In this document: positions 1 to 64,000 of the stretch, in pieces
How positions within the stretch are numbered: position 1 is the first letter of the stretch
Layout: every line of letters starts with the position of its first letter
Made by a program: the position numbers and the translations under genes
Notes under the pieces: generated by a model
What the model saw: only the letters and a program-made list of their open reading frames with translations
What the model was told of the DNA's origin: nothing
Databases searched by the model: none
IMG/VR virus record: IMGVR_UViG_3300044731_002337
Location: 1 to 64,000 of that record
Reading direction: 5' to 3' (one strand)
DNA length: 64,000 nt

Positions 1-113
1 AGTTACCTCTTCGAATGAACAATAAGAAGTTACCTCTTCGAATGAACAATAAGAAGTTACCTCTTCGAATGAACAATAAGAAGTTACCTCTTCGAATGAA
101 CAATAAGAAGTTA
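1..113 (+). repeat. Tandem array, 27-bp unit GAAGTTACCTCTTCGAATGAACAATAA, about 4 copies (truncated by window start); dispersed core family 1
   Basis: Exact 27-nt periodicity read directly (units start at 1, 28, 55, 82). Confidence 0.97.
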
Positions 114-632
114 ATCGGATTCATACCATCGGTCACCAAACACTTTGATGCCAGGACGGGGGACGAATGCGTAGCGTCTATCTCCGACACGTAGGTCACC
201 TGGTACTTCCCGGTCAGTCATGTCGTGAAGAACATATGCGGCATGATCAAGACGATTCGCATGGAATTCTGGTGTATTTTGTTTGATACGGAATTTGTTT
301 TCTTGACGTCTTCGCATAGCATCATTAAACATTCGAATCATATTCGATTCACGCCATAAATCATCAGGATCTTGGTAACGTCTTGCAGAGGCCACTACAA
401 GTGAATCTCTCTTGGGTCTTAGGTCGTAAGGATTATTCGTATTGAGTTCTTCGGCGCCATCATGAAATACTTCATAGTAATACGGATATTGTCTTGGGTT
501 AGTCTGAGGTGTATAAGAACAATAGGTATCACTGCTCTTACTATTATTATTTCCCCATACGGCAACAATGAGTAAGAAACATACAATGGTAAATGTTGCA
601 ACTAAAATAATATTTTCCCACAGTTGGCTCAT
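111..632 (-). CDS. Hypothetical protein with N-terminal transmembrane helix
   Basis: 173-aa ORF, hydrophobic IILVATFTIVCFLLIVAVW, A-rich context before ATG. Confidence 0.7.
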   Translation of the reverse strand: MSQLWENIILVATFTIVCFLLIVAVWGNNNSKSSDTYCSYTPQTNPRQYPYYYEVFHDGAEELNTNNPYDLRPKRDSLVVASARRYQDPDDLWRESNMIRMFNDAMRRRQENKFRIKQNTPEFHANRLDHAAYVLHDMTDREVPGDLRVGDRRYAFVPRPGIKVFGDRWYESD

Positions 633-692
633 TTTTTTTTTGTCTTTCCTCCTTTTTTTTGTAAGGGTAGAGAAAAAATAATTTTTTTTATT

Positions 693-1154
693 TTATTCAG
701 CTTCTTGCTTGGAAGTGGAAGAAGTGGAATCAACTGGTGGAGTTTTGGTTACCTTGGATTCGAACATGTTTACCAAAGTTTCCTTCATGGCGTCATCACA
801 TGTAATGTTGAGGAATTGGACCATGTGTTGTCTAAAGAACAAATTGGTACAATCTCCCAAGGTAGAGCGATTAAAGCTTCTCCAACGTGTAAGACGCCAT
901 TTTTCATATGATTTACATTGCAATTGATGTTCATGTCTTATATCTAAAGGTTCATCCATGATTTCGCCTTCGTCATCACGTTCTTTGTAGGCATGGTTAC
1001 ATTCGCGACATTTGTAATTACCCTTTTTATCGAGTCGAACAGGGCATCCATATCCAATCCAGCCAAAGGCAAGTTCATAATCGCTGAGAGGGATACCTTG
1101 AGGAACAGCGAGATCAAGACGGGTAGATGGCTTCTTATTAGTTTCGGTAGTCAT
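693..1154 (-). CDS. Hypothetical Cys/His-containing protein
   Basis: 153-aa ORF with CRECNH and HEHQLQC; AATAAA right after the stop. Confidence 0.65.
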   Translation of the reverse strand: MTTETNKKPSTRLDLAVPQGIPLSDYELAFGWIGYGCPVRLDKKGNYKCRECNHAYKERDDEGEIMDEPLDIRHEHQLQCKSYEKWRLTRWRSFNRSTLGDCTNLFFRQHMVQFLNITCDDAMKETLVNMFESKVTKTPPVDSTSSTSKQEAE

Positions 1155-1351
1155 GGAATGATGATGATGATGATTGGTTTTCTTCTTGTTTTCTTTTGAG
1201 GTGTTTTTTGGGTTATTGGGTATGCATTGAAACTCAAAATCAAGAAAAAATTTGAAATTTGAAAAAAAATTGAGTTTTGGTAAAATAAGTTGGGGTCAAA
1301 AAAAATTTTAGATAGGGGTAATAAAAAAAAGAAGAAGGGCAATCATCAAAA

Positions 1352-4123
1352 ATGGTAAACAGTTCATTATTATCGAGTACGAATTTGGCTTTCAGGTCAG
1401 GGATAGCGAAGGAGTTGATGTGTAGTTTGTCAGCACATGCTAATAATCAGTTTAGAGTGCAAGGTCAGGAGGATGCTAGATGTGATATTTTAAATGTGTC
1501 AAATATAGCGTGTCAACAATTGGATGGTACACCTCTATCTGATTATACAACAACTACATGGTTAGCAAACAATGCGGTTGCTTTACATGCGAATAGTACG
1601 GCTGGGGGTTCACCTATTGTCACTGAGGGTAATATTGGTTCCTTGTCATTGAGTTTGGGGGCGTCTGCAACAGTGGATGGCCATCCCATTGCAAGTTATG
1701 TTGGGTTAGCTTCGAATCAAGTAGATTTGCATAGTAATAGTACATTAGCCACTAGTCCTATTCTTTCGGTGGCTACCGCAGCGAGCCGTGGTGATATCGA
1801 CTTTAATTCAGATACGAGGATTGGTGGAGAATTGATTGCCTCTAGGCCGTATGTGGATAATGCGATCCAAGGTATTGATTGGAAGCAAGAGGTGGTAGTG
1901 CGTGTAGATTGTACGGATAGTGCTATTACTGTATCTAACCCAGGAACAGATTCCTTTGATGGGGTGACATTGGTGGTGAATGATCGTTTGTTGATTGTGA
2001 ATAATGGTGTGAATTCTGGTATTTATGTGTTCAAAGGTAGTTCTACAGCCATGGTTCGGGCGGATGATTGTAGTGTTGCATCAGAGTTTCATGGTGCATC
2101 TGTCTTTGTGAAGCGTGGTTCTCATGCGGCGAGTGCATGGACGTGTCATAGCTTTACAACGACTTCGAGTACTACTCCTCTTACGGATTTTGATTTGCCG
2201 TTTGTGTTGGGTACTCATATCCCACTGTTTTCTCAATTTGCGGGTGCTACATTGTTCAATGCGGGACATGGTATTGTTCGAAATGGTCAAATTTTGTCGG
2301 TGGACCAGGCAGTGGACTACACCTGGACCGGACATCATACTTTCGGTGGTGCATGGGAACAGAGTTTAGTTAATACCGCTGGAGACCCAAGAACTTCATC
2401 TCCTACATGGAATAGTGCACGATTTTCTGGGTTTACGGGAACGATTACTGATACTAATACGTCTCATACCGGAATTCAGTTTGCGGCGTTCAATCACTTT
2501 ACAGGTGGTACTTTGGTGAGTGGTGATTCTAGTGCTTCCTATGTTGCTACATCTGCGTATTTCGCTGAGCCTACGATTTCTGGTACTGTTGCTCAATCCA
2601 TGAAGTTTGCGTTGGTGTCTGGCGGCAAGGCTTTGTTGAAGTCGGCTGTGACCATGTCTGATACGTTAAATGTGTTGGGTGCATCAACGTTGCATTCGTT
2701 GACTGTTGGGTCTGGTCCCGGATGTGCAATCGATTCTTCAGGTAATGTTACATTGGGTACACTTGGCATGTATGGGGACTTGAATGTGCAAACTGGATTA
2801 TTTGAGACAACGACCAATACAGGTATTTCAACGAATCAAATGTTGACGGTTACTAAAGGCATTGTGGCAAGTGGTACAGATTTTAGTGTCTCGACTACTG
2901 GGGGTAATGTAGAGTGTGGAACGCTTACTGGTAGCGATATATCTGGTACTACTGGCTCATTCAGTTCAACTCTTGGTGTTACGGATGTTATCACCACGAA
3001 TGCTGGGTTGCAAGTTATTGTGTCGTCCAATAGTGTATTTTCGGTGAGTAACGTTGGTGAAGTGGTCGCGGCAAGTACAGGTGATTTTGGAGGTGACTTA
3101 ACTGTAGGTGATAATTTTAGTGTAACTGCCACAACTGGTGCGTTATCTGCAGCGAATAGTTTATTCCAGGTAGCAGCCTCAGGTGTTATCACGCATTGTC
3201 CTTCAGCGACATTTTCCAACTCATTGACTGTGAACAATAGCAGCACCTTCCATGTGGCGTCTGATGGTGACACGTTATTGCACGACTTGACGTTTTCTAC
3301 TGCATCTAACCATGATAATGCATTTCAAATTGATTATAATGGTGCGATTACTCATTGTGCTGGAATCCAAGTCACTGGTACTGTAGTGGCATCTGGAAAT
3401 GTCACGGGTGCATCGTTGATTGGTACCTCTGGTGTGATTAGTGGTGGCCTTAAGGTATCCAATATTAGTGGAAGTGACTATCGTTTCAACGTGGATGGCG
3501 GAAACGGTACATTGACGGGTATCAATGCCAATTTGACTGGTATCTTACAAACAGGTACTCCAACATTGAGCGTTTATCCTTTCGTGGTGGATGCGAATGG
3601 TGATGTGACGGCTGCTTCTATTGCTACAGAAAGTATCCACGTGAACACGGATAAGTTTGTGGTCAATTCTGATGGTGACGTGACTGCAGAAGGTACATGC
3701 GATGTGACTGGTGCTATTTCGGGTGCATCTCTCAGTGTGACTGGAAATGTTACTGCTACAAATGGTACATTTTCAGGTGATGTTGCGGCAAACTCTTATG
3801 AATCCACTTCAGATCAACGTTTTAAGACGGAAGTTGTGCCTATCTTGTCTGAAGGTGAACGCTTCGATCGTCTTAAGCCTGTAACTTTCGTGTGGAATGA
3901 GAAATCCCAGAGAACTAATGCGGTGGATGAACAGGGTAAGATTCAGAAGCAATGGGGTTTCTTGGCTCAGGAAGTGGGTGAAGTGTATCATGATCTCTTA
4001 CGTGGTTCTGAAGAGACCAACTACGCCTTGAACTATGATGGTTTCTTTTCCATTTTGGTGGCTGAAGTGCAAGCCTTGAGAAAGCGAACGGCTGAATTGG
4101 AAGCTAAGTTGGCTGCCCAATGA
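1352..4123 (+). CDS. Tail-fibre-like beta-rich protein with C-terminal peptidase S74 intramolecular chaperone domain
   Basis: Phage tail-fibre motif YVDNAIQGIDWKQEV..DGVTLVVNDRLLI..NSGIYV; long G/T/S/V-rich shaft; S74 signature SDQRFK..LKPVTFVW..GFLAQEV..LNYDGF..LVAEVQAL. Confidence 0.85.
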   Translation: MVNSSLLSSTNLAFRSGIAKELMCSLSAHANNQFRVQGQEDARCDILNVSNIACQQLDGTPLSDYTTTTWLANNAVALHANSTAGGSPIVTEGNIGSLSLSLGASATVDGHPIASYVGLASNQVDLHSNSTLATSPILSVATAASRGDIDFNSDTRIGGELIASRPYVDNAIQGIDWKQEVVVRVDCTDSAITVSNPGTDSFDGVTLVVNDRLLIVNNGVNSGIYVFKGSSTAMVRADDCSVASEFHGASVFVKRGSHAASAWTCHSFTTTSSTTPLTDFDLPFVLGTHIPLFSQFAGATLFNAGHGIVRNGQILSVDQAVDYTWTGHHTFGGAWEQSLVNTAGDPRTSSPTWNSARFSGFTGTITDTNTSHTGIQFAAFNHFTGGTLVSGDSSASYVATSAYFAEPTISGTVAQSMKFALVSGGKALLKSAVTMSDTLNVLGASTLHSLTVGSGPGCAIDSSGNVTLGTLGMYGDLNVQTGLFETTTNTGISTNQMLTVTKGIVASGTDFSVSTTGGNVECGTLTGSDISGTTGSFSSTLGVTDVITTNAGLQVIVSSNSVFSVSNVGEVVAASTGDFGGDLTVGDNFSVTATTGALSAANSLFQVAASGVITHCPSATFSNSLTVNNSSTFHVASDGDTLLHDLTFSTASNHDNAFQIDYNGAITHCAGIQVTGTVVASGNVTGASLIGTSGVISGGLKVSNISGSDYRFNVDGGNGTLTGINANLTGILQTGTPTLSVYPFVVDANGDVTAASIATESIHVNTDKFVVNSDGDVTAEGTCDVTGAISGASLSVTGNVTATNGTFSGDVAANSYESTSDQRFKTEVVPILSEGERFDRLKPVTFVWNEKSQRTNAVDEQGKIQKQWGFLAQEVGEVYHDLLRGSEETNYALNYDGFFSILVAEVQALRKRTAELEAKLAAQ

Positions 4124-4196
4124 AGAGCGAAACAAAATTTTTTTAAATAAAAAGCTAGATTTCCTCATGTAAAGAAAGAAAAAAAACTATACGTGA

Positions 4197-4592
4197 ATGT
4201 TACATAACGGTATAATTACGTCTGATATGTTACCACAAAGTACAAAGCAAAAAAGTGTTGATCTTGTAAATGTACCTTCAACTCCTCCACCTGTTCGATG
4301 GTGGCATAGACCATATGTATATAATACGATGATATTTTTAGGTATAGTCATATCCATCTTTTGTGTAACGTCTACCTTATTTCTATGGACAGCTCCAGAA
4401 GTTATTGTACCATTACATGATAAGGTAGTCGAGCAAATTGATGATCGCATTGAAAACCGGTTAGGAAAAGTGATTGATATGTTGGTAGATAAAACTAAGG
4501 ATATACATCCTGATGAAACTTCTGTATCTATATATACGGAAACGTCTTCGATTATTGTTGCTCCTGAAGGGCTAGAGGTGATAGAGCGATGA
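4197..4592 (+). CDS. Hypothetical single-pass membrane protein
   Basis: 131-aa ORF with hydrophobic MIFLGIVISIFCVTSTLFLW. Confidence 0.65.
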   Translation: MLHNGIITSDMLPQSTKQKSVDLVNVPSTPPPVRWWHRPYVYNTMIFLGIVISIFCVTSTLFLWTAPEVIVPLHDKVVEQIDDRIENRLGKVIDMLVDKTKDIHPDETSVSIYTETSSIIVAPEGLEVIER

Positions 4593-4652
4593 ACAGAAAA
4601 TAAATGTTCCGATCACAAATAAAGTTTCAAAAATCAAAAATCAAAAAGAAAG

Positions 4653-5108
4653 ATGAGTAGTTCATCATTGATAAGGGCCCGTATTCATCATGTTAAAGCT
4701 TCGACGATACAATTTCAGACGGAGAAGACTTTTCATGATCAGGAAATGATGTATTTGCGAAAGTTGTTGGAAGAATTGAAGGAGACTCGAAGAGGAATTT
4801 CGGCGAGCATATCACAATTCAGACACTCGGAATCCTCATTGAGTGAAAGGGAAGAATTGTGTGAGGCGTTATGTGACAATTCGGACGAGGTATTAGCGAG
4901 TGCAGTACGTCTTCAACAATTACAAGAGTTGCGTCATGACATTGAACATGAATACCGATCGATTGATAAGAGGTTGAAATCGGAAGAGGATAGTAGTAGT
5001 AGTGATGATGAAGAAAGAGGGCAAGAGTTTAAACCTTTATGTTCGAATTGTCGTTTTACCATTCAAAAACTTTTTGCAAAACTTCCGGCAACTCCATTCT
5101 CTAAATAA
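4653..5108 (+). CDS. Hypothetical coiled-coil protein
   Basis: 151-aa ORF rich in E/L/R heptads, acidic patch. Confidence 0.7.
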   Translation: MSSSSLIRARIHHVKASTIQFQTEKTFHDQEMMYLRKLLEELKETRRGISASISQFRHSESSLSEREELCEALCDNSDEVLASAVRLQQLQELRHDIEHEYRSIDKRLKSEEDSSSSDDEERGQEFKPLCSNCRFTIQKLFAKLPATPFSK

Positions 5109-5129
5109 TAACAATAAATAGATATTTAT

Positions 5130-6029
5130 TTATTTAACTGTCAATTGATTAATTTTTACTTGTACTAATTCACAGTGATGTTTGAATGCCATATACTGTG
5201 GCTCGTACAACATGACAAAAAAACTCACTTTGGTAATCTCGGGGAATTCAGGTTTACCGTATTGGGTTCTTTTAGTATGGTGTTTGCTGAGATATTTTTC
5301 TAAGTAAAAAAGAGTATCCGCTTGACTTAAACGGCTGATTGAATGCGTAGTGCTTTTGACATCGATTTCCCGAATAATATGCCATGCCTTGGGAGCTTGA
5401 ACTTGTTTGATCTGTTGGTATAAATCTTTACGTACACGAAGCTCTCTTTGGAAATTACTTTCACCTGGTTTAGCCTGGAAATCCTTATCAAACATGAATT
5501 CTTGAATAAGTTTCTCCACTTCCATTTGCGAATTGAGGAGACGGAATAATCGTGCAAATTCTGGTTTTTGGTGATAAAGGGATTGCTTGGCATATTTGCG
5601 AAGCCATGTCGTTTTTTGGGAATAGTTTGTCACAATTTCCGTTTTTGTGTAATCGTATCCAAAAGAGTCCTTTTCACTGTCAAAATTTTTTGGATAGTCA
5701 TCAAATGTCAAGTAGATAGCTTCGGCAATGGCTGCGTTATATTCCTCTTCATTCATAGTCAATTTATCAGGAATGGATTTACGCCCTTCCGCGGCTATAT
5801 TCGCTAACCAACGTTTTTGTTCCGCATTTTGAACCATTCGCTCCGCATATTCTTTTTCATCAAATGTATGCGGCTTTCTGGATAAAACATTATAACGTGG
5901 TAGCGATTTCGGTGGGATGTATGGGGCTGATGAGGTGGATGAAACTTCTATCACTTCTCGTGGTAAAGGTCCTAGGTTCGAATGAGATGATTCAAGTTCA
6001 GTCCCTGAGGATTTAGATTTTCTACTCAT
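5130..6029 (-). CDS. Hypothetical protein
   Basis: 299-aa ORF, no recognised motif. Confidence 0.75.
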   Translation of the reverse strand: MSRKSKSSGTELESSHSNLGPLPREVIEVSSTSSAPYIPPKSLPRYNVLSRKPHTFDEKEYAERMVQNAEQKRWLANIAAEGRKSIPDKLTMNEEEYNAAIAEAIYLTFDDYPKNFDSEKDSFGYDYTKTEIVTNYSQKTTWLRKYAKQSLYHQKPEFARLFRLLNSQMEVEKLIQEFMFDKDFQAKPGESNFQRELRVRKDLYQQIKQVQAPKAWHIIREIDVKSTTHSISRLSQADTLFYLEKYLSKHHTKRTQYGKPEFPEITKVSFFVMLYEPQYMAFKHHCELVQVKINQLTVK

Positions 6030-6092
6030 GGTTTTTTTTTCTCATGGTGTAAAAGAATTTCCAGGGGTTAAAGGAAAGAGGTGTTTGTATAA

Positions 6093-6132
6093 TCATTCGA
6101 AGAGGCAACTTCTCGTTTAATCGAAAAGGTAA
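6093..6132 (-). repeat. Two degenerate 24-bp units of core family 1 in a divergent intergenic region
   Basis: + strand TCATTCGAAGAGGCAACTTCTCGT-TTAATCGAAAAGGTAA matches the 42.2-42.5 kb array units. Confidence 0.7.
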
Positions 6133-6176
6133 TTGTAAGAAAATAAAGTAAAAAAGAAAGAAAGAGAACAAGGTGG

Positions 6177-7259
6177 ATGAATACGATAGAGTATATTGCA
6201 CGTGTTGGTTTGAGTGGGTTGCATAATGAGTTACATGTAAAGTATAAGAAGCATGCTGAATGGCCAATTGTGATTTTGAATTATGATCAAGGTAGATCGC
6301 CTAAGAAGCATGTGGTGGTGAGAGAATGCCGTCAATTACTTTTGGAGTTTGTGAATGGGGTGTTTACAATGGATCCATGTATGACTAGAGTTATTGGGAG
6401 ATCATTTACACGTTTTTTCAATGTGAATGAGGATCAAGAGGAGACAAGTTATGTAGTGAATCATATGGGGGAAGCAACATTTGAGACAAAGCATGATGGG
6501 TCATTGATTCAATTGTTTAGGTATGGGAATCAGTGGAATGTGGCGACACGTAATTCCTTTGGGGAGGGAAGTATTGTCGAAGAAGGTAGTACAACTTGGA
6601 TTCAAATGGTGTTGACCTTATTACCCATTACCAAACACTTTTTCATGAATCCAGATTATTCGTATTGTTTTGAATTATGTTCTCCTTTGAATAAGGTGGT
6701 ACGAGAGTATAAACAGGATCAATTATTTTTATTGGCCGGCTTCAAATTGTCGAATGGTGAGGAGTTGAATGACTATGCGTTGGATGTATTGGCTGCCGAA
6801 TTATGTGTTGGTCGACCTGTTGTCTATATGGTGGGAACCATGAAAGAAGCTATGGAAGTAATTAAAATGGAATCATGCGACTTTGAAGGAATGGTGGTTA
6901 AAATTTCAGCGCCTAATGATCAACACGTATTGCGAGTAAAAATCAAAAATCCTACTTATTTGGAATTACATCATCGTATGGTAGGACCAATGACATGGAA
7001 AAGATTTGTACCCATTTATTTGGAGAATGAACAAGATGAGTACCATCAAGAATGGACCATAAAAATGAATGTATTGTTGGAAGATGTGATGCGTGAATGG
7101 GAAAAGTTCAAGTCCATCCAGACTAAATCAGAATTGGCCAAAAGTATTAAGGAACATCCATACAAGTATGTGTTCTTTAGCCTATTTGGAAGAACTTTAC
7201 CGGTCGATTTACATTTTTGGAATTCCCAAACAAAATGGTTATTGTTGCAGTATGAATAA
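6177..7259 (+). CDS. T4 Rnl1-like ATP-dependent RNA ligase
   Basis: Nucleotidyltransferase motifs I (ETKHDGSLI), III (YCFELCSPLN), IV (FEGMVV), V (RVKIKNPTY). Confidence 0.9.
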   Translation: MNTIEYIARVGLSGLHNELHVKYKKHAEWPIVILNYDQGRSPKKHVVVRECRQLLLEFVNGVFTMDPCMTRVIGRSFTRFFNVNEDQEETSYVVNHMGEATFETKHDGSLIQLFRYGNQWNVATRNSFGEGSIVEEGSTTWIQMVLTLLPITKHFFMNPDYSYCFELCSPLNKVVREYKQDQLFLLAGFKLSNGEELNDYALDVLAAELCVGRPVVYMVGTMKEAMEVIKMESCDFEGMVVKISAPNDQHVLRVKIKNPTYLELHHRMVGPMTWKRFVPIYLENEQDEYHQEWTIKMNVLLEDVMREWEKFKSIQTKSELAKSIKEHPYKYVFFSLFGRTLPVDLHFWNSQTKWLLLQYE

Positions 7260-7282
7260 AAAAAAAAAGAGTCAAACTAAAA

Positions 7283-8455
7283 ATGTCAAGTGAATATAAA
7301 AGTAAAAGGGAGAGTATAGTAGTTGAACGAGATATAAGCGATTCGCCGGAAGAACGAGAAGAAGAGGAGGGAGAATCACAAGAATCGGGTGGAAGTTCAG
7401 TTAATGTATTACATAAATGGAAGTATCGAGAAAAGGATAATTTAGTGAATAAGACCCCGTACGAATCGAATCGTCATCGAACAATGATTCAACAGCAAGT
7501 GTCTGCTTATATCAAGTATGCAAAGGAATATGAAGATTCGACTATTTTGAATGAGGTATTACGTTCGGTAAATAGTTCTAGTTGGAAGTATGTGCAAGAT
7601 AATGGGAAGAATTTTCAAGTGAATCGATTTCGTGCCCATAAGAGACGTATGGCCAAATATATTCATGTCATGATGAGAAAGGCAACTTGTTTACAGTCGT
7701 ATGGGGAGTTGAACTATTTGTCTTGTGGTGCATCCGGTATAGCATGTACTGTTGTAATGAGGGATGATCATAAAACAACCTATGTAGTAAAATTTCAATT
7801 GGCGGATAATGCGTTTCTTCATGAGTTGGAAGCTATGAAGAGGTTTTGTGATTTGGGTATAGGAGTAAAGTTGGTGGAGCATTGTTATGTGAATATACAA
7901 GGGTTGACTCGAATGGTTGGGATAACAATAATGGAACGGGTACAAACAACTTTGGATAGCCTTACAGAGGTATTGAATCGTCAGCAAGTTGAAAGTATTG
8001 GAATGCAGCTTATCGCATGTATTGATAAGATGGAAAAGGAGAATGTGGGGCATTACGATTTATTACCGGGTAATATTGGATTGAATGTGGATGATCATGG
8101 AAACTATCATGTGGTATTGATTGACTTTGGGCTTAGTTTGATTGATACATGTATACGTGAGTATGTGGTTATGTGCTTATTACGCGGATTTGGGTATGAT
8201 GATGATGGAACCATTGATGAAGAGGATGTACAAGATGATGTATGGGGTCAAAATATGATTTCATTTCAGAGGTTTTGTTATCATCATCAAAAGGAGTTGA
8301 GATTACCTCTACGTAACAATTATTTTCATCCAGATACCAAGTTAATTGTAGGTAGGATTCCACAAAAGATGTATGTAGATTGGAGTACTAGTACATTTAA
8401 ACCTCTGCGTGACCGAGAAATCAAACAAATATCTCAAGGGACGAAATTTACCTAG
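7283..8455 (+). CDS. Divergent protein kinase (family shared with 34230 and 35286)
   Basis: GASGIAC loop, YVVKF, HYDLLPGN, LIDFG. Confidence 0.8.
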   Translation: MSSEYKSKRESIVVERDISDSPEEREEEEGESQESGGSSVNVLHKWKYREKDNLVNKTPYESNRHRTMIQQQVSAYIKYAKEYEDSTILNEVLRSVNSSSWKYVQDNGKNFQVNRFRAHKRRMAKYIHVMMRKATCLQSYGELNYLSCGASGIACTVVMRDDHKTTYVVKFQLADNAFLHELEAMKRFCDLGIGVKLVEHCYVNIQGLTRMVGITIMERVQTTLDSLTEVLNRQQVESIGMQLIACIDKMEKENVGHYDLLPGNIGLNVDDHGNYHVVLIDFGLSLIDTCIREYVVMCLLRGFGYDDDGTIDEEDVQDDVWGQNMISFQRFCYHHQKELRLPLRNNYFHPDTKLIVGRIPQKMYVDWSTSTFKPLRDREIKQISQGTKFT

Positions 8456-8493
8456 TTGAGAATAAATAAAAAAAAGAGAGAGAATAAGTAGTC

Positions 8494-8745
8494 ATGGCTG
8501 AGGATATAGTACCTGAGGAGACAACGTGGGATAATATACGTGATTGGATAAGCACAAATCAATCTACCTCATTTTATATCTTTTTCCTTATTTTTTGTCT
8601 GTTGTATGTATGTGTTGCCGCATTTCTCTTAAGTTATTGGAAGGAGACAGATGCGGAAAGAGTCAGACGGTATATGAGAGAAGATTCAGATCGTATACTT
8701 AAAGAACAAGAAGAGGAAGAAAAGAGGAGTAAGAAGAATCCGTAA
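8494..8745 (+). CDS. Small membrane protein
   Basis: 83 aa, FYIFFLIFCLLYVCVAAFLL helix, charged tail. Confidence 0.6.
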   Translation: MAEDIVPEETTWDNIRDWISTNQSTSFYIFFLIFCLLYVCVAAFLLSYWKETDAERVRRYMREDSDRILKEQEEEEKRSKKNP

Positions 8746-8818
8746 TGGTGGAGTTTAAACATACTATTTTTTGATAAATTCCAAGGGCTCCTCATTACCC
8801 CCCTGGCAGTGTAAAAGG

Positions 8819-10012
8819 TTAAGGGAATGGACATTGATGAGATCGAGCATAATCTAGCATATCAAGTTTGTCTCGGTAAGCGAACATTCGACATGCTTTG
8901 GCACTCCAAGGACATCCATGTTCATGGGCATACATTAGGATTTGTAGGTTGGCTGCATCAACGCATGTATCTTCATTCCAAGGGCATCCATGTTCATGTG
9001 CATAGATAAGCATGTCTAGGTTACCGAAAAAAGCGGCATTAGAGCATGTTTTAGCGTTCCATGGGCAATGATGTGCATGTAGATATTGTAATATAGCAAG
9101 ACTAGAGGCGTTGGAACAGGCTTCTTCATTCCAAGGGCATCCATGTTCATGTGCATACTTGATGATACGTAAGGTCTTGGCTTTTCGAAATAGTTGTTCA
9201 TTCCAAGGACATTGTTGTTCATGAAGGTATTGCAACACCTCTAATTGATCATATTTGGCTGCAAGTGTGGTCATATCTTCATTCCAACCGAGTGGCGGTG
9301 ATGAAATAAATTGTAAGATAGGTAATGCTCCATATCGTATAGCTATAGGGATGTAGTGATGATGGGGTAGATAGGTAGTATTGTTTGGTGATGATGATAA
9401 TAATTGGAACATGGGTAAATCATGTTGACGAATAGCCATTTCACATAATGGCATGATGTATTTATGTATACGTGTAGGTTGTTGTTGTAGAATGTATTGA
9501 CAAATAGAGACATGGCCTTTTTTGACTGCATATTGGGCTAGTTCCTTTCCATTCCACATGTAGTGATGTTCTCTTATGAATTGTAGTGAGCCTAATTGAT
9601 TGTATTCTACTGCCCAGCGACCCATTTGATTCGTGTGAGGTGTTAATTCATGGGGGTAATGATGGTGGAGATGAAGAAGTGCATTAATGTGTCCGTGTCG
9701 AATAGCTTGTTGGGCGAGATCAGGAACTTGTAACCATGGTGGAAATGGGAGTTCGTTTTGCAATAAGCGATACCATGATGAATAGTCACGTCGATGAAAA
9801 TAGGCTTCAATTAAAGGAATGTCCAAGTACCTATCTAAATATTCCAGTGGAGATTGAAGTGATGAAAAATCAACGTGATGAGTATGGTGGAAAAAGAAGA
9901 AACATAACATATGATATTGCTTAGGTGTAATCATATCTCGAACTTGAATAGGGCCATCTTCACATGATACAAATATAGGTGAATGTTTACCAAGATGTAT
10001 TCGCATATCCAT
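8819..10012 (-). CDS. Ankyrin-repeat protein (giant-virus EHGCPW type) with shared N-terminal YLDIP domain
   Basis: Repeated YAHEHGCPWNE units; N-terminal HSP..LEYLDRYLDIPLIE. Confidence 0.88.
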   Translation of the reverse strand: MDMRIHLGKHSPIFVSCEDGPIQVRDMITPKQYHMLCFFFFHHTHHVDFSSLQSPLEYLDRYLDIPLIEAYFHRRDYSSWYRLLQNELPFPPWLQVPDLAQQAIRHGHINALLHLHHHYPHELTPHTNQMGRWAVEYNQLGSLQFIREHHYMWNGKELAQYAVKKGHVSICQYILQQQPTRIHKYIMPLCEMAIRQHDLPMFQLLSSSPNNTTYLPHHHYIPIAIRYGALPILQFISSPPLGWNEDMTTLAAKYDQLEVLQYLHEQQCPWNEQLFRKAKTLRIIKYAHEHGCPWNEEACSNASSLAILQYLHAHHCPWNAKTCSNAAFFGNLDMLIYAHEHGCPWNEDTCVDAANLQILMYAHEHGCPWSAKACRMFAYRDKLDMLDYARSHQCPFP

Positions 10013-10033
10013 TGTTTTGGATTTGTTTTTTTA

Positions 10034-13000
10034 TTACTTTGCATGAATGATAAATTTGGTATGTAATTTCTGAATCATTTGTGAGCTTAGTCGTTTGAAT
10101 TGACTTTTAGAATGGGTGATGATGTAGTGGCCCATTTCGCGTCTTGTGTTTTCATCCACGTTGGGGAAATGATGAGAGACTAAATGAGAAATTTTCTGTA
10201 ATGAATCATCCAATAGTCCAGCTGCAAGTTTCATGGCGGTAGTTAAGCGTGTACAAGTAGAATGGGTAGAAAACATTTGTTCAACAGTTCGAATCATATG
10301 GTGAGTAATGAGTTGATCAGTATACTTTGACAGTAATTTCTCAACTTTTTTACGTCGTTTTCTACTGTGGTATAATTCTTCTTCATCAATGTAGTCGTAT
10401 ACATTAGTTTGCTCTAGATTATATTTGGTAATCAGAGTATCATGTATCATGCGTTGAATGATTGTAGTCAAGACATGAGTTGTTTCTTCAGGTAAGGAAT
10501 GCATTACATATTGACAAATTAGTTTTTGTAGTTTGGCATTTACGACAACTCGACCATTCTTACGGTGATATGTGATAGTTTTCTTTTTCTTCTTAGTTTT
10601 CGTCTTTAGTATCATTTCTTGTTCTACTTCAGTTTCAGTAGAGGTTTTGGAGGGTGAGGAAGGACTTGGTTGATAGGGTGGTGAAGGTATGTCATCTGAC
10701 TTGAGATCAGAATTATCAAGATTATCATCAAAGTGATCATCGAAATGTTCATGTGGGATGAATTTGGGGGAAGGTGTAGAGGCCATTTCGTCTGCATGCC
10801 GTGTAAGAATATCTGTGGTAGTATAGGATAGTTTGTTTCCATGAAATCGTTGAAATCGAAATAAAATGGTGTCATGTACTGGTCGTGCATCTAGCCATTT
10901 ATTTACCATTTTACAAAAATGTTTGGGAGAATCGATAAGAGTGATCACATGTTGAAGATCTTGTTTGGTGACTTTCTCTAGATTCAACATACAAGGTAAT
11001 AAATGATTCGATTCAGTAGCTGATGGATGAGGATATAAGAGATGACCTTCTGCATGAAATACTCGATGAAGGGTTGGATGGAGTTTACCCCATAAAGAGT
11101 ATAATTCATCATAATGTATAATAATCATCTTTTGTGGATGTGTAAGTAGAAACATATCAAACCATTTGGCAGGATTGTAACGTATAAATTGTTGGCAATA
11201 GTTGGATACGAATACATGTGGACCTAATGGTGTATCTATACCTGTTTGTTCATTGATTATACCATGGGAATTGATTTGAGTGTATGGATAATTGTTATCG
11301 ACAAACTGATCCGGATTATAAAGTATATCTACCTGTACTTCATTTTCCACTTCGATTTCTCGTTCTTGTTCTTGTTCCTGGTCGAGGATGGTCGAATGGG
11401 CGAGTGAGACTCGGTAACTACCTTGTTTAAGTTTGGTTGCGTAACGTATCAATTGTGTCTTTAAGTATTTTCGATTTGTTTCCATATCTTGCTGTTGTAA
11501 CTTATGCCATTGGTCGGGTAGTTGGTTGTTTGATTTGGGTTGTGTAGATGATAACTCATAAACAATGTGAAGAGAATGTTTATGTTCAGGTAAATGTATT
11601 CCTCGAATGCGATACATGGCTTGTACAACTTGATATTCTCGCATAGATTCATGGGCCATGAGTAATACGCGAAGGCTATGTGGATGTTTGATGTCTGTTC
11701 CTACAATGTGTGCATTATCGAAATAATAGAAATAGTGATGATCCTCATTGTTGAAGCTATTCGAGTTATTGGTGATAGAATAAAGGTGTTGATTTGGGTA
11801 TACCTTAGTCGTGTGTTTTGCATCAACATAGACAATGGGGCGCTTAGTGTGTTTATGTAATAAGTCAAGAACTTGAGAGGGTGTATATTGTTTACAGTAT
11901 CCACACGCATCAATAAATACGTCGTAATGGTGAATTGATGGCCAAATGTGTTGTATAGGTTTGATGTGTGGCGCTTGATCTTGTAGCAGTTTCACCACGT
12001 GACGGTATGAGCTATCACCTGTGACACATGTAATGTTAAGTTCATCACTGGAAGGAATTGCAATGGTTCCAGAAAATGCATATGTGATACATTGTTTTTG
12101 CTTAAGTATATCAACCATGGAGATCGTCTTGACAATATCAGTGTAGCATAGTTTGGGGAATAAACATTCAGATACATAGGCGCAAAGGAGATTTTTATGG
12201 GGTGCCACTAACTCTAGATCGCGACGTCGAGAGATGGTTCGTGTTAGCAGTTGTCGTTGGTCATGAGTGAGTGTCTTGGCGTGACGTAAAGCAATGCATG
12301 TTCCAATATATTTTACATCATTTGACGTGAATTCAGATGTGTCGTGGGGTACATCCATGGCGATATAAGGGACAATAAATAATGAATGATCGCGGAAGCC
12401 ATATTTAACGCGGTAAAGCCATTCATGTTCAATGGTGTGAATACAATGTCGCCAATGTTGAAATAAATACTCATAACCTTGATCACAGTATTGTAATTGA
12501 TCTTTATCCCAATGAGGGTAGTTTTCATGACAGATAATGATTTCGGGTAAGATGTGTTGGAACCAATGCATCATCTTTTCGGATAGCTTGAATGGGCCAT
12601 AACCTAGTCTTTCTTTCACTACTTGATTGTAATCAGATTTACAAGGCATACATACGCTATCATATTCATCGATGATCATCATGTCTGGTGTAAATGCGCC
12701 TGGTTTGTAGAGTAGATATAGTCGTTTGAGGTCAGCATCACTTACGACGTGAATAATGGAGAAACCAGGTCGCCGTGAAAGTTTGGCGGGGTGAAATCCG
12801 GTTCGAATAATAACCCATGGAATTAGTTGAAGGGCCATGACTTTTTGAAGTGCGTCCTTAACTAGGTGGCGTGGTTGGATCACGAGAATGTATATCCCAT
12901 GAGTGGTTAGTTGTGGGGAATGACGAATAGATTCTAGATAGTCTACAATTAAGTAAGGCATGATAATGGAGGATTTTCCCATGCCCATAAGGAGTTGAAT

Positions 13001-16000
13001 AGCACAATTATGTTTGGTCCCAGCATGTCTCTGTAATGCTTGTAGTATCTCGGTTTGATCAGGTCTGGGTTTCAATAGGTATACACGTTCCCAAAATGTA
13101 CGAATGGATTCATGGGGCGAAAAACGTCTCACGTAATGCTGGTCCCAATATGCAATCCAATCATCATAAATTAGACGTTGATCTATTGTATCTTTATTGA
13201 GATAATCCAACATAAATGACCCACTATATAGTAAAGGATTGATAGCGCTTACAACTTCATATACAAAGGGGCTATTTTCATTGAGGTTCATGGATAGAAC
13301 GGTGTATAGGGCAATCATATCTGTGACTGATATATTGATAAACCAGGAAAAGTCTGGTAAAAATTCAAGAATTGCAAAATGAGGGTCAATCACGATCTTG
13401 TCTCGAAGTGATGGGTCATGATGGCGATACATATCAAAACGTTTATGATGAAATAATCTGACTAATAATGCTCTTCTGTTTGGATTATCAGTGTGGAACA
13501 TGAGGCATACACTTGCAGTAGAATCATGACATGACCAGTGAAGTAGAGGATCTTTAATAACTTGATCATAATTCGTGTACCAACCATCATTTGGATTGTT
13601 GAGATGCCATCGATTCTGTATGCGGTACCAGGTATGGGAAGGAAGTTTCTGTTGTACGGAAATAAAACGAGCGGTAACTTGAGGTTCATTCGAAGAGGTA
13701 ACCTGTTGAGTAGATGTATCTTTAGTTTGAATCGAGTATCCATGTTCTCGCCATTGTGATGAATGCAAATCGAAGAATGTAATGAATTCACATACTGGTA
13801 ATGTCTTTTGATACATCCAATGTGATGTTATAGGATCCAAGGTGAGTTCAGGGTTTTCCATTGTAGTGATGGTTTGACCTGATGCTTTTATATGTAAATA
13901 GCGAAAGTGGCTGCTAGCATTACAATAGTTAATCAGTGGTTGGAATAATGTGGCGTCTTGACCTTGTAATGCGTAAATATAATAAATGAAGAGTTCTTTG
14001 TGAAAGGTTGGCGAGGTATTGAGAAATTGTTGGATGATCCAAGGTTCTGGATATTGTGGGTCTCGACATAATAGGAGGGCCAAATAATAATAGGCGAGAT
14101 TATCTTGTATATCAGGTCGAAATACGTGTTGAAGTTGTAATGTGACGCGGTAAGCTACACAGATGCCTAAATACAAGTGTAGATGTTCTGTAGGGATGGT
14201 GTGGTACTGGAGATGCCAAAAATGGTTACGTACCGTTTGGGCGTATTCGTCACGCTGTTGTAGGTTAAGTGTGGTGCAAGGTGAATGACGAAATGAAGTG
14301 ACAATGTCTCGAAATTGAATAGAGGCAAAAGAAAGATTACAGTTTAGGTTACCTTGAACGGGGATCATGATGGGTGATGTGGTAATGGTTTGGGATGGTT
14401 CCAATACAATAAAGTGTTGTATAAATTTGTCGAGCTCCTTCTTGTTTGTGGTGATGGGTTTATGTTTATGATTAATTTGGTTACGTAATTTAAAAGTAAT
14501 GAGTAAAGCGGTGAATGCATCAAGTTCAGAATGGAGTTGTAGTTTATGTTTCACGCTGAGTAGATCAGAAACCTTGGTTCGACTTTGAAAGAGTAGTTTG
14601 AGATATTGGTCTAAGGAGGCGCGTGATACCTTGGACACTACATAATTATACCATAGGAAGCCAAATGTATAATTAATCATACCGAAAATGTCAGTATTAA
14701 GATCTGGCTCGACAATGATTCTTCCTGTCAGGTAATAGGTGAGAAAACTGAACACATATGGAAATTGTTGTGCAGAAATGGTCTCTTTGGTTTGCCAGTA
14801 TAGACATGCTTCTTTACAATATTTAGCATCGATAATAAGTTTGAGATGATTATTGTATTGGTATGGCATTCGAGCGTGATTTAGCCATGGAAAGGTTTCA
14901 AATTCTTGGTTTGGAATCCAGTGAGTGTTGGTTGGAACAGTAAAGTATTCATATGCGGGATAAGAAGTATCTTTGGAATTGATATCATAATAATCAATGT
15001 GGAATGTACGAATTAATTTTTGATAAGTGTTTCGGTCGCATATTGCACCTTCTTTGCAGACGACATGTTGTAGAGCATGACCCATAGATAAGGTTTCGTT
15101 GGAGTCGATTTTGGTTGGTGCTTCGACATGTTTTTTCATGTAATTAAAAAAATCGGTAAAGTAGTGACAAACTTCTTGGAGGTGTTTTTGGTGTTGGGTG
15201 ATGAGCTGGTAGACGACATACCACAAGGTGCAATAAAAAGCGCATGTTCCTCCTAATTGGGGAGAGGCGTAAAGTCGACCTTCATGCCAGGTACATGCCA
15301 TTCTACCCATAGCATAGATGGTATAACGAGTTGGATGTTGTGGGATTTCAGGTGGAACGGTATGAAACTGTTGATACATTTCATCGGTATCATGGAATCG
15401 AATGGACTTGTCACCAGAAATGAGGAATTGTTTTAATTGGTCTTGAGATGGTTTGATGGGTTGTACAACATTGTACATGCCTTCAAGTTCATTATGGAAT
15501 TGTAATCCATCACCACTATTACATACAAACACTTGTTCACCAGGCCGAGTAAAGAGTATTGTTGCATGTCCAATCGTATTAAAAAGACGAACTGATGTAT
15601 ATGTTTCGTCTAATATATGGCAATAACTCTCGATAATTAGTTTATACATGTGCGGATCAGTACGATTAGCTAAAAAATGATAAGTCATCGCTCTGAGAAG
15701 ATCTTTGGTCATGATCTTGGTTTCACTGCCGTTACCATTTACCAATAAGTCTTGTAATGCAACTACATTCGCTAATTCTGATTGATTTAACAATAGACGG
15801 AATCGATTTAATGAGTCATACATTTCTTCGAGTGAAAGCAGCCATGGGAAATGTTCGGTAGGATGTACTTGGTATGCCCAAATATGTACCCCTAATTTGT
15901 TTACCTTTTTCATACTATGAAATTCTTTTATATCGTCATGAAGAATCAAGTTGGCGTAAGTAGTATCTACCATAACATTTACAAAGAATGGATTTTTCCA

Positions 16001-16027
16001 AAAGGTAATGGGGATATTATTTATCAT
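10034..16027 (-). CDS. ~2000-aa DUF3638/DUF3645-like protein: putative N-terminal Cys-peptidase plus SF2-like P-loop NTPase (paralogue 1)
   Basis: QLLMGMGKSSIIMP Walker A, IIDEYD Walker B, EQEQEREIEVENEV; N-terminal GHA..CNSG..QLGGTC. Confidence 0.75.
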   Translation of the reverse strand: MINNIPITFWKNPFFVNVMVDTTYANLILHDDIKEFHSMKKVNKLGVHIWAYQVHPTEHFPWLLSLEEMYDSLNRFRLLLNQSELANVVALQDLLVNGNGSETKIMTKDLLRAMTYHFLANRTDPHMYKLIIESYCHILDETYTSVRLFNTIGHATILFTRPGEQVFVCNSGDGLQFHNELEGMYNVVQPIKPSQDQLKQFLISGDKSIRFHDTDEMYQQFHTVPPEIPQHPTRYTIYAMGRMACTWHEGRLYASPQLGGTCAFYCTLWYVVYQLITQHQKHLQEVCHYFTDFFNYMKKHVEAPTKIDSNETLSMGHALQHVVCKEGAICDRNTYQKLIRTFHIDYYDINSKDTSYPAYEYFTVPTNTHWIPNQEFETFPWLNHARMPYQYNNHLKLIIDAKYCKEACLYWQTKETISAQQFPYVFSFLTYYLTGRIIVEPDLNTDIFGMINYTFGFLWYNYVVSKVSRASLDQYLKLLFQSRTKVSDLLSVKHKLQLHSELDAFTALLITFKLRNQINHKHKPITTNKKELDKFIQHFIVLEPSQTITTSPIMIPVQGNLNCNLSFASIQFRDIVTSFRHSPCTTLNLQQRDEYAQTVRNHFWHLQYHTIPTEHLHLYLGICVAYRVTLQLQHVFRPDIQDNLAYYYLALLLCRDPQYPEPWIIQQFLNTSPTFHKELFIYYIYALQGQDATLFQPLINYCNASSHFRYLHIKASGQTITTMENPELTLDPITSHWMYQKTLPVCEFITFFDLHSSQWREHGYSIQTKDTSTQQVTSSNEPQVTARFISVQQKLPSHTWYRIQNRWHLNNPNDGWYTNYDQVIKDPLLHWSCHDSTASVCLMFHTDNPNRRALLVRLFHHKRFDMYRHHDPSLRDKIVIDPHFAILEFLPDFSWFINISVTDMIALYTVLSMNLNENSPFVYEVVSAINPLLYSGSFMLDYLNKDTIDQRLIYDDWIAYWDQHYVRRFSPHESIRTFWERVYLLKPRPDQTEILQALQRHAGTKHNCAIQLLMGMGKSSIIMPYLIVDYLESIRHSPQLTTHGIYILVIQPRHLVKDALQKVMALQLIPWVIIRTGFHPAKLSRRPGFSIIHVVSDADLKRLYLLYKPGAFTPDMMIIDEYDSVCMPCKSDYNQVVKERLGYGPFKLSEKMMHWFQHILPEIIICHENYPHWDKDQLQYCDQGYEYLFQHWRHCIHTIEHEWLYRVKYGFRDHSLFIVPYIAMDVPHDTSEFTSNDVKYIGTCIALRHAKTLTHDQRQLLTRTISRRRDLELVAPHKNLLCAYVSECLFPKLCYTDIVKTISMVDILKQKQCITYAFSGTIAIPSSDELNITCVTGDSSYRHVVKLLQDQAPHIKPIQHIWPSIHHYDVFIDACGYCKQYTPSQVLDLLHKHTKRPIVYVDAKHTTKVYPNQHLYSITNNSNSFNNEDHHYFYYFDNAHIVGTDIKHPHSLRVLLMAHESMREYQVVQAMYRIRGIHLPEHKHSLHIVYELSSTQPKSNNQLPDQWHKLQQQDMETNRKYLKTQLIRYATKLKQGSYRVSLAHSTILDQEQEQEREIEVENEVQVDILYNPDQFVDNNYPYTQINSHGIINEQTGIDTPLGPHVFVSNYCQQFIRYNPAKWFDMFLLTHPQKMIIIHYDELYSLWGKLHPTLHRVFHAEGHLLYPHPSATESNHLLPCMLNLEKVTKQDLQHVITLIDSPKHFCKMVNKWLDARPVHDTILFRFQRFHGNKLSYTTTDILTRHADEMASTPSPKFIPHEHFDDHFDDNLDNSDLKSDDIPSPPYQPSPSSPSKTSTETEVEQEMILKTKTKKKKKTITYHRKNGRVVVNAKLQKLICQYVMHSLPEETTHVLTTIIQRMIHDTLITKYNLEQTNVYDYIDEEELYHSRKRRKKVEKLLSKYTDQLITHHMIRTVEQMFSTHSTCTRLTTAMKLAAGLLDDSLQKISHLVSHHFPNVDENTRREMGHYIITHSKSQFKRLSSQMIQKLHTKFIIHAK
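13673..13703 (-). repeat. Single in-frame unit of core family 1 inside the 1997-aa CDS
   Basis: GGTAAC-TTGAGGTTCATTCGAAGA-GGTAAC encodes VTSSNEPQVT; not present in the paralogue. Confidence 0.8.
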
Positions 16028-16045
16028 TTTTTTTTTGTTTTTATT

Positions 16046-19000
16046 TTACATAAGAAAACTTTTGATTAGTTTTTGTTTCATAGTAGAACTGAGTCGAGAA
16101 AATAGACAACCACTTTTAGCATGCGTAACTACAAATTTGGCCATATTACGTTTTATGTTATCCTCCACATTGGGGAAATGATGAGAGACTAAATAGAAAG
16201 ATTTTTGTAATGAATCGTCTAGTAGTCCAGCTGCAAGTTTCATGGTGGTTGTTAGACGAGTAAATGTAGAGTGAGAGGAGAACATGTGTTCAATGGTACG
16301 AATCATGTGATGGGTAATAGGTTGATCTGTATATTTCTCTACAAGTTTTTTAACCTTTCTTCTTCGTTTTCGACTTTGAACTAATTCTTCTTCGTCAATG
16401 TATCCATACACATTGGTTTGGTCAAGATTGTATTTGGTCAGTGTAAGATCATGACTCATGTTATGGATGAGTATAGTCGTGACTCGAATAGTTTCTTCAG
16501 GTAGACATTCCAAAACATATTTTCGGATACGTTTTTGCATGGATGGACTGACGACAAGTTGACCGTCAATGCGATGAACTTTGGGTATTCTGGATTTGGG
16601 AATAGTATAGTAATGAGTCAAGTCTGGTTCTGGTTCAGTTTTGGATGATGATGAGGAAGAATTTATAATGATTGGTGAGGCTTTACTTACAATGGGTGGT
16701 ATCATTGTCATGGCAACTTGCGGTAATGTAATTGGTGCTTCCGCTGGTGGTGGTGGTGGTGGTGAAGCAGGTTTGAGGATAGAGGATGATGGATAGATGT
16801 ATTTATGAGTATACTCTTTTGATGTTTGGGAAATGGTATAAAAAAGTCGTTTTCGATCGGCATTCGATGAAAAGAGTATGGTGTGGCTTAAAGGGCGAGA
16901 CATATGACATAGACTTTCCATGTTTTTGAATTCGGAAGGAACAGAAATTTGTTTGGCAATTTCAGTGAGGTGTGTAGAGGTTACACTGGATAAATAAAGC
17001 ATTGTGGCAATCATGGGGTGAAAGGCTTTAGTTGACGCGGTTGGATAGATAAGATGACCTGTAGCATGAAATACCTTGTGTTTGTTAGGTAATAGTTTGC
17101 CCCATAATGTATATAATTCATCATAATGGATAATAATTGATTTAGGATAATGCTCAAGGATAAATAGATCATACCATGTTATATAATTTTCACGAACAAA
17201 TTCTTTACAATATTTGGAAAGAAAAGTATGGGGACCAAATGAAATTTCGTTGGATGAAGCATTGTAGTTGATACGCCCTTGATTATCAATATGGGTATGA
17301 TTTTGGCGAATAACACGTTTGATAGTTAGTTTTACATGATAGGTATCTATTTCTACTTCATTTTCAACTTCTTTTTCATTTTCCTTTTCCTGTTCCAATT
17401 CAAGCATAGATGCTGGTTGATCATTACAATCCTCATGCATTATTTGATAAGACTTTTTAGCAATTTTCTTGTCATTCCTTAGTAGTAATATGTCTAAATA
17501 TTTGGCGTTAGTTTGTATATCTCTGTGTTGAGCATCTCTCCAAATGGTGACTAATGAGTTGTTGGGGGTTAACGATTCGTAAGCGAAAGTAATATCATGT
17601 TCGTTAGTGGGTACATCAATACCTCGAATGCGATACATGGCTTGTACGACTTGATATTCTCGTAATGATTCATGTGTCATGAGTAGAATGCGTAGTTTTC
17701 GAGGATGTTTTATGTCTGTACCTACAATGTGGGTATGATCAAAGAAGTAAAAATATGATTTGGACATATCAAACGTATTCGAGGTTCTGGTTTCAGAATA
17801 CACATGATTTTCTGGGTACACCATAGTAATGTGTTGTGAATTAACATAGACGATAGAGCATTTCACGTGTTCATGAAGCAATTCAATGATTTCCTGTTGT
17901 GAGTGATCTTTGCAATAGCCGCACGCATCAATAAAGACGTTGTAATGTTTGAGGTCAGCCCATAGATTCGTCTTGGGTGAAATGCATCTCATCTTGTGTC
18001 GGTTAGATTCGAGAATGTGTATTACTTTGGAGTAGGATTGATCCTTGGTGACGCAGGTGACATTTAATTGAGGGCTGGAAGGGATGGCTACAGTACCGGA
18101 GAAAGCATAGACGATACCGTGTTTTTGTCGTAATATATCTACCATGGTAATATTATTGACAATGGTACTGTAATGGAGTTGTGGGAATAAACATTCGGAT
18201 GCGTAGGTGCATAAGGGATTATTCTTGTCATCACTAGGTTGAATAATGCGTAATTTGAGGCGTCGATGAGTGGTTGCTTTGAGTAGTCGTTGTTGTTCTC
18301 GAGTGAGGTGACCTTCATGTCGTAGAGCCATACAGGTAGCAATGAAATTGACATCATTGGACGAAAATTCAGAGGATTCATGTGGTATGTCCATGGCAAT
18401 ATAAGGGACAACAAATAAGGAAGCTTTAGGTCCCGTATGTCGAAATCCATACTTGACTCGATAAATCCATTGATGATGAATCGTATGTACACATGTTTTC
18501 CAATGGGTAAATAATCGTTCTTGACCTGGATCACAATATTCGGATTGTTCTGTATCCAGTAAATCATATCGTTGGGTCATGATGATTTGGGGTAATCGAT
18601 GTTGAAACCAATGTAACATTTTGGGGGAAAGTGATGTATTACAACTATAGCCTCTTTGTTCTGCTACCACTTCATTATAGTCTGATTTACAAGGCATACA
18701 GATGCTATCATATTCATCGATGATCATCATATCAGGAATGAATTCATTGGGTTTTAATTTGAGATAGAGTCTCTTGAGATCGGTATCGCTTACTACGTGT
18801 ATGACAACATGGGATTTACGTCGAGTTAAGAGTTGGTCGGTGATGCCATAACGAACAATGACCCAAGGAATAAAGTTGAATGTAATAATTTTCTGTAGGG
18901 CGTCTTTGGTTAGGTGGCGAGGTTGAACGACTACAATGTATAGGCCTTGTTGATGCAGTTGTGGTAATGTGGTGGCATTTTGTAAATAGTTGACGAGTAG

Positions 19001-22000
19001 ATAGGGCATGATGATGGATGATTTTCCCATGCCCATGAGGAGTTGAATTACGCAATTGGGTCCTTTGGCTGCACCTTTCTCTAGTGCTTCTATTACATCC
19101 TTTTGGGCTGGTGTTGGAGTGAGGGGATATATACGCCCCCAAAAAGAGGAAACTGTATCTCGGGGTGTAAAAAGGCGTATATAATGTGTATCCCAATAGG
19201 TAATCCAGTCTTGTGGTAATATTCTCTTTGGGGAGTCCTTATTCAAGTAGTCGATCATGTAGGAGCCGCCATACATAAGTGGATCATAAGCAGAGGCAAC
19301 TTCATAAACTCGATTAGCATTAATGTTATGGTTTTCGGCGAGAATACGGTAAAGAACAACTATGTCCGTGATGGATAAGTCCTTAAACCATGTGTAATCT
19401 GAAGTAAATTCAATGATACCAAAATAAGGGTCAGTATGGATTTGGGATCGATAGGTTTCGTTTTGGTGTATATAGGAATCGTGACAATAGGAGTTGGTAT
19501 AATAGAGTAACAAGCCTCTTCTGGAAGGGTGGCTGGTATGATACATGAGACATATGGATGCGGCTTCAGCGTGACATGACCAGTGTAGTAAAGGATCAGA
19601 AATGACTTGAGAATAGTTGGTGAACCATCCTTCAGTGGGGTGATGTAAATGCCATTGTTGAGGTGTCACACTATACCAATTATGAGAAGGAATGCTTGGA
19701 GTAGTGGATCTATATCTCACAATACTGACATTATTTTTTTGGGTTCTTATCATGTATCCATACTTACAAAAGGGATCTTCTGGGAAACGAAAGAAGCTAT
19801 TTAATGGTTCGACTTTATCCCCATCATAGAACCATGTTCGAGTATTTTTGACTAATTGGAGAAGTGGTTCCTCAACCGTCGAGGTAGCGTCAGACGTCAT
19901 ATGTAGTTTTCGAAAAGCTGAGCTACATGAACACTGTTGCCATAATAATGTGATGGAGGATGATTTGCGAGTAGCATACAAATAGTATAAATAAATCTCT
20001 TGGGACTTGTTACGTGGGAGTGTTAAACGAATAAACTGGTCCATTATCCATTCTTCTGTATATTGTTTATCATCTCGACATAAAAGTAATGCTAGATAAT
20101 AATAGGGCAATGTAGAAAGAGGCAATTGCTTGTGTAGATTAGGGATGAGTACGTTGGATAATTGTAGTGTGACATTATAGGCTATACAGATACCCATATA
20201 AAGGTGGAGGTTGGATTCAGGGATATCATGAAATTTTAGATATTCAAAATGGTGACGAACACAGGACATTTCGATATCTTGTTGTTCTTTGGGTAGTAAC
20301 ACAACTTGACCGAATTCTATGCTTACCATTTTGGTGTTAAACTTCATGTCACCATATACGGGTATCAGTAAAGGAGAGAATTCAGTAACTTGTGTCGTCG
20401 GTGAAGCTTTATATTGGGACAGTAGTTTGCCAATGTCTTCATTTTTCACTAGAGGAGGAATAAACATATTGTTATAGCCTAATTGTTGATGTAACTTGCC
20501 AGCAATAACGAATGTGGCAAAAGTATCATGGTACAATTTTAGTTGTAACTTAACTGATGCATCGATAATATCTTCTTTGTTGACATCATTCCTCAAAATA
20601 TCACTTATGATATTGGTAACGAGAACAGTCCCCACTTTTGAGGTAATGTAATTATGCCACAGGCTACCGAAAGTGAGGTGTAACATTCTGAATAAGTCCG
20701 CCTGATGTGAACTAAGGGCCATAGCCATACTCGTGCAAAAATAACGTAAAAAACGCAACACTAAAGGAAATTGGGTGTCTGTAATCATCGATTTAGATTG
20801 CCAATGATGACATGCTTGTTTCACATATAATCCATTCATCAGTAATCGTAAGTCAGCTCCCATTCGTAATCTGGAATCTTCATGGTGAAACAGCCATGCA
20901 AATGTTTCGAATTCATTTGTTTGATCCCAGATTTGATCAAGACCTAACTTGGGATCTTCCCTAATTAAGTAATCTGTCTTGGTCAAGTTATGTCCATATA
21001 TCCTTCTATGATAATCGAGAACTAGCTTGTCATAGGTTTTATCACATTGTCGATTCTCTTTGCATAGTACATGTTGTAATGTGTACCCTTTGGAAGCAAT
21101 TGGGGTAGAAACAACTTGAATGGGTGATGCAACATGTTGTCTCATGTATTTTAAAAATTCCTCTATATACAACCCAATTTTTACTGCGCCGTGTTGACTG
21201 GTAGTAAGTAAACGGTATACGAGCAACCACACATTACAATAAAACGTACATGTGCCACCCAACTGTGGACTAGCATAAAGACATTGAGCGTCTTGATGAT
21301 AAGAGAAAATCATACGCGACATGCTGTACACGGTATATTTCTTAGTGGTAGCTGGTGGTGGTGGGGATACTAAATTAAGTTGTTCATAAATATCATCTAC
21401 TCTAGAAAAACTTATGGTTTTGGTGTTTTTACGTACAAGTGACATGAATTCATGATCTGGAATAATTTCTTGAATGACATTGTACATAGACTCGAAAGTA
21501 GCATGATTTTGTAGTCCACTTCCACTATTACTAATAAACCATTTCCTATTTTTCTCATCATGGAATAACAGCATAGCATGACCAGATGAATTCAATTCTC
21601 GTACTTTCATTTCATTAGGGTCCAATACTTCCAATAAGAATAACATAATATGAAAATACATTTGATGATCTGTATCTGCTTCATTTCCTCCCATCATCCC
21701 AAAGTCATGTAAATGGCGCATTGTCATGGCGTGAATCAATTCTTTGGCCATGCGTGCAGTTGTACTTCCGACATTAGGTTTGATTAATTCCTCCATAGCA
21801 ACAATATGGGCTAATTCGGAATCATTAAGTCGCAATTTATAGTTATCAATTCTTTTGATAATCTCTTTTTCAGAAATTTGCCAGGGAAGTCGTTTCTTAG
21901 GGTAATGTAGATGAGCCCATACAAATAATAGTAATGGAGTTTGTTCATTTGTTTTATAAACTTCTAGACTTGAAAGATCATGGCGTAATACATTCATTGC

Positions 22001-22060
22001 TATAGTTTCCATGAATATTTCCAAAAACTGTAAATTTCTCCATAATGCTTTTGGGATCAT
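16046..22060 (-). CDS. ~2000-aa DUF3638/DUF3645-like protein (tandem paralogue 2)
   Basis: Colinear with 10034..16027 along its whole length: GHA..SNSG..QLGGTC, QLLMGMGKSSIIMP, IIDEYD, shared C-terminal domain. Confidence 0.75.
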   Translation of the reverse strand: MIPKALWRNLQFLEIFMETIAMNVLRHDLSSLEVYKTNEQTPLLLFVWAHLHYPKKRLPWQISEKEIIKRIDNYKLRLNDSELAHIVAMEELIKPNVGSTTARMAKELIHAMTMRHLHDFGMMGGNEADTDHQMYFHIMLFLLEVLDPNEMKVRELNSSGHAMLLFHDEKNRKWFISNSGSGLQNHATFESMYNVIQEIIPDHEFMSLVRKNTKTISFSRVDDIYEQLNLVSPPPPATTKKYTVYSMSRMIFSYHQDAQCLYASPQLGGTCTFYCNVWLLVYRLLTTSQHGAVKIGLYIEEFLKYMRQHVASPIQVVSTPIASKGYTLQHVLCKENRQCDKTYDKLVLDYHRRIYGHNLTKTDYLIREDPKLGLDQIWDQTNEFETFAWLFHHEDSRLRMGADLRLLMNGLYVKQACHHWQSKSMITDTQFPLVLRFLRYFCTSMAMALSSHQADLFRMLHLTFGSLWHNYITSKVGTVLVTNIISDILRNDVNKEDIIDASVKLQLKLYHDTFATFVIAGKLHQQLGYNNMFIPPLVKNEDIGKLLSQYKASPTTQVTEFSPLLIPVYGDMKFNTKMVSIEFGQVVLLPKEQQDIEMSCVRHHFEYLKFHDIPESNLHLYMGICIAYNVTLQLSNVLIPNLHKQLPLSTLPYYYLALLLCRDDKQYTEEWIMDQFIRLTLPRNKSQEIYLYYLYATRKSSSITLLWQQCSCSSAFRKLHMTSDATSTVEEPLLQLVKNTRTWFYDGDKVEPLNSFFRFPEDPFCKYGYMIRTQKNNVSIVRYRSTTPSIPSHNWYSVTPQQWHLHHPTEGWFTNYSQVISDPLLHWSCHAEAASICLMYHTSHPSRRGLLLYYTNSYCHDSYIHQNETYRSQIHTDPYFGIIEFTSDYTWFKDLSITDIVVLYRILAENHNINANRVYEVASAYDPLMYGGSYMIDYLNKDSPKRILPQDWITYWDTHYIRLFTPRDTVSSFWGRIYPLTPTPAQKDVIEALEKGAAKGPNCVIQLLMGMGKSSIIMPYLLVNYLQNATTLPQLHQQGLYIVVVQPRHLTKDALQKIITFNFIPWVIVRYGITDQLLTRRKSHVVIHVVSDTDLKRLYLKLKPNEFIPDMMIIDEYDSICMPCKSDYNEVVAEQRGYSCNTSLSPKMLHWFQHRLPQIIMTQRYDLLDTEQSEYCDPGQERLFTHWKTCVHTIHHQWIYRVKYGFRHTGPKASLFVVPYIAMDIPHESSEFSSNDVNFIATCMALRHEGHLTREQQRLLKATTHRRLKLRIIQPSDDKNNPLCTYASECLFPQLHYSTIVNNITMVDILRQKHGIVYAFSGTVAIPSSPQLNVTCVTKDQSYSKVIHILESNRHKMRCISPKTNLWADLKHYNVFIDACGYCKDHSQQEIIELLHEHVKCSIVYVNSQHITMVYPENHVYSETRTSNTFDMSKSYFYFFDHTHIVGTDIKHPRKLRILLMTHESLREYQVVQAMYRIRGIDVPTNEHDITFAYESLTPNNSLVTIWRDAQHRDIQTNAKYLDILLLRNDKKIAKKSYQIMHEDCNDQPASMLELEQEKENEKEVENEVEIDTYHVKLTIKRVIRQNHTHIDNQGRINYNASSNEISFGPHTFLSKYCKEFVRENYITWYDLFILEHYPKSIIIHYDELYTLWGKLLPNKHKVFHATGHLIYPTASTKAFHPMIATMLYLSSVTSTHLTEIAKQISVPSEFKNMESLCHMSRPLSHTILFSSNADRKRLFYTISQTSKEYTHKYIYPSSSILKPASPPPPPPAEAPITLPQVAMTMIPPIVSKASPIIINSSSSSSKTEPEPDLTHYYTIPKSRIPKVHRIDGQLVVSPSMQKRIRKYVLECLPEETIRVTTILIHNMSHDLTLTKYNLDQTNVYGYIDEEELVQSRKRRRKVKKLVEKYTDQPITHHMIRTIEHMFSSHSTFTRLTTTMKLAAGLLDDSLQKSFYLVSHHFPNVEDNIKRNMAKFVVTHAKSGCLFSRLSSTMKQKLIKSFLM

Positions 22061-22088
22061 GTTTCTTTTTTTTTCTACTTATTCCGAA

Positions 22089-22784
22089 ATGGTATGGAAA
22101 AAAAAAAGAAATGATTTGAATTCCATTGGAATTATGAATCATAAGTGGAAAGGGTTTGTGGAACAGGAAAGTGTGGAAGTTGAATTGAAAAGTATTCACA
22201 AGAAGTTGGATGAGTATTATAAACATCAAAAAATAGTTCCTCCACGTGAAGTTGTATTTCGTATCTTTGATGATTTGGCTCCACATGATATTCGTGCTGT
22301 AATTATTGGTCAAGATCCATATATCAATCTTGGAGAAGCGGATGGATATAGTTTTAGTGTTCCTGTGGGTATGAAGATTCCACCATCACTACAACGTATT
22401 GGAAAAGTTTTGGGTATCAATTTTGCAACCCGTAAACAAGGTGGATGTTTGGAATCATGGGTGGATCAAGGTGTATTCTTGGTGAATGCTTCGTTAACGA
22501 CATTGCAAGGACAATCCAAGAAGCATACTTTACTCTGGAATAAGTTTTTTGTGGAATTCATGAAATGGATGGCCATTCATACTGAGCATATTGTTTATTT
22601 CTTGTGGGGAAACGATGCCAAGTCATATCAACACTTGATTAACAAGGATAACAATTTGGTTCTTACTTCACGTCATCCATCACCATTGGCTGGAAATGGC
22701 TTTGAAAGGGACGCTAAATTTCATTTCCAAGATGCGAATGCCTATTTGCTCAAGCATAACAAAGACCCTATTGATTGGGTTTAG
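22089..22784 (+). CDS. ung: Uracil-DNA glycosylase (family 1)
   Basis: GQDPY catalytic motif, FSVP, GVFLVNASLT, SRHPSPL; start moved to an ATG (22089, or 22134) that does not overlap the upstream gene. Confidence 0.95.
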   Translation: MVWKKKRNDLNSIGIMNHKWKGFVEQESVEVELKSIHKKLDEYYKHQKIVPPREVVFRIFDDLAPHDIRAVIIGQDPYINLGEADGYSFSVPVGMKIPPSLQRIGKVLGINFATRKQGGCLESWVDQGVFLVNASLTTLQGQSKKHTLLWNKFFVEFMKWMAIHTEHIVYFLWGNDAKSYQHLINKDNNLVLTSRHPSPLAGNGFERDAKFHFQDANAYLLKHNKDPIDWV

Positions 22785-22837
22785 AAAAAAACATTTTTAC
22801 TCAAGTACACATTAATAAAAAAAAAGAAAGAAAAAAC

Positions 22838-23380
22838 ATGCAAGTGATACCGTCATCTCATGTGACATATGATATTTTGGAGGAATGTGCAACTTTATTT
22901 TCTACCCAATATGGGGTATGGAGGATATCACAAAAACCAGTAACTATTATCCCAGATCGATTACGAAAAGATTTTCTTCATTCTCCAACGTCAGGTATTG
23001 CATTGATGCCCCATGTAGGCCATGCATGTTTTGTGATTGTACAAGATTTATGTTGGATAACTCAACTAGTAGTTCGAAAAGAGTATCGTAGAAAAGGTTA
23101 TGCAACATCATTAATTAAGGCGATTGCAACAACTTATGCTTGTTCCATGTTTGGTATTGTTTCTTCTAATCCATATTCACTAAGGGCATTACAGAAAGCT
23201 ATACCTGGCTCTACTCCTCAAGTTTGTACCATGGAGATGTTGAAAGCGAGTGGTATACCTTATTTGATGGATGCAACTGATTTGTCATCAACTCAAGTGA
23301 ATACTCATTTTGATATTCAACATCCAACCGATCAATTACCTAATGGCTATGAATATATCCTTGTAGTAAAAAAAACATGA
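22838..23380 (+). CDS. GNAT-family acetyltransferase
   Basis: Acetyl-CoA motif A ITQLVVRKEYRRKGYATSLIK. Confidence 0.8.
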   Translation: MQVIPSSHVTYDILEECATLFSTQYGVWRISQKPVTIIPDRLRKDFLHSPTSGIALMPHVGHACFVIVQDLCWITQLVVRKEYRRKGYATSLIKAIATTYACSMFGIVSSNPYSLRALQKAIPGSTPQVCTMEMLKASGIPYLMDATDLSSTQVNTHFDIQHPTDQLPNGYEYILVVKKT

Positions 23381-23398
23381 AATAAAAAAAAAAAAGGT

Positions 23399-23924
23399 TT
23401 ATTCTTGATCGTCTTCCTCTTCTTCTTCCTCCTCCTCTTCTCCTACTTCGAGTGGAGTTAACAGTCGTGTAAGAAATTGTTGGGCATCATGAGCGAGATC
23501 ATTGTTCATGGCCAGATGATGGAATCGAAACAGATTTCGGATAAAGTCTGGGAGATCGTCTACATAGTACATGGACCAATCTCCTGAATCACCACAATGT
23601 TCAATGCTGTTGGGTGGATGAATGAACATTGCATCATTGACAGCGTCCACTCCCACTTGCAACTCGACATGGTCATCAAATCGATCCACATCCAAGTGTC
23701 GTCCATTCACATTGGTAATCACAGTGATATTGGAATTGACCCCCAAACAAATGTCTACAATTCCGCTCACAAATGCCCTTGTATCTACACATAAAAAATA
23801 AAGTTAGGACATGGTTGAGAAAAGGATTTAAAGAAAGCCAACTTGGATCAGCATTCGCGTATTGAGATTCCCATTGTTCCATTTCCGTTTCAGGTAAGTT
23901 GTCGGGGTACTCTTGCATCACCAT
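23399..23924 (-). CDS. Spliced hypothetical protein, complement(join(23399..23784,23843..23924)), 155 aa; paralogue of 40165
   Basis: 58-nt GTTGGC..CTAAC..GTAG intron joins two ORF-track frames; product aligns to 40165 (RAFVSGIVDICLG vs KAFMISVQDICFG; LPxFIRNLFRFH). Confidence 0.6.
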
Positions 23925-23962
23925 TTCTGCTTGTGACTGTATAATTGTTACCCAAATCACGT

Positions 23963-23976
23963 CCGGAAAATCCAAA
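23963..23976 (-). promoter_or_regulatory. Putative promoter motif TTTGGATTTTCCG
   Basis: 39 nt upstream of ATG 23924; an inverted partner at 24018..24030 serves the divergent gene. Confidence 0.6.
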
Positions 23977-24017
23977 AAAAAAAAATGTTTTTCGACAGAA
24001 ATAAATAAACTTTTTTT

Positions 24018-24030
24018 TTTGATTTTCCGC
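24018..24030 (+). promoter_or_regulatory. Putative promoter motif TTTGATTTTCCGC
   Basis: 45 nt upstream of ATG 24075. Confidence 0.6.
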
Positions 24031-24074
24031 GGAATCGGTTTTCATAGCGGTAACAAGACAAGGTATCAGTCTTG

Positions 24075-25023
24075 ATGGCTTCTGAGGAAATGACTGGTTT
24101 GCTTTCTTTACCATGTGATGGAGTTCATCATAAGGAGGATGTGTTACGCAATGTGCCGTCTGACGTGTATTTGGACATGGATGACATTAAGGGGTATATG
24201 GAGGGTGAAACACGTGAGTGGCCGTGCAAGGAATGTCTCTGCGCCATGATTGAGCGATTACATCCGTAAGTAGAGATTATTGGTATGTGTATTCACTTGG
24301 CATGGTTAGGCGTGATGAGAAATATCGAAACATGTTTTTCTATGAGCGTTGGCTTTCTGGGATATTCCATCAGATCAAATTTTTGAATTTTAGTATGAAG
24401 CAAATGTATCAAAGCTTTGTGAACCGTGGAGACATTTACTTGACATACGATGTACGAAAAAAGCTTGCGAATGGAATAGGATCAAAACTCTGTGGTGACA
24501 AGCATGTACCCGAGAAGACGATGCTACTACAACGACTTGATATGCCGCCTGAAGACATTCGTGATGACAACAAGTGCAAGGAATGTCTCGAGTACTTTTT
24601 CAAGGAAAATCTCACGTAAGAATAGTTTTTTTTTTATTTCCTATTGATACCATGATTTATGGTAGATCATGGGCCTTGTTGCAACAGTATTGTGAGGAGG
24701 GTCGATTTGCGATGGCGGTCAAGTTGGTATCGTTTACACCAAGCAATCGATTGAAGCTGAACCAATTTCCAACGAGTGTACTCAATGTTCCACATGAAGC
24801 GATGGCGAATTCTGCTTTTCACCAGATTCGGTGGCTGATCCTTCATGGGAAACATCTTGGTATTCATGATTGTGAGTTTTGCAAGACTGAAGCCAGCATC
24901 AATTATGATCCGGACAATGAGGAGGATGAGGAGGAGGAAGAAGAAGAAGAAGAAAAAAGTTGCCTAGGAAAGAGAAAACATGAAGACGTGTTTCCATGCA
25001 TGGATGTTGTGAGTAATAAATAG
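24075..25023 (+). CDS. Spliced three-exon Cys/His (putative Zn-binding) module protein, join(24075..24265,24310..24615,24666..25023), 284 aa
   Basis: Introns of 44 nt (GTAAGT..TTAG) and 50 nt (GTAAGA..GTAG), both phase 2, restore one frame across three ORF-track fragments. Confidence 0.85.
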
Positions 25024-25047
25024 ATAATAAGAAAACGACTTGCTCTC

Positions 25048-26454
25048 ATGTCTTTTTTTGGTAAGCATTCTCCACTTAGGGTTACATGTTATGATAAACC
25101 AGTACAAATGGAGGATATGGTATCCAAAGAGGATAGTGTATTATTGCAACGTTTTTTTAGTCGATATGGGCAAGAAAGTTTTGAGGAGGAAAGGTTAAGT
25201 TTGGAGCGACTCGATTCGTATTTGGATATTCCATTAGTGCAAGTTGTGTTTACTCCATGTTATGAAGCATTACGCCGGGTAGTAGAGTTGGTGGATGGAG
25301 ATTTTATTCGTGTCATTGGATTAACGCATGGACAGGATAGTAAACAACAACAGCCGCCAGTTGAGGTGGAGGGACAAATGAAATGCTATGAGAAATTGTT
25401 TACAGAAGAGATATTGTTAGAGGCGATTGAAAAGGGAGATATGGATGTTGTGGATTTGGTGTGGAAATTAGGGTACGCGTATGATATCCAAGCATTTTAT
25501 TACACTGCTGTATCACATAAGCACGAAATGATAGCAGAGTATTTACTGGAACATGATGCACCTTTAGATCATGATGTGTTGCTGCATACGATACAAATGG
25601 GGTATCTCAAGTGTGTACAAACCATCTATTTACGAAACTCTAATTTATTTGATGACAAGTGTATGTTGACGGCAGTAACGTATAATCAGATAGCCATGAT
25701 GGATTTTGTGTATCAGATAGTTCCAGAAGTGGATATGGAATGTTTTTCGGTGGCTGTAAAAGAGGGCTTCGTAGAGGTATTGCGAAAATTATGTACCTGG
25801 AAAACTGTGAATGTATATGATATGAGAGACTTACAAAATGAGGCGATCATGTACGGGCATGTACCCATCATTGACTACTTATTGCAATTTGGGTCACATT
25901 TTATGTTACATTCATTAAACGTGGCCGCATGTCATAACGATCTAGATATGGTGCGGTTTATGTATTCTAAAGGAGTTCGACTATATCTTCATACCCATTT
26001 TTTGAGGGATCTCATGTCAAAGCCCAACTGTTTGGATGTATTGAGGGTTATTCATGAAGAGTATCATGAGCCATTAACAGAGGGAGTACTAGATGCGGCA
26101 ATACGATATTCCACGGTCGATGTTGTAAAGTTTGTACATGAAAGTGGTGTACCATTAACCTCATCATTATGGATGGAATTTCTTCAAACGTTTGACAGAG
26201 ATAATACTCATTTTTATGAATATTTGTTTGATAAGGCTTGTCCATGGCCAATTGAACTGTTTGTGGAGAAAGCATGTATCTGTGGTAGGTTATCATTGGT
26301 GAAATTTGCGATCAAACATCAGTGCCCTTATAGTCTGAACACGTGTATTGAACTGTGTAAGCGACATAAACGAAAAAAAGTGCTTGATTTTCTCTTGTCA
26401 TTATGTCCAAATTCAGGGAATATGCTTCGAAAGAGGCTATACCGAACCTGTTAA
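25048..26454 (+). CDS. Ankyrin-repeat protein with shared N-terminal YLDIP domain
   Basis: FGKHSPL..LERLDSYLDIPLV; ankyrin-like helical repeats, CPW; basic C-terminus. Confidence 0.85.
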   Translation: MSFFGKHSPLRVTCYDKPVQMEDMVSKEDSVLLQRFFSRYGQESFEEERLSLERLDSYLDIPLVQVVFTPCYEALRRVVELVDGDFIRVIGLTHGQDSKQQQPPVEVEGQMKCYEKLFTEEILLEAIEKGDMDVVDLVWKLGYAYDIQAFYYTAVSHKHEMIAEYLLEHDAPLDHDVLLHTIQMGYLKCVQTIYLRNSNLFDDKCMLTAVTYNQIAMMDFVYQIVPEVDMECFSVAVKEGFVEVLRKLCTWKTVNVYDMRDLQNEAIMYGHVPIIDYLLQFGSHFMLHSLNVAACHNDLDMVRFMYSKGVRLYLHTHFLRDLMSKPNCLDVLRVIHEEYHEPLTEGVLDAAIRYSTVDVVKFVHESGVPLTSSLWMEFLQTFDRDNTHFYEYLFDKACPWPIELFVEKACICGRLSLVKFAIKHQCPYSLNTCIELCKRHKRKKVLDFLLSLCPNSGNMLRKRLYRTC

Positions 26455-26597
26455 CCTTCTAAACTGCCAGGGGTAATGAGAAATGGTGCAATGCAGAACT
26501 TATTATTCCGTAATAAAATCTGGCGGTCATCATGGATGTCGACATTAGGAGAATCTTCCGATACATAACAACATGCGATGATCTTGAGTGAAAAACT

Positions 26598-27995
26598 ATG
26601 GAGGAGGAAATGTTATCTTATTTTGGAAACTTGTCGCCACTACATATTCAATGTGAAGACGAATCAGTTACACTTTCGGAGTTGATACAGAGTAATGAGG
26701 AAGCATTGTTGAGGGATTTTTTGAAGAATTATCAAACAAAGGATTTCAGTGCATGTAGAGCTGAGTTGGAGCATCTGGATAAGTTTTTGGACATTCCATT
26801 GGTAGAAGCTTATTTTCAACCGAGTCATGTATCTTTGCAGCGTATGGCGACCCATCACTATGGTCACAAAGTCATGCCAACTTGCGGTAACAAAGTCATT
26901 ATCCCGGAAGATTGTTTTACGGAGGACATATTGACAAATGCGATTAAGATGGGGTATGTGGAGTCGGTACAGGCTGTACATGACTATGGTTACGTCTTTG
27001 ATAATGGATTATTTCTGGAATTGGCATTGGAAAAACCTCACGAGTCAGTGGCGACATTTATGATGGGGTGTGATGGAGTTGTAATTTCGGAAAGGGCGGT
27101 AACTTTAGTCATCGAGCATGGTCTAATGCAATGTGTAACTCAATTCCCATTCGACTTTGTGTTTACAAGTGATCATTTTCGCAGTGCTGTGAAGAGTAAT
27201 CAATTGGGCATGATTGATTTCTTTCATCAACGGAACATACCGATAGGAATTCATTTGTATATGTGGATTTGCCCCGATTTACGAACAGTCATTCATATGC
27301 TAGGGTTGGGATATGAAATCAGTATTGGAGATATTGCTCGAAGTGTTCATTTCAAGAAAATAGAATTGTTACGATACATGCATGAAAAGAAGGTGTTCAA
27401 TGTGTTGGTGCATGAGATTTATCAAGCAGCAGTTCACTCTGGAGAGATAGACATTGTGAAATATTTGGTGGACATTGGTGGAACATTTCAGCCGGAGCAT
27501 ATGCGTGATGCGTTAAACTCAAACAATATTGCCATTGTGGAGTTTCTATTGGACCAACATGTGTCAATACCGCAATTAAATGGAATATTTCGGATGAAGC
27601 ATCTAATGCTAAGGTTACTACACTCAAGGGGCTATGTGTTTTCCGAACAAATGTATCAGTTTACTATGCGAGAAGGGACTGTTGAAGCAGTTCAAGTCAT
27701 GGTGGAAAATGGTTATCAGCTGACATCGAAAGTATGGGCTCTTGTGATCTATGGTAATTCGAGGGATATACTTAGGATTCTTCAATTTTTGGTGGATCAA
27801 AAATGTCCTTGGGATCCTGATGTATGTCTATATGCTATTAACAAGCGAGCATTGGATATTTTTCAATTTGTAATTGAACATGGTTGCCCTTATAGCATGG
27901 CAACATGTAAAATCTTAGCCCACGATCATCCCGAAATAATGGTCTACTTATCATCCCTCCAATCACAAAAGTTACGACTTCGCAAACGAAAATAA
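26598..27995 (+). CDS. Ankyrin-repeat protein with shared N-terminal YLDIP domain
   Basis: FGNLSPL..LEHLDKFLDIPLV; KCPWDP, EHGCPY; C-terminal LRLRKRK. Confidence 0.85.
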   Translation: MEEEMLSYFGNLSPLHIQCEDESVTLSELIQSNEEALLRDFLKNYQTKDFSACRAELEHLDKFLDIPLVEAYFQPSHVSLQRMATHHYGHKVMPTCGNKVIIPEDCFTEDILTNAIKMGYVESVQAVHDYGYVFDNGLFLELALEKPHESVATFMMGCDGVVISERAVTLVIEHGLMQCVTQFPFDFVFTSDHFRSAVKSNQLGMIDFFHQRNIPIGIHLYMWICPDLRTVIHMLGLGYEISIGDIARSVHFKKIELLRYMHEKKVFNVLVHEIYQAAVHSGEIDIVKYLVDIGGTFQPEHMRDALNSNNIAIVEFLLDQHVSIPQLNGIFRMKHLMLRLLHSRGYVFSEQMYQFTMREGTVEAVQVMVENGYQLTSKVWALVIYGNSRDILRILQFLVDQKCPWDPDVCLYAINKRALDIFQFVIEHGCPYSMATCKILAHDHPEIMVYLSSLQSQKLRLRKRK

Positions 27996-28005
27996 ATTAG
28001 AAATG

Positions 28006-28019
28006 TTTGGATTTTCTGC
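28006..28019 (+). promoter_or_regulatory. Variant promoter motif TTTGGATTTTCTGC
   Basis: One mismatch to consensus, 37 nt upstream of in-frame ATG 28056. Confidence 0.45.
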
Positions 28020-28055
28020 GTGGATCTATTGGTAATTTTTTGTATTTTGTGGGCA

Positions 28056-28499
28056 ATGTTTTTTCTACTTTCTAATAAGGGATCTTCGTCAAAGCCAAGA
28101 GCAAACCAGGCCAATTTAATTCGTCATGTAAGGTGGAAAGGTTTTGATATGAACAAGACATTGGAGTTATTACCATTTGAAATGAATGGGGAAGTAAGAC
28201 ACAGTATTTTCAAGATTGTGGCATTGGAGAATTGCTCATCGTCACATGTGCATGCCAAGGACATAATACTAGAACGTTTGGGATTATCCATGACACCAGA
28301 ATTGATCATGGAATTTTTGGAAAACAATGCCCATCCATGTGAAGGATGTGTTGAGTACATGATCTTGATGTTACGAGATCCAGAGACATGTTATTCCATT
28401 TTTTTGGAACATGGACATGAAGAGGCGGCTTTACGAACATTACATATCCATCAATGTGATGTAAAGCCTTCCTCATTTGAAAGGATTTTTCAGTCATAA
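28056..28499 (+). CDS. Intronless member of the Cys/His module family
   Basis: CSSSHVHAKDIILERL..PCEGCVEYMILMLRDP aligns with exon modules of 24075 and 44196 genes. Confidence 0.7.
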   Translation: MFFLLSNKGSSSKPRANQANLIRHVRWKGFDMNKTLELLPFEMNGEVRHSIFKIVALENCSSSHVHAKDIILERLGLSMTPELIMEFLENNAHPCEGCVEYMILMLRDPETCYSIFLEHGHEEAALRTLHIHQCDVKPSSFERIFQS

Positions 28500-28506
28500 A
28501 ACATGT

Positions 28507-29373
28507 TTATTTTTCTATGATGAGTGATAATTTAAGTATGGAACGTAGAACATCACGGGTGTATAATGGATGACAAGTAAAAGGGTTTGGTTGACGATTA
28601 AATACGAGAAAGGGTATCCATCCACAATAACTTGAGAAATGACGAATGAAATGAATGGATTCTTGTAGTTTTTCCTTGACTACATTTTCTAATGGGGACA
28701 TAAACTGCAATTAAAGTTGGATAAATAATAAAAATAATAATAATACCATGTTTTCTACATTTTTGAATTCGAGTCTTGGTGAAGCTCCCATAGAGAGAAG
28801 GGTATTGACGTATTTTCGTGACATGGGATCTCTAATCGCTAGTTCAAGTGGCGTTCCATCCAGAGAGGGGCAATTCAAGTCCATGTTCGGTATTTGTAAG
28901 GCGATTGGAACCAATGCATAGAATTTGGAAAAAAGTGCGGTAGTTAACAGGTTATGTCCCTAATGTAACTAAGTTTTGGTTGTTCATCAGTATAAATTTA
29001 CCATGTAGCCTTTGAGATGTGGGTTGGCGTTGTAATGTAGAAGTAGGTGAATGATAGAGAGACGTGTAGTAATAAACTCTGGATATCGACTGGTTAGGTT
29101 GGCAGCAAGTAAAAGTGGAGTTAGTTGTCGAGTATCCTTGGCGTCGACATTTGCATTATGAGATAGTAATTCCGTAACTGTATGGAGATGATTGGTAATG
29201 ACAGCAGCATGTAAAGGTGTTCTTTGAAGGTTTGTGCCAGGAGGTTCAAATATTCCAACATGCATTTGATCATTCCATTGGATACATTGATCATTGGTAA
29301 AATTCACATTGGCACCCAAATGGAGGAAATGGGTGATTGATTCTCCTTTCGCAATGTTCAAATATAGATCCAT
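28507..29373 (-). CDS. Spliced ankyrin-repeat protein, complement(join(28507..28704,28747..28959,29002..29373)), 260 aa
   Basis: Two 42-nt phase-0 GT..AG introns; TPLHAA, TPLLLAA, GTPLELA ankyrin motifs; C-terminal HPLYTRDVLRSILKLS. Confidence 0.85.
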
Positions 29374-29418
29374 GACAATATATACAGGTTATTTATGTAA
29401 AGTAGTACATCGGATTAT

Positions 29419-30120
29419 TTATTGTTCATCGAGAATGAGATGACGTTTGTCTGGACCGGGAATAAGTTTGGTAATGTCTGGTGTGTTGGGTGGACATTTA
29501 TTGTCACAGCAGATGAGAAGAGTGGATTTGCGACGAAGATGGTTATGTATACGTTTGACAAAGTCAATACATGACCATTGTTGTTCAGGAGTGAGAGTAG
29601 GTAGAAACCAATAGACTTGTACTTGTCGAGAGTATTCCGCAAATTGTGTGGCACCATGTTCAAGCTGACTATCGTTAACTTTGGTAAGGGAAATAGTTAG
29701 GTGATGAACGTGAATGTATTTCATCATGGTGATAAATCGTATCCACTGTATGGTTCGATCCCAAGAAAGGTACCAAATACCAGGCGTTGGCTCTCGTATC
29801 AGGGTCATGAACTGCTGTTGCCATGGTTGGGGTTTCTCAATGTAGCCCGCCAAATCATGGAAACAATACATGGGCATATTAGGACTTGTATAAGGGCCTT
29901 CAATACATATCTTTTGAGTAGTGAGCGGCATAAAGTAACGACATGCATATTCGTCTGTACGTCTAGTATTCCATGATAGATTATGACGTGTTCCAGCATA
30001 GACAACTCGAATATCATTTGCTTCCACTTGATATATCCACATCGCTGTGTTTGACTCCAACCATTGCCGTATCATCTTATGAGACGAATCCTTGTGAAGA
30101 TGACAAGTATAATAATACAT
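29419..30120 (-). CDS. Hypothetical protein resembling a degenerate CRESS-virus (nano-like) Rep
   Basis: Ordered similarity: YYYTCH (motif I), WLESNTAMWIYQVE, IEGPYT, PWQQQF, LLICCDNKCP; HUH, catalytic YxxK and Walker A not intact. Confidence 0.45.
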   Translation of the reverse strand: MYYYTCHLHKDSSHKMIRQWLESNTAMWIYQVEANDIRVVYAGTRHNLSWNTRRTDEYACRYFMPLTTQKICIEGPYTSPNMPMYCFHDLAGYIEKPQPWQQQFMTLIREPTPGIWYLSWDRTIQWIRFITMMKYIHVHHLTISLTKVNDSQLEHGATQFAEYSRQVQVYWFLPTLTPEQQWSCIDFVKRIHNHLRRKSTLLICCDNKCPPNTPDITKLIPGPDKRHLILDEQ

Positions 30121-30178
30121 TCTTATGATACAATAATTTGTATGAATGAAAAGTATACAAATCGGATTATTATTATTA

Positions 30179-30811
30179 TTATTTATATGAAGAGAGTTTC
30201 ATAATGGATCGAAGAATATCTCTTGTATACAATGGATGTTCAATCTTTTTGCTCCATATCAATAATGGTATGCATAACTCTTCTGTCATGACTTGTTTCT
30301 GTAGATAAATAAATGAGGATAAATACACACATTAATATATACCATGAGAGCAATAGTGGAATGACAGGAATAATTTTGAGCAACATCTAAAGGGGTTTTG
30401 TGCTGTATTAAAACCAAAAAGAAAAGAAAGATTATGGGATGATGAGGTGACAATGTTACATTATGTGGGGTGGTTGAAAATGGGTTGGCTTTGTAATGTA
30501 GGAGACGTTTGATGATGTCGATGTGACCCATACTGCATGCATCATGTAATACGGTATATCCATCCATATAGCTGGAATGAACATTCGCCTTGTGTTCAAG
30601 TAATATGTCGACGCAAAGTACAGAGTTATACCGAACAGCTACTCGTAACGAACCATCATCTGGCTGAAATGATTTTGTAATGATTTATTTTTATTCAATA
30701 TGAATGTACCTTGATTCCTTGGTTAAGTAGAGCAAATAGAGTATATATATTATTGGTGCGTGCAGCATAGTGCAATAATGTTTCTCCTGGTTGTTGTTGT
30801 TGTTGGTTCAT
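30179..30811 (-). CDS. Spliced ankyrin-repeat protein, complement(join(30179..30298,30343..30402,30460..30663,30710..30811)), 161 aa
   Basis: Three phase-0 introns of 46, 57 and 44 nt; GETLLHYAA, GYTVLHDAC, KTPLDVA; C-terminal HPLYTRDILRSIMKLS shared with 28507 gene. Confidence 0.85.
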
Positions 30812-30834
30812 TTTTTGGGAAAGAAAAGAGTTAT

Positions 30835-31326
30835 TTATCGGACAAAAGGGGCGATGACGAGGTAAAGAAACCAAAAGTAGATGATGAAGGAGAATGGGAA
30901 TGGTAAATGAGCTACGGTCCCATGATGAAGTGGAATAAGGTTGGAAGTGTTCCATGGAATAGTATACCAACAAGGTTGAAGGGTTGAAATATTCGATTCG
31001 GTAGTCTCCAACGTAGCAAATGCATTGGTATGATTAAATGGTGAAAAGCGTGGGCGTAATAGTTCCACTTCATACACGGATACATTGTAATGAGATCGTT
31101 CACAGATTTGTTGACGTAACGAGCGTTTACAGCATTTACCATCATGTTGCATGGTATAGCATTCCGGGAGATGGCATTCAGTAATTGGAAAGCAGTACAT
31201 CGTGTAGTAATGTTTGTAAACTCGAGTTACTTTCGTGGAATGAACATGGCATTGATCTTGGTATTGCCATAAGTATTGGGCGCTGAGTAAGAGAATGGCG
31301 GAAACAAAAAACTTGGTAAGGATCAT
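30835..31326 (-). CDS. Cys-rich membrane protein with hydrophobic segments at both ends
   Basis: 163-aa ORF, N- and C-terminal hydrophobic segments. Confidence 0.65.
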   Translation of the reverse strand: MILTKFFVSAILLLSAQYLWQYQDQCHVHSTKVTRVYKHYYTMYCFPITECHLPECYTMQHDGKCCKRSLRQQICERSHYNVSVYEVELLRPRFSPFNHTNAFATLETTESNISTLQPCWYTIPWNTSNLIPLHHGTVAHLPFPFSFIIYFWFLYLVIAPFVR

Positions 31327-31341
31327 GTTGTGTGATGGGGA

Positions 31342-32820
31342 TCAATGGGAGGTTGGATCGGGGATATTAGGACAAAATGGAATTCGGGAGGCATGATAAA
31401 ACATATGACATGTTCCATCACATTGGAAACCATTCTCATGAATATATTGGAGCATGGCAAAATGATTGCGTTGTGCAGCAAGTTGTTTCTTGGGCCATGA
31501 ACAACCTAAACTTTGTAAATAACGTACGACTTTCATTTGATTATTGTTAATGGCTTGTTCTAGTAGACTATAATGGGGCGATTGTAATCCTAAGCGAGTA
31601 CAAATATCAGTGTGTCCACGAGCTAATAAGCCGGAATACGATATGTAATTGATGGGTGCTTTCCGTCCATTATCAATGTGTGTCATGGTATCATCTGAAG
31701 TAACAAAAGGATGAGATTCCAAGTAGGTGATTAAATGTTCACAATGAGGTAATGAGGAAATGCCCATCAAGTCATTCCAACGCCATGATTTTAGGTTACC
31801 GCAGGTTTGCATGACAGTGTTACCGCAGGTTTGCATGACAGTGTTACCGCAGGTTTGCATGACGTTGTTACCGCAGGTTTGCATGACATTGTTACCATGT
31901 GAAAGTAAATGCTTAATCATTTCGTGTCGCGGCTCATCATGGGAAAATAATCGTTTGACAAATTCTTCATTAATCATTCTGGGTGTCCATAAATGAATAA
32001 ATAAATCAATGACGTTATATTGTATAGCATTGTGAATGTAAATGTGGGTATACTCTTGGAAACGGTTCGGCTGTGTGGGATACATTTCTTCGTAGTGGTC
32101 TCTGAAAAATTGGTAAACACCAAGTGAGGTAATGTGTTGTGCAATAGTTTTGAATTCTTGTTCTATAGTATCATTGTACCCATTCAAAGTGCCAAGGTTA
32201 CTCTTCATGAACTTGAGCATTTCCAGACTATTATGTTTAGCCGCTTCCACATAGCAGTTAAATGTGAATGGTTGACTTTCAGGTTGAAAAGGGAGTAGCT
32301 TGCAAAGAATAGTCATGTCATTGGCACGGACACAATATTTCATATCAATGTGTAATTGACCATGATGATCGATGACGAATTGAATCATGTCTATATTTCG
32401 ATGATGAATGGCATATTGTACTACCGAATTATCCCAGAAACATCCTTTTTCATATGCTTTTTGGAGAGTATCTACATGATTCCTGGCGGCGGCTTCACGA
32501 CAAAAATCAACCTGTTCCAAGTTGTATGGTGGGAAAATGGTGCATTGATTGTGAACAAGACGGTGAAACGCGGCGTAAGAGGTGGGGTTGAGGTATGATT
32601 CTACAAAGGGGATATCCAAGTATTTATCTAATGCTTCTAATGCTTTTCGTTCATGATGTACATTGCGACCACTAAACAGATCGAGTAATAGTTCTTTATG
32701 AGTAGGATTAAACGAAATCAAGTCATCTAGAGTAGTGGTGGTATCTATACATTGTACTCCTAGAGGTGTGTGATTACCAAATTCGAGTGTAACATGATGA
32801 ATACAAATAGTAAAGACCAT
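31342..32820 (-). CDS. Ankyrin-repeat protein with shared N-terminal YLDIP domain and internal GNxVMQTC repeats
   Basis: FGNHTPL..LEALDKYLDIPFV; EKGCFWD, LGCSWP. Confidence 0.82.
   Translation of the reverse strand: MVFTICIHHVTLEFGNHTPLGVQCIDTTTTLDDLISFNPTHKELLLDLFSGRNVHHERKALEALDKYLDIPFVESYLNPTSYAAFHRLVHNQCTIFPPYNLEQVDFCREAAARNHVDTLQKAYEKGCFWDNSVVQYAIHHRNIDMIQFVIDHHGQLHIDMKYCVRANDMTILCKLLPFQPESQPFTFNCYVEAAKHNSLEMLKFMKSNLGTLNGYNDTIEQEFKTIAQHITSLGVYQFFRDHYEEMYPTQPNRFQEYTHIYIHNAIQYNVIDLFIHLWTPRMINEEFVKRLFSHDEPRHEMIKHLLSHGNNVMQTCGNNVMQTCGNTVMQTCGNTVMQTCGNLKSWRWNDLMGISSLPHCEHLITYLESHPFVTSDDTMTHIDNGRKAPINYISYSGLLARGHTDICTRLGLQSPHYSLLEQAINNNQMKVVRYLQSLGCSWPKKQLAAQRNHFAMLQYIHENGFQCDGTCHMFYHASRIPFCPNIPDPTSH
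31795..31896 (-). repeat. Tandem 24-bp unit GGTAACAMYGTCATGCAAACCTGC x4 (family 2), in frame
   Basis: 24-nt periodicity; encodes GN(N/T)VMQTC. Confidence 0.95.
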
Positions 32821-32854
32821 TTTATTGTTGTAGAGTTTTTTCTTGTGCTTGTGT

Positions 32855-33286
32855 TTATTGAGTCGCAGCTAATTTGAGATACCAGTTTGTGACGGATTTG
32901 AATGCCTTGAGAAATTTGTATTTTTTCTGGGAAGCTTGATTGATTTGTTGTAATAAAGGGTTATGTTCAACAACATGTACTAGTTTGTTCTCATCATAGT
33001 GTTCAAACGCTTTGAATATCGCAAGTCGAGCCTCATCAGAGGGAAGGCTGTGTACCAGTTCAACACAATAAGGGTTTGATCTAACGAGTTCCCAAACAGG
33101 TGATGACCAAGGATCCTCGTCCACAAGCATGGAGGGTTCAAAGTCGTCTACATGAAGAGGTATTGTCTTTTTGTTGGACTTTTTTCGCTTAACCACTGTG
33201 AAACCATCTTCATCATCATCAACTGGTATATCCGCCCAAGAAGACATTTTTTTGGGTTCGGATGGTTTCGCAAATTCACATCCCAT
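32855..33286 (-). CDS. Hypothetical protein
   Basis: ORF with SWADIPVDDDEDGFTVVKRKK; start at the second ATG avoids divergent overlap. Confidence 0.65.
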   Translation of the reverse strand: MGCEFAKPSEPKKMSSWADIPVDDDEDGFTVVKRKKSNKKTIPLHVDDFEPSMLVDEDPWSSPVWELVRSNPYCVELVHSLPSDEARLAIFKAFEHYDENKLVHVVEHNPLLQQINQASQKKYKFLKAFKSVTNWYLKLAATQ

Positions 33287-33315
33287 ATTACTTATCGGAA
33301 AAAACAAAGAGGTAA

Positions 33316-33630
33316 ATGGATCCAAACTTAATGGTGGAATTGTTGAAAAGTACTAGTATATTATATGAGACATGTATCGAATTCCACTTTGCAGATTATT
33401 CCGTAAGATATTCGTATGAGGATGTAAGAAAGATTTTGAGGTGTTTGAAACATATTCAGTGTGAACAGATTGCAATGAAGCATTCGGTGGTAGGATATAA
33501 TATTTTATTAATTTCATCAGTAATTGTGAAGCATGATATGGAATTTGCTAAACCTTTAAATTGTTTACAAAAGTTATTTTCTTCCGAGTCATCCCATTTA
33601 ACTCGATTGTTTATGGATCCATCGTATTGA
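33316..33630 (+). CDS. Hypothetical protein
   Basis: 104-aa ORF filling the gap; start uncertain. Confidence 0.45.
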   Translation: MDPNLMVELLKSTSILYETCIEFHFADYSVRYSYEDVRKILRCLKHIQCEQIAMKHSVVGYNILLISSVIVKHDMEFAKPLNCLQKLFSSESSHLTRLFMDPSY

Positions 33631-34171
33631 ATAGTATACAATAATGACAAGGGATATCTAAGATGAGTACTAGCCGGTGATTCCGTTGTAATCCATGAAC
33701 ATCAATTTTCTTATCTTGGGAGGAGATGAGACATACACTTTGAAAACCTTTGAGAGTACCTTGTCGAAAAGCTAAAGGTTCACGGTCCTTGAAAAGATGA
33801 TACATTCCATCTCGAAGAAATATTTTAGACTTGAGGATTCGACTAAAGATATATAAACAATCGTCTTGTTCATAATAAAAAATACCATCATTTCGTTTTG
33901 GATTTGATATGATATGTACGCGTCTACAAGGATAGTGTGATTGTAGAATACAAGGCATGTCTGGATGGGAGTTTTCAAATCGTAGTGTGCGATTTACAAA
34001 TAGAATGGCGGTGGAAGGTCTTATTAAATGGTTATAATAGGCAACATTGGTAGTATATGTTTCATCATCTGCTTCTCCTTGTTGATGTAAAACATAATTT
34101 AGTAACGTTTGTTTGATGTGTAATTTTTCTTGCATTTCAGAAAGTCGTTTCGTAAGATAAGATTTGGACAT
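33611..34171 (-). CDS. Hypothetical protein
   Basis: ORF from MSKSYLTKRL, no recognised motif. Confidence 0.6.
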   Translation of the reverse strand: MSKSYLTKRLSEMQEKLHIKQTLLNYVLHQQGEADDETYTTNVAYYNHLIRPSTAILFVNRTLRFENSHPDMPCILQSHYPCRRVHIISNPKRNDGIFYYEQDDCLYIFSRILKSKIFLRDGMYHLFKDREPLAFRQGTLKGFQSVCLISSQDKKIDVHGLQRNHRLVLILDIPCHYCILFNTMDP

Positions 34172-34229
34172 GTAGATTTTTTTTTGGAATTCATAAACTA
34201 GAAAAAGAAAAAAAAACAGTAGAGTGATC

Positions 34230-35249
34230 ATGAAAGATCGGATAAACTTTTCAGATGAGGATTATTTTCGGGATGCAGCAAATAGTGTGAATAAACATCC
34301 TATAGGTACAGATACGACAAAGACACTGATTCGTAAGAAAATAGAAGCTTACATCACATTAGATCCAAAATATGAAACTCGTGATATATTAGAAAAGTTA
34401 AAGGGTTCACATTGGAAATATACTAAGAAGGATAAAGAGAATCCTATTCAAGCGAAACCCAAAGCTCATCGACGGATCATGGTAAAATATATTCGCCGTA
34501 TGCTAGAGGTAGCTACCTGTCTCCATGGATATGAGCATTTAGAATTCTTGAATAATGGTATGTATGGTGTAGCTTGCATTGTGAAAAAGGAAGGTAAAAC
34601 CTATGTGGCGAAATTTACATTGGCGAATGACAAGTTACTTCACGAATTAGCCATTTTGAAAAAGTTTAGTGAGGCGGGAATTGGAGTACGAATGATTGAA
34701 TATTGCTTTGTATCGATTCAATATATGATCCATGTTGTTGGTATTATTATCATGGAAAAAGTGGATACAACTATGGATCGATGGTGTGCAGAAGTGGCAT
34801 TAACAGCTCATCAAGTGAATGATTATGTGTTACAACTATTACATGCATTGGAGGTAATGCGTGAGAAGAGTATGGGCCATCATGATTTGCATATTGGTAA
34901 TATTGGAATTAATAAGGGCCAAGGTGATGCATTTAAAATTATGTTGATTGATTTTGGACGTGGATCTTTATCCCATTTCTTAGATTTGAATGCCTTGTCA
35001 ATTATTCGTTCTGTAGCGTTTGAACCTATAGATGAGCCCATGAAATCGAATGTTGCCATGTTACAAAAGTGTATGATTCATCATTATGCCAAGTTCAAGT
35101 TACCTTATCCTATTGAGCAATTTATCTATAAAGATTCTAAACGACTAAACTATACGCCAATCAATGAGTTGTTCGAACAATTGAGTGATAAGTATTCTGT
35201 TTCTACTGAAAGGCGACGTGAAATAGAAATGGTCTCTAATGCAACTTGA
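34230..35249 (+). CDS. Divergent protein kinase
   Basis: GMYGVAC, YVAKF, HHDLHIGN, LIDFG. Confidence 0.82.
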   Translation: MKDRINFSDEDYFRDAANSVNKHPIGTDTTKTLIRKKIEAYITLDPKYETRDILEKLKGSHWKYTKKDKENPIQAKPKAHRRIMVKYIRRMLEVATCLHGYEHLEFLNNGMYGVACIVKKEGKTYVAKFTLANDKLLHELAILKKFSEAGIGVRMIEYCFVSIQYMIHVVGIIIMEKVDTTMDRWCAEVALTAHQVNDYVLQLLHALEVMREKSMGHHDLHIGNIGINKGQGDAFKIMLIDFGRGSLSHFLDLNALSIIRSVAFEPIDEPMKSNVAMLQKCMIHHYAKFKLPYPIEQFIYKDSKRLNYTPINELFEQLSDKYSVSTERRREIEMVSNAT

Positions 35250-35285
35250 AAAAAAAAGAAAGATAGATAGAAAGAAAAAACAAAA

Positions 35286-36368
35286 ATGGGTGATTTATTT
35301 GATGAGGATTTTGGGAATAAGACTTCAACATATGTTCCATCACCTGACAAGCCAAGACCAAAGTTTGAGTTGATGCCTCGTATAACTATCGAATCTCCAA
35401 TGGAAACGACTCGTGTGTATGGGCAAGTGAGTGCAAAGATTCGTCTCAATTCGAGAGATGAAAGTGTTCGAGTACTGAAATATTTATCTCCAAATGCCCG
35501 TGCATGGAATATTCGAGATGGAATGAGTGCTGAGGAGTATTCAGAGGTGATTAGTAAACGGACCATGGCAATGTATATTGAGCACATGTTAAAAGTGGCT
35601 ACGTGTTTAAATGGTTATTCGAAAATGTCCTTTGTAGCGCATGGTAGGTACGGAATAGTATGTAGTGTATGGAAGGATGATAAAGAGTATGCTGTGAAAT
35701 TTCAATTGGCTGATGAGCAATTGTTACATGAAGTAGCGATCATGAAAAAGTGCGATAAAATTGGTGATGTCAGTGCCAAGTTATACGAAGTTTGTTTTGT
35801 CGAGATTGAAACGTTAACAAGTTTTGTGGCGATTATGATTATGGAAATGATTCCAACCACTTTGCGTAATTTATTTATGGAATCAGCATTGGATATACAT
35901 CAGTTGAACTACATTGGATTTGAATTACGGCGACTTTTGGATACCATGCGTAAGGAAAGTTTTGGTCATCACGATATGCATTTGGCAAATATTGGGTATA
36001 GAACCAGTGATTCGAAATTTATATTACTCGATTTTGGACTAGGTTCGTTGAATCACTATACCATTGTGAATTCATTATCATTACTGAGAGGTTTATGTAT
36101 ACCCGTTCAAGATGCAACTAATTTTTATAAACGAAATTGTGGTCTATTGTTAAAGTACATCGCTGATAATAGTGAAAAGTTTGGATTGGCTAAAACACCA
36201 CAGGATTTTTATAACAACTTTGGTGGCGTAGGTGCAAAGAATGTCGAATTCAAGATCATTGATAAGATATACCACAAACACTACAAGAGATACGAATTGA
36301 GTGCAGAAAAACAAGAGGAGATTGAGGTGGTGAATCGAAATGCTGAACTTTATTTTGCAGATGAATAA
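35286..36368 (+). CDS. Divergent protein kinase (tandem paralogue)
   Basis: GRYGIVC, YAVKF, HHDMHLAN, LLDFG. Confidence 0.82.
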   Translation: MGDLFDEDFGNKTSTYVPSPDKPRPKFELMPRITIESPMETTRVYGQVSAKIRLNSRDESVRVLKYLSPNARAWNIRDGMSAEEYSEVISKRTMAMYIEHMLKVATCLNGYSKMSFVAHGRYGIVCSVWKDDKEYAVKFQLADEQLLHEVAIMKKCDKIGDVSAKLYEVCFVEIETLTSFVAIMIMEMIPTTLRNLFMESALDIHQLNYIGFELRRLLDTMRKESFGHHDMHLANIGYRTSDSKFILLDFGLGSLNHYTIVNSLSLLRGLCIPVQDATNFYKRNCGLLLKYIADNSEKFGLAKTPQDFYNNFGGVGAKNVEFKIIDKIYHKHYKRYELSAEKQEEIEVVNRNAELYFADE

Positions 36369-36374
36369 AAAAAA

Positions 36375-37019
36375 ATGTCAAAGAAAGCCAAAAAGGAAAA
36401 ACAGGAGGAAAAGGAGTTTTTAAAAAGTTATTTCCCCCATGTATATATACGTAAACAAAATGTAGATGCTTCATCCATTATTGTTAGACATATTAATGAT
36501 ATCATGGAAGCAGCAGGGGAATCTTGTGAAGGGTATGACCAAGTAAAGCATGTAGTGACAGGAAAGTTGGATGCCGAATTTTCTATGCGACACATCAATA
36601 CAAATGAAATTGTATGTATGCGTGTTCGTCAATTTGAGACGGTAGATGAGGGTGAAGAATGGGTAAAAGCTATGTATAATCTTAGAAAACTTTCGGATAT
36701 GAACATTGCATGTCGAATTGACTCTTACTGTTTGAAGAAAATAGATACACCTGAATTATTCTTGCTCTTTGGCATGTGCATTATGGAGCGTATTACGGAT
36801 ACACCAGTACTGAGATGGTTTGAAGGGCTACCCAAGCAGGAGGTGGATAAAATGATATTGTTATGTGAACGTCACGAGCAATCCAAATTAGTGTTATTAC
36901 ATAATTTCAATGTTCCAGATCAATTGGTGGTGAATGTTTGTGGCGGTATGATTCAGACTTTTAAAACTCCAAAAGGGATCCGTAGTGTACTCATTCCTAA
37001 GCTGGATTTTGAATTATAA
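36375..37019 (+). CDS. Degenerate kinase-fold paralogue (probable pseudokinase)
   Basis: N-lobe similarity (CEGYDQVKHV, GMCIMERI) but no HxD or DFG. Confidence 0.55.
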   Translation: MSKKAKKEKQEEKEFLKSYFPHVYIRKQNVDASSIIVRHINDIMEAAGESCEGYDQVKHVVTGKLDAEFSMRHINTNEIVCMRVRQFETVDEGEEWVKAMYNLRKLSDMNIACRIDSYCLKKIDTPELFLLFGMCIMERITDTPVLRWFEGLPKQEVDKMILLCERHEQSKLVLLHNFNVPDQLVVNVCGGMIQTFKTPKGIRSVLIPKLDFEL

Positions 37020-37872
37020 ATAAAGCTTCTACCCCAGAATGATCTGATAACATGTCTACATGATTAACTTGACAATGAAGACATGTCATATGATAAGTAA
37101 TAATATAATCTACACTTCTAGCTATACCTTCCTCTGTATAATTAGTAGCTGGTCTTGAAACTAGTAGTAATATATCTGTACCTTTGATGATTTGATGCAG
37201 ATAGTGATGTTGAACTTGATCAAATGCATCACCGTTCAAATCGCCACACAGAATGACATGTTGAAGTTGGTGCAAACTAATATAGTCTTGAATTTGTTTC
37301 CATTGATGACATTTGATTAGTGTAGCTCTAGTATCATTGGCAGAGTAGTCAGATTGCACATGTGTGTTAATGATATGAACCTGATTTTGGATGGTGATGT
37401 GTTGAAATCCTTTATCTGCGAATTGGTCGCTGTAGATTCCGGGGTGAGTAAAACTGATATTGGTATGATACGTGATGGGTTGTTTGGAGAGGATGACAAG
37501 TCCACTATCTACCAGTTTACGAGAAAAAAATGGTGGATCATTTGGAATGGCAAAGTAAGGGAAGCCGGAATGGGAAATAAGATAATGTGTTCGTAAAGCA
37601 AATGTGGAAAATACTTCTTGTAAACATACGATATCATAATGAGGAAAGTGATGAGTCATAAGTTCTTCAAGTCGTTCATTTTTGGAATCCCACGTTTCAT
37701 ATTCGTCTACAATGCCCCAACTTCGCATAAAACAATTCAAGGTGAGAATGGATAGGGTAGGTTTATTATTATAGGAAGGTAATGGCCTAGGTTTACGAAA
37801 GAAAGGAATGGTAAAAGCAATCCAAAACTTGAACAATAATACTGGAAAACCAAGAAGGTACAGCCAAAACAT
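36997..37872 (-). CDS. Endonuclease/exonuclease/phosphatase family, neutral sphingomyelinase-like, N-terminal membrane anchor
   Basis: LTLNCF, DIVCLQEVF, DSGLVILSK, DQFADKG, NTHVQ, CGDLN, DYI, SDHSGV. Confidence 0.85.
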   Translation of the reverse strand: MFWLYLLGFPVLLFKFWIAFTIPFFRKPRPLPSYNNKPTLSILTLNCFMRSWGIVDEYETWDSKNERLEELMTHHFPHYDIVCLQEVFSTFALRTHYLISHSGFPYFAIPNDPPFFSRKLVDSGLVILSKQPITYHTNISFTHPGIYSDQFADKGFQHITIQNQVHIINTHVQSDYSANDTRATLIKCHQWKQIQDYISLHQLQHVILCGDLNGDAFDQVQHHYLHQIIKGTDILLLVSRPATNYTEEGIARSVDYIITYHMTCLHCQVNHVDMLSDHSGVEALFIIQNPA

Positions 37873-37937
37873 GTTTTTTTCTTTTCTTCTCTTCTAAACT
37901 GCCTGGGATCTTGTGGGTTTATGACTTTTATTTAATG

Positions 37938-39179
37938 TTAAGGAACATGAATGGAAAGTGTTTGATCGACGTGAAGTTTGCAGATGATGCATGTAGGATG
38001 TGTATGAAGGGCGGAGCAAGAGGGACAAGATACGAGATGTTTGCACGGAAGATTTAGGATGGTTCTTGGGGCATCACAGCAGATGAGACATGCAATGGAG
38101 TTGGAAGAGTGGTTATAAGCGTGTTGTCGAGTGAATATTTGGTGTAGTAGGGTTGCAAATGGTTGTTGTTGTAGTCTTTCGTGAGAGGGTGGATCAGGTG
38201 ATTGTAAGAGTTCATAAATTTCGTGTTGATAAATGTGTGTGGCTGGTAATGAAATGGATATATTCCATCTTTTTTGGAAATATGTTTGAATATCTAATGG
38301 AGTAAAAATGGTAGAAAGTGGGTTGGACTTGTGTCGAGTCATATCATAAATAACCATATCATGACACTTTTGTTGAAACGGCGTAGGATTACCACTTATT
38401 ATAACATGTTCTTCCACTTGTGGTCCATAACCATAATGAGCCAACACCATTCGAAGATGCTGTAGAAATCCTGAAAATGATGGATACTCAATAGAAGAGA
38501 GCCAGATTGTTCCTTGTGCATCCCGGTTGAATTTGACAACATAGCTAAATAGGTTGATAAGTTCAAGAGGTAGCGTATAGATGTATTTGTCAATGTAGGT
38601 GAGCAGAAAAAGGTAGTCAGAAGTGCAACAAAGTATAATTGCCCATATGCATGCCAAAGTAGTGGAAATATATTTTCTTTGGGCAAAGAGGTATCCTAAT
38701 AAATGAAATTCTGGATGCATGATGAACGCGTGAGCAAATATGTAACGAGGGGCCACGGGAGGTATATTCAAATGGTAATTGATCAAAAGTAAACCTCGTC
38801 GCATATAATGAAAACGTGGTGAATTGACGAGTAAAGATATTAGTTGAACAAAGTTGGAGAATCCTAATATGTGTAAAGGCTCATACGGATATGACCATAA
38901 TTGGAACATGGTAGATGATTCAGAAACATCCAACATCATCGTTATGAATATAACATATAGAGGCAAGTACTTTAATGCTACCAGTCCAATGATAAGTTGT
39001 TTGAGTAATAGTATCATGATTCTTGTATTCTTGGAAAAAGGTAATTGGAAGCAATAAAGGGAAAGGAACCGTAGTAAGATAATAACTCCAAAGGGAATGA
39101 TTGGTTCTCTAATGGGTACCGCATCATAATAAGGAATAATTGAATATCGTACGCATGATAACCAAGAGTTGCAATGCAT
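37938..39179 (-). CDS. Multi-pass membrane protein with C-terminal RING finger (putative E3 ligase)
   Basis: CLICCDAPRTILNLPCKHLVSCPSC..CIIC; hydrophobic N-terminal half. Confidence 0.8.
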   Translation of the reverse strand: MHCNSWLSCVRYSIIPYYDAVPIREPIIPFGVIILLRFLSLYCFQLPFSKNTRIMILLLKQLIIGLVALKYLPLYVIFITMMLDVSESSTMFQLWSYPYEPLHILGFSNFVQLISLLVNSPRFHYMRRGLLLINYHLNIPPVAPRYIFAHAFIMHPEFHLLGYLFAQRKYISTTLACIWAIILCCTSDYLFLLTYIDKYIYTLPLELINLFSYVVKFNRDAQGTIWLSSIEYPSFSGFLQHLRMVLAHYGYGPQVEEHVIISGNPTPFQQKCHDMVIYDMTRHKSNPLSTIFTPLDIQTYFQKRWNISISLPATHIYQHEIYELLQSPDPPSHERLQQQPFATLLHQIFTRQHAYNHSSNSIACLICCDAPRTILNLPCKHLVSCPSCSALHTHPTCIICKLHVDQTLSIHVP

Positions 39180-39241
39180 TTTTATGTCATCAAAGTTTTA
39201 GAGTAGAGTGACAATGTATACTCATTAGAAAGTTTTTTTAT

Positions 39242-39637
39242 TTATTTTCTTGGTCGTAGTTTCATTCCATGACGCATCATGCTTCTTGTGAGCATTTTAC
39301 TTGGTGTATTCTTCTTCCTCCTTTGTTTTGCCTTGGGGAATAAAAGTTCAAGAATGAGTAATGGGGCCTTGAATTGAACTGCCAAATGGTGATGAATTGA
39401 CTTGTCCACCTCATCCATGAATACATCCGGACGTAGAGTGATGACACGCTGTAAGAGTCTCCACCAACGTTTTCCAATCAAGTAGTTGACCAAATTTAAA
39501 GAGCGTCCTTTTGTTGCAACCTTGTAGTGTTGAATGTCATCTTCACATCGAATGACTCGATCAATCATTTGGTAGTCCGTTTCTGGTTTCCTGTGGTAGT
39601 ATTGTCTCCATACACGCAAAAGTTCATTATTGGCCAT
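39242..39637 (-). CDS. Hypothetical protein with basic C-terminus
   Basis: ORF from MANNELL, ends MKLRPRK; promoter motif 40 nt upstream. Confidence 0.65.
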   Translation of the reverse strand: MANNELLRVWRQYYHRKPETDYQMIDRVIRCEDDIQHYKVATKGRSLNLVNYLIGKRWWRLLQRVITLRPDVFMDEVDKSIHHHLAVQFKAPLLILELLFPKAKQRRKKNTPSKMLTRSMMRHGMKLRPRK

Positions 39638-39676
39638 AATGGATGCAAATGGTGGACGAATCAACAAAAGATCTCA

Positions 39677-39690
39677 GCGGAAAATCCAAA
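39677..39690 (-). promoter_or_regulatory. Putative promoter motif TTTGGATTTTCCGC
   Basis: 40 nt upstream of ATG 39637. Confidence 0.6.
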
Positions 39691-39704
39691 AAAATTTTCA
39701 AAAG

Positions 39705-39777
39705 TACACAAGACGAGACTCGAACTCGTGACTTTTGGCTCATAAGACCAACACTCTACCAACTGAGCTACTTGTGT
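39705..39777 (-). tRNA. tRNA-Ile (anticodon UAU), intronless
   Basis: 73-nt cloverleaf: acceptor ACACAAG/CTTGTGT, TAGCTCAGTTGGTAGA, anticodon arm TTGGT-CTTATGA-GCCAA, GTTCGAGTC; T-runs downstream. Confidence 0.95.
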
Positions 39778-39782
39778 CTCTC

Positions 39783-40044
39783 TCACGTCCAATCATGATT
39801 ATGGATGATGGATTTGTCACATAGCTTATAGTCAATTAAAAACTGTTCGATGCGATTACCATGTGATCCTTGAAGTTGAATCACAGTTTGATTCATGTCG
39901 TTTTTAAGTAAAGCGCCACCCACATTTAACACTAGTTTTAAGCATTTCAAAATCTTCTTGTAATCCATATCGTCTGGTAAGTGTTACACATTTTTTTCCG
40001 TTACGTTGTTGAACACGAATATGAACTCGGGCGGTATGATTCAT
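39783..40044 (-). pseudogene. SUI1: eIF1/SUI1 split by a frameshift
   Basis: VHIRVQQRNGKKCVT in one frame, LPDDMDYKKILK..VIQLQG in another; about 4 conserved residues missing at the junction. Confidence 0.8.
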
Positions 40045-40114
40045 GTTCTTGGTTTATTGATTTTCTTTATTCTGGGGAAATTTACAATCGGAGTTAATTA
40101 ATTAATTTTTTTTT

Positions 40115-40127
40115 TTTGATTTTCCGC
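40115..40127 (+). promoter_or_regulatory. Putative promoter motif TTTGATTTTCCGC
   Basis: 38 nt upstream of ATG 40165. Confidence 0.6.
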
Positions 40128-40164
40128 TGGGGCTGGTTCTTCGTGTTGAAAAATAAGTTTTAGA

Positions 40165-40707
40165 ATGTATCCGAAAGAGCAAGGTGATAGGTTGAGGGAA
40201 TGGATGTGCCATTTTCAAATTCGACTGGATCATGTGGCAAGGCATCAAGAGGAAGAAGAGGAAATGGGTCGTCGCGCAAGAAGAAAATTTTGGGAATGGG
40301 TCAAGAAACGATTTCCTTCTTTTGGTACAGAATCAAGTGAACTTTCTGGGTTTTTAAGGAAGCGAAAGGCATTCATGATCTCTGTACAAGACATTTGTTT
40401 TGGATCCCAAGATGATAGCATGACATTAGTTGCTGCAAATGGAAATTGTACCTTCATGGAAAAAACAAGAACACGATTTGAATTATCTTGTCCAGAAGAA
40501 AAAGAAGAAGAAAAAGGGGACGAATGGTTTGTGTTGGATGAAGATATACATGTGAGTAAAGGCCAAGATGGATCTGAAGCTGCAAGAGCACAATATCGTC
40601 GTCGACATTTACCGCTATTTATTCGTAACCTATTTCGGTTCCATGAGTTACCCTATGAGAAGAAATTGGCTATGGACGCCTTGTACTTTTTGGAAGCATG
40701 TTTATAA
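40165..40707 (+). CDS. Hypothetical protein, paralogue of the 23399 gene
   Basis: Shared DICFG and LPLFIRNLFRFHEL..LAMDA..FL. Confidence 0.75.
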   Translation: MYPKEQGDRLREWMCHFQIRLDHVARHQEEEEEMGRRARRKFWEWVKKRFPSFGTESSELSGFLRKRKAFMISVQDICFGSQDDSMTLVAANGNCTFMEKTRTRFELSCPEEKEEEKGDEWFVLDEDIHVSKGQDGSEAARAQYRRRHLPLFIRNLFRFHELPYEKKLAMDALYFLEACL

Positions 40708-40768
40708 AAATGACTCATTACCATTTCATGTATTGTGTTTTCACTCCAAGGTTACTGGGTAAATCCAT

Positions 40769-41584
40769 GTGGAAAAAATCAAAATGTGGTTAACACTTGC
40801 TCATGTCTACGGTATTTTACTTATGCCAAATCAATGGATTAGTTTTGTAGTGGTACTACTGAATGCATGGATGATTAGGACCCCCTATTTGTGTTTTGTA
40901 AATTGTGTGTTGAATATGGTTGGTAACATGTCATGGTGCGGTGTAGTATTTTCAATGCTATGGTTATTGGATTCTCAAAATTTGGTCATTGGTGAGTTAC
41001 CTGGGAAATTTAGAAAAGAGGTCGAATACATTGTAAGTGTAAGTAAAGATTTGAAACCAGATAATTCAGAGATTTTTTGGACGAGTGTATTTGCAGATAA
41101 TGGTCAGACAACCAATATTCCTTACTCTCAAGGGCTATATGATTACATATCTGGTTTACGGTGGCAAATCATGGAGTTTTGGTGTAAGCGAATTAATGGG
41201 TTTGGTACGCTCATCAATCCATCCAATTCAGTAGAACAAGATTGGCATATTGATTATACATGGTCATACACAAGTCTATTTATACCCATTGAAAATTGTA
41301 CATCATCCAACATGACTCAGATTATGACAAGTTCAATTGTATGGGGATATTTCCATAATTCACGTAATATCAAAGAAAAAGAACAAGAGAATGTTATGGC
41401 CACCATCATTGTACCAAGGAAATGGTCATTGTTGTTATTGCCACCAAGTACATTTCACCGTGGCGTAAAGAACAACTCTGATATGGATCGAACATTGTTT
41501 TGGATATCCTATCAGAGTCGAACCGATCCAATCGAACATGAACATGCAGTGCAAGACTTTACCAAGAAATCAATAGACTTGTGA
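40769..41584 (+). CDS. Membrane-anchored 2OG-Fe(II) dioxygenase-like (PhyH-like) protein
   Basis: QDWHID (HxD), FHRGVKNNSDMDRT (distal His and Arg); hydrophobic N-terminus. Confidence 0.6.
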   Translation: MEKIKMWLTLAHVYGILLMPNQWISFVVVLLNAWMIRTPYLCFVNCVLNMVGNMSWCGVVFSMLWLLDSQNLVIGELPGKFRKEVEYIVSVSKDLKPDNSEIFWTSVFADNGQTTNIPYSQGLYDYISGLRWQIMEFWCKRINGFGTLINPSNSVEQDWHIDYTWSYTSLFIPIENCTSSNMTQIMTSSIVWGYFHNSRNIKEKEQENVMATIIVPRKWSLLLLPPSTFHRGVKNNSDMDRTLFWISYQSRTDPIEHEHAVQDFTKKSIDL

Positions 41585-41675
41585 CGCTAGTTCATTCAAA
41601 GAGGTAACGCTAGTTCATTCAAAGAGGTAACGCTAGTTCATTCAAAGAGGTAACGCTAGTTCATTCAAAGAGGTA
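41584..41675 (-). repeat. Tandem array, 23-bp unit (+ strand ACGCTAGTTCATTCAAAGAGGTA) x4, core family 1
   Basis: Exact 23-nt periodicity, intergenic between convergent genes. Confidence 0.97.
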
Positions 41676-41700
41676 GTAAAAAGGTCATGATGAAAATATT

Positions 41701-42501
41701 TTATTTTTCAATAGGAAAAAAAATAGGCATTACAATTTTTGCTTTCACTGAAGGACAAGAACGAGGTTGCGGGGTTGGTTTTCTTTGTTTCTTGAGTGGG
41801 GCTAGTGAAAAATCAGAAGAGGAGTTGTCTTGCCTTGATCTTTTTCTTGGTAAGGCATAGAATAGAGCAGTTTCACCATTCTTGTTTCGAAGGTTCACAT
41901 CGGCCCCATAGTTAACCAGAAACTTGATTCCAATTCCCGAGTTTTTCTCAGAAGCACACATGAGAAGAGAACAGCCATCATTCTTGTCCGAGACTGAATT
42001 GATATCGCACTTGGCCGTCTTGATCAACCAATCAAACATGTCCACATCCATTGAGTGAAAATTATGATTCATCACTTTGAAAAAAACAGCAAACAAGATG
42101 AAATAACCCAATTCGTTTTCTTGGGTCAGCACCTCAGGCTTCTTCACAATCAACTCCTTCAACTCATAGTATTGCCCTTGTGCAAGCAACTCAAATGGAT
42201 CGGTAACCTCAGTTTCATTCAAAGAGGTAACTTTTGATTCATTCGAAGAGGTAACTTCTGGTTCAATCGAAGAGGTAACTTCTGGTTCAATCGAAGAGGT
42301 AACTTTTGGTTCAATCGAAGAGGTAACTTCTGGTTTAATCGAAGAGGTAACTTTTGGTTCAATCGAAGAGGTAACTTTTGGTTCAATCGAAGAGGTAACT
42401 TTTGGTTCAATCGAAGAGGTAACTTCTGGTTCATTCGAAGAGGTAACTTTTGGTTCAATCGAAGAGGTAACTTCTGGTTCATTCGAAGAGGTGGTAGACA
42501 T
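41701..42501 (-). CDS. Ankyrin-repeat protein with N-terminal (VTSSI/NEP[E/K])x12 repeat tract
   Basis: GCSLLMCAS..LVNYGADVNLRNKNGETALFYA. Confidence 0.8.
   Translation of the reverse strand: MSTTSSNEPEVTSSIEPKVTSSNEPEVTSSIEPKVTSSIEPKVTSSIEPKVTSSIKPEVTSSIEPKVTSSIEPEVTSSIEPEVTSSNESKVTSLNETEVTDPFELLAQGQYYELKELIVKKPEVLTQENELGYFILFAVFFKVMNHNFHSMDVDMFDWLIKTAKCDINSVSDKNDGCSLLMCASEKNSGIGIKFLVNYGADVNLRNKNGETALFYALPRKRSRQDNSSSDFSLAPLKKQRKPTPQPRSCPSVKAKIVMPIFFPIEK
42202..42493 (-). repeat. Tandem array, 24-bp unit x12, core family 1, in frame
   Basis: 24-nt periodicity with variant units. Confidence 0.97.
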
Positions 42502-42541
42502 GGTTGCAAATGTGTATTTTTGAAAAACCTAGCCCGGCGTA

Positions 42542-42555
42542 GCGGAAAATCCAAA
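42542..42555 (-). promoter_or_regulatory. Putative promoter motif TTTGGATTTTCCGC
   Basis: 41 nt upstream of ATG 42501. Confidence 0.6.
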
Positions 42556-42591
42556 AAAAAAACAAATTTCCGAAACGAACCTATAAAATAA

Positions 42592-43221
42592 ATGGAATGG
42601 TTGTATTGGTTTTTATTTTTATCGTTGATTGTTATATTTATATTTGAGATACCCATGAAGACATGCTATGGATTACCAGGTTATAAGTTGAAGGACAATA
42701 TAATCAATAGGCCCATAAAGAGTTATTATGCAACACATCCATTACCATTAGATATTGTATTGGAGAATTATGAAGTATGGAAAGGGTTTGCGGACAAGTA
42801 TGCTATTCGATGGTGGTTTAGTGAAGGAACAGCTTTGGGTCTTTATAGAGGAAATGATTTTAATTTGAATGATGATGATGTGGATCTTTGTGTTGATGGT
42901 GATTGGTTACTATGGTTTGGTAGGTATGGATATCTTGAGTTAATAGATTTGGGGTTTCGACATGTTCATACGAATCCGTATTATATGTTGAGTTTTATTC
43001 GTAAAGGAGTAAAGTTGGATGTTGCATTCCAGGTACGTGGTCCAGGATTATTGTGTATTGCCAATTATGGGGAATGTGAGGGTACCTATCCATTAACTCG
43101 TCAACTCAAATGGGTTCAAGGGAAATATCCTGTTCCAGACCATGTTGAATATTATGAAAAACTCTATGGTCCTGAATGGATGATACCCAAGAGAAATAGC
43201 AAACCCATTCCAAATAAATAA
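42592..43221 (+). CDS. LicD-family nucleotidyltransferase-fold protein with N-terminal membrane anchor
   Basis: WWFSEGTALGLYRG..NDDDVDL signature. Confidence 0.8.
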   Translation: MEWLYWFLFLSLIVIFIFEIPMKTCYGLPGYKLKDNIINRPIKSYYATHPLPLDIVLENYEVWKGFADKYAIRWWFSEGTALGLYRGNDFNLNDDDVDLCVDGDWLLWFGRYGYLELIDLGFRHVHTNPYYMLSFIRKGVKLDVAFQVRGPGLLCIANYGECEGTYPLTRQLKWVQGKYPVPDHVEYYEKLYGPEWMIPKRNSKPIPNK

Positions 43222-43225
43222 GTTT

Positions 43226-44196
43226 TTATTCTAGTTGAATTGGATGATTCTTGTTGTGGTTGCAAAATCGACATGCATTATTCTTCATGGTAATAGGAAC
43301 ACGACGTCTCAACGCATTCAAGAGTTTGTGGAAGTCAGAGTTTTCTTCCTCCTTGTGTTTCACGTCTAGATCTGATTCCTTCAGAGTCACCTTACGAATC
43401 CGAAACAACCTTGATGCCCAGTTGAACCTTCCATGACAGACCAAAAATCGGAATTCCAGTGTTGGGCTAGATAACCATGAGTTGTACCAAAAAAAAACAC
43501 AAACTTACTCTAAAACGTTTTCCATAATGTGTTGAATGCAGTCGAGACACCTGAGTTGTGGGCTGATATGGGTTGGATACATTTCCAAAAGTTCAAACAT
43601 GTCCGACTTGGATTTAGAATGTTTGATTCCGCATGCATGGGTACAGACTCGTTCAAATAGAAAACGTCTTTCCTTTTGCGTCTTGTAGGCTGAACATGCC
43701 AAGTACTTGCGGTGCAATGTCTTGATGTTGAAATCGTTCCTGGCCGCGTATTGAAGTAATTCCCTCTTTTGTGGCTCTTGTGTGAACCATTCCTTGATCC
43801 CAGTATCACTAGCCAAAAATGAGAATGATTACATACAATGTAAAATTACGGGTCAAGAACTTTGATGAGGTACTTCATGCACACTTGGCATGGCGATTCC
43901 GTGTCTTCCAAATAGGCAGCAATCATGTCATTTTCTACGTAGACATTCATTTTGCGAATCAATTCAACCTTGGGGTGAGATTCGCCGTCACATGGAGCAG
44001 CAACAAGGCGTTCAAGAAATTCAACTTTTTCGTCATTGCGCAGGTCGTGCTCCAAACTTCGGTAGACTCGGTTCGCTTCCTTCACGTCCTCAACTGTTTC
44101 CAAAGGATTCTGTTGCAAGTCCGGTTCCAAAAGTTCTAATCCAGCAGCTATTTCCCTATGAAGTTCATTTGTTTTGGCAATCATTTGCGAGTCCAT
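43226..44196 (-). CDS. Spliced three-exon Cys/His module protein, complement(join(43226..43466,43509..43808,43850..44196)), 295 aa; paralogue of 24075
   Basis: Phase-2 introns of 41 nt (GTAATT..CTAG) and 42 nt (GTAAGT..CTAG) at positions equivalent to those in the 24075 gene. Confidence 0.85.
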
Positions 44197-44231
44197 GGTT
44201 TTGTAATGTGATGAAATGGTGAAAAGTCCCA

Positions 44232-44245
44232 GCGGAAAATCCAAA
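44232..44245 (-). promoter_or_regulatory. Putative promoter motif TTTGGATTTTCCGC
   Basis: 36 nt upstream of ATG 44196. Confidence 0.6.
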
Positions 44246-44527
44246 AAAAAAAGTTTATTCCGATTCCAAATGTTGTTATTTGTTCAGATCTCATGTGTCT
44301 CACATCACCATTTTTATTCCCCTATTATCGACATGAAGAACCTTTTTTATTCCAATTGAAAATACTTCTTGCCAAATAAAATACTTTTTCATCACAAGAA
44401 GAACATTTTTATTCCAACAGAAAACACTTTTTACCTCTTTTGCAAAATAAAAAACTTTTTCTGATAATTGAAAACTTTTTCGTCTCTTTTATCAACATGG
44501 AAAGCGTTTGATAATTAGGAGTTTGTA

Positions 44528-44702
44528 GTTCATTCGAAGAGGTAACTTCTTGTTCATTCGAAGAGGTAACTTCTTGTTCATTCGAAGAGGTAACTTCTTG
44601 TTCATTCGAAGAGGTAACTTCTGGTTCATTCGAAGAGGTAACTTCTGGTTCATTCGAAGAGGTAACTTCTGGTTCATTCGAAGAGGTAACTTCTTGTTCA
44701 TT
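44528..44702 (-). repeat. Tandem array, 24-bp unit GAAGTTACCTCTTCGAATGAAC(A/C)A x7, core family 1, probably non-coding
   Basis: 24-nt periodicity in a ~500-bp divergent intergenic region. Confidence 0.97.
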
Positions 44703-44739
44703 TGGAAAATAAATCAAGTCGACGAAAATAAAAATATAC

Positions 44740-45015
44740 ATGGGTAATAAAGAGCAAAAATCGTATGCCTTGGTTGAGGAGATAACGGAAGAGTTGGATC
44801 CTACCCATGTACAGTTTATGTGTAAGGAGATTGTTGGCTACAAGGTGGAAAATAGATATCATGTAGTAATAGAGTGGTCGGATGGAGATCATACAGCATA
44901 TGATATAGAGGTGCTGAATTCGATTTTTGATCAATTATCCAAAAAGACAAGAGAAGGATTTATGGCGTGGAATTTATTACAATTATCCATATTGTTTACT
45001 ATGGCGTATATTTAA
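44740..45015 (+). CDS. Hypothetical protein
   Basis: 91-aa ORF with A-rich ATG context. Confidence 0.6.
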   Translation: MGNKEQKSYALVEEITEELDPTHVQFMCKEIVGYKVENRYHVVIEWSDGDHTAYDIEVLNSIFDQLSKKTREGFMAWNLLQLSILFTMAYI

Positions 45016-45620
45016 AACTGTAGTAGGTATTTGATGAGGTGGGTTGGTAATTTTCGTAAGAGAATATTATAAGGGAATAGTGAGGCCTGTTCGTGAAGAT
45101 AAAATTGGAGTTCAGGGAGGTGAGAGCAGTCCCAGCCGATAAATTCAATGCAAAAAATACGGATGAAGAACTGAATGAGTTCAACATGGGAGCAAGGGAA
45201 AGTGTGATGTGTTAACATGGTCTTACATCGAATTGAGAGTTGTTTTTGCATGAAATTTCGATATTGAAGTGTAATGAAACGTGAGGTGTCGAATGGGTGG
45301 TGAAGGATGAAGGGGTGTGATGGAAGTTCGATGAACCAATTACCACATTGAAATAATAAGTAATCAAAAAGAGGGGCTAATGCGTGAAAGCGGTAAATTA
45401 AAGCGGGGATGATTGTAGTGAAAGCGCAAGGATTATATTGTGGGGTATTGAGTTGATGTATTTGAGATTGAAGACGTTTAATACTCCGTCTAGATATTTT
45501 GGGTAAGCGTATACGTGAAACTAAATGGTGATCTCGTGTTTTTAAATATAATGTATCTTTGTATTTGTGTAAGAGTAAAGGGGTCGTATGTTGTGATATA
45601 ATGGTCGAAATGATATCCAT
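45012..45620 (-). CDS. Hypothetical protein with F-box-like extreme C-terminus
   Basis: 202 aa; ends LRKLPTHLIKYLLQF. Confidence 0.65.
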   Translation of the reverse strand: MDIISTIISQHTTPLLLHKYKDTLYLKTRDHHLVSRIRLPKISRRSIKRLQSQIHQLNTPQYNPCAFTTIIPALIYRFHALAPLFDYLLFQCGNWFIELPSHPFILHHPFDTSRFITLQYRNFMQKQLSIRCKTMLTHHTFPCSHVELIQFFIRIFCIEFIGWDCSHLPELQFYLHEQASLFPYNILLRKLPTHLIKYLLQF

Positions 45621-45631
45621 ATGATATTGTT

Positions 45632-48600
45632 TTATTTTAGTTTAATCGTTTTTTGATCTTCTTCAAGTGCTGGAGCTATTTGATTTTCATAAGGTTGGCG
45701 ACCACTATTACCAGATACAAGTTCCCCATTAACTTCATGTGAAATAATGGATACATAATCGACTAGACGTACATTGAGACCATGTCCATATTTACTGTGA
45801 GCCCAATTGATGGCTTTAATAATGTCTGATATTGAGTTACCAAAAGCACCACCTCCCACAAGTGTTAACCATAAATCCTTGGCCTTGAGAGCATGTGCAG
45901 CCAAATAAGTAGATGCATACGCTGCTTGAAGAAGAAAGTAAGCCTTTTCATTACCATTTTCGTGGGTTTTATTATATTGTCCAGAAGTACCTTGGAACAT
46001 GTTTGCTGCGGCTACAAATACTTGATGAACTGGGAATGAAGTAGATAACAGTTGAATTTGTTCATTGTTTGGGGCCCCATAATAAACCATTGCATTTTCA
46101 TTGTATAAAACACGTACAAGACCAAGTAAATCTGTGTATTCGGTCGTATCTTCTGGTGGTAATAATTGGAGTTTCCCACCTGGTAATTTAGTACGTTTAT
46201 CTTCAAACTGTTGTTTATATTCTTCACCTCGTTGTGGAAATGTGTTGGGGTCAAGCTCTTTAGGTACGTTGTCAATGTCATTAATGTCATATTTTACATA
46301 TCCGTTATCTACATTGAAATAGTCAGATAGACCCTCGAGGTAGTTAAGGTCACCTAAAGCTTTATTATCTTCCGTCTGTGATTTTCTTTTGTTGTATTCG
46401 TTTTTAGGTAAGTTATGAAGGCGCCCAATAGCATCTACTGGTGCCATAATACTACAAAACGGACCTTGTGTTTTATCATTTGCATAATTCAATAAGAATT
46501 TGTTATAATCTGCTCGAATAAAATCAACAGGGCATTCAAGCCCATTAAATTGACTTGCGGCTTGAAATACATGTCCTTGATGTTTAGGATCAGTCATGAT
46601 TTCCCATATATTTCCTAAATTATCTCCGGAATGTATTCGAATCTGTAAAAGTGGCTGTGATGTATCTATGGATGATGATACTCTATATAGTAGATCCTGA
46701 ATTGATTCATAATGTGCCTGTCCACCTTGTAGTTGTGAACCATTTTCACAAATAAGGTAATTTCCTTTAAACTTACCAAATAACTCTTGTTCAGTATCAT
46801 AGCCCGAAATATGTTTAACCCAATCGACTCGTCTTATTGGATCTCCCGTGAACTTGTCTTTTGGTTTGTTATCCTCTACTTTGTGGGTAATGGGTCCTCC
46901 AGGTTGGGGACTAATTAAATGTTTATGATTTTCAGAACTCTGGGTAGCTTCAACCCTAGACGTCCGTGATTGGGTGCTTGGTTTAGTAGTTATACCATAA
47001 TTTCCTTGTTTTATGGATTCGATGTATAACCCAAATCGATTATCTCCGGTGCGTTTCTTTCGTAAATCAACACTCTCCTCATCTTTCGAATAGTCATACC
47101 TTTTAGATATTTCATATTCTTCTTGTGTCAATGGCGTTATAAGTAATTCTTTCCATTGAACTCCTAATTCGTATGAGGTTTGGCTTGTATCTCCCACAAA
47201 TAACTTATGGCGACTAAAATCTGAATGTCCTGTGTGTGACAGTTTACACACGTAATCATGTTTATAATAAATGTTAAAGTATATCGTGTTCAAATCTCTA
47301 GTCTTATATAGTTTAAATGTGTCTTTCCATAATGTAGCATGGGTATCGAGAAATGGTATAATACCTGGTTTTTCTTTATTCCCTATTAACTTGCTATAGT
47401 ATTGATTAACATCATTAAAACGTTCATTTCGAATCCAATACTTGCATGTGTCATAGTGTAACATGATGTAGTATGCCTTGTTGAATGAAACAAAATATTC
47501 GCCACGTACACCTGTAACCCATGGTGGGAAATCACATTTTTTATCTTTATGGGTTTTTTCACCCGATCTCAAATCAATGACTTGGTAGTAGAGTAACATC
47601 TCAATAAGTAAGTCTGGTGTCATGTAGTAACTATTTTTTGAGTTTTCGAACCTATATATGCATGCTTTAGTATATTTCCATTCCTTTTTCATGATGTTTT
47701 TTACAGCATTATCATAATTTTTTTCTATGTTTGTTGTATAACTTATTAAACCATCTTTTTGCATGATGTCAGTAGTAAAATGTTTGTCCCAGTCAAATTC
47801 TTCTTTTCCTTGCGGACTAGTATTGGAATGTGGAGGATTTTTCTTAGGTTTTATCTTGGTCATGGTTTGTGGTGCTGGTGTTTGACAATACAACAGAATA
47901 CGTCGATCACCAGTGACATATGGATCTGGTTTGTAATTGTTTACATCATTTCTTAACTTTGTGTTTTGGTGAATATCTTCTTCGGTTATTGGCGTGTCCA
48001 GTAATTGTCTCCATTTAACTCCTAATTGGTATGAAGTTTTCATAGGATGTGTACCTTCCACATAAAGCGTATGGTCTTTGAAAATTTCGTTACCGGTATG
48101 ACGTAGCTGAGCGATGAGTAAATGATTAGGATATATTTTCACATATATTTCTTTCAATGAGTGACTGTTTGTTTTTTGAATTGTATCTTCCCACAGTTTT
48201 GCATGGGTATCGACAAATGGTATATGACCTGGTTGTTTGTTGTTCCCTATTAACTGGTTATAATATCGATTAACATCATCAAAACGTTCATTCCGAATCC
48301 AATACTTGTTTTTGTCATAGTGCACCATTACATAAATTGCCAAGTTGCGATATTCGTACATGCCTTCTGGGATTTTTAATTGTTCGTCTGTATGGGTTTT
48401 TTCACCCGATCTCAAATCAATGACTTGGTAGTAGAGTAACATCTCAATAAGTAAGTCTGGTGTCATGAAGTAACTATTTTTTGATTTTTCGAACCTATAT
48501 ATGCATGCTGGATTATAATTCCATTCCTCCACCATGATTTTATCTACAGCATTATCATAATTTTTTTCTATGTTTGTTGTATAACTTATTAAACCCTTGT

Positions 48601-48802
48601 CTTCCATTATATCAGTAGTAAAATGTTTGGTCCAGTCGAATTCTTCTTTTCCTTGCGGACTAGTATTGGAATGTCCATGATGTATCTCAGATGTATCATT
48701 CACTTCCGTAATCGTCTTTGATTGTACATTGGATGTTATAAGTAGGGTACATAGGTAAAGGAGTATAAATACTAAGGCGATAGCAAATAATGTATTATCC
48801 AT
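45632..48802 (-). CDS. Membrane-anchored protein with duplicated ~280-aa domain and C-terminal macrodomain/PARG-like domain
   Basis: N-terminal TM; 843-bp internal duplication; FQAASQFNGLE..DKTQGP..LTLVGGGAFGN. Confidence 0.6.
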   Translation of the reverse strand: MDNTLFAIALVFILLYLCTLLITSNVQSKTITEVNDTSEIHHGHSNTSPQGKEEFDWTKHFTTDIMEDKGLISYTTNIEKNYDNAVDKIMVEEWNYNPACIYRFEKSKNSYFMTPDLLIEMLLYYQVIDLRSGEKTHTDEQLKIPEGMYEYRNLAIYVMVHYDKNKYWIRNERFDDVNRYYNQLIGNNKQPGHIPFVDTHAKLWEDTIQKTNSHSLKEIYVKIYPNHLLIAQLRHTGNEIFKDHTLYVEGTHPMKTSYQLGVKWRQLLDTPITEEDIHQNTKLRNDVNNYKPDPYVTGDRRILLYCQTPAPQTMTKIKPKKNPPHSNTSPQGKEEFDWDKHFTTDIMQKDGLISYTTNIEKNYDNAVKNIMKKEWKYTKACIYRFENSKNSYYMTPDLLIEMLLYYQVIDLRSGEKTHKDKKCDFPPWVTGVRGEYFVSFNKAYYIMLHYDTCKYWIRNERFNDVNQYYSKLIGNKEKPGIIPFLDTHATLWKDTFKLYKTRDLNTIYFNIYYKHDYVCKLSHTGHSDFSRHKLFVGDTSQTSYELGVQWKELLITPLTQEEYEISKRYDYSKDEESVDLRKKRTGDNRFGLYIESIKQGNYGITTKPSTQSRTSRVEATQSSENHKHLISPQPGGPITHKVEDNKPKDKFTGDPIRRVDWVKHISGYDTEQELFGKFKGNYLICENGSQLQGGQAHYESIQDLLYRVSSSIDTSQPLLQIRIHSGDNLGNIWEIMTDPKHQGHVFQAASQFNGLECPVDFIRADYNKFLLNYANDKTQGPFCSIMAPVDAIGRLHNLPKNEYNKRKSQTEDNKALGDLNYLEGLSDYFNVDNGYVKYDINDIDNVPKELDPNTFPQRGEEYKQQFEDKRTKLPGGKLQLLPPEDTTEYTDLLGLVRVLYNENAMVYYGAPNNEQIQLLSTSFPVHQVFVAAANMFQGTSGQYNKTHENGNEKAYFLLQAAYASTYLAAHALKAKDLWLTLVGGGAFGNSISDIIKAINWAHSKYGHGLNVRLVDYVSIISHEVNGELVSGNSGRQPYENQIAPALEEDQKTIKLK

Positions 48803-48853
48803 GGGTTTTTTTTTCTTGGTTTGAGGAAAATAAAGTAGATAAGGAAAAAGATA

Positions 48854-49786
48854 ATGATGGAGGATGAGATGTGTGCGGGCTTTACAAAGAAGGGAACGAG
48901 GTGCGCTAAGAAGAGACGTAAATATTCTTTATTTTGTGTATTGCATCGTCAAATGGGTGAATGGAGTTCCTTGAAAGACAATGTATGTACCTTGACTCAG
49001 TTTCTAAGGAATAATGAAAAGTTACAACCACATTATGAGGTTAAGGAAAGAATAGCGTATGGAATGTCAGGACACATATTCGAGGCAGTTCACAAGGCGA
49101 GTCAATTAGCGGTAGTCATGAAGGTTGTAATAGGTCAACCAAAGATAGACGAAGTAAGCATTGTAAAGAGGTTTCATCCAAAAAAAGACAATCATTTAGT
49201 TCACTTGATTGATTCATTTGTGGATTTAACTTACAGTGATGAGCATAACATTCAACAGAGTGCAACAATATTGGTGTTGGAAAAGCTTCACAAGACGATT
49301 ATACATTATACCTATACGCCTGAGATAAGGGGGCAATTGATTTGTATGATGCAGCAGTTACATGGACATGGTATTGTATCGAATGATGTGAAATTGGAGA
49401 ATATCATGATGGATGAGGTGCGAAGAAGGGTTGTGTTGATTGACTTGGCATCAGCTATAGATGTGAATCAATGGGAAGGGCATTATCAATCAAGAGTTGC
49501 AGGGAATATGATCTATAAGAGTTTGGGTCTAATGTGTAATAGTGATAAAAAACCAACATACGCAGATGATTTGGAATCACTGGCCTATGTGATGTGGGAA
49601 TTACAAGTAGGAGCTGTTCCATGGGAAAAGGAATCCTTAGTTGAAAAAATGATTGAAAAGAAGAAGAAACTACCTAAATGTCCTCCTTTATTACTTCAAC
49701 TCATTTCTTATTGCCGTTCACTCGGGTCAGAATTACCTGATTATGAGAAAGTTAAACATATTTTTTTGTTTTGCGAGAGGGAATGA
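48854..49786 (+). CDS. Casein kinase 1/VRK-like Ser/Thr kinase
   Basis: GMSGHIF, VVMK, NDVKLENIMM, LIDLA, DDLESLAYVM..PW. Confidence 0.88.
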   Translation: MMEDEMCAGFTKKGTRCAKKRRKYSLFCVLHRQMGEWSSLKDNVCTLTQFLRNNEKLQPHYEVKERIAYGMSGHIFEAVHKASQLAVVMKVVIGQPKIDEVSIVKRFHPKKDNHLVHLIDSFVDLTYSDEHNIQQSATILVLEKLHKTIIHYTYTPEIRGQLICMMQQLHGHGIVSNDVKLENIMMDEVRRRVVLIDLASAIDVNQWEGHYQSRVAGNMIYKSLGLMCNSDKKPTYADDLESLAYVMWELQVGAVPWEKESLVEKMIEKKKKLPKCPPLLLQLISYCRSLGSELPDYEKVKHIFLFCERE

Positions 49787-49811
49787 GCCGTAAAATAAAA
49801 AGCAAGCAGTT

Positions 49812-50051
49812 ATGGATTTGATATTTACGTGTCCACATTGTGAGGATTATATTATTGTAGGTGAGAAGGATGTGAATTGTGGTATTTTTCGTCATGGAGC
49901 AAATCCGGATGGAAGTCATATAAGTCCACATTTGTCTATGGAAGAATGTGAACGATTACGTGCAGTACCAAATCATCAAGGATGTGTAAAGCCTTTTCGT
50001 ATTGTGTCTACTAACCCTGGATATCGCATTGAAGTATGTGATTATGTGTAA
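49812..50051 (+). CDS. Small Cys/His protein of a type common in giant viruses
   Basis: CPHC..NCGIFRHG..PH..CE.L..GCVKPFRI. Confidence 0.75.
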   Translation: MDLIFTCPHCEDYIIVGEKDVNCGIFRHGANPDGSHISPHLSMEECERLRAVPNHQGCVKPFRIVSTNPGYRIEVCDYV

Positions 50052-50068
50052 GAAATAAAGGGAGAAAA

Positions 50069-51208
50069 ATGGAAAACGTAATTCATTGTGCTACAGGTAA
50101 AGTGGAGGTGTATAAAGATTATGTGTTGAAATATAGTAACGCAGCCTATGTAGATGATTTTTTAACTGAATGTATGGTCATGCTAAATTCCAATCATCAT
50201 CCACATTTGGGTGAGATTTTAGAATTGTCGCATAATGGGGATTCGTATACGATGAAAATGCCTCGATATGCAAAGGTATTATTTGAGTCGATGGAGTTAA
50301 CGTTCCAAGTGGTATGGGATGTAGTGTCAGCATTGGTATATATGCATGAAGAGTTGGATATGGTACATTTGGATATTCATGATGCGAATATTTGCATTAC
50401 TGAACAAGGGCGTGGTGTATTGATTGATTATGGTCATGCGAATAGTAGGGAGGTAAACGATATGGGGGGCATGTATGTCATATCATTCCGTCCACCAGAA
50501 ATGTATCCACCTTCTTTTGATCAAGGATATAGTACATCAGATATATGGGCATTAGGTATGATGTGGCTCGAATATATGGGAATTTATGTAGTCACTACCA
50601 TATTACCCATTTTGTATCAGCATCTCAAATCCAATTGCACCTCTTCTTGTTTCCGCAAAAAATCATGGGGCAAGTTGATCGACAAGGCGGTGAAAACGTC
50701 TCCAACTCGTGGCAAGGGTGATTTTGGATGGGTGATTTATGAATTGTACAAGGATAAAGAAGAAATGTATTTAGAGTTTTTGGATAGAGTGATTGATCAA
50801 CATTCAAGTGATGTGAGAGAAGTATATTACGAGGTCATCCGACATATGATTCGATATGATGTTGGCATACGATTCACATCAAGGCAATTATTTGAATGTT
50901 TACGGGCGTTTAAGAATACACATCAATTTGAGTGTCACGAACCTGTGTTATATGTAAAACCTGATGAACGAGATAGGATAGAATGTGACTTGACACCAGA
51001 GCAAATGTGTATCATGTCAGCAGTGAGACATGAGCGAGCAGATAAGCCGTTTATGAGTCATTTTATTCGATTAGGGTTATTAACGGCGGAGAATGGTCGA
51101 CAATACTTGGCAGCTTATATGGCGTTAAAAGGACGTAAATCAGAATTCATTAATAAGTCATGTGTCATTAACGTGATACTACATTGGTTTGCCAAAGGAT
51201 TGGAATAA
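50069..51208 (+). CDS. Ser/Thr protein kinase
   Basis: HLDIHDANI, LIDYG, FRPPE, SDIWALG. Confidence 0.88.
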   Translation: MENVIHCATGKVEVYKDYVLKYSNAAYVDDFLTECMVMLNSNHHPHLGEILELSHNGDSYTMKMPRYAKVLFESMELTFQVVWDVVSALVYMHEELDMVHLDIHDANICITEQGRGVLIDYGHANSREVNDMGGMYVISFRPPEMYPPSFDQGYSTSDIWALGMMWLEYMGIYVVTTILPILYQHLKSNCTSSCFRKKSWGKLIDKAVKTSPTRGKGDFGWVIYELYKDKEEMYLEFLDRVIDQHSSDVREVYYEVIRHMIRYDVGIRFTSRQLFECLRAFKNTHQFECHEPVLYVKPDERDRIECDLTPEQMCIMSAVRHERADKPFMSHFIRLGLLTAENGRQYLAAYMALKGRKSEFINKSCVINVILHWFAKGLE

Positions 51209-51254
51209 GATTTTTCTCCGACTGAACCATAATAAATCAGAGTGTTATTGACAA

Positions 51255-51814
51255 ATGGATGTGTGTAAGTTTTATGCGGTCAAGAGTGAATTGGAAAGTG
51301 TGGTGACGGATTGGGAAGCGATAAGGCGGATTCTTGTAAGGTCACCTTTAGCTGAAACGATTTGGAAGAAACAATTGTTTTTGGGGGCAATAAGGACGTG
51401 TTGTGATCATTCTGTCACTCAATATGAAGTCATGCCTTTATTGGCTACTCATATTACGGAAGAAGAGTTTGAATCCATTACTAGCACTTGTCCTTGGTGT
51501 TTCAAAATGGCAATTCAATGGCTATATGAGTAAGTTGTTGTGGAAAAAAAACATAGAAATGATTCTAATTTTTTTTTTTATGAAATAGACCTGAAAGAGT
51601 ATTGGAGAGTATGATTACAAAAGAACGTTATGACTTGGCATTGCTCATCTTGAAGCATACGACATTTCACTTGGATTGTCACTTTGTCATGACGCATTTT
51701 CAAAAACATCCTTATCCCAATAAGCAAGGGCTATTAGTATTGCATCAATGTATATTACGTTTCAAGATTCCAGAAGAAGAGGAAGAGGAAGAGGAGGAGG
51801 AGGAAGAAGAATGA
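51255..51814 (+). CDS. Spliced two-exon Cys/His module protein, join(51255..51529,51589..51814), 166 aa
   Basis: 59-nt phase-2 intron GTAAGT..CTAAT..ATAG; exon 2 PERVLESMITKERYDLAL matches exon 3 of the 24075 and 44196 genes. Confidence 0.8.
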
Positions 51815-51823
51815 TGAAATGGA

Positions 51824-51868
51824 TTGGATTTTCCGGATAAAGAAAAAATATTTTATTTGATTTTCCGG
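51824..51868 (+). promoter_or_regulatory. Two copies of the GATTTTCCGG motif (51824..51836, 51856..51868)
   Basis: Upstream of ATG 51947 (79 nt from the second copy). Confidence 0.5.
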
Positions 51869-51946
51869 TGGGCTTGAGACGGGCTGTAAGCATAACCAAT
51901 TGTTAGCGTGATCATGAATCAACCACAGACACCTCACTGAAACAGA

Positions 51947-52990
51947 ATGGCTCAATTTGATTTTCTGGAGAAACAATGCGATGCCTTGTGTGAGGCTTTA
52001 CAGATATTTGAACATACAGACTTTGGTTTTCCAGATAAACCAGATGAGTTTTGTGCAAAAGTATACCAAGGAAATCCAGCCATTCAATGTTGTCGAAGGA
52101 TAAAAGGCAAACGTTCATATCATGTGTATAAAGACACTACTGGGGCCAATAGTGAAGAGATCGACAAGCTTACCAAACAAGAAAAGTTCACAGTCTTGCA
52201 AGAATTCCTCAGAAAAGAATTGAATCCGGTTATTCGCGAGTTTACCAGAAAAAGTTATAAATATCGATGGTTTTCAAAGGAAGATTCTGAAGATGATTCC
52301 GATGACGATTCCGATGAACAAGGAAACAAGAAGAAGAAGAGAAAGCTAAAACATATTGAAGTTTACGATCCAATTTATGAAGACGTAGTGTATCTGAAAA
52401 CCGCTTGTTCAATTGAGACAGAATCCCAGAAAATCAAATATGATCCAAATGCAACAGCCATTGATGAAGACATGAAGACACGTATTCAAAGACACAATCG
52501 ACGAGAGGATGAACGAAATGGAACTATTTCTCAGATTTGTGGAGAATCATTGGAAACTTTGCCTGAAGAGACTTTTGAACGGGCAAGAAAGAAACAAGCC
52601 ATTGTCAAGCATATTTCTATTTCTTTATTTGGTGATGAAAAGGAAAACGATTCTGATTACGAAAATGACGAGTATAGTACTTGCAAATCATATTATGCTC
52701 ATATCCACATCAAACGACTAGTCACTTATCGAGGGAATGTCATTACCATTCTCGGTGGTCATGAAGGACTCTTGGTAAAGCATCATCATACAGGCAATAA
52801 TGATTCGGATAGCGATGACGACACGGAATCAAGCTCTTCAAATGATGAGGATACTAATGACAAGAAACCAAAGATTAGACCCAATGAAGAAATATATCCA
52901 CCACATCGATTTCGAGAATTGGCTGAATATATATTTCAATACAATTCAGGTACTTGTTTATTATTTGATTACAATAAGGAAACTAAGTAA
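51947..52990 (+). CDS. Hypothetical acidic/basic low-complexity protein
   Basis: 347-aa ORF. Confidence 0.75.
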   Translation: MAQFDFLEKQCDALCEALQIFEHTDFGFPDKPDEFCAKVYQGNPAIQCCRRIKGKRSYHVYKDTTGANSEEIDKLTKQEKFTVLQEFLRKELNPVIREFTRKSYKYRWFSKEDSEDDSDDDSDEQGNKKKKRKLKHIEVYDPIYEDVVYLKTACSIETESQKIKYDPNATAIDEDMKTRIQRHNRREDERNGTISQICGESLETLPEETFERARKKQAIVKHISISLFGDEKENDSDYENDEYSTCKSYYAHIHIKRLVTYRGNVITILGGHEGLLVKHHHTGNNDSDSDDDTESSSSNDEDTNDKKPKIRPNEEIYPPHRFRELAEYIFQYNSGTCLLFDYNKETK

Positions 52991-53261
52991 TATCAGGGCC
53001 ACAAGGTTCCAAATTTGCGGAATATTGGCCAAGAGCTGTGGAAGAATTAGAAAAGGTATTTCACGATCCAAGTCGTGGAACCCATTACAAAATCAAGTAC
53101 CAAGTCAAGCTAAAACAACAAAAAGACAAGGTTAAACAATGTTTCCAAGAATTGGGATTACTTTGGGATGCGTTCAACTCAGTGTTGGATTATATAGTTG
53201 AGCCTCTATATATTGACTCGTATTTTGATGTTTGCTACATTGGAAAACGAAACTTTATTTA

Positions 53262-54092
53262 TTAAATACTATAAATTGCAATGATTTCCCATATATCTTT
53301 TAATATATAAGAATGTAAAGGTGCAATACAATGACGAATAGAATAGATAAGAGGATGATACTTGTTAACCAAGGCATCTATAAATTGATCAAGATAATCA
53401 GCATCTAAATTACATCCAAAGTATTTCATACAATAAAATTCACCAATAATCATACGAATAAAGAATTGAAATCCAAAACCTGATTGGTTACATAGACTAG
53501 AACAGAATTTGATTTCATTTGTAAACATAAAAGTATTGTTATGATTATTATTTATACATTGTAGAAAACATTTTCGATCAGGCATATTGTCATCCACCAT
53601 TTCTAATTTCTTTTCATCATGTTTCCATTTCAAATCAAATCCAAATACTTTTATATCTTGATCTAAAGGTGTAATTACTTTACTCATCAGAAATTTGGAT
53701 AAGTGATAAATCAGTGCACTCGCTTGAGCAATATGACTACGTTTTCTAGAGTTATCATCAGGTATGAACTCATGATGCCACAAATCCATAACTTTTGACC
53801 TAAATTCTTCCTTATCATAACAATTATCTAACAATTCTTCATATGTATGACCCAATCTCATTTCAGTGACCATCACATTGGTATCTAATACAACTTCTTC
53901 ATTGTCTTCTTGTACAAGTCGTGAAGTATAAAGTATTCCATCTAATCCGATAATACCATAATAACTGGTCAAGGTCCATAACCAATGTCTCTTTCTTGTT
54001 TGATTTTCATCATCATCATTCAAAAAACCAGACCATGATACTTGATGATATGGACTTTTCCATAAATCAACATAATGATAACTATGAATCAT
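53262..54092 (-). CDS. Hypothetical protein with F-box-like extreme C-terminus
   Basis: 276 aa; ends YILKDIWEIIAIYSI. Confidence 0.7.
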   Translation of the reverse strand: MIHSYHYVDLWKSPYHQVSWSGFLNDDDENQTRKRHWLWTLTSYYGIIGLDGILYTSRLVQEDNEEVVLDTNVMVTEMRLGHTYEELLDNCYDKEEFRSKVMDLWHHEFIPDDNSRKRSHIAQASALIYHLSKFLMSKVITPLDQDIKVFGFDLKWKHDEKKLEMVDDNMPDRKCFLQCINNNHNNTFMFTNEIKFCSSLCNQSGFGFQFFIRMIIGEFYCMKYFGCNLDADYLDQFIDALVNKYHPLIYSIRHCIAPLHSYILKDIWEIIAIYSI

Positions 54093-54149
54093 TTTATTTT
54101 TATTATTGGTTTTTCCATTATTCTATACCAAACCAATTACGAAGAAAAG

Positions 54150-54944
54150 TCAAAAAAATCTTCTGGATAATTCAATCATTTTTTGATAGTTTGCATCAAA
54201 ATAGTTGACTTTTTGTTCAGATACAAGACGACGATTTATTTTTCGAGTGACTTCCAAAAGTTTACTCCAAGCATCCATATATTCTTGTCGTTCTTCAAGT
54301 GTCATTCGATGACTTGAAAGAATCATTTCCATCGAATCAAACATTTCATCTTCATCATCAATCACTTCTCTCGGTTTGTCTTCCGAAATGATATTTGGAA
54401 AGAAAGTAGATAACTTGAAATAACGTTCCTTATCACACTTTTCAGTCAATAATATCTTGAATGGTTCTTCTTCGTTGTTGATAGAAGAACGAATATATAA
54501 TATATACGCTAGAACTAAATCACATTGCTTTGTACCATCCACCGTAAAGGTTGTCACTTTTGTATCATGTAGCTTTTCCAGCATGCAAGAGATGGTGGTT
54601 TCCTCATCGACATCATCCAATAGAGGTCCCAAAAGTCGTATCATTTGGTATGGATTCAATGATACGGTAAAGAGATTTAACAAATCTGAACTGATATAGG
54701 CATCCTTTTTATCCTGAAAATAAACCTTTTGATACTTTCGAAAAGTAAAAGGATCCCATGTTGGGATTTCATCACGCTTCTTTTTCAAATATTCAATGAA
54801 CTCATCAGTTTCATTACCATCCATAAGTTCATCAAACGTTTCTTGGTCGAATCGAATCTTGGGCAATGAAAACCCAATCTTTTCCACAAAGGCAAGAAAC
54901 TTTTCATCATTCAACATAGGAATATATAAGAATGGATCTGACAT
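54150..54944 (-). CDS. Hypothetical protein
   Basis: 264-aa ORF. Confidence 0.75.
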   Translation of the reverse strand: MSDPFLYIPMLNDEKFLAFVEKIGFSLPKIRFDQETFDELMDGNETDEFIEYLKKKRDEIPTWDPFTFRKYQKVYFQDKKDAYISSDLLNLFTVSLNPYQMIRLLGPLLDDVDEETTISCMLEKLHDTKVTTFTVDGTKQCDLVLAYILYIRSSINNEEEPFKILLTEKCDKERYFKLSTFFPNIISEDKPREVIDDEDEMFDSMEMILSSHRMTLEERQEYMDAWSKLLEVTRKINRRLVSEQKVNYFDANYQKMIELSRRFF

Positions 54945-55231
54945 TTTTTTTAATCTTTAATTTAATTAAATCACATTAATGAAATAATATGTTCGGGAAT
55001 TGTTATAAAATAGTTTTTATTGTCAAGTTATGTGAAAACGTACCGCTAATTCTATTATATGATTTTTGACAAAAATTTATAGCTGCTTGTTTATCTTTGA
55101 TGTGATGAAACCAATGAAATATTGCTGTTTTGAAACGTTTTATATCATTCCAACGAAGACCATTTTTATGTTTGGTGGTATCTGTCTGAAATACACCAAC
55201 GATGTACTTGTTATTAGAACATTCTTCGATT

Positions 55232-55711
55232 TCACACTGTTTCCAAATTATATTTGGGGTCCCATCGGTTTGAAAAGTATAGTAGAAAGTGATCGATGTT
55301 ATTCTTTTCGTTATAATCTTTTATCATGAATAACCACCATATATGCTGAGCTTCTCTACAAGAATTTGTATTATTAATTATACGGTAACCATCAGAATAT
55401 TTATTTTGATGAGATACTTGAAGTTCCTTTACTTTTTTATGCATATTATATAATTCAATATCTTGCAAGATAAATTCATTAATTGCGTCTGGTATGTCTA
55501 ACTGCTTTGTATATTTTTTATGTATAGCTGTGTTAGTATAACAATCTTCAGTTTGAGTTGATTGATCTATCATTACTTTTGGGATTATAATATCATCGTC
55601 ATCCTCCTCTTCAATCTCACAGTCACAAACTCCATTCAAAAATGATGGTAAATCATTGTGATCAAATATACAATCACGTCTTCTTTTTCGTGATTTCTTA
55701 CGTTGACTCAT
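55232..55711 (-). CDS. Hypothetical protein
   Basis: ORF from MSQRKKSRKRRR (NLS-like). Confidence 0.6.
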   Translation of the reverse strand: MSQRKKSRKRRRDCIFDHNDLPSFLNGVCDCEIEEEDDDDIIIPKVMIDQSTQTEDCYTNTAIHKKYTKQLDIPDAINEFILQDIELYNMHKKVKELQVSHQNKYSDGYRIINNTNSCREAQHIWWLFMIKDYNEKNNIDHFLLYFSNRWDPKYNLETV

Positions 55712-55988
55712 TTTACAATATATTTTATAATTCACATTTTGAAAAGTAAAGCGCGACTACAAAACTAATTTAGAAAATGGATTCTTTCACCCATTATTCA
55801 AAGTAATTTCAGTAGAAAAAACATTGAATAACTCTATATTTTACGTTACCTATGGGTTTGGAGGGATTTGCTAATAGAGGGGTTCCGAGAAACCATCACT
55901 TTCAAGGCATAAAATAAATGTCTTGGAGGGATCGATTGACATCCCTCCATAGGTTTTTCACAAACTAAAAACCCAAAATATTTTCAAA

Positions 55989-56056
55989 CCAGTATTCGAA
56001 GAATCCAGTTTCCTTGGAAATCCAGTATTCGAAGAATCCAGTTTCCTTGGAAATCC
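55989..56056. repeat. 33-bp tandem duplication CCAGTATTCGAAGAATCCAGTTTCCTTGGAAAT x2
   Basis: Read directly, intergenic. Confidence 0.9.
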
Positions 56057-56268
56057 AATTTTCCATTGCCAATACAATGAATTTTTTAGTTTCAAACACC
56101 ATTCGAATCGGTTTCAGTAGAAAAAACATGAAATAACTCGATCTTTTTGGAGATTCCGATATTTCATTATTCAAGAGAGTTTATCAAAGCAAAGATGGAT
56201 TTTAAAAAAGCGAGTCATTTTGAGAATTATGGGCAAAGGAAACGTTTCCTGAAAGTCAAAAGTGTGAA

Positions 56269-56790
56269 ATGCAATTAAATATCAAGCTGGATCATTCTGA
56301 TTTTTATGAATGGACCAAACATATTTTTGTAAAGAGAACATCAAATGACATGACTTATTTCCAAATGGTAGAACATTATGGTTCTGAATGTCGCGAGAAT
56401 GCTTCTTTTCAATACTTTCAAAAAAGTTCTGATGACGTTGAAGAATTGTTGGATCTTCTAAAACCAACAAAAGAAGAAATTCCATACATTCGCAAAGTAC
56501 TAGAACTTTCTGCAAATCTTTATGGTTTTTGTCCACTCAATGATGCTTTATTCATTGTGATTATTGAACCAATTGACGAACCAATTGAACCTGAAACTAA
56601 TGATCAATCAGAAAAAGAATTAGAAGCAATCGTTGATCGTATTTATCAAGATCCCAACAAGTTTGCTTTGGAAAACAAATGGGATTTAAATCAGTTATTT
56701 TCCAATTCAACCATTTATGTAGAAAAAAAAGGAAATATTCTTTTATGTGTTGACAATACCAAGCATAATCCTGGGTTATCCAAAATGTGA
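56269..56790 (+). CDS. Hypothetical protein
   Basis: 173-aa ORF. Confidence 0.7.
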   Translation: MQLNIKLDHSDFYEWTKHIFVKRTSNDMTYFQMVEHYGSECRENASFQYFQKSSDDVEELLDLLKPTKEEIPYIRKVLELSANLYGFCPLNDALFIVIIEPIDEPIEPETNDQSEKELEAIVDRIYQDPNKFALENKWDLNQLFSNSTIYVEKKGNILLCVDNTKHNPGLSKM

Positions 56791-56921
56791 TCGTACTTAC
56801 TGCTATGCTCGGCTTCTATATGAGGTCATCATCTCAAAGCGGGACAAGCAAGTGCGAGGGAAGTACAAGAGAATGGTCAAGGCAATGAAAAATAAAAAAC
56901 CTTATTGAATATTGTGTATTA

Positions 56922-57464
56922 TTATTTGTCATACACTTGGAAAAGACGTTGCATGAATGGGTAGCCACTTTCATAGGTTGAGATGTACTTGTAAAAAGGG
57001 GCCAAGGAAACTTTGTTACATTGGTGCACTTGAATCGATTCTTCAATGAGACGAAGATAACGTTTACGAATAGCCTTGACCATAATAATAAAATGAATTC
57101 TTCGATTGTTCGTAAAGTGTGTTAGGTCTATGAGATAGTCTTCTTTTAGGAAACTCATGAGTGCTTCAGAAGCTTCGTTGCCAGAGATGAAGGGTCGAAT
57201 TTGTTGATAAACATTCTGATCTAGGTACTGACAGAGCTGTTCGAACAAGTTTAGTAAATACTTGTATCGTAGAGTTTCATCTTGTGTTAACGGATCTGTG
57301 TCGCTCCATTCGTGGTCTTCATCACATGTACTTGTTAGATAATGAATGAATAGTTGAGTCGCTTTTGTTGAAGAGAGGGAATGAGTTTGGAGGTATTGTA
57401 TTAGTTCCTGTGTATAGGGTAGATTATAAATGGTGGATAAGTTTGCTGGAGGTTTGTTGCCCAT
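56922..57464 (-). CDS. Hypothetical protein
   Basis: 180-aa ORF. Confidence 0.7.
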   Translation of the reverse strand: MGNKPPANLSTIYNLPYTQELIQYLQTHSLSSTKATQLFIHYLTSTCDEDHEWSDTDPLTQDETLRYKYLLNLFEQLCQYLDQNVYQQIRPFISGNEASEALMSFLKEDYLIDLTHFTNNRRIHFIIMVKAIRKRYLRLIEESIQVHQCNKVSLAPFYKYISTYESGYPFMQRLFQVYDK

Positions 57465-57599
57465 AGATTCTTTTTATAAACAAGTTGCAGGACTCTGAAC
57501 AAAACAAAATGCGTTATAGGTGTATCAAGGTTTGTCTTTTACGAAATCGGGTTTTATTCAACAAAAAATTATGCTTTGCACCAAACTGTGTTATTGAGG

Positions 57600-60500
57600 T
57601 TATGTAATATTATGTCGAGTTAGCTTTTCTTCTGCGATGGCGAGCCGTGATTGTACAGCGGATAGAGTAGTAGATAGTTCTTGTATGGCTTTGATCATGG
57701 GGGAGATAAATTCGGTGTAGGAGAGACTATAGGAATCTTTTTCAGGGTCGTATGAAATTCCAGCAAAGTCATTCAAAGACAATCCACTATTAGTAACGGT
57801 GGATTGGACTTGTTGGGCTAGTAAACCATAGTTGGTCTTGGTATAAGTGTGATGTATAGTCTCTGTGTTGTTGTTAGCATCTGGTGGTCCCTCGACATTA
57901 TAATCTTTGAATTTATAGCTTACAGGTCGTAGTGCATTGATAAAACTTAGCCCAAGTGGTGAATCAGTAATATTCTCTTTTAACCTTTCATCAGAGCTTT
58001 GGTATACTGTTTCACAATAAATTTGTTTGAATTGAAGTCCTGATAATCCAATGTTAGACGTATTATTGGACAAGGGGAGAATGTTAACACCTACATACAT
58101 ATATCCTATATAAGAATCCAAGTATCTATTGGAGGGAGCACCTAAACGATAGGTATTTGTCGCTAGTGGATATAAGCTACGAGTATTCATATCCCCAGTA
58201 CTAGTGGTAGTAAATACAAAACCAGCAAAACTGCCACCATTTCTTCCGCCAGTAGAGTTATCACAATAAAGATAAGGTGTATATTGACCGCCACCATTAT
58301 CAAGCCCAAATTCCATAAAACTTTTACCACTGGTATGAATAACTACATTGGTTTTCACATTCGGGTCTGTTCCCGGAGAATATACATTGAGAGAACCTTG
58401 GCCACCAGTAACGGATAACGAGCCTGTTACACTTGTACTACCCGAATTCGTGACAGAAAATCTTTCCACGGCAGACGAATCTTGCACCGCCATCTTACCA
58501 TTAGTACCCAATACAGAGATATCATTCATGGGTGTAATTGGACCACCATTTGATTTGGATAGACGTATATTCCTTATATCATGAGTGGTACTAGCCCCAC
58601 CAGTGAATGACCCAAACCCATAATAATCATTAGCTTGTGATAATGTTCGACGAGTATCAGTAAAAGGGTAGAATCCTGGAACCGCCCATTCATTGATGGT
58701 GATCCAAAACTGATTGATACAGAATACTATTTTAATTCGCATCCATGAATTACTAGATAGTCCAGCATTAGAACTACTAGTGGATAAATTGGTTGTCGCT
58801 AATAAAAGACTGGGGCTACCACCATTCCAATATAGATTTAATTCATCGTCTTGATATTCATCAATTACTACAGAGTAACCGCCACAGTTTGCTGTATTAG
58901 CAGTGAGGTTAGTAGGTACGCTGCTATTGTTAAAAAAGAACCAAGTAGCATCAGCTCCAGCAATATTACCAATCATTAACTCAAATTCCATCGTAAATGA
59001 ATTTCCTGGATGCCCTCTATACACCAATTGACCTTGTTGGTTCTGCAAGTTAGGGGTTAATTGCACGTAACCAGATTGTTTAGAAGCTGATCCTTGTACA
59101 TATCCTCCTCTTAAGGTTGATCCGGCACCTAAACCGTCTTCCATTTGAATAACACTATTGTACGCACTAGGGTTCAAAATCGTTCCCATGGCCGAATTAT
59201 CAGAGGGAGTAATATTCAAGGAACCGGTAGACAAGGTAATGTATCCATTGGAATTGTTATGGTACTGTAACATTTCATTTGATGTACCATATGAACACCT
59301 ATTTCCCAACATGGATAAATATCGATTTGTACCATCCAAGCGAAATACGGTAGTGATGACAGAGGAAGCCCCTTCTGATTGGAAATCAATATTTCGCCCT
59401 AACCCTGATACCATACAATTGGTAGTTGAACCATCATGAAACATCCACAAATCACTACTATCACCTAAACTTAATCTCACATTATCAAAACACTTGACTC
59501 CATTCTGGGTTAATGAACATCTTGTAATTGTGGAATCAGTCAACAATAAGCTATTGGATCCCAACACAAACCTCATATCACATGAATTCAAAGTTACGGT
59601 AGTCAAACCAGATCCAGCTGAAATACTCGATCTGGTGTTAGAACTTTCTTTAAAGGTAATACCAGACACACTACATGCTCCATTACTATCTCTGGTTATA
59701 ATAGTAGATACCGTATTATCAGAAGAGACAGCAGCCAATTTTGCAGTAGTTATCGTACCATCCGTAATGTCTGCATTCACAATCAACGATGTACTACATT
59801 CACCTGATCCATTCGAAGCGGTATGCACTACCCCAGCAGAGCTAAGACTTGAAACGGTCAATGCATTTGTTATTAAAGTACCCGAAATGGTATCCCCAGT
59901 TTTCAATACATTTAACGAAGCCGCTCCTGTCAGACTGGCGGTAATCGTTCCAGCAGAGAAATTACCAGAAGAGTCTCGAACAACGAGGTGACTGGCGGTA
60001 TTACTGGAGGATACAGCAGCTAGTTTTGCATTGGTAATCGTAGCATCAGTAATGTCAACGTTATCAATGAGGGAGGAGGAAAAAACACCAGATGTGAGGT
60101 GAGCAATGCCTGTACTAGATGAGCCGGATAGTGTTAGACCAGTAAATGTTGGCGAATCAGTTTCAGCAAGATCTTGGGGAAGACCACCTGCAGGACCTGA
60201 AGTGATCACACCATTACTTGCAATTGATAATGAACCACTTGAAAGTCCAGTGAGAGTTAATCCTGCAAATGTAGGTGAAGCTCCAGTATGAATGTTTTGA
60301 GGTAATGATAAGGTAATGTGTCCTGTAGTAGCAGATACTAGCACTTGATTACTAGTTTGAGTGAGAGATAAGACGCCATCATTGGTAATCGCATCAGAGG
60401 TGAGACTTATACCCGTACCCACATTTAGTTTAGCAGTTAAGGTAGCTTGGGTTGTCGCGTTAGAGAGATAGGATAATGCACTTGTGACATCTGTAGCACC

Positions 60501-60902
60501 AATATAGAGATTATTCGTATATGTAGTATTGAATCGTTTGGTAAGTGACCCTATATTAATGGTATTGGTAGTGGAAGGTACAAGGGTTGCAGTATCTTCT
60601 AGTGTGATGGTACCACTTGCATTTATAGCTGTAGTGTGAAAAGTTGTCCATCGATGGGTTGAATCGCCAAGAGCAACAGACGAATTAGGTAGGAGACCAT
60701 CAGATTGAATTCCTAGATTCCAAATTCGTAGTTCACCAGCACTATCGCGTAGAGTTCCAGAGCAATTGGTAAAGGATAAAGTACCATCAACCTCTGTGTT
60801 GTTTCTAATCTGAATGATAGAACCTGTAGACGAAAGACTTGGAGTAAAGATGCCATCAGATCCTACTCTGACTTCGGTTTGTGACATGCGAGAATTAGAC
60901 AT
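57600..60902 (-). CDS. Tail-fibre-like protein with lectin-like (ConA-type) insert and C-terminal peptidase S74 chaperone
   Basis: DITDATITNAKLA and ASLNVLKTGDTISG shaft motifs; VQLTPNLQNQQGQL..GADATWFF lectin-like segment; SSDERLKENI..LRPVSYKF..GLLAQQV..SYTEFISPMIKAIQEL. Confidence 0.85.
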   Translation of the reverse strand: MSNSRMSQTEVRVGSDGIFTPSLSSTGSIIQIRNNTEVDGTLSFTNCSGTLRDSAGELRIWNLGIQSDGLLPNSSVALGDSTHRWTTFHTTAINASGTITLEDTATLVPSTTNTINIGSLTKRFNTTYTNNLYIGATDVTSALSYLSNATTQATLTAKLNVGTGISLTSDAITNDGVLSLTQTSNQVLVSATTGHITLSLPQNIHTGASPTFAGLTLTGLSSGSLSIASNGVITSGPAGGLPQDLAETDSPTFTGLTLSGSSSTGIAHLTSGVFSSSLIDNVDITDATITNAKLAAVSSSNTASHLVVRDSSGNFSAGTITASLTGAASLNVLKTGDTISGTLITNALTVSSLSSAGVVHTASNGSGECSTSLIVNADITDGTITTAKLAAVSSDNTVSTIITRDSNGACSVSGITFKESSNTRSSISAGSGLTTVTLNSCDMRFVLGSNSLLLTDSTITRCSLTQNGVKCFDNVRLSLGDSSDLWMFHDGSTTNCMVSGLGRNIDFQSEGASSVITTVFRLDGTNRYLSMLGNRCSYGTSNEMLQYHNNSNGYITLSTGSLNITPSDNSAMGTILNPSAYNSVIQMEDGLGAGSTLRGGYVQGSASKQSGYVQLTPNLQNQQGQLVYRGHPGNSFTMEFELMIGNIAGADATWFFFNNSSVPTNLTANTANCGGYSVVIDEYQDDELNLYWNGGSPSLLLATTNLSTSSSNAGLSSNSWMRIKIVFCINQFWITINEWAVPGFYPFTDTRRTLSQANDYYGFGSFTGGASTTHDIRNIRLSKSNGGPITPMNDISVLGTNGKMAVQDSSAVERFSVTNSGSTSVTGSLSVTGGQGSLNVYSPGTDPNVKTNVVIHTSGKSFMEFGLDNGGGQYTPYLYCDNSTGGRNGGSFAGFVFTTTSTGDMNTRSLYPLATNTYRLGAPSNRYLDSYIGYMYVGVNILPLSNNTSNIGLSGLQFKQIYCETVYQSSDERLKENITDSPLGLSFINALRPVSYKFKDYNVEGPPDANNNTETIHHTYTKTNYGLLAQQVQSTVTNSGLSLNDFAGISYDPEKDSYSLSYTEFISPMIKAIQELSTTLSAVQSRLAIAEEKLTRHNIT

Positions 60903-60937
60903 TTGTTTGTTTCCTTCTTTTTTTAATATGTTTTATT

Positions 60938-61862
60938 TTATTCTTGGTTTGGAAACGAGGAAGAATGGAGTTTACGAAAAGTCTCCTTGTATTTAGGTAA
61001 CCCACCATTTGCTTCAGTATATTCAAACAAGGCCTCAGCTTCGATATCTGAACTGGGAAGATCAATTTCCATAGGATCCATCCATTCTTTAAATTGCATA
61101 TTGATAATGCATTGCCTCATGTCCCCATTAGTTTGGGCGATTAGGTGATCAAGGTCCAAGTCCACCTTTTCTTGTAGGGCAATGAATTGAAGCCGTTGCT
61201 TAATGTGATCATGTCGTAATGGTGCAAATCGAAAGGCCAAACATCTGGATTTGATGGGGTCAATGATCTTGTGTAGATAATTCACGATGAAAATAAAACG
61301 ACAATTCTTCACGTAGGTTTCCATAACTCGTCGTAACAAGAGTTGAGCATCTGATGACAATCCATCCGCTTCATCAAGTATCACTAGTTTAAGACCTTGG
61401 CTACAAATAAAAATAAAACCAAAGTATTAAACATAAATAATCACCCATCAAAGTGGGGTCTTGAAGAAGCAAAAGGTACAACCCTTTGACGCATAATATC
61501 AATTCCATTTTCATCTGAAGCATTAATCTATTGCCAGGTAAGTGTTGATAGCAAAAGAAGAAAAAAAAATACCTCTAGTGTTTCGACAAAATGTTTGGAA
61601 ATAATGTGGGCTGCTGAGGTTTTTCCTATTCCATTCGAGGTGAATAGGGGCGATTACGAATATGGAGAACAACCTGTGCCTGGAGGACCATGGAGGAGCA
61701 TGTGTGGAATATTACCTTTTTCAATCATGCGAGTAACTAGATATAGGTGTATAAAAAAAAACATATGAACATGAATTTACTTGCATGTATGATATCATCT
61801 TGTGAGACCATATCTGAAAAAGTCTTGGGTCGATAAACTTCGGTCCAAAGTCGACAATCCAT
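60938..61862 (-). CDS. RFC: Replication factor C small subunit, complement(join(60938..61400,61445..61527,61573..61625,61674..61736,61781..61862)), 247 aa
   Basis: Four introns (44, 48, 45, 44 nt) restore LWTEVYRPKTF, HMLLHGPPGTGKTS, LEINASDENGID, KLVILDEAD, SRC. Confidence 0.93.
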
Positions 61863-62040
61863 GGGTTTATTAGTATTTTTACCCCGAAAATTGCCCGATC
61901 GGAGGATTAACCCGTAAGTCGGGATAAAAGATTGGGTCGATTCTCGGGCTTGAGTTGGGAATGATGTAGAAAGTCGAAAGTCGGACTTGACATGAATCCC
62001 GGATTTCGGACTAGATGTAAATCCCGGATTTCGGGCTGGA

Positions 62041-62791
62041 TCACAAGAAGTCATCAAGCGCGTGTAAAAGCCGATAATCGCATAAAGGTGATTGTCTCAA
62101 TGTGATGATGGCTTTAAGACGATGGGCTGATTTGAAGGCCGCCTACAATAACTTAATACCGTAAAAAAAATGAAAAAGAAAAAGTAGTACATGATCATAT
62201 TGAAGGGAAGTTTGATGAAGAAAATTGGTCGCTGAGGGTAAAATCCATGCCATGTGTAATAAATCAAGGCGTGTAAGAAGATGATGTAAGAGTAATGAAA
62301 AATCTTCCGGATAATATGTATCAGTATGATTGACTACAATTCCATATCGTCCACCTAAGAAACTATGAATAACGAAAAAAGGACAAGGTTCATTAAGAAA
62401 AAATACCTTGAAGAAGATCACCAGAATGAAGAGTGATGTGTGATGTGCGACGAAATGTTAATAGAGGATAGACAAGAAGTTGGTGTAGTTTCAAGTCGCG
62501 CAGATAAATGTGTTGAAGAGATTCTTTAGAGTGAGTGGCAACGTAATTGTAAAGGGCGTTAGTAAGGTCTTGACTATGTTGTGTAGCATAGTCTGGTAAA
62601 GGTTCAGGTTGACAACATTTCAAATAAATGGCGGTAACAAATTCTTGAATGCTATACTTGGTAAGTAGTTCATTATTCCCAAAATGGATGAATTGGAATT
62701 CACGATAAACATGAATGTCTAGCTTCACCATAAACTTCTCATGTTCTACTGCGAAAAAAAGTTCCGAACACACATCAAAGAAGTGAAACAT
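62041..62791 (-). CDS. Spliced hypothetical protein, complement(join(62041..62142,62191..62354,62407..62791)), 216 aa
   Basis: 52-nt (GTATTT..TTAG) and 48-nt (GTACTA..GTAG) T-rich introns give one continuous frame; no homology support. Confidence 0.6.
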
Positions 62792-62860
62792 GGTTTTTGA
62801 AACATAAACCCAAAAAAAAAGTAAGTTGAGACATCGGAAAGAAAAAAAAAGGAGAAGAAG

Positions 62861-63097
62861 ATGTCGGGAATGCAAATTTTTGTCAAGACGTTAACTGGGA
62901 AAACCATTACATTGGATGTGGATTCAGCGGATACTGTTGCATCGATAAAGCAAAAAATTCAAGATAAGGAAGGGATTCCACCTGACCAACAGAGATTGAT
63001 ATTTGCAGGGAAACAATTGGAAGATGAACGTACTCTTGCCGATTACAATATTCAGAAGGAGTCGACTCTCCATCTAGTATTACGTTTACGAGGCTAA
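62861..63097 (+). CDS. Ubiquitin ending at Gly75 (LRLRG*), with a short MSG leader
   Basis: Near-canonical ubiquitin sequence; codons CGT TTA CGA GGC TAA. Confidence 0.95.
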
Positions 63098-64000
63098 TTT
63101 GCCTACAAGACTTGAAATAAAAAGTAATCCATAAATTGGTAAAATGGTCCATAAATAACTATTGTCCGTGTGGATTGGCTTTGCACCTTGTTCATTCGTA
63201 GAGGTATTATAATCATTCGTAGAGGTATCTTGTAGTTTCTTACGACGACGAGGTAGTGGGTTTTGATTATTCGTAGAGGTATCTTGTGGTCTTTGAACAG
63301 AATTTGGTCTTGTTTGTGGTCTGTTGTTGTCGTCAAGCCTTGTTTGTGGTGCATGAGAATCACGTTCAATCACCTTCATATCCTTTTCTGCAATTCTCTG
63401 TTCTATGGCGAAGATTTTGGTAAATTCTTCGAAAAAAATGGTATAATTAGAACTTTTTTTGTTCAAATCTGAGTAGATAATGGTGTCAAAGTAGTTGGAA
63501 TACTGTTCAAGCATTTCCCTAATGATTCTCGCCATGAGTGCGCGGTATCTATCTTGTCGTTCTATTTTGCCATCAAACCAAGCAAATGCGCCACATCCAA
63601 TAGGACCAATAAAAAAATGTTTTGTACGTCGTGCTATAGCGGTGAGAAATATGGTAGTCCACATATCGACAATAGCCCATCTCGTTTCCTGTGTAACACA
63701 GCCTTTTTGGCGTTCGTCAAATTGACCCATTTTCACAACATAATCGATATAAGGTTTTTTATCATGAGCGAAGCATGGTGCAGCTGCAGCAATCATGGGT
63801 AGTTTCATAATAGGGTTTTCCGGATCTAAATGAAGGTGAGTCTTGTTTTTACCTTGGTATTCATACTTTCCATATACAGTCACATTAGGACTTACAATAC
63901 ATCTTTTAAAAGGAATAAACTTACGACTATTTGCATACACTGCCTTTTCAAAGTCTTGTTCATGATACAGTCCTTCACGCTGAATAAACTCTTTAGCGTT
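63086..64000 (-). CDS. Bacterial-type PARG/macrodomain-like (TIGR02452/DUF2263-like) protein, 5' partial, C-terminal membrane anchor
   Basis: [22 protein letters not shown]; frame open to the window end; hydrophobic C-terminus. Confidence 0.6.
63191..63281 (-). repeat. Three degenerate core-family-1 units (TACCTCTACGAATRA), in frame (TSTN[E/D/N])
   Basis: + strand ATTCGTAGAGGTA occurs three times; first spacing 21 nt. Confidence 0.7.

What the first reader, a model, noticed from the sequence alone, without database searches (positions are those of the whole stretch)
13673..13703. Single repeat unit inserted in frame in one giant paralogue, bounded by GGTAAC
Paralogue 1 reads QTKDTSTQQVTSSNEPQVTARF where paralogue 2 reads RTQKNNVSIVRYR. 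The DNA is GGTAAC + 18 nt + GGTAAC, like one 24-bp unit with a target-site-like duplication. This is the clearest sign that the element enters coding sequence as one unit, comparable in effect to Rickettsia palindromic elements.
Basis: partly seen in the sequence, partly recalled or inferred. Interest (0 to 1): 0.62.

Follow-up and report, generated by a model that had tools for sequence, protein, structure and literature searches.

The report
Repeat unit copied into giant gene
A 30-base piece of a short repeat that is scattered through this lake giant-virus genome sits in frame inside one of two huge sister genes and adds ten amino acids; it is one of about twenty places where such 24-base modules lie in or between genes, a miniature parallel to the repeat elements found inside Rickettsia genes.

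Summary
Window 13673-13702 reads GGTAAC + 5 nt + an exact copy of the 19-nt core (which ends in GGTAAC) of the genome's 24-nt repeat. It lies in frame in the 1997-aa paralogue (10034-16027, minus strand) as VTSSNEPQVT. The 2004-aa paralogue and the nearest outside homologue lack it. Removing exactly these 30 nt makes the two paralogues align without a gap.

The "target-site duplication" reading is not supported. GGTAAC is the repeat's own constant end, shared by three module families. Nearly every array and lone unit starts and ends on it, so the site is 1.25 units of the repeat.

The wider claim holds in effect. The same DNA modules sit in about 14 ORFs: kinase, PARG-domain, ankyrin and both giant genes. 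They are read only in stop-free frames, with period 24 in genes and 23, 25 or 27 in most arrays between genes. Natural strains differ by whole units (4 vs 2; 2 vs 1), whereas this unit is identical in five lake metagenomes.

There is no hairpin, no inverted ends and no transposase. The best reading is anchor-guided copying (template switch or ectopic recombination) into a variable, indel-prone segment. This gives an effect like Rickettsia palindromic elements without membership of that family.

The parts
13673..13702 (+). The finding: 1.25 units of the A module. It consists of the anchor GGTAAC (13673-13678), the spacer TTGAG (13679-13683) and the 19-nt core ending in GGTAAC (13684-13702). On the minus strand it is codons 776-785, VTSSNEPQVT.
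10034..16027 (-). Giant paralogue 1 (P0001, 1997 aa). It carries the unit and has sub-threshold DUF3638/DUF3645 P-loop signatures.
16046..22060 (-). Giant paralogue 2 (P0002, 2004 aa), 46% identical to paralogue 1. It lacks the 10 residues.
16704..16727 (+). Decayed single B-module unit inside paralogue 2 (18/22 to the B consensus; 0.015 such hits expected per genome). It is read as LPQVAMT and lies inside a 17-aa stretch that paralogue 1 lacks.
1..113 (-). A-module array, 4 units, period 27, outside any ORF of 60 aa or more, at the very start of the contig.
6091..6133 (+). Two degenerate A units between divergent genes.
41584..41677 (+). A-module array, 4 units, period 23, between two convergent genes.
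42202..42495 (+). A-module array, 12 units, period 24. It encodes the (E/K)VTSS(N/I)EP N-terminus of the ankyrin-repeat ORF 41701-42501 (minus strand), in the same frame as in paralogue 1.
44528..44702 (+). A-module array, 7 exact cores, period 24, inside a doubtful 110-aa ORF.
31795..31896 (-). B-module array, 4 units, period 24, read as VMQTCGN inside the ankyrin-family ORF 31342-32820.
26868..26891 (+). Single B unit (3 mismatches), read as VMPTCGN, inside the ankyrin-family ORF 26598-27995.
63190..63283 (+). Three degenerate A units near the C-terminus of a PARG-domain ORF (63086-64435, which runs past the window end).

Best explanation
The 30 nt are a secondary, DNA-level copy of the genome's own 24-nt A-module minisatellite. 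Paralogue 1 acquired it after the two giant genes duplicated.

The modules (families A, B and C) share the hexamer GGTAAC. Copies start and end on this anchor. The most likely route is therefore homology-guided copying with no dedicated enzyme. In one version a nascent strand ending in (G)GTAAC switches to one of the many arrays, copies a whole unit and returns. In another, ectopic recombination takes place at the anchor. Ordinary slippage then adds or removes whole units.

The copy persists for three reasons. Its length is a multiple of three. This frame of the module has no stop codon and gives a hydrophilic Ser/Thr-rich peptide. It also lies in the least conserved, indel-prone stretch of the protein, about 200 residues before the P-loop domain.

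What is shown: the identity of the DNA, its absence from the sister gene and the nearest homologue, the anchor-to-anchor boundaries, whole-unit copy-number changes between strains, and fixation of this unit. What is inferred: the template-switch or recombination mechanism, the surface-loop location, and that the peptide is functionally neutral.
For: 1. The core matches 19/19 and homology stops exactly at the two anchors.
2. Both aligners place a 10-aa gap in paralogue 2. The spacing between the conserved GY and PxH anchors is 31 aa in paralogue 1, 21 aa in paralogue 2 and 17 aa in the nearest homologue, L010/P0029. The tree groups P1 with P2 apart from the others.
3. The paralogues are 46% identical, while the unit shows zero divergence in anchor plus core. 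The copy is therefore far younger than the duplication.
4. Three module families share the GGTAAC anchor and there is an A/B hybrid unit. Most first units are preceded by GGTAAC or a 5/6 match to it.
5. The same DNA is read as VTSSNE, SFEEVT or LPLRMN (A) and as VMQTCGN, SCKPAVT, VTAGLHD or LPQVCMT (B) in unrelated ORFs. These include a kinase, a PARG-domain protein and ankyrin proteins. Conservation is therefore at the DNA level, not the peptide level.
6. All arrays in coding sequence have periods that are multiples of 3. Three of the five non-coding arrays have periods of 23, 25 and 23.
7. Whole-unit changes occur between natural strains. One gene has 4 versus 2 A units with 0 substitutions in about 850 nt. 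The kinase has 2 versus 1 B unit in a 98% identical strain.
8. Paralogue 2 has its own decayed B unit inside a P2-only 17-aa stretch.
9. There is no hairpin. No TnpB, Y1 transposase, GIY-YIG or HNH_3 domain was found in the record.
10. The site lies at a conservation minimum: 20% identity in the 40-column window, against 62-70% just downstream. The homologue in L010 carries its own in-frame repeat about 35 residues upstream.
Against: No empty site from a close relative is available, so polarity rests on one paralogue and one 28-39% identical homologue. Two distant homologues have 30-31-aa loops.

The data cannot tell whether the left GGTAAC was already in the gene (a 24-nt insertion) or came with the copy (30 nt). 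No array with the spacer TTGAG exists in the record, so no donor is identified.

There are two changes in the 5-nt spacer and none in the other 25 nt. This hints at DNA-level constraint or a lost donor, which the model does not explain. The structure model is uninformative at the site, with pLDDT 24-30. The record is estimated at only 55% complete, so an encoded mobilising enzyme could lie in the missing part.
Confidence: 0.55

Rival explanations
1. A true miniature mobile element. An unknown virus- or host-encoded nuclease or recombinase recognises (G)GTAAC and pastes 24-nt modules next to it. The upstream hexamer would then be the target and the reader's comparison with selfish elements would hold mechanistically.
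For: An anchor lies at both ends of nearly all loci. The upstream anchor sometimes differs at its first base (TGTAAC, CGTAAC), as a pre-existing target might. The modules are dispersed on both strands over about 21 loci. Three unrelated module bodies share the anchor. The core is better conserved than the spacer, even in the lone unit.
Against: A length of 24-30 nt is far below any known transposable unit. There are no inverted ends and no hairpin. No TnpB, Y1 transposase, GIY-YIG or HNH_3 domain was found in 295 kb. Array edges are degenerate on both sides, as in ordinary minisatellites. No presence/absence polymorphism of any lone unit was seen among strains.
Confidence: 0.15
2. The lone unit is the remnant of a longer in-gene array that contracted by slippage to the minimum of 1.25 units. 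On this reading it did not enter as one unit.
For: Whole-unit losses or gains are seen in nature, including a 2 versus 1 unit difference in the kinase gene and 4 versus 2 in ORF 72820-73545. Slippage cannot take an array below one unit plus the flanking anchor, which is exactly what is seen.
Against: There is no significant trace of further decayed units beside it. The best flank match is 8/12, about what many offsets would give by chance (own count). The unit is invariant in five runs. This rival changes only the history, not the origin of the DNA.
Confidence: 0.2
3. The long loop is ancestral and paralogue 2 and the L010 homologue each lost it. The resemblance to the repeat would then be peptide-level convergence or chance.
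For: The distant homologues P0006 and P0007 have 30-31 residues between the same anchors, as paralogue 1 does.
Against: The match is 19/19 at the nucleotide level including synonymous positions, with 0.01 expected. The same DNA is read in other frames elsewhere. The distant loops share no sequence with it, and alignment at 21% identity is unreliable. This reading needs two deletions plus a conversion.
Confidence: 0.03
4. An assembly or chimera artefact created by the repeat.
For: The contig begins inside an array, so repeats do break this assembly.
Against: Sequence is identical in an independent Logan contig and in contigs from four other runs of four other studies that span the site. The reading frame is intact over 1997 codons.
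Confidence: 0.01

Closest known systems
Rickettsia palindromic elements (RPE; Ogata et al. 2000, recalled from my own knowledge; mentioned in PMC1166351)
   Same: Both are dispersed repeated DNA found between genes and in frame inside unrelated genes. Both add a peptide segment that homologues lack. The same DNA is read in different frames, and copies are tolerated in variable parts of proteins.
   Different: RPEs are about 100-150 bp, palindromic and not tandemly arrayed. Here the unit is 24 nt (30 with both anchors), has no hairpin, forms arrays that change by whole units, and occurs in a large DNA virus.
Intragenic minisatellites (variable tandem repeats in coding sequence, as reviewed in PMC3899988; the African swine fever virus B602L central variable region and white spot syndrome virus ORF94 repeats are recalled from my own knowledge)
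   Same: The unit length is a multiple of three, copy number changes in frame by slippage between strains, and the peptides are hydrophilic and low in complexity.
   Different: A usual minisatellite is local to one gene. Here the same modules, with a shared hexamer anchor, occur at about 21 loci, in about 14 ORFs, on both strands and in several frames. At the site of the finding there is only one unit.
Templated insertions and microhomology-mediated template switching in replication or break repair (established mechanism, from my own knowledge)
   Same: A short insert is identical to sequence elsewhere in the genome and bounded by a short direct repeat that could have primed the switch and the return.
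   Different: Such events normally use arbitrary microhomologies and leave unique inserts. Here the same anchor and the same modules recur, which suggests that the abundance of arrays and the anchor bias the process. The mechanism is not demonstrated here.
Miniature transposable elements with target-site duplications (for example the Pandoravirus MITEs, PMC4495683) and bacterial REP elements mobilised by RAYT transposases (from my own knowledge)
   Same: Short, non-coding-capable repeats spread through a genome, including a giant-virus genome.
   Different: Those elements have terminal inverted repeats or hairpins, a target duplication whose sequence differs from site to site, and a cognate transposase. 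None of these was found here.

Membership tests
Rickettsia palindromic element-like selfish DNA in genes | The same repeated DNA occurs in intergenic regions and in frame inside unrelated ORFs. | tested here: met
   About 21 loci, with about 14 ORFs including a kinase, a PARG-domain protein, ankyrin proteins and both giant genes.
Rickettsia palindromic element-like selfish DNA in genes | The copy is absent from homologues, i.e. it is an insertion. | tested here: inconclusive
   It is absent from paralogue 2 and from the L010 homologue. Two distant homologues have equally long, unrelated loops. No close orthologue was found.
Rickettsia palindromic element-like selfish DNA in genes | Palindromic, hairpin-forming sequence of about 100-150 bp. 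| tested here: not met
   The unit is 24-30 nt. Its fold energy is -0.2 to -0.3 kcal/mol, no better than shuffles (z +0.6 to +0.7).
Transposon or MITE with target-site duplication | Flanking direct repeat made from the target, so different at each site. | tested here: not met
   The flanking hexamer is the same at all loci and is the internal unit boundary of every array. All 30 nt are extra relative to paralogue 2.
Transposon or MITE with target-site duplication | Terminal inverted repeats or a subterminal hairpin. | tested here: not met
   the only palindrome is the 6-nt TTCGAA.
Transposon or MITE with target-site duplication | A cognate transposase or nuclease in the genome. | tested here: inconclusive
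   There is no hit to PF07282, PF01797, PF01541 or PF13392. The record is estimated at 55% complete and only four families were tried.
Coding minisatellite (variable tandem repeat) | Head-to-tail copies at the locus. | tested here: not met
   The finding's site has only 1.25 units. Sister loci have 3-12 units.
Coding minisatellite (variable tandem repeat) | Whole-unit copy-number variation between strains. | tested here: met
   Sister loci show 4 versus 2 units and 2 versus 1 unit. There is no variation at the finding's own site in contigs from five runs.
Templated insertion by template switching | The insert is identical to a template elsewhere, with microhomology at the junctions. | tested here: met
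   The core matches 19/19 at 17 other places in the genome, and GGTAAC is present at both junctions. This is compatible with the model but does not discriminate it from the rivals.
Templated insertion by template switching | The empty site retains one copy of the microhomology. | not testable with these tools
   No close orthologue of paralogue 1 exists in any collection searched.
DUF3638/DUF3645 P-loop proteins (the host gene) | A Pfam match above the gathering score. | tested here: inconclusive
   PF12340 scores 24.7 bits against a cut-off of 31, and PF12359 scores 14.5-20.9 against 25. The profile search also reaches long proteins of 2200-2900 aa through this region.

The most novel reading that the evidence does not exclude
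The GGTAAC-anchored 24-nt modules are the smallest self-propagating elements yet seen inside genes. On this reading they form a family of 'nano-elements' in a giant virus, spread by an unrecognised anchor-specific activity (an enzyme, or a replication quirk linked to the genome's extreme strand asymmetry). They would seed new peptide segments in proteins, with the conserved core also serving as a DNA-level signal.
Probability: 0.15. Interest if true: 0.8.

Novelty: new variant of a known kind. Interest (0 to 1): 0.5.

Why it matters
This case shows short repeat DNA adding residues to otherwise conserved viral proteins. The donor family, the recipient gene, an unfilled sister gene and natural whole-unit variants are all visible in one genome.

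If the anchor-guided spread is confirmed, it would be a simple, enzyme-free route by which giant viruses generate variable loops and linkers. The proteins affected here include a kinase, a PARG-domain protein, ankyrin proteins and giant NTPases. It would also extend the 'selfish DNA inside genes' idea from Rickettsia to viruses and to a much smaller unit size.

There is a practical consequence as well. These modules break assemblies and create copy-number alleles that strain-level studies of lake giant viruses should expect.

Tried and rejected
- Close relatives to obtain an empty site were not found. The word-index protein search returned only paralogue 2. The IMG/VR scan and the JGI metagenome scan returned nothing.
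It gave only two distant full-length homologues and two fragments. One fragment led to the useful L010 homologue, which is split by a run of N.
- The core 19-mer is absent from other IMG/VR contigs. It hits one JGI contig (L013) without anchor, array or similar composition, which I took as chance.
- The AlphaFold2 model of residues 590-960 used a 5-sequence alignment. Mean pLDDT was 52, and 24-30 at the site, so there is no verdict on 'surface loop'.
- A diverged contig laid on the stretch in run X2 turned out to be paralogue 2 of the same virus, not a relative.
- A possible decayed second unit next to the insert matches 8/12, which is not significant once offsets are counted. The resemblance of the downstream codons to the start of module B (14/21) conflicts with their conservation in paralogue 2 and L010. 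I rejected both.
- A mini-intron reading was rejected. The GT...AG span on the gene strand is 25 nt, so its removal would break the frame.
- Orientation bias of the core (about 10 loci on the + strand against 5 on the - strand) is not significant.
- Two literature searches found no description of such modules in giant viruses.

Full report
**What the window is.** The window is the first 64 kb of a 294,773-bp IMG/VR virus record that CheckV estimates at 55% complete. The record encodes a family-B DNA polymerase. Its relatives' contigs carry HSP70, an RNA ligase and similar genes. I take it to be a large DNA virus of the giant-virus kind from lake water, although no NCLDV capsid match was found in this partial record.

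**The observation.** The + strand at 13673-13702 reads GGTAAC, then five bases (TTGAG), then a 19-nt core that itself ends in GGTAAC.
- The core matches the consensus of the genome's tandem arrays exactly. It has 30 matches with up to 3 mismatches in the window, against 0.01 expected. It has 50 matches with up to 4 mismatches in the whole record, against 0.9 expected from Markov simulations.
- On the minus strand the 30 nt are codons 776-785 (VTSSNEPQVT) of an intact 1997-codon ORF, paralogue 1.
- Paralogue 2 lies directly upstream on the same strand. It has 2004 codons and is 46% identical overall.
- BLASTP and MAFFT both put one 10-residue gap in paralogue 2 opposite the unit.
- After removing exactly the 30 nt, the 21 residues between the conserved GY and PSH anchors align without any gap.
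- This is the largest indel in the first 1750 aligned positions. It sits in the least conserved 40-column window of that part (20% identity), just before a 62-70% identical block.

**It is not an artefact.** A Logan contig from a public run is 100% identical over 17.4 kb. Contigs from four further lake-water runs from four other studies span the site with no difference or indel there. One of them comes from a slightly diverged strain.

**What the repeat is.** The core belongs to module A, whose 24-nt unit is a 5-nt spacer, a 13-nt body and GGTAAC.
- A second module, B, has a different 18-nt body plus GGTAAC (window 31795-31896 and elsewhere).
- A third module, C, has period 23 and lies at genome 288818-288915. 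It ends in the same hexamer. One unit at genome position 175360 is an A/B hybrid.
- Arrays with period 24 lie in ORFs.
- Arrays outside ORFs have period 27 (1-113), 23 (41584-41677), 25 (genome 161884-161952) and 23 (family C).
- Lone or paired units also occur.
- Most loci begin just after a GGTAAC or a 5/6 match to it, and end on one. All three true lone A units (13684, genome 160701 and 293612) have the exact hexamer five bases upstream.
- The pattern 'GGTAAC + 18 nt + GGTAAC' is therefore the repeat's own phase, 1.25 units. It is not a duplication of a target that differs from site to site.

**The modules are DNA entities, not peptide motifs.**
- Module A is read as VTSSNE in paralogue 1, in the ankyrin ORF 41701-42501 and in genome ORF 265554-267113.
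- Module A is read as SFEEVT in genome ORFs 174764-175783 and 160508-161830, and as LPLRMN in genome ORF 72820-73545.
- Module B is read as VMQTCGN in ORFs 31342-32820, 26598-27995 and genome 223265-224134. It is read as SCKPAVT in genome ORF 219553-219984, as VTAGVHD in a protein kinase at genome 230216-231397, and as LPQVAMT in paralogue 2.
- Reading the units by eye, each module has stop codons in two of its six frames. Only stop-free frames are used.
- Pfam confirms that the host genes are unrelated: Pkinase 5e-29, microbial PARG 1e-18, and ankyrin repeats.
- Paralogue 2 carries its own decayed B unit (4 mismatches in 22; 0.015 such hits expected per genome). That unit lies inside a 17-residue stretch absent from paralogue 1.

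**Outside homologues.**
- The word-index search found only paralogue 2.
- The full profile search found two full-length homologues, P0006 and P0007, at about 21% identity in this region, plus two fragments.
- One fragment (P0005) lies on a 63.7-kb ENA contig. Its upstream 3.5 kb is the missing N-terminal part of the same gene, separated by a run of N.
- The number of residues between the two anchors is 31 in paralogue 1, 21 in paralogue 2, 17 in the ENA homologue, and 30-31 in the two distant ones.
- The tree groups the two paralogues together, then the ENA homologue, then the distant pair.
- The nearest two comparators thus support a gain in paralogue 1. The distant pair shows that loop length alone is not decisive. 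None of them has the core peptide.
- The ENA homologue has its own in-frame repeats, including five copies of a short His/Lys/Asp-rich motif (HKDH-type) about 35 residues upstream of the site. This region therefore tolerates insertions in the family.

**Dynamics.** Cluster look-ups found natural variants.
- The product of genome ORF 72820-73545 has four A units here and two in an ENA assembly that is otherwise identical over about 850 nt.
- The kinase has two B units here and one in a 98% identical strain.
- Whole units are therefore gained or lost faster than point substitutions accumulate, including the step between one and two units.
- No lone unit showed presence/absence variation.

**Mechanism.** The unit has no hairpin and no inverted ends. 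No TnpB, Y1 transposase, GIY-YIG or HNH_3 domain is present in the record.

I therefore favour anchor-guided copying without a dedicated enzyme. This could be a template switch from a strand ending in (G)GTAAC to one of the many arrays and back, or ectopic recombination at the anchor, followed by slippage. This would explain several features:
- the anchor-to-anchor boundaries;
- the whole-unit inserts;
- the A/B hybrids and mixed arrays;
- why only bodies that carry the anchor have spread.

It does not explain why the spacer of the lone unit differs at two of five positions while the other 25 nt are unchanged. It also identifies no donor. The AlphaFold2 model was too poor at the site (pLDDT 24-30) to say whether it is a surface loop. 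The loop location is inferred from low conservation, indel-proneness and hydrophilicity.

**Comparison and verdict.** In effect the site resembles a Rickettsia palindromic element inside a gene. It fails that family's defining features of length and palindromy, and it fails the target-duplication and inverted-repeat features of miniature transposons. Among known kinds it is closest to a coding minisatellite. Its modules, however, are dispersed genome-wide through a shared anchor.

I rate it a new variant of a known kind, of moderate interest.

Noticed in passing
whole record; window 1-52000 in particular: There is a very strong GC skew of about +0.2 on the + strand over about 280 kb, whichever strand the genes are on. 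It flips to -0.07 and then -0.25 in the last 15 kb. Proteins encoded on the minus strand, including both giant genes, are strikingly rich in His, Gln, Pro and Thr. This suggests an unusual, perhaps unidirectional or strand-displacing, replication mode.
   Followed up: partly
window 1-113: The contig starts inside a 27-nt-period A-module array (4.2 exact copies). This is either an assembly break at the repeat or a repeat-bearing genome end. A 299,086-bp version of the contig exists in another source.
   Followed up: no
L010:6511-12526: The homologous giant gene of a related virus (ENA ERZ3460577) is split by a run of N placed inside an 18-nt tandem repeat. It also carries its own in-frame repeats: a His/Lys/Asp-rich motif repeated five times and a Leu/Ser-rich array. 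Neighbouring 27-nt arrays at L010:4462-4580 likewise share a common anchor with different bodies.
   Followed up: partly
window 10034-22060, minus strand, residues about 250-270 of both giant proteins: Both paralogues and the L010 homologue conserve a motif of the type 'PQ(L/I)G.TC..Y', which looks like a papain-like cysteine-peptidase active site, upstream of the P-loop region. This was not tested against any family.
   Followed up: no
window 45632-48802, minus strand: This 1056-aa ORF contains a long internal duplication. Two copies of a segment of about 300 residues each begin with the same Ser/Thr/Pro-rich stretch.
   Followed up: no
genome 175347-175554 (L016) and 266472-266549 (L015): Mixed arrays interleave A and B modules, and one 21-nt hybrid unit joins the start of B to the end of A. 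This is direct evidence that the module families recombine.
   Followed up: partly
window 55989-56057 and 61981-62041: Two further exact or near-exact tandem repeats, of period 33 and period 25, are unrelated to the GGTAAC modules.
   Followed up: no
genome 160508-161830 (L017): The ORF with a lone A unit has a sub-threshold match to a homing-endonuclease-associated repeat (PF18780, 24.5 bits against a cut-off of 26). A 25-nt-period A array lies 54 nt upstream of its start codon.
   Followed up: no

What the first reader, a model, noticed from the sequence alone, without database searches (positions are those of the whole stretch)
23399..62791. Virus-like genome peppered with 41-59-nt spliceosomal introns (17 introns in 8 genes)
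Manual reconstruction gives 17 introns, all with GT donors and YAG acceptors, mostly T/A-rich. Lengths: 44, 48, 45, 44 (RFC); 46, 57, 44 and 42, 42 (two ankyrin genes); 44, 50; 41, 42; 59; 58; 52, 48. Each one restores a continuous frame. Viruses do not encode a spliceosome, so this implies nuclear transcription and dependence on a host with very short introns. AATAAA after many stops and a Pol III-type tRNA agree. The giant genes and CPW-ankyrin genes need no introns.
Basis: partly seen in the sequence, partly recalled or inferred. Interest (0 to 1): 0.82.

Follow-up and report, generated by a model that had tools for sequence, protein, structure and literature searches.

The report
Tiny spliceosomal introns in giant virus
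A 295-kb giant-virus genome from lake water carries at least 19 very short (41-59 nt) GT-AG introns in nine genes, so those genes should work only if the host cell's splicing machinery processes their RNA. A few other giant viruses are known to do this, so it is a new, unusually compact example and not a new phenomenon.

Summary
All 17 introns exist at the stated lengths in eight genes between 23399 and 62791. Each starts GT, ends YAG and restores one open frame.

Frame restoration alone is not above chance in my decoy tests. The case rests on four independent lines:
- The spliced RFC protein aligns seamlessly to solved RFC structures and is uninterrupted in 149 of 160 other viral RFC loci.
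- Two distant paralogues (25% identity) share both intron positions and phase, and an intron-less paralogue reads straight across the junction.
- In another lake sample, 10 of 11 differences fall inside RFC introns, including 1-nt indels.
- I found two more introns outside the window, in DHFR-thymidylate synthase, placed to the residue.

The contig is a Nucleocytoviricota-like genome (PolB, Rpb1, Rpb2, A32) that also occurs in Lake Mendota. All nine intron genes carry an upstream TCCG box shared with polB, RNR and Rpb2, which suggests an early, nucleus-dependent gene class.

No RNA data could be found, so splicing itself is inferred. The AATAAA and tRNA arguments add nothing. "Peppered" overstates it: about 4% of genes, clustered in the left 81 kb.

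Pandoraviruses, punuivirus, some chloroviruses and mirusviruses are precedents, so this is a new member of a known kind.

The parts
23399..23924 (-). Gene g58, 2 exons, 155 aa, acidic tail. Paralogue of ORF 40165-40707.
   Evidence: Model. The downstream exon has no ATG for about 52 codons. T-run+GGATTTTCCG box lies 45 nt upstream of the ATG.
23785..23842 (-). Intron, 58 nt, GTTGGC..TGTAG, phase 1, with CTAAC 23 nt from the 3' end.
   Evidence: Weakest of the set: no homologue crosses the junction.
24075..25023 (+). Gene g44_50, 3 exons, 284 aa, CxxC-module family.
24266..24309 (+). Intron, 44 nt, GTAAGT..TTAG, phase 2, 10 aa after a CxxC motif.
   Evidence: Same position and phase as 43809-43849 in the paralogue.
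24616..24665 (+). Intron, 50 nt, GTAAGA..GTAG, phase 2, 10 aa after a CxxC motif.
   Evidence: Same position and phase as 43467-43508 in the paralogue.
28507..29373 (-). Ankyrin gene, 3 exons, 260 aa.
   Evidence: Exon 1 hits Pfam Ank at E = 6e-12.
28960..29001 (-). Intron, 42 nt (3n), GTAAAT..TTAG, with several in-frame stops.
28705..28746 (-). Intron, 42 nt (3n), GTATTA..GCAG, 83% AT, with an in-frame stop.
30179..30811 (-). Ankyrin gene, 4 exons, 161 aa. Its C-terminal PLYTRD..LRSI..KLS motif is shared with 28507-29373.
   Evidence: Exons 1 and 2 hit the Ank profiles collinearly.
30664..30709 (-). Intron, 46 nt, GTACAT..TCAG, phase 0.
30403..30459 (-). Intron, 57 nt (3n), GTAACA..ACAG. It has no in-frame stop, so retention would not break the frame.
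   Evidence: It has a T-rich tract before the acceptor. It is supported only by the splice signals and the ANK repeat register.
30299..30342 (-). Intron, 44 nt, GTATAT..ACAG. An alternative 32-nt donor GTGTGT is also in frame.
   Evidence: The 44-nt form matches the ATG|GTA junction of the paralogue.
43226..44196 (-). Gene g41_42, 3 exons, 295 aa, CxxC-module family. Paralogue of 24075-25023 at about 25% identity.
43809..43849 (-). Intron, 41 nt, GTAATT..CTAG, phase 2.
   Evidence: The intron-less paralogue ORF 28020-28499 reads ..LRDPET.. straight across this site.
43467..43508 (-). Intron, 42 nt (3n), GTAAGT..CTAG, phase 2, with an in-frame stop.
51255..51814 (+). Gene g59, 2 exons, 166 aa, poly-E tail, one CxxC module.
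51530..51588 (+). Intron, 59 nt, GTAAGT..ATAG, phase 2, again 10 aa after CxxC.
60938..61862 (-). Replication factor C small subunit, 5 exons, 247 aa.
61737..61780 (-). RFC intron 1, 44 nt, GTAAAT..CTAG.
   Evidence: Has a 1-nt deletion in run X4.
61626..61673 (-). RFC intron 2, 48 nt, GTTGTT..ATAG. It splits the Walker A motif GPPGTG|KT.
   Evidence: Run X4 shows 6 substitutions and three 1-nt insertions here.
61528..61572 (-). RFC intron 3, 45 nt, GTATTT..ATAG.
61401..61444 (-). RFC intron 4, 44 nt, GTGATT..GTAG.
62041..62791 (-). ORFan gene g52_48, 3 exons, 216 aa.
   Evidence: No homologue in 5.8 billion proteins.
62355..62406 (-). Intron, 52 nt, GTATTT..TTAG, phase 1.
62143..62190 (-). 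Intron, 48 nt (3n), GTACTA..GTAG, with an in-frame stop.
55186..55237 (-). Extra candidate intron, 52 nt, GTGTGA..TCAG. It would add about 60 aa to ORF 55232-55735. Unverified.
52956..52996 (+). Extra candidate intron, 41 nt, GTTTAT..TCAG. It would add about 90 aa to ORF 51947-52990. Unverified.

Best explanation
These are genuine U2-type (GT-AG) spliceosomal introns in a large DNA virus of the Nucleocytoviricota kind. There are at least 19 of them, 41-59 nt long (mean 48), T-rich, in at least nine genes. Seventeen lie in eight genes of the window and two lie in DHFR-thymidylate synthase at 79.6-81.1 kb of the same contig.

The virus encodes no spliceosome, so the pre-mRNAs of these genes must meet the host's spliceosome. 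At least part of the infection cycle must therefore run through the host nucleus. The host's splicing machinery must also handle introns of about 48 nt efficiently.

The genome encodes its own RNA polymerase (Rpb1, Rpb2), and nearly all other genes, including polB and both polymerase subunits, are uninterrupted. The most likely life style is therefore mixed, as in pandoraviruses: a nucleus-dependent phase for a subset of genes and virus-driven expression for the rest.

All nine intron genes carry a TCCG box about 40 nt upstream of the ATG. About 40-50 intron-less genes share it, among them polB, ribonucleotide reductase and Rpb2. I infer that this marks an early or replication promoter class whose transcripts are made in, or pass through, the nucleus.

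Shown: the interruptions, their signals, their absence from homologues, their conservation in paralogues, relaxed constraint inside them, and the promoter association.

Inferred: actual splicing, the nuclear phase, the timing of expression, and the small-intron host.
For: 1. RFC. Removing the four segments gives a 247-aa protein. Its exon pieces align collinearly and without gaps at the junctions to solved RFC chains; on human RFC5 9uiq_C, exon 1 maps to 4-23, exon 2 to 29-46, exon 4 to 72-97 and exon 5 to 100-202. Intron 2 splits the Walker A motif GPPGTG|KT. The spliced protein is one uninterrupted tblastn HSP across all four junctions in 75 of 80 IMG/VR loci and 74 of 80 metagenome loci.

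2. DHFR-TS. Pfam Thymidylat_synt positions 1-79, 79-104 and 119-266 lie on three consecutive ORF pieces. Removing 80329-80386 (58 nt) and 80529-80574 (46 nt) gives ..KGIK|IWNGNASREYL.. and ..DYTG|KGIDQ... The result is uninterrupted in 79 of 80 viral TS loci.

3. Paralogues. 24075-25023 and 43226-44196 share 25% identity. They have both introns at the same aligned residue, 10 aa after a CxxC motif and in phase 2. 51255-51814 has the same arrangement. The intron-less paralogue 28020-28499 reads through the junction.

4. Population data. In a 261-nt contig of run X4, 10 of 11 differences fall in the 92 intron nucleotides: 6 substitutions and three 1-nt insertions in intron 2, and a 1-nt deletion in intron 1. 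The single exon change is synonymous (binomial p = 2e-4). Run X2, from another year, reproduces the intron-bearing sequence exactly. No intron-less DNA joint was seen.

5. Signals. GT in 19/19, A at +3 in 16/19, YAG in 19/19, 73.5% AT and 47% T. Lengths are not biased to multiples of three, and 6 of the 7 3n introns contain in-frame stops.

6. Too short for self-splicing introns, and Rfam finds only the tRNA in the window. They are not repeats or introners.

7. The TCCG box lies at -31 to -49 in 9/9 intron genes against 41/239 other genes (p = 3e-7), or 16/60 within the same 81 kb (p = 4e-5). The related 7-mer TTCCGAT was the top hit of an unbiased upstream k-mer scan.

8. Viral identity is supported by PolB, Rpb1, Rpb2, Pox_A32 and a D5-like domain.
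Against: - No RNA run holding this sequence was listed, so no spliced read has been seen.
- There is no common branch-point motif, and the donor consensus beyond GTA is loose.
- Three introns (23785-23842, 62355-62406, 62143-62190) have no homology support.
- The 57-nt intron at 30403-30459 is in frame and free of stops, so it could be coding.
- The virus has its own RNA polymerase, which is usually read as a sign of cytoplasmic transcription.
- No capsid gene or VLTF3 was found, so the contig may be about half a genome. Whether late or structural genes also carry introns is unknown.
- I settled on the TCCG core after seeing the data, so its p-value is optimistic.
Confidence: 0.85

Rival explanations
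1. The contig is not a free virus. It is an endogenous or latent giant-virus element in a protist chromosome, whose genes acquired host introns after integration, as in GEVEs and punuivirus. The segments would still be spliceosomal introns, but they would reflect residence in the host genome rather than a lytic nuclear phase.
For: Introns are well documented in GEVEs and in latency genes of punuivirus (10.64898/2026.10.09.758095; PMC12768974). The intron genes cluster in one arm and share a distinct upstream box. Metagenomic DNA cannot distinguish virion DNA from integrated DNA.
Against: There is no cellular flank in 295 kb. Coding density is 90% with intact PolB, Rpb1, Rpb2, RNR and A32. Two independent assemblies stop at about the same length, 294,773 and 299,086 bp. 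Ankyrin multigene families sit at both ends, as at poxvirus-like termini. It is the largest contig of its metagenome and recurs in many lake samples over several years.
Confidence: 0.1
2. The interrupted genes are decaying pseudogenes, and the GT..AG ends are coincidental.
For: Frame restoration by some GT..AG deletion is easy to obtain by chance. Three of the genes have no homologues.
Against: In RFC and TS the exons are flawless and the interruptions sit exactly between conserved residues. Intron positions are conserved between paralogues that have diverged to 25% identity. Variation avoids the exons. The extended signals are non-random.
Confidence: 0.02
3. The segments are skipped during translation (programmed ribosomal bypassing, as in T4 gene 60 or the 27-55-nt byps of Magnusiomyces mitochondria), or are removed from the DNA as in ciliate IES excision.
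For: The size range of 41-59 nt resembles both byps and short IESs (my own knowledge, not a tool result).
Against: Bypassing needs matching take-off and landing codons. Here the segment always ends in TAG or CAG, and the preceding exon codons vary: the last three exon nucleotides are ATG, AAG, CAA and others. IESs are bounded by TA repeats, not GT..AG. DNA contigs from four other samples keep the segments, and no intron-less DNA joint exists.
Confidence: 0.01
4. The introns arrived ready-made. RFC, DHFR-TS and the ankyrin genes were captured from host genomic DNA together with host introns, rather than the virus gaining introns one by one. This concerns origin, not mechanism, and is compatible with the best explanation.
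For: RFC has four introns in a 744-nt coding sequence, a density typical of cellular genes. Bifunctional DHFR-TS and ankyrin genes are typical eukaryotic acquisitions. The introns are not repeats, so they did not spread as introners.
Against: RFC exon 5 is no closer to eukaryotic RFC (84 bits to human RFC5) than to other viral RFCs (38-61% identity in the best segment). The virus-specific CxxC family and an ORFan also carry introns. A clearly eukaryote-derived kinesin gene has none.
Confidence: 0.3

Closest known systems
Pandoraviridae (and Mollivirus): spliceosomal introns validated by RNA-seq in 7.5-13% of genes (PMC5995976)
   Same: A nucleocytovirus that encodes its own RNA polymerase yet has canonical GT-AG introns in a minority of genes. 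This is read as dependence on the host nucleus for part of the cycle.
   Different: - The genome here is about 295 kb at 38% GC, against 1.9-2.5 Mb and GC-rich for pandoraviruses (from my own knowledge).
- Introns here are only 41-59 nt, with up to four in one 744-nt gene, against about 1.2 per intron gene in pandoraviruses.
- About 4% of genes carry them.
- There is no transcript proof here.
- An A32 ATPase is present.
Punuivirus, the latent giant virus of Chlamydomonas reinhardtii (bioRxiv 10.64898/2026.10.09.758095)
   Same: Two-part architecture. A subset of genes (61 of 506) has host-like spliceosomal introns and its own regulatory marks. The rest use a viral promoter.
   Different: - Punuivirus is integrated, and its introns average 176 bp and mark latency genes.
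- Here no integration is seen and introns average 48 nt.
- Here they sit in replication and nucleotide genes (RFC, DHFR-TS) and in multigene families, and share a box with polB, RNR and Rpb2.
Intron-rich mirusviruses, Okeanovirales and Styxvirales (PMC12768974)
   Same: Environmental large DNA viruses of protists with many GT-AG introns, from marine and freshwater samples, with nuclear reproduction inferred from genome sequence alone.
   Different: - Those viruses lack polB and RNA polymerase, have HK97-type capsids and terminase, and their introns peak at about 80 bp.
- Their introns are enriched in morphogenesis genes and often carry homing endonucleases.
- This genome has PolB, Rpb1, Rpb2 and a Pox_A32 ATPase, no terminase hit, and introns too small to hold genes.
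Chlorovirus spliceosomal introns (for example in the PBCV-1 pyrimidine dimer glycosylase and some DNA polymerase genes; recalled from my own knowledge, cited in general terms in PMC5995976 and PMC12768974)
   Same: A nucleocytovirus with a nuclear early phase and a few GT-AG introns.
   Different: Chloroviruses lack an RNA polymerase and have only one or two such introns of about 85-100 nt. This genome has its own polymerase and at least 19 shorter introns.

Membership tests
U2-type spliceosomal intron | GT at the 5' end and AG at the 3' end | tested here: met
   19 of 19. This includes the six introns whose ends are fixed by homology in RFC and TS.
U2-type spliceosomal intron | Extended 5' splice site able to pair with U1 (GTRAGT-like) | tested here: inconclusive
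   A at +3 in 16/19 and T at +6 in 12/19, but full GTAAGT in only 4 introns. The host's consensus is unknown.
U2-type spliceosomal intron | Branch point and pyrimidine tract upstream of YAG | tested here: inconclusive
   Introns are 47% T and Y at -3 holds in 19/19. A YTRAY motif is found in only 11 of 19 introns, at variable distances.
U2-type spliceosomal intron | Precise removal restores the reading frame and the conserved protein | tested here: met
U2-type spliceosomal intron | Absent from mature mRNA | not testable with these tools
   No RNA run holding the sequence was listed. Only DNA contigs could be laid.
U2-type spliceosomal intron | Not a self-splicing (group I/II) or tRNA-type intron | tested here: met
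   The introns are 41-59 nt. Rfam finds only tRNA-Ile in the window.
Nucleocytoviricota | Family B DNA polymerase | tested here: met
   127 bits to PF00136 in a 984-aa uninterrupted ORF. The Atlas neighbours are Nucleocytoviricota clusters.
Nucleocytoviricota | A32-type packaging ATPase | tested here: met
   Pox_A32 is the only Pfam hit of the 336-aa ORF: 34.9 bits against a cut-off of 22.8, covering positions 8-207 of 242.
Nucleocytoviricota | Multisubunit RNA polymerase | tested here: met
   Rpb1 at 141 bits and Rpb2 at 208 bits, both uninterrupted.
Nucleocytoviricota | Double jelly-roll major capsid protein and VLTF3 | tested here: not met
   No hit to PF04451, PF16903 or PF04947, even at E = 10 for PF04451. 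The contig may be incomplete (CheckV estimate 55%) or these genes may be too divergent. I therefore write 'Nucleocytoviricota-like, lineage unplaced'.
Mirusviricota | Terminase of the herpesvirus or tailed-phage type, and an HK97 capsid module | tested here: not met
   No hit to PF02500 or PF03237. No Pfam model exists for the mirusvirus capsid module, so that part was not tested. The presence of A32 argues against membership.

The most novel reading that the evidence does not exclude
In an uncultured freshwater lineage of giant viruses that carries its own RNA polymerase, spliceosomal introns are confined to one promoter class. This is the TCCG box, which also drives polB, RNR and Rpb2. The genome would then encode a hard-wired two-compartment programme: an early, nucleus-processed gene set and an intron-free set expressed by the virus. 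The extreme intron size profile (41-59 nt, GTA..TAG, standard genetic code) would work as a fingerprint that names the still unknown host among lake protists.
Probability: 0.35. Interest if true: 0.7.

Novelty: new member of a known kind. Interest (0 to 1): 0.55.

Why it matters
Spliceosomal introns are one of the few sequence features that tell where in the cell a virus expresses its genes. They are still considered exceptional in nucleocytoviruses: pandoraviruses, a few chloroviruses, punuivirus and decaying endogenous copies.

This genome adds an environmental lineage with its own RNA polymerase. Its nearest PolB relative is 60% identical and its nearest A32 relative 70%. Core replication and nucleotide genes (RFC, DHFR-TS) are split by introns near the minimum size a spliceosome can handle.

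Three practical consequences follow:
1. Prokaryote-style gene calling, as used for giant-virus MAGs including the Lake Mendota series, miscalls these genes as fragments.
2. Intron length and splice-site profile, together with the standard stop-codon usage, give a testable host signature.
3. The link between introns and one upstream box gives a concrete hypothesis about nuclear and viral expression programmes. Existing lake metatranscriptomes could test it.

Tried and rejected
- **Intron-aware gene finder.** I built an exon-chaining finder scored on codon log-odds and ran it with GT..YAG and ten decoy signal pairs. It did not recover even RFC, and the real signals did no better than decoys. Codon bias is too weak here, so I dropped the tool. 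I keep the result only as a warning that frame restoration alone proves nothing.
- **Counting all frame-restoring deletions.** I enumerated every 38-65-nt deletion that restores a frame and tabulated them by terminal dinucleotides. The count is swamped by ordinary gene boundaries and antisense frames. No clean genome-wide intron count came out of it.
- **RNA evidence.** None was listed.
- **Close relatives for intron presence or absence.**
  - The metagenome and IMG/VR scans with RFC returned only relatives at 36-61% identity.
  - The CxxC family has no relative in IMG/VR.
  - g52_48 is an ORFan.
  - The 147-kb relative found through A32 is not held for whole-record search.
- **Extending the contig** to find a capsid gene failed.
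- **A 58-nt candidate at 41039-41096.** It would truncate ORF 40769-41584, so I judged it a false positive.
- **Introners or repeat-derived introns.** Rejected, because only low-complexity matches were found.
- **Order-level classification.** Not achieved. The protein libraries give no organism names, and most large ORFs have no Pfam hit.

Full report
**Context**

The window is the first 64 kb of a single 294,773-bp contig. IMG/VR holds it as a linear virus record from a lake-water metagenome, JGI 3300044731, contig Ga0453692_0000001. A 299,086-bp version of the same contig sits in metagenome 3300059473, the 20-year Lake Mendota co-assembly (PMC11374980; bioRxiv 10.1101/2025.06.13.655548). That giant-virus study does not mention introns. 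Near-identical DNA occurs in at least a dozen lake and freshwater runs from 2020-2024.

The genome is 38% GC. ORFs of at least 100 aa cover 90% of it (248 ORFs), and it uses TAA, TGA and TAG as stops in 161, 61 and 26 of them.

Genes found:
- An uninterrupted family B DNA polymerase, Rpb1, Rpb2 and an A32-type ATPase whose only Pfam hit is Pox_A32.
- A D5-like domain, ribonucleotide reductase, SNF2 and PIF1 helicases, and a kinesin.
- Kinases, ankyrin proteins, RNA ligase, UDG, an AP endonuclease, ubiquitin, and fibre proteins with an endosialidase-chaperone domain.

Not found: an NCLDV capsid protein, VLTF3, or a terminase. Most large ORFs have no Pfam match. The nearest PolB and A32 relatives are 60% and 70% identical. 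I call it Nucleocytoviricota-like, lineage unplaced, and possibly incomplete.

**Checking the observation**

I rebuilt the eight gene models from the sequence. Each starts GT and ends YAG, and removing them gives one open frame per gene. The limits of the finding are the stop of the first gene (23399) and the ATG of the last (62791).

**Is it more than chance?**

Frame restoration alone is not. My exon-chaining gene finder did no better with GT..YAG than with ten decoy signal pairs. Hundreds of thousands of frame-restoring 38-65-nt deletions exist for any pair of terminal dinucleotides. The argument "each one restores a continuous frame" therefore carries little weight, and independent evidence was needed.

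**Independent evidence 1: homology**

The spliced RFC gene (60938-61862, minus strand) encodes a 247-aa small clamp-loader subunit. Its exon pieces, searched separately, hit solved RFC chains in order and without gaps at the junctions. On human RFC5 (9uiq_C), exon 1 covers residues 4-23, exon 2 covers 29-46, exon 4 covers 72-97 and exon 5 covers 100-202. Intron 2 splits the Walker A motif GPPGTG|KT. The spliced protein aligns as one uninterrupted HSP across all four junctions in 75 of 80 IMG/VR loci and 74 of 80 metagenome loci that encode RFC.

While looking for introns outside the window I found that bifunctional DHFR-thymidylate synthase (79555-81053, plus strand) lies on three ORF pieces. 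These match Pfam Thymidylat_synt positions 1-79, 79-104 and 119-266. Two GT..TAG segments of 58 and 46 nt separate them. Removing the segments recreates the highly conserved TS sequence to the residue. 79 of 80 other viral TS loci are uninterrupted there. These six introns have ends fixed by homology, and all six are GT..TAG.

**Independent evidence 2: paralogy**

Genes 24075-25023 and 43226-44196 are paralogues at about 25% identity, built of modules with a CxxC motif. Both introns of each gene lie at the same aligned residue, 10 aa after CxxC, in phase 2. Gene 51255-51814 has its single intron at the same place. ORF 28020-28499 is an intron-less single-module paralogue that reads straight across the junction. 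Intron positions kept through that much protein divergence, with every exon still open, mean the spliced product has been under selection.

**Independent evidence 3: polymorphism**

Contigs from four other lake samples were laid on 57000-62950. Run X2 reproduces the intron-bearing RFC and neighbouring gene without a single difference.

Run X4 has a variant contig over 61582-61842 with 11 differences:
- Six substitutions and three separate 1-nt insertions inside RFC intron 2.
- A 1-nt deletion inside intron 1.
- One exon substitution, which is synonymous (GGA to GGG).

Ten of the 11 differences fall in the 35% of positions that are intronic (p = 2e-4). The length changes (48 to 51 nt, 44 to 43 nt) would be frameshifts or insertions if the segments were translated. 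No DNA contig lacks an intron, so the segments are not removed at the DNA level.

**Anatomy of the introns**

| Feature | 19 introns | Comparison |
|---|---|---|
| Length | 41-59 nt, mean 48 | |
| AT content | 73.5% | 59.5% in the exons |
| T content | 47% | 29% in the exons |
| Donor | GT 19/19; A at +3 in 16; T at +6 in 12 | |
| Acceptor | TAG 15, CAG 4 | |
| Phase 0 / 1 / 2 | 8 / 5 / 6 | |
| Length a multiple of three | 7 of 19 | 6 of these 7 contain in-frame stops |

There is no shared branch-point motif. The introns are not copies of one another or of anything else in the genome. Rfam finds nothing in the window but the tRNA.

The one in-frame, stop-free segment (30403-30459) could in principle be retained. 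Three introns (23785-23842, 62355-62406, 62143-62190) rest only on ORF logic and signals. Gene 62041-62791 is an ORFan. Two further candidates in the window, 55186-55237 and 52956-52996, look similar but are unverified.

About nine of roughly 250 genes are affected, all between 23 and 81 kb. The other long non-ORF gaps in the genome look like spacers or repeats, not split genes. "Peppered" therefore holds for this arm but not for the genome.

**How it most likely works**

A virus has no spliceosome, so these transcripts must reach the host's, which is nuclear. The genome also has its own RNA polymerase, and its polymerase, polB, RNR, helicase, kinesin, giant and fibre genes are uninterrupted. 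A mixed cycle like that of pandoraviruses is therefore the best model. In pandoraviruses the virion lacks the viral polymerase, early transcription is nuclear, and 7.5-13% of genes have validated introns (PMC5995976).

An unbiased k-mer scan of upstream regions gave TTCCGAT as the most enriched 7-mer, 21-fold in 28 genes. Its TCCG core lies 31-49 nt upstream of the ATG in all nine intron genes. It occurs in 41 of 239 other genes (p = 3e-7), and in 16 of 60 other genes within the same 81 kb (p = 4e-5). A long variant, T(8-11)GGATTTTCCG[C/G], precedes four of the intron genes and a dozen others. The box also precedes polB, RNR and Rpb2.

I read it as an early or replication promoter class and infer that introns are tolerated only in that class. 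This parallels punuivirus, where intron-bearing genes form a separate regulatory module (bioRxiv 10.64898/2026.10.09.758095). It also fits the 'evolutionary trap' idea for viruses with introns only in early genes (PMC12768974). I chose the core after looking at the data, so the statistics are indicative only.

AATAAA occurs within 60 nt after 27% of stops, against 14% in shuffles. It is even more frequent upstream of genes (35%), and 40 of 104 occurrences overlap the stop codon in A-rich spacers. It is not a specific sign of nuclear polyadenylation. The tRNA-Ile(UAU) at 39704-39777 is an ordinary 74-nt tRNA. The T-run after it is part of the recurrent upstream box of the next gene. Neither point bears on the conclusion.

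**Host**

The host is unknown. The introns are shorter than those reported for pandoravirus hosts, punuivirus (176 bp) or mirusviruses (peak about 80 bp). TAA is the main stop codon, so hosts that reassign TAA and TAG, as many ciliates with tiny introns do, seem excluded. This last step is an inference from general knowledge.

**Rivals**

- **Endogenous or latent element:** possible but unsupported. There are no cellular flanks, the core genes are intact, and two assemblies end at about the same length.
- **Pseudogenes:** contradicted by perfect exons, conserved positions and the polymorphism pattern.
- **Ribosomal bypassing:** contradicted by the invariant YAG end without matching take-off codons.
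- **DNA excision:** contradicted by the DNA contigs.
- **Capture of host genes with their introns:** this may explain the origin of some introns (RFC has four in 744 nt), but not those in the virus-specific family or the ORFan.

**Verdict**

It is a new and unusually compact member of a known kind.

Noticed in passing
window 23969(-), 24024(+), 39683(-), 40121(+), 42548(-), 44238(-); also G000:C1 69467, 73649, 75310, 75375, 76955, 78233, 145785, 239996, 240912: A roughly 20-nt upstream element, T(8-11)GGATTTTCCG[C/G], lies 37-55 nt before the ATG of at least 16 genes. A shorter TTCCGAT box sits at about -40 of some 40 more genes, including polB, RNR and Rpb2. It is probably a promoter class, and all intron genes carry its TCCG core.
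   Followed up: partly
whole contig; switch at about G000:C1:282500: The plus strand has a GC skew of about +0.2 over 282 kb regardless of which strand is coding (+0.21 in plus-strand genes, +0.15 in minus-strand genes). It flips to about -0.2 for the last 12 kb. This suggests a replication-linked asymmetry with a switch point near the contig end, and may mean the contig is one arm of a larger genome.
   Followed up: partly
window 1-110 (+), 41608-41677, 42231-42495, 44546-44690 (-); also C1 72856-72928, 175365-175506: A 19-nt core, GTTACCTCTTCGAATGAAC, recurs in tandem arrays of period 24 nt (23 nt in one array), some inside ORFs. It also forms four 27-nt repeats at the very start of the contig.
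   Followed up: no
window 10034-16027 and 16046-22060 (-): Two adjacent paralogous giant ORFs of 1997 and 2004 aa have weak DUF3638/DUF3645 (helicase-like) hits. Both are uninterrupted.
   Followed up: no
G000:C1:162029-166858 (-), L183: The Rpb1 open frame also gives a weak mRNA capping-enzyme hit (22 bits, below the cut-off) in its C-terminal part. This may be a polymerase-capping enzyme fusion.
   Followed up: no
G000:C1:211949-213820 (+): A kinesin motor gene (E = 1e-79), clearly of eukaryotic origin, has no intron.
   Followed up: no
G000:C1:146780-150124 (-): The ribonucleotide reductase large subunit is 1114 aa, and its barrel-domain match comes in two stretches. It may carry an insertion or an intein.
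   Followed up: no
whole contig: No Pfam-detectable major capsid protein, VLTF3 or terminase occurs in 295 kb, and most ORFs over 370 aa have no Pfam hit at all.
   Followed up: partly
window 55186-55237 (-) and 52956-52996 (+): Two further GT..CAG segments of 52 and 41 nt would extend ORFs 55232-55735 and 51947-52990 by about 60 and 90 residues.
   Followed up: partly
window 1352-4123 (+) and 57600-60902 (-): Two fibre-like proteins of 923 and 1100 aa end in a Peptidase_S74 (endosialidase chaperone) domain, as in phage tail fibres.
   Followed up: no
G000:C1:143778-144649: An 870-bp non-coding stretch consists of degenerate short tandem repeats, which translate as KNIF/KHFY-like units in all frames.
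   Followed up: no
window 62861-63097 (+): A ubiquitin gene (78 aa) attracts many reads from other organisms in the metagenomes. Depth there is not informative.
   Followed up: no

What the first reader, a model, noticed from the sequence alone, without database searches (positions are those of the whole stretch)
23963..51868. Candidate promoter element TTTG(G)ATTTTCCG(C/G) at fixed distance from ATG
There are nine intergenic copies. Seven lie 36-45 nt upstream of an ATG on the same strand (23924, 24075, 28056, 39637, 40165, 42501, 44196), including an inverted pair serving divergent genes. It marks small lineage-specific genes and three of four Cys/His-module genes, but not tail fibres, kinases or RFC, which suggests one temporal class. 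It differs from the Mimivirus AAAATTGA early promoter.
Basis: partly seen in the sequence, partly recalled or inferred. Interest (0 to 1): 0.6.

Follow-up and report, generated by a model that had tools for sequence, protein, structure and literature searches.

The report
Conserved giant-virus gene-class promoter box
A 20-base signal (a run of T, then GGATTTTCCG) sits about 40 bases in front of some fifteen mostly unknown genes of an uncultured lake giant virus and is kept in front of the same genes in a distant relative. It is therefore very probably the promoter of one co-regulated gene class: real, but an ordinary kind of feature for giant viruses.

Summary
The window is the first 64 kb of a 295-kb fragment of a giant virus (NCLDV) from lake water that encodes its own RNA polymerase.

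- **The box.** Its full form is T(5-10)-G(G)ATTTTCCG-(C/G). The core GATTTTCCG occurs 17 times against 2.6 expected. Sixteen copies lie in the 8% of the genome that is non-coding.
- **Position and direction.** All 16 scored sites point at a same-strand gene, with a median of 39.5 nt to the ATG. Thirteen of the 17 core copies cluster between 24 and 78 kb.
- **Downstream genes.** They are not detectable paralogues.
- **Conservation.** In a relative (PolB 64% identical) the box is kept upstream of three orthologues, while the flanking DNA and even the proteins (28-30% identity) have diverged.
- **Context.** The genome has two other upstream signals: TTCCGAT, before PolB, RNA polymerase, ribonucleotide reductase, DHFR-TS and kinases; and an A-run 0-30 nt before about 40% of genes, including the packaging ATPase and fibre-like proteins.

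The box therefore marks a third promoter class. It is probably immediate-early, by analogy with medusavirus and EhV-86. The timing and the transcription start sites could not be tested, because no RNA data exist. Novelty is modest: a new member of a known kind.

The parts
23963..23982 (-). Box copy TTTTTTTTTGGATTTTCCGG, 39 nt (from CCG) before the ATG at 23924; one arm of the divergent pair
24011..24030 (+). Box copy TTTTTTTTTTGATTTTCCGC, 45 nt before the ATG at 24075; other arm of the divergent pair
28000..28019 (+). Weak box variant (GGATTTTCTGC, no T-run), 37 nt before the ATG at 28056
   Evidence: PWM score 17.6, the lowest accepted
39677..39696 (-). Box copy directly downstream of tRNA-Ile(TAT), 40 nt before the ATG at 39637
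40108..40127 (+). Box copy, 38 nt before the ATG at 40165
42542..42561 (-). Box copy, 41 nt before the ATG at 42501. On the other strand its T-run reads as an A-run followed by TTCCGAA, before the divergent gene 42592-43221
44232..44251 (-). Box copy, 36 nt before the ATG at 44196
51817..51836 (+). First of two tandem box copies (no T-run; it abuts the stop of the upstream ORF), 111 nt before the ATG at 51947
51849..51868 (+). Second tandem copy, 79 nt before the ATG at 51947. An 8-codon upstream ORF starts 46 nt after it
23676..23924 (-). Box gene, 82 aa, Cys-rich, no family match
24075..24269 (+). Box gene, 64 aa, C-x(3-4)-H...PCxxC module
28056..28499 (+). Box gene, 147 aa, same Cys/His module
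39242..39637 (-). Box gene, 131 aa, basic C-terminus, no family match
40165..40707 (+). Box gene, 180 aa. Its C-terminal 45 aa resemble the ORF 23399-23629 and a gene of the relative (L141 11144-11623) that has an ATTTTCCG variant upstream
41701..42501 (-). Box gene, 266 aa, 8-residue serine-rich repeats plus ankyrin repeats
43846..44196 (-). Box gene, 116 aa, same Cys/His module
51947..52990 (+). Box gene, 347 aa, no family match, basic cluster
4607..4613 (+). Related second box TTCCGAT, 39 nt before the ATG at 4653
26556..26562 (+). TTCCGAT box, 35 nt before the ATG at 26598 (ankyrin protein)
62833..62839 (-). TTCCGAT box, 41 nt before the ATG at 62791

Best explanation
The element T(5-10)-G(G)ATTTTCCG-(C/G) is the core promoter, or an essential promoter-proximal recognition site, of one co-regulated gene class of an uncultured giant virus. 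The virus transcribes its genes with its own multisubunit RNA polymerase. A specificity factor, probably viral and not identified, would read the box and place the polymerase so that transcription starts some 10-30 nt downstream, giving short leaders. This accounts for the constant 30-47 nt distance to the start codon. The regulon has at least 15 genes: small lineage-specific proteins, three Cys/His-module proteins, an ankyrin protein, an SNF2/DEAD-like helicase and several proteins with basic clusters. Most lie in a 55-kb stretch (24-78 kb). The box is one of three upstream codes in this genome. TTCCGAT marks replication, nucleotide-metabolism and transcription genes. An A-run next to the ATG marks about 40% of genes, including the packaging ATPase and fibre-like proteins. 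The box shares the pentamer TTCCG with TTCCGAT at the same distance from the ATG, so the two may be read by the same or related factors. Shown here: enrichment, location, orientation, spacing, lack of paralogy, and conservation across relatives. Inferred: that it acts in transcription initiation, and that its class is immediate-early, which I put at about even odds.
For: 1. Enrichment: 17 copies of the core against 2.6 expected; 16 of 17 are non-coding in a genome that is 92% coding.
2. A discrete class: a position weight matrix gives 19 sites scoring 17.6 or more, all intergenic, with the next best at 13.5.
3. Direction: all 16 scored sites have a same-strand gene downstream, and all 9 sites in tandem gene arrangements are co-directional.
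4. Spacing: the median gap is 39.5 nt, tighter than random placement within the same intergenic regions (p 0.003).
5. Site of action: seven of the 16 scored sites lie in divergent intergenic regions, where no same-strand upstream gene needs a terminator.
6. Not inherited by duplication: the downstream proteins are not paralogues by BLASTP, and sequence outside the box is not conserved.
7. Conservation in a relative from another sample (PolB 64% identical): the exact 17-mer hit that contig twice among 26 hits in 2.9 million viral contigs.
8. Conservation at orthologues: the box lies 29-36 nt before the ATG of the orthologues or positional equivalents of g145098, g77006 and g78286, whose proteins are only 28-30% identical. 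The intergenic alignments match only at the box.
9. A further relative has an intergenic GGATTTTCCGC.
10. The virus encodes RPB1 and RPB2.
11. Other classes exist: TTCCGAT lies 20-60 nt upstream of PolB, RPB2, probably RPB1, both RNR subunits, DHFR-TS and kinases, and is conserved before PolB in three viruses. The A-run precedes the A32-like ATPase and the fibre-like genes.
12. Precedents: in medusavirus a long non-AT motif 40-70 bp upstream marks 95% of immediate-early genes, mostly of unknown function, and a poly-A motif lies 0-40 bp upstream (PMC8557863). In EhV-86 a novel promoter element marks genes of one 100-kb region, the only genes expressed in the first hour (PMC2322966).
Against: There are no transcript data. 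No public RNA run holds this virus, so the start sites, the timing and even expression of the small ORFs are unknown. My gene models are simple longest-ORF calls, so some start codons, and therefore some distances, may be wrong. Four copies lie 79-111 nt from the called ATG. Many intergenic regions are only 60-90 nt long, which by itself limits the possible distances. No candidate recognition factor (VLTF3, VETF large subunit, TBP) was found in this 55%-complete record. Three box genes share a short Cys/His module, so they are not fully independent.
Confidence: 0.8

Rival explanations
1. The box is transcribed and acts at the RNA level, as a shared 5' leader element controlling translation or stability. 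The real promoter would lie further upstream.
For: Its position is defined only relative to the ATG. Strand-specific conservation would be expected for an RNA element too.
Against: Several intergenic regions leave almost no room upstream of the box: it starts 0-4 nt after the upstream gene's stop at 28000, 76942 and 78220. No conserved or stable RNA structure is predicted; z-scores range from -1.5 to +1.1. No Rfam family matches. The distance to the ATG varies from 30 to 47 nt, which suits a promoter with a variable leader.
Confidence: 0.08
2. The box is a binding site for a dimeric transcription factor of the host, or a captured one, that acts as an activator site rather than the core promoter. 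The core GGATTTTCC / GGACTTTCC is pseudo-palindromic (GGA-N3-TCC). From memory, it resembles the NF-kB consensus GGGRNWYYCC without its first G.
For: The pseudo-palindromic core and the GGACTTTCC variant at 240906. Some box proteins carry basic, NLS-like clusters: 6 of 16 against 52 of 271 others, p 0.08. This weakly hints at a nuclear phase.
Against: The central T's and the flanking CG are invariant, whereas the first G is replaced by T in 3 of 17 copies. That is not the conservation pattern of a kB site. The strict orientation and spacing to the ATG fit a core promoter. The virus has its own polymerase. No Rel-homology domain is found in the record. The host is unknown. The resemblance is recalled from memory, not tested.
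Confidence: 0.06
3. The T-run plus box is a 3'-end or termination signal for the upstream gene, like the poxvirus early terminator T5NT or the hairpins of mimivirus.
For: A run of T precedes most copies. Nine sites follow a same-strand gene or tRNA.
Against: Seven of the 16 scored sites lie in divergent intergenic regions with no same-strand upstream gene. No copy lies in a convergent region. No hairpin is predicted. In tandem regions T-runs are rare apart from these boxes, with 21 T-runs against 87 A-runs.
Confidence: 0.03
4. The copies are relics of a duplicated or mobile intergenic cassette and have no present function.
For: Regional clustering at 24-78 kb. There are two tandem pairs, 51824/51856 and 75307/75372.
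Against: Similarity ends at the borders of the 20-nt box. The box is retained at three orthologous positions in a relative whose flanking DNA is unalignable and whose proteins are 28-30% identical. This indicates purifying selection.
Confidence: 0.03

Closest known systems
Medusavirus immediate-early palindromic promoter-like motif with a poly-A motif (PMC8557863)
   Same: [quoted passage not shown] It coexists with a poly-A motif 0-40 bp upstream of many other genes. It is intergenic and found in divergent, not convergent, regions.
   Different: The sequence is unrelated (GCCATRTGAVKTCATRTGGYSRSG). The medusavirus motif is a true 24-nt palindrome at 40-70 bp. Medusavirus lacks most transcription genes, whereas this virus has RPB1 and RPB2. 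Timing is measured there and only inferred here.
EhV-86 (coccolithovirus) novel promoter element of the 100-kbp region (PMC2322966)
   Same: A lineage-specific element tied to genes of unknown function that cluster in one genomic region. Those genes are the only ones expressed in the first hour. The virus has its own polymerase subunits (PMC5294985).
   Different: That element marks many more genes, and I could not compare its sequence here. The clustering in this virus is looser: 13 of 17 copies lie within 55 kb, with outliers at 146 and 240 kb.
Mimivirus early promoter AAAATTGA and the proposed ancestral 'MEGA-box' TATATAAAATTGA (PMC5294985)
   Same: An octamer-scale, strand-specific, class-specific motif within 150 nt upstream of the ATG in a virus with its own polymerase.
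   Different: The sequence is unrelated. AAAATTGA is essentially absent upstream of genes here. The mimivirus motif marks about 45% of genes, including replication genes, which here carry TTCCGAT. The 2017 review lists no motif containing TTCC.
Poxvirus late promoter: T-rich core, 5-7 bp spacer, TAAAT initiator (PMC5294985)
   Same: A T-rich tract forms the upstream part of the element.
   Different: There is no TAAAT at or near the start of any box gene. The specific part here is GGATTTTCCG, directly after the T-run.
NF-kB / Rel binding site GGGRNWYYCC (recalled from memory, not tested)
   Same: GGATTTTCC and GGACTTTCC fit nine of the ten consensus positions and are pseudo-palindromic.
   Different: The first G is missing, the conservation pattern differs, position and orientation are fixed relative to the ATG, and no Rel-homology protein was found.

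Membership tests
Class-specific promoter motif of a nucleocytoplasmic large DNA virus | Over-represented and preferentially intergenic | tested here: met
   17 copies observed against 2.6 expected. 16 of 17 are non-coding where 8.1% is expected, p 5e-17. All 19 high-scoring PWM sites are intergenic.
Class-specific promoter motif of a nucleocytoplasmic large DNA virus | Strand-specific, upstream of genes, at a preferred distance from the start codon | tested here: met
   16 of 16 sites point at a same-strand gene. 9 of 9 tandem cases are co-directional. 13 of the 16 gaps are 30-46 nt. Permutation p 0.003.
Class-specific promoter motif of a nucleocytoplasmic large DNA virus | Conserved in related viruses upstream of orthologous genes while the flanks diverge | tested here: met
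   Met for three orthologue pairs in the relative from sample 3300048686. The 17-mer hits that contig twice among only 26 hits in IMG/VR.
Class-specific promoter motif of a nucleocytoplasmic large DNA virus | Virus-encoded transcription machinery | tested here: met
   RPB1 and RPB2 are present. VLTF3, VETF large subunit and TBP were not found, but the record is only about 55% complete.
Class-specific promoter motif of a nucleocytoplasmic large DNA virus | Association with one temporal expression class, and start sites just downstream | not testable with these tools
   No RNA run holds the virus. The DNA contigs laid on 39000-45000 gave no information on this.
Class-specific promoter motif of a nucleocytoplasmic large DNA virus | Required for transcription (mutagenesis or reporter assay) | not testable with these tools
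   This needs an isolate or an in-vitro system.
Mimivirus-type AAAATTGA early promoter | AAAATTGA enriched within 150 nt upstream of start codons | tested here: not met
   One occurrence in 287 upstream regions. It is not among the enriched k-mers.
Poxvirus-type late promoter | TAAAT(G) initiator 5-7 bp after the T-rich core | tested here: not met
   No TAAAT follows any box copy or lies at any box-gene start.
Hairpin or intrinsic terminator | Stable stem-loop downstream of a same-strand gene | tested here: not met
   Eight sites fold no better than shuffles, with z-scores from -1.5 to +1.1. Seven of the 16 scored sites lie in divergent regions.
NF-kB / Rel site | GGGRNWYYCC bound by a Rel-homology dimer | tested here: inconclusive
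   Nine of ten positions fit, but the first G is absent and the central positions are invariant. No Rel-homology domain is in the record. The host is unknown.
Known RNA family | Match to an Rfam covariance model | tested here: not met
   Only tRNA-Ile matched in the window.

The most novel reading that the evidence does not exclude
The long box and the short TTCCGAT box are two grades of a single recognition system that reads TTCCG. The T-tract and the pseudo-palindromic GGA-N3-TCC core would recruit an extra, dimeric factor, viral or hijacked from the host. This would switch a regionally clustered set of small, partly NLS-bearing proteins on first, giving an immediate-early host-takeover regulon in a deep, uncultured giant-virus clade. 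The promoter code of that clade would owe nothing to the AAAATTGA / 'MEGA-box' lineage proposed as ancestral for these viruses.
Probability: 0.12. Interest if true: 0.7.

Novelty: new member of a known kind. Interest (0 to 1): 0.45.

Why it matters
Class-specific promoter motifs are the main handle on the infection programme of giant viruses, and for uncultured lineages they are the only handle. This box defines a conserved regulon of about 15 genes, nearly all without known function, in a clade that has very few relatives in public data: the PolB search returned only four relatives, at 43-60% identity. Together with the TTCCGAT and A-run classes it sorts about half of the genes into putative expression classes from sequence alone. 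It also gives precise predictions for lake metatranscriptomes. The code is not AT-only and is unrelated to AAAATTGA, which bears on the proposal that the promoters of these viruses descend from one ancestral motif. It does not open a new kind of mechanism.

Tried and rejected
The 17-mer scan was the informative one.
Screening all fetched loci against the virus's proteins found only L205 (2.9 kb, DHFR-TS-like, with a tandem ATTTTCCG pair) as a possible further relative.
- **Whole-record search of the relative**: the record is not held.
- **The search for related loci with the box helicase and the neighbouring 845-aa protein**: no close relatives.
- **Contigs around tubulin homologues**: too short to reach the box region. 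L290 does carry an intergenic GGATTTTCCGC, and L291 a TTCCGAT 40 nt before an ATG.
- **RNA evidence:** none exists.
- **Laying DNA contigs of four lake runs on 39000-45000** (6,001 letters, one over the advised 6,000): fragmentary, near-identical contigs with no variation at or near the boxes, so no population-level footprint.
- **Function of box genes:** Pfam found only ankyrin repeats and a helicase. The ESM Atlas search of a Cys/His-module protein gave nothing.
- **Basic (NLS-like) clusters:** only weakly enriched, p 0.08.
- **Rejected readings:** a shared terminator after box genes, because nothing is common downstream of their stops; an RNA hairpin; and the idea that the T-run is merely the A-run of a divergent neighbour, because the run is present at tandem sites too.
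- **Virus placement:** not placed below phylum. The major capsid protein was not found in this fragment.

Full report
**What the window is**

The window is bases 1-64000 of a single 294,773-bp IMG/VR virus record, estimated 55% complete. The record encodes:
- a family-B DNA polymerase;
- RPB1 and RPB2 of a multisubunit RNA polymerase, and a ribonucleotide reductase large subunit;
- the RNR small subunit, DHFR-TS and kinases;
- an A32-like packaging ATPase;
- ankyrin and RING proteins and fibre-like proteins with an endosialidase-chaperone domain;
- one tRNA-Ile.

It is a nucleocytoplasmic large DNA virus from lake water. Public data hold very few relatives: the PolB search returned four, at 43-60% identity, and the best IMG/VR contig is 64% identical. 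My gene models are simple: the longest ATG-ORFs of 50 aa or more, with overlaps resolved greedily. This gives 287 genes and 92% coding sequence.

**Checking the observation**

Window shuffles expect fewer than one match, against 8-12 found.

In the whole record the core GATTTTCCG occurs 17 times against 2.6 expected. Sixteen copies lie in the 8.1% of the genome that is non-coding, p 5e-17, a 180-fold higher density than in coding sequence. The one coding copy (217631) has no T-run.

A weight matrix built from the copies separates 19 sites (score 17.6 or more, all intergenic) from the rest of the genome (13.5 or less). It also picks up a variant, TTTTTTTTGGACTTTCCGC, at 240906. Thirteen of the 17 core copies lie between 24 and 78 kb.

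**What it is**

Every one of the 16 scored sites has a same-strand gene downstream. All nine sites that sit between tandem genes are co-directional with those genes. The other seven lie in divergent regions, where no same-strand upstream gene could need a terminator. The median distance to the ATG is 39.5 nt, tighter than random placement within the same intergenic regions (p 0.003).

The downstream proteins are not paralogues of one another by BLASTP. The sites do not fold better than shuffled sequence, and no Rfam family other than the tRNA matches the window.

**Comparative evidence**

This is the strongest evidence. An exact 17-mer scan of 2.9 million viral contigs gave 26 hits. Two of them fall in IMGVR_UViG_3300048686_001337, the contig that carries the closest PolB in that collection. 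A second contig from the same sample (L287) is syntenic with 75-85 kb of this genome.

In these relatives' sequences the box lies 29-36 nt before the first ATG of three genes:
- the orthologue of g145098 (28% protein identity);
- the orthologue of g77006 (30% protein identity);
- the positional and sequence equivalent of g78286.

Alignments of these orthologous intergenic regions match only at the box. For g77006 they also match at a TTCCGAT just upstream. A further relative has an intergenic GGATTTTCCGC. Retention of a 15-20-nt block while the neighbouring DNA is unalignable indicates purifying selection on a cis-acting signal that belongs to the downstream gene.

**Context: two further upstream signals**

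K-mer enrichment in the 100 nt upstream of all genes shows three signals.

- **A-runs.** Seven or more A lie 0-30 nt before the ATG of about 116 genes. These include the A32-like ATPase and both fibre-like proteins. In tandem intergenic regions A-runs outnumber T-runs 87 to 21, so the T-run of the box is a specific feature, not the mirror image of a neighbour's A-run.
- **TTCCGAT.** This sharp 7-mer has no conserved flanks.
  - *Location.* It is not over-represented in total count, but 34 of its 50 copies are non-coding (p 1e-25) and 22 lie 20-60 nt before an ATG.
  - *Genes.* They include PolB, RPB2, a 55-aa ORF that looks like the detached first exon of RPB1, the RNR small subunit, DHFR-TS, an RNase H-like protein and two kinases. 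The RNR large subunit carries TTCCGAG.
  - *Conservation.* TTCCGAT is conserved before PolB in three viruses of the clade, and a fourth relative has it 40 nt before an ATG.
It shares the pentamer TTCCG with TTCCGAT and lies at the same distance from the ATG. Twice the two occur together (73646/73705, and 78230, where the sequence reads ...GGATTTTCCGCATTTTCCGAT).

AAAATTGA plays no role here.

**How it most likely works**

- **Shown:** the box is a strand-specific, position-specific, selectively maintained upstream signal of a defined set of at least 15 genes, in a virus with its own polymerase.
- **Inferred:** it is the core promoter of that class, read by an unidentified specificity factor, with initiation shortly downstream.
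- **Inferred:** because replication genes use TTCCGAT and morphogenesis genes use the A-run, the box marks a third expression class.

In medusavirus a long non-AT motif marks 95% of the immediate-early genes, 83% of which have unknown function, and a poly-A motif lies next to the ATG of many genes (PMC8557863). In EhV-86 a regional promoter element marks the only first-hour genes (PMC2322966). By these precedents I favour immediate-early timing, at about even odds. A weak excess of basic, NLS-like clusters in box proteins (6 of 16 against 52 of 271, p 0.08) fits the medusavirus picture but is not significant.

**Rivals**

I considered four alternatives: a transcribed leader element, an activator site for a dimeric factor (the core is pseudo-palindromic and, from memory, kB-like), a terminator, and a functionless relic. 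Each fits less well, as set out in the rivals section. Only transcript mapping can exclude the first two.

**Comparison and novelty**

No motif containing TTCC appears in the 2017 review of promoter motifs of these viruses. Literature searches for the box and for TTCCGAT returned only primers and unrelated work. In kind, the box is an ordinary class-specific giant-virus promoter. In sequence and lineage it is new. I rate it a new member of a known kind, with interest 0.45.

**Limits**

- There are no RNA data, and the genome is incomplete.
- The gene calls are crude.
- Only about 34 kb of the main relative could be read, plus a few short contigs of others.
- The virus is not placed below phylum.

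Noticed in passing
genome-wide; in the window at 4607-4613(+), 26556-26562(+), 33294-33300(-), 62833-62839(-): A second upstream box, TTCCGAT, lies 20-60 nt before about 30 genes, including PolB, RPB2, probably RPB1, the RNR small subunit, DHFR-TS and kinases (the RNR large subunit has TTCCGAG). 34 of its 50 copies are non-coding. It is conserved before PolB in three related viruses. It is probably the promoter of the replication/early class.
   Followed up: yes
genome-wide; for example window 1320-1331, 7260-7270, 45630-48815: A run of 7 or more A lies 0-30 nt before the ATG of about 40% of genes, including the A32-like ATPase (278247-279257) and the fibre-like proteins. It may be the late or general promoter, or a leader.
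   Followed up: partly
window 8746-8818, 26455-26471, 37873-37937; also about 84.9, 112.5, 128.3, 170.3 and 224.2 kb of the record: A repeated element of up to about 128 nt (CCTTTTAGGTTGTACCG ... CCTGGCAGTTTAGAAGG) has about 10 full or partial copies, lying just after gene ends and in convergent intergenic regions. It could be a 3'-end signal or a small mobile repeat.
   Followed up: partly
window 41585-41700: A 23-nt unit (CGCTAGTTCATTCAAAGAGGTAA) is repeated about four times in tandem in a convergent intergenic region. A similar tandem array lies in another convergent region outside the window.
   Followed up: no
window 10034-16027(-) and 16046-22060(-): Two adjacent genes of about 2,000 aa each have weak DUF3638/DUF3645 matches, probably a tandem duplicate of a giant P-loop protein.
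   Followed up: no
window 41701-42501(-) and 44409-44741(-): Both proteins carry many copies of an 8-residue repeat (E-P-K/E-V-T-S-S-I/N). The first continues into ankyrin repeats. Contigs from other lakes differ in repeat number around 44545-44593.
   Followed up: no
window 39704-39777(-): tRNA-Ile with anticodon TAT, immediately upstream of a box copy on the same strand.
   Followed up: partly
record 162029-166858(-) and 166942-167109(-): RPB1 appears split. The zinc-binding N-terminal motif is readable upstream of the called Met, and a 55-aa ORF with a TTCCGAT box lies just before it. This suggests an intron, a frameshift or an assembly error. PolB of the relative (L006 1980-4376 and 4397-4918) is split in a similar way.
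   Followed up: no
record 83720-84892(+): The virus encodes an alpha-tubulin homologue, about 40% identical to eukaryotic alpha-tubulins and 50-59% identical to a few metagenomic relatives. Related contigs also carry kinesin, ATG8 and heliorhodopsin genes.
   Followed up: partly
record 146780-150124(-): The ribonucleotide reductase large subunit is 1,114 aa long and has a weak Hint-domain match at residues 307-354, which suggests an intein.
   Followed up: no

What the first reader, a model, noticed from the sequence alone, without database searches (positions are those of the whole stretch)
24075..51814. Paralogue family with exon-sized Cys/His modules and a stop codon built into each splice donor
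Genes 24075 (+), 44196 (-) and 51255 (+) have phase-2 introns at equivalent positions (LHP|RDE vs LDP|DTG; NLT|SW vs VLD|PT vs LYE|PE). All five donors read xxG|TAA: the intron GT overlaps an in-frame TAA. An unspliced transcript would give a clean single-module protein and a spliced one a two- or three-module protein. Modules look like C-x(3-5)-H...C-x2-C metal-binding units. This could be a splicing-dependent switch of protein architecture, or a record of exon shuffling. GTAA donors naturally give TAA in phase 2, so the stop may be incidental.
Basis: partly seen in the sequence, partly recalled or inferred. Interest (0 to 1): 0.8.

Follow-up and report, generated by a model that had tools for sequence, protein, structure and literature searches.

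The report
Spliced modular gene family in lake giant virus
An uncultured lake giant virus carries a small orphan gene family in which each short intron sits at the end of a repeated Cys/His helical module; the introns look real, but the stop codon "built into" each splice donor is an arithmetical by-product of one inherited intron position, not evidence for a switch.

Summary
Genes A (24075-25023 +), B (44196-43226 -) and C (51255-51814 +) are paralogues. They are split by five 41-59 nt GTAA..TAG introns, all phase 2, so every donor reads xxG|TAA.

I add four lines of evidence:
- A fourth, intronless paralogue D (28056-28499) reads straight through the junction.
- An orthologue of A from another sample (L119, 32% identity) keeps both introns at the same codon and phase, with different intron lengths.
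- The intron always splits the 10th codon after the module's CxxC (the 11th once).
- The only two indels seen in strain variants fall inside A's introns.

The introns are therefore very probably genuine spliceosomal introns, copied along with their module.

The "switch" reading is not supported. Any GTAA donor in phase 2 gives TAA, and the seven introns are copies of one ancestral position. Other introns in the same genome are phase 0 or 1 and carry no stop at the donor; these are in DHFR-TS, ankyrin and RNase H genes.

No RNA run was listed, so intron retention could not be measured.

The module is an all-alpha unit with invariant C..H..CxxC. It matches no Pfam family, PDB sequence or known fold. 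In 1.84 billion representative proteins it was found only in this virus and one relative.

This is a new member of a known kind: spliceosomal introns in a nucleus-dependent giant virus.

The parts
24075..24265 (+). Gene A exon 1 (module 1, 64 aa; C14..H18/19..C51xxC54)
   Evidence: The ATG lies 45 nt after the T-run+GATTTTCCG motif.
24266..24309 (+). Gene A intron 1, 44 nt, phase 2, GTAAGT..TTAG
   Evidence: Conserved in position and phase in orthologue L119. A strain variant has a 1-nt deletion at 24306.
24310..24615 (+). Gene A exon 2 (module 2, 306 nt, symmetric 2-2)
   Evidence: The AF2 model has five helices, pLDDT 79.6.
24616..24665 (+). Gene A intron 2, 50 nt, phase 2, GTAAGA..GTAG
   Evidence: A strain variant has a +T insertion behind 24625 and T>C at 24658.
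24666..25023 (+). Gene A exon 3 (degenerate terminal module plus poly-Glu tail)
   Evidence: GRFAMAVKLV matches GRFDMVLKLL in L119.
43850..44196 (-). Gene B exon 1 (module 1)
43809..43849 (-). Gene B intron 1, 41 nt, phase 2, GTAATT..CTAG
43509..43808 (-). Gene B exon 2 (module 2, 300 nt, symmetric 2-2)
43467..43508 (-). Gene B intron 2, 42 nt, phase 2, GTAAGT..CTAG
43226..43466 (-). Gene B exon 3 (degenerate terminal module)
   Evidence: D aligns across the B2|B3 junction.
51255..51529 (+). Gene C exon 1 (module)
51530..51588 (+). Gene C intron, 59 nt, phase 2, GTAAGT..ATAG
51589..51814 (+). Gene C exon 2 (terminal module plus poly-Glu tail)
28056..28499 (+). Gene D, a fourth and intronless paralogue. 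It reads ...CEGCVEYMILMLRD-PETCYS... through the intron position.
   Evidence: HMM E=8.6e-7; sequence. It aligns through the B1|B2 and B2|B3 junctions.
24011..24029 (+). T-run + GATTTTCCG promoter-like motif upstream of A
   Evidence: 8 sites in the window against 0.48 expected. The same motif lies upstream of the L119 orthologue.
44233..44252 (-). The same motif upstream of B
28010..28018 (+). Variant motif GATTTTCTG upstream of D

Best explanation
The window is the first 64 kb of a 295-kb giant-virus contig from lake water. This virus appears to depend on the host nucleus for mRNA processing.

Genes A, B, C and D form a lineage-specific family built from a repeated all-alpha module of about 50-100 aa. 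Four residues are invariant (C, H, CxxC); I infer that they hold a zinc ion.

In A, B and C each full module is one exon. It is followed by a short (41-59 nt) AT-rich GTAA..TAG intron that splits the 10th codon after CxxC in phase 2. I infer that these are ordinary U2-type spliceosomal introns, removed constitutively to give 3-, 3- and 2-module proteins. I also infer that the arrays arose by duplication of module-plus-intron units (symmetric 2-2 exons), followed by gene duplication. D either lost the intron or never had it.

The in-frame TAA at every donor is a by-product of GTAA in phase 2, inherited with the intron. Its only likely effect is that an unspliced transcript is truncated at once and probably discarded.

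Shown: exon-intron geometry, paralogy, conservation in an orthologue, the intronless paralogue, and other introns in the genome.
Inferred: actual splicing, zinc binding, and a protein-protein interaction role in the nucleus (acidic poly-Glu tails).
For: - The reading frame is restored across all five GT..AG intervals, giving collinear paralogues.
- Intronless D is continuous through the junction: LRD-PET against VLD|PTL and LYE|PER.
- Orthologue L119 is 32% identical over 197 aa spanning both junctions. It has introns at the same codons and in the same phase, but of 46 and 41 nt against 44 and 50 nt.
- The intron is in the 10th codon after CxxC in 6 of 7 cases.
- Intron GC is 0.27 against 0.42 for the exons.
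- The only two indels in variant contigs lie inside A's introns.
- The same genome has introns of the same size and style in conserved genes. In DHFR-TS the Pfam thymidylate synthase profile runs 1-78 | 79-104 | 108-266 across two introns of phase 0 and phase 1. One ankyrin repeat is split by a phase-0 intron. The two halves of RNase H flank a phase-1 intron.
- AATAAA lies at 29 of 52 gene ends, against a 5% background. That fits nuclear 3' processing.
- There are no group I/II or other Rfam hits.
- Spliceosomal introns are already documented in pandoraviruses, some chloroviruses, endogenous giant viruses and mirusviruses (PMC12768974).
Against: - There is no transcript evidence: no RNA run was listed.
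- The host and the viral lineage are unknown.
- Branch-point assignment (yTnAy such as CTCAT, TTGAT, CTAAT) is by eye only.
- Zinc binding and function are inferred from four conserved residues and a medium-confidence model, with no structural neighbours.
- The family was detected in only two viruses, so comparative power is small.
- The indel argument rests on two events (p about 0.06).
Confidence: 0.8

Rival explanations
1. Regulated intron retention is a real switch. Early or late in infection the unspliced mRNA is exported, and the donor-embedded TAA yields a stable single-module protein (64, 116 or 92 aa). Spliced mRNA yields the multi-module form.
For: - The stop follows the module's last residue in all 7 introns, including the non-consensus donor GTAATT.
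- A one-module protein can exist on its own, as gene D shows.
- The exons coincide with a predicted self-contained helical unit.
- Many nuclear viruses export unspliced RNAs (general knowledge).
Against: - The TAA is forced by GTAA in phase 2.
- All copies descend from one position, so there is no independent recurrence.
- Other introns in the same genome have no stop at the donor.
- Module number is already varied by paralogues.
- No RNA data are available.
- In short-intron eukaryotes, stops on retention generally serve decay rather than isoform production (PMC2911113 and PMC5014332, listed by title and abstract only, not read).
Confidence: 0.07
2. There is no splicing. The pieces are independent small ORFs or decayed gene fragments, or the breaks are assembly errors.
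For: Gene callers in public data treated the pieces as separate ORFs (P0001-P0005, P0007). A's intron 1 contains an ATG in frame with exon 2.
Against: - That in-frame start is not conserved. L119 has GTG there, and B has no ATG.
- Every break has GTAA..TAG ends.
- Frame offsets differ between introns (3n, 3n+1 and 3n+2), yet the exon frames are kept in the orthologue.
- D is continuous.
- Contigs from other lake-water runs laid on this region match it without differences (X4, X5); runs X1-X3 hold 90-100% of its sampled words.
Confidence: 0.04
3. The family, introns included, was captured recently from the eukaryotic host genome. The contig region may even be host-derived or an endogenised element rather than part of a free virus.
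For: The introns are canonical and eukaryote-like. The family is confined to a 28-kb stretch near the contig end. AATAAA signals are frequent.
Against: - No cellular homologue was found in 1.84 billion representative proteins or in the 5.8-billion-cluster index.
- A, B and the L119 orthologue carry the same viral promoter-like motif as unrelated neighbouring genes.
- Introns also occur in other genes across the contig.
Confidence: 0.1

Closest known systems
Spliceosomal introns of nucleus-dependent giant viruses (pandoraviruses, some chloroviruses, endogenous giant viruses, mirusviruses; PMC12768974, PMC5995976)
   Same: Short canonical GT-AG introns inside viral protein genes. They imply processing by the host spliceosome, occur in only a minority of genes, and include lineage-specific genes.
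   Different: Here the introns are shorter (41-59 nt, against a peak near 80 nt in mirusviruses). One family has an intron per repeated module at an identical codon. The viral lineage is unassigned. No RNA support is available.
Tandem exon duplication of symmetric exons in eukaryotic modular proteins (general knowledge)
   Same: One module equals one exon. Flanking introns share a phase, exon lengths are multiples of three, and module number varies between paralogues.
   Different: It occurs in a viral genome, and in phase 2-2 rather than the 1-1 class that dominates classical exon shuffling. The array is tiny (2-3 units).
Premature stop on retention of short introns, coupled to mRNA surveillance (Yarrowia PMC2911113 and ciliates PMC5014332, both known here only from the titles and abstracts listed)
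   Same: A retained short intron gives an early in-frame stop.
   Different: In those systems it is a genome-wide statistical property. Here the immediate TAA is limited to one family and follows from its phase.
Helical zinc-binding modules such as TAZ-type HCCC fingers (recalled from memory; a lead only)
   Same: An all-alpha unit whose Cys/His ligands lie in a loop and at a helix N-terminus.
   Different: No sequence or fold match was found. Ligand order and spacing differ. Membership is not claimed.

Membership tests
U2-type spliceosomal introns | GT at the 5' end and AG at the 3' end | tested here: met
   5 of 5 in the window and 2 of 2 in L119 are GTAA[G/T]...TAG.
U2-type spliceosomal introns | Removal restores one continuous, homologous reading frame | tested here: met
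   Spliced A and B are collinear. L119 aligns across both junctions. Intronless D is continuous.
U2-type spliceosomal introns | Position and phase conserved between orthologues while intron sequence and length drift | tested here: met
   A against L119: same codons, phase 2; 44/50 nt against 46/41 nt.
U2-type spliceosomal introns | Branch-point motif and pyrimidine tract upstream of the acceptor | tested here: inconclusive
   yTnAy-like CTCAT, TTGAT or CTAAT lies 10-20 nt from the TAG, and most introns have T-runs. This was judged by eye, without statistics.
U2-type spliceosomal introns | Spliced junctions seen in RNA | not testable with these tools
   No RNA run was listed for gene A. The single read-laying run was used on DNA contigs.
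Self-splicing group I / group II introns | Conserved catalytic RNA structure, hundreds of nt long | tested here: not met
   The introns are 41-59 nt. Rfam at gathering threshold finds only a tRNA in the window.
Known zinc-finger or other Pfam domain families | Significant profile match | tested here: not met
   No Pfam hit better than E=0.02 for any of 9 pieces. The best PDB sequence-profile hit has E=0.57. Foldseek finds nothing below E=1 against PDB or BFVD.
Programmed intron-retention isoform switch | Both spliced and unspliced mRNAs accumulate and are translated, with regulated ratios | not testable with these tools
   No RNA or proteome data are available. Sequence alone shows only that retention would stop translation at the donor.
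Giant virus (Nucleocytoviricota-like) genome | Dense genes on both strands, expanded ankyrin and kinase families, viral DNA-metabolism genes, shared promoter motif | tested here: inconclusive
   Present: ankyrin, protein kinases, RING, UDG, RNA ligase, SNF2 helicase, DHFR-TS, RNase H, a weak D5-like DUF5906 hit and one tRNA. The contig is filed in IMG/VR. No capsid or polymerase hallmark lay in the roughly 95 kb I could read, so the phylum is not settled.

The most novel reading that the evidence does not exclude
The donor-embedded TAA is exploited. The virus times or tunes splicing so that one gene gives either a single helical Cys/His module or a 2-3-module protein. In parallel, symmetric 2-2 exons allow in-frame exon skipping. 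That would make this a viral, spliceosome-driven architecture switch built by exon duplication inside a virus genome.
Probability: 0.07. Interest if true: 0.7.

Novelty: new member of a known kind. Interest (0 to 1): 0.42.

Why it matters
It adds a freshwater giant virus to the short list of large DNA viruses whose genes need the host spliceosome. The introns lie in a core metabolic gene (DHFR-TS), in ankyrin genes and in an orphan family. Gene ends carry AATAAA signals, which points to a nucleus-dependent life cycle.

The family is a clean small example of module-plus-intron duplication happening inside a viral genome. It is also a practical warning: prokaryote-style gene calling on such viruses reports exons as separate small ORFs. 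Public protein sets hold A, B and C only as fragments.

The donor-stop "switch" idea should not be carried forward without RNA data.

Tried and rejected
- RNA evidence: no RNA run was listed for gene A. DNA contigs from four runs were sparse and gave only a few variants.
- Wider homologues: two metagenome scans and five viral-contig scans with family queries found only the source contig. The word-index protein search found only P0007 and the window's own piece.
- P0006, a 990-aa repeat protein from the profile search, looks like a low-complexity false hit.
- The first promoter-motif scan of viral contigs returned mostly chance hits. A longer pattern did recover four further pieces of the same contig.
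- Function: Pfam, PDB sequence, Foldseek against PDB and BFVD, and the ESM Atlas (only sub-0.9 helical-repeat leads such as clathrin/VPS/TPR) gave no assignment.
- Lineage: a UDG Atlas search and an SNF2 helicase search gave no taxon. They did show relatives at 57-71% identity on contigs up to 130 kb.
- Rejected by length and by Rfam or by frame logic: group I/II introns, frameshifting or readthrough (intron lengths are 3n, 3n+1 and 3n+2), and assembly error.
- A candidate intron joining ORF 49812-50051 to the kinase (50048-50136) was rejected. The kinase has its own ATG and the interval lacks a TAG acceptor context.
Full report
**Where the window comes from**

The window equals positions 1-64000 of IMGVR_UViG_3300044731_002337, a 294,773-bp contig. 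DNA runs that hold it are lake-water metagenomes.

Genes are dense on both strands. They encode many ankyrin-repeat proteins and protein kinases, a RING protein, an RNA ligase, UDG, a GNAT acetyltransferase, two 2000-aa DUF3638 proteins and one tRNA-Ile. Other pieces of the same contig carry an SNF2 helicase, DHFR-TS, RNase H, a divergent tubulin and more kinases.

This is giant-virus-like content. No capsid or polymerase gene lay in the roughly 95 kb I could read, so I leave the phylum open.

**Checking the observation**

I rebuilt the three gene models from the sequence.
- A: exons 24075-24265, 24310-24615, 24666-25023 (284 aa).
- B (minus strand): exons 44196-43850, 43808-43509, 43466-43226 (295 aa).
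- C: exons 51255-51529, 51589-51814 (166 aa).

The five introns are 44, 50, 41, 42 and 59 nt. They have 27% GC against 42% in the exons. They begin GTAAG or GTAAT and end TAG.

The exons are collinear paralogues: A1~B1 E=8e-9, A2~B2 E=4e-8, A3~C2 E=8e-6, A3~B3 E=7e-3. The full modules share invariant C, H and CxxC residues. The terminal exons are degenerate copies of the same module.

**New evidence that the introns are real**

- A profile of the module core, run against all 1012 stop-to-stop ORFs of the window, found one more member: gene D at 28056-28499 (E=8.6e-7).
  - D has no intron. It reads ...CEGCVEYMILMLRD-PETCYS... through the point where B has VLD|PTL and C has LYE|PER.
  - D aligns without a gap across the B1|B2 and B2|B3 junctions.
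- A profile search of 1.84 billion representative proteins returned only the window's own fragments, one low-complexity false hit, and P0007.
  - P0007 lies on a 1520-bp contig from another sample (L119). That contig holds an orthologue of A, 32% identical over 197 aa spanning both junctions.
  - It has the same promoter-like motif upstream. It has two introns at the same codons, both phase 2, GTAAGT..TAG and GTAAGC..TAG. Their lengths are 46 and 41 nt, against 44 and 50 nt in A.
  - Exon frames are kept while intron lengths drift by non-multiples of three. That is the signature of spliced introns.
- In contigs of strain variants laid on 23300-29000, the only two indels were a 1-nt deletion at 24306 and a T insertion behind 24625. 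Both are inside A's introns. Given what those contigs covered, this is weak on its own (p about 0.06).
- Rfam finds no structured RNA here apart from the tRNA.

**Splicing in the rest of the genome**

On L133 (same contig), DHFR-TS is split twice.
- Intron 4049-4106: 58 nt, GTATTA..CTAG, phase 0.
- Intron 4249-4294: 46 nt, GTAAAA..ATAG, phase 1.
- The Pfam thymidylate synthase profile is matched at 1-78, 79-104 and 108-266 by the three exons.

Other introns:
- In the window, ankyrin gene 30805-30286 (minus strand) has a 46-nt phase-0 intron (30709-30664) that splits an ankyrin repeat.
- Ankyrin gene 29373-28507 has two probable phase-0 introns.
- An RNase H gene on L134 has its two halves on either side of a 55-nt phase-1 intron.

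All of these are 42-58 nt, AT-rich, and have the form GTA..YAG.

AATAAA lies within -6 to +45 of the stop codon in 29 of 52 genes, against 5% of random windows. The stop is often inside GAATAAA. Together these features point to a virus whose mRNAs are made and processed in the host nucleus.

**What the donor stop means**

A GTAA donor in phase 2 must read TAA.

The question is then whether five (with L119, seven) such introns are independent. They are not. The intron splits the 10th codon after CxxC in six cases and the 11th in one. That includes both positions within A, B and L119. So the module and its intron were duplicated together, and the whole gene was then duplicated.

The middle exons are symmetric 2-2 and 306, 300 and 294 nt long. 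That is what tandem exon duplication requires.

None of the eight other introns or candidates in this genome is phase 2, and none has a stop at the donor. The DHFR-TS introns read on for 15 and 5 codons. So there is no genome-wide design of "stop in the donor". There is one inherited intron position.

The family already offers 1-, 2- and 3-module proteins as separate genes.

I therefore read the TAA as incidental. Its likely consequence is only that unspliced RNA is truncated early, as in other short-intron systems. The two papers I cite for that (PMC2911113, PMC5014332) I know only from the titles and abstracts listed. No RNA run was listed, so regulated retention is untested rather than excluded. 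I give it about 7%.

**What the proteins are**

Exon 2 of A, modelled with the eight available module sequences, gives a five-helix unit (pLDDT 79.6, pTM 0.67).
- C61 and H65 lie in the loop before helix 4.
- C89 and C92 lie at the start of helix 5.

That arrangement is compatible with one zinc site, but I could not inspect the model's coordinates.

No Pfam family, PDB sequence or fold in PDB or BFVD matches. The ESM Atlas gives only weak helical-repeat leads.

A, C and the L119 orthologue end in poly-Glu tails. A, B and the orthologue share the T-run+GATTTTCCG motif with unrelated neighbours. There are 8 sites in the window against 0.48 expected.

My working guess, with low confidence, is a zinc-stabilised helical protein-binding scaffold that acts in the host nucleus.

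**Comparison and novelty**

Spliceosomal introns are documented in pandoraviruses, a few chloroviruses, endogenous giant viruses and, abundantly, mirusviruses (PMC12768974; PMC5995976, listed).

This case is a new member of that kind. Its notable details are very short introns, one intron per repeated module at an identical codon, an intronless paralogue, and an orphan family seen in only two viruses.

The "switch" is not.

**Limits**

- There is no RNA or protein evidence.
- Host and lineage are unknown.
- The branch site was judged by eye.
- Only about a third of the contig was readable.
- Public gene calls miss short exons, so "found in only two viruses" is a soft statement.

Noticed in passing
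L133:3275-4773 (same contig, outside the window): The bifunctional DHFR-TS gene is split by two short introns: 4049-4106 (phase 0) and 4249-4294 (phase 1). The Pfam TS profile is contiguous across the three exons.
   Followed up: yes
window 30286-30805 (-) and 28507-29373 (-): Two ankyrin genes have phase-0 introns. 30709-30664 is supported by a split ankyrin repeat. 29001-28960 and 28746-28705 are probable only. The 28746 intron starts GTATTATTATTATT, like DHFR-TS intron 1.
   Followed up: partly
window 23399-23924 (-): This gene lies downstream of a GATTTTCCG motif and has two overlapping reading frames. A 58-nt GTTGGC..GTAG interval (23842-23785, phase 1, containing CTAAC) would join them into one protein with a poly-Glu tail. 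It could equally be a frameshift.
   Followed up: partly
whole window, gene 3' ends: AATAAA lies within -6 to +45 of the stop codon in 29 of 52 genes (background 5%). The stop is often embedded in GAATAAA. This looks like a eukaryote-type polyadenylation signal.
   Followed up: yes
window 23964, 24021, 39678, 40118, 42543, 44233, 51827, 51859; L119:670-680: A T-run + GATTTTCCG(C) motif lies about 35-90 nt upstream of start codons. There are 8 sites against 0.48 expected. It is conserved upstream of the orthologue in another virus, and two sites form a divergent pair at 23964/24021. It is probably a promoter class, and it resembles E2F/ETS-type host sites (from memory only).
   Followed up: partly
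whole window: The + strand has G>C skew of about +0.15 to +0.22 whether genes are on + or -. This is a strand asymmetry unrelated to transcription, possibly replication-related. The window is one end of the contig.
   Followed up: partly
L133:7440-8612: A divergent 390-aa tubulin (Tubulin GTPase domain E=4e-43 plus Tubulin_C) is encoded by the same viral contig.
   Followed up: no
L134:1367-1970: The two halves of RNase H lie on either side of a 55-nt phase-1 GTAAAA..GTAG intron (1674-1728). A further candidate phase-0 intron lies at L134:3821-3870.
   Followed up: partly
window 39704-39777 (-): tRNA-Ile (anticodon TAT) lies between two small genes.
   Followed up: yes
window 44409-44741 (-); also after genes at 111-632, 40784-41584, 41701-42501: There are 30-nt tandem repeats (GAACCAGAAGTTACCTCTTCGAAT-like) inside a small ORF. 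Related TTCATTCGAAGAGGTAAC repeats occur at several gene ends.
   Followed up: no
window 10034-16027 and 16046-22060 (-): A tandem pair of about 2000-aa paralogues with weak DUF3638/DUF3645 matches.
   Followed up: no
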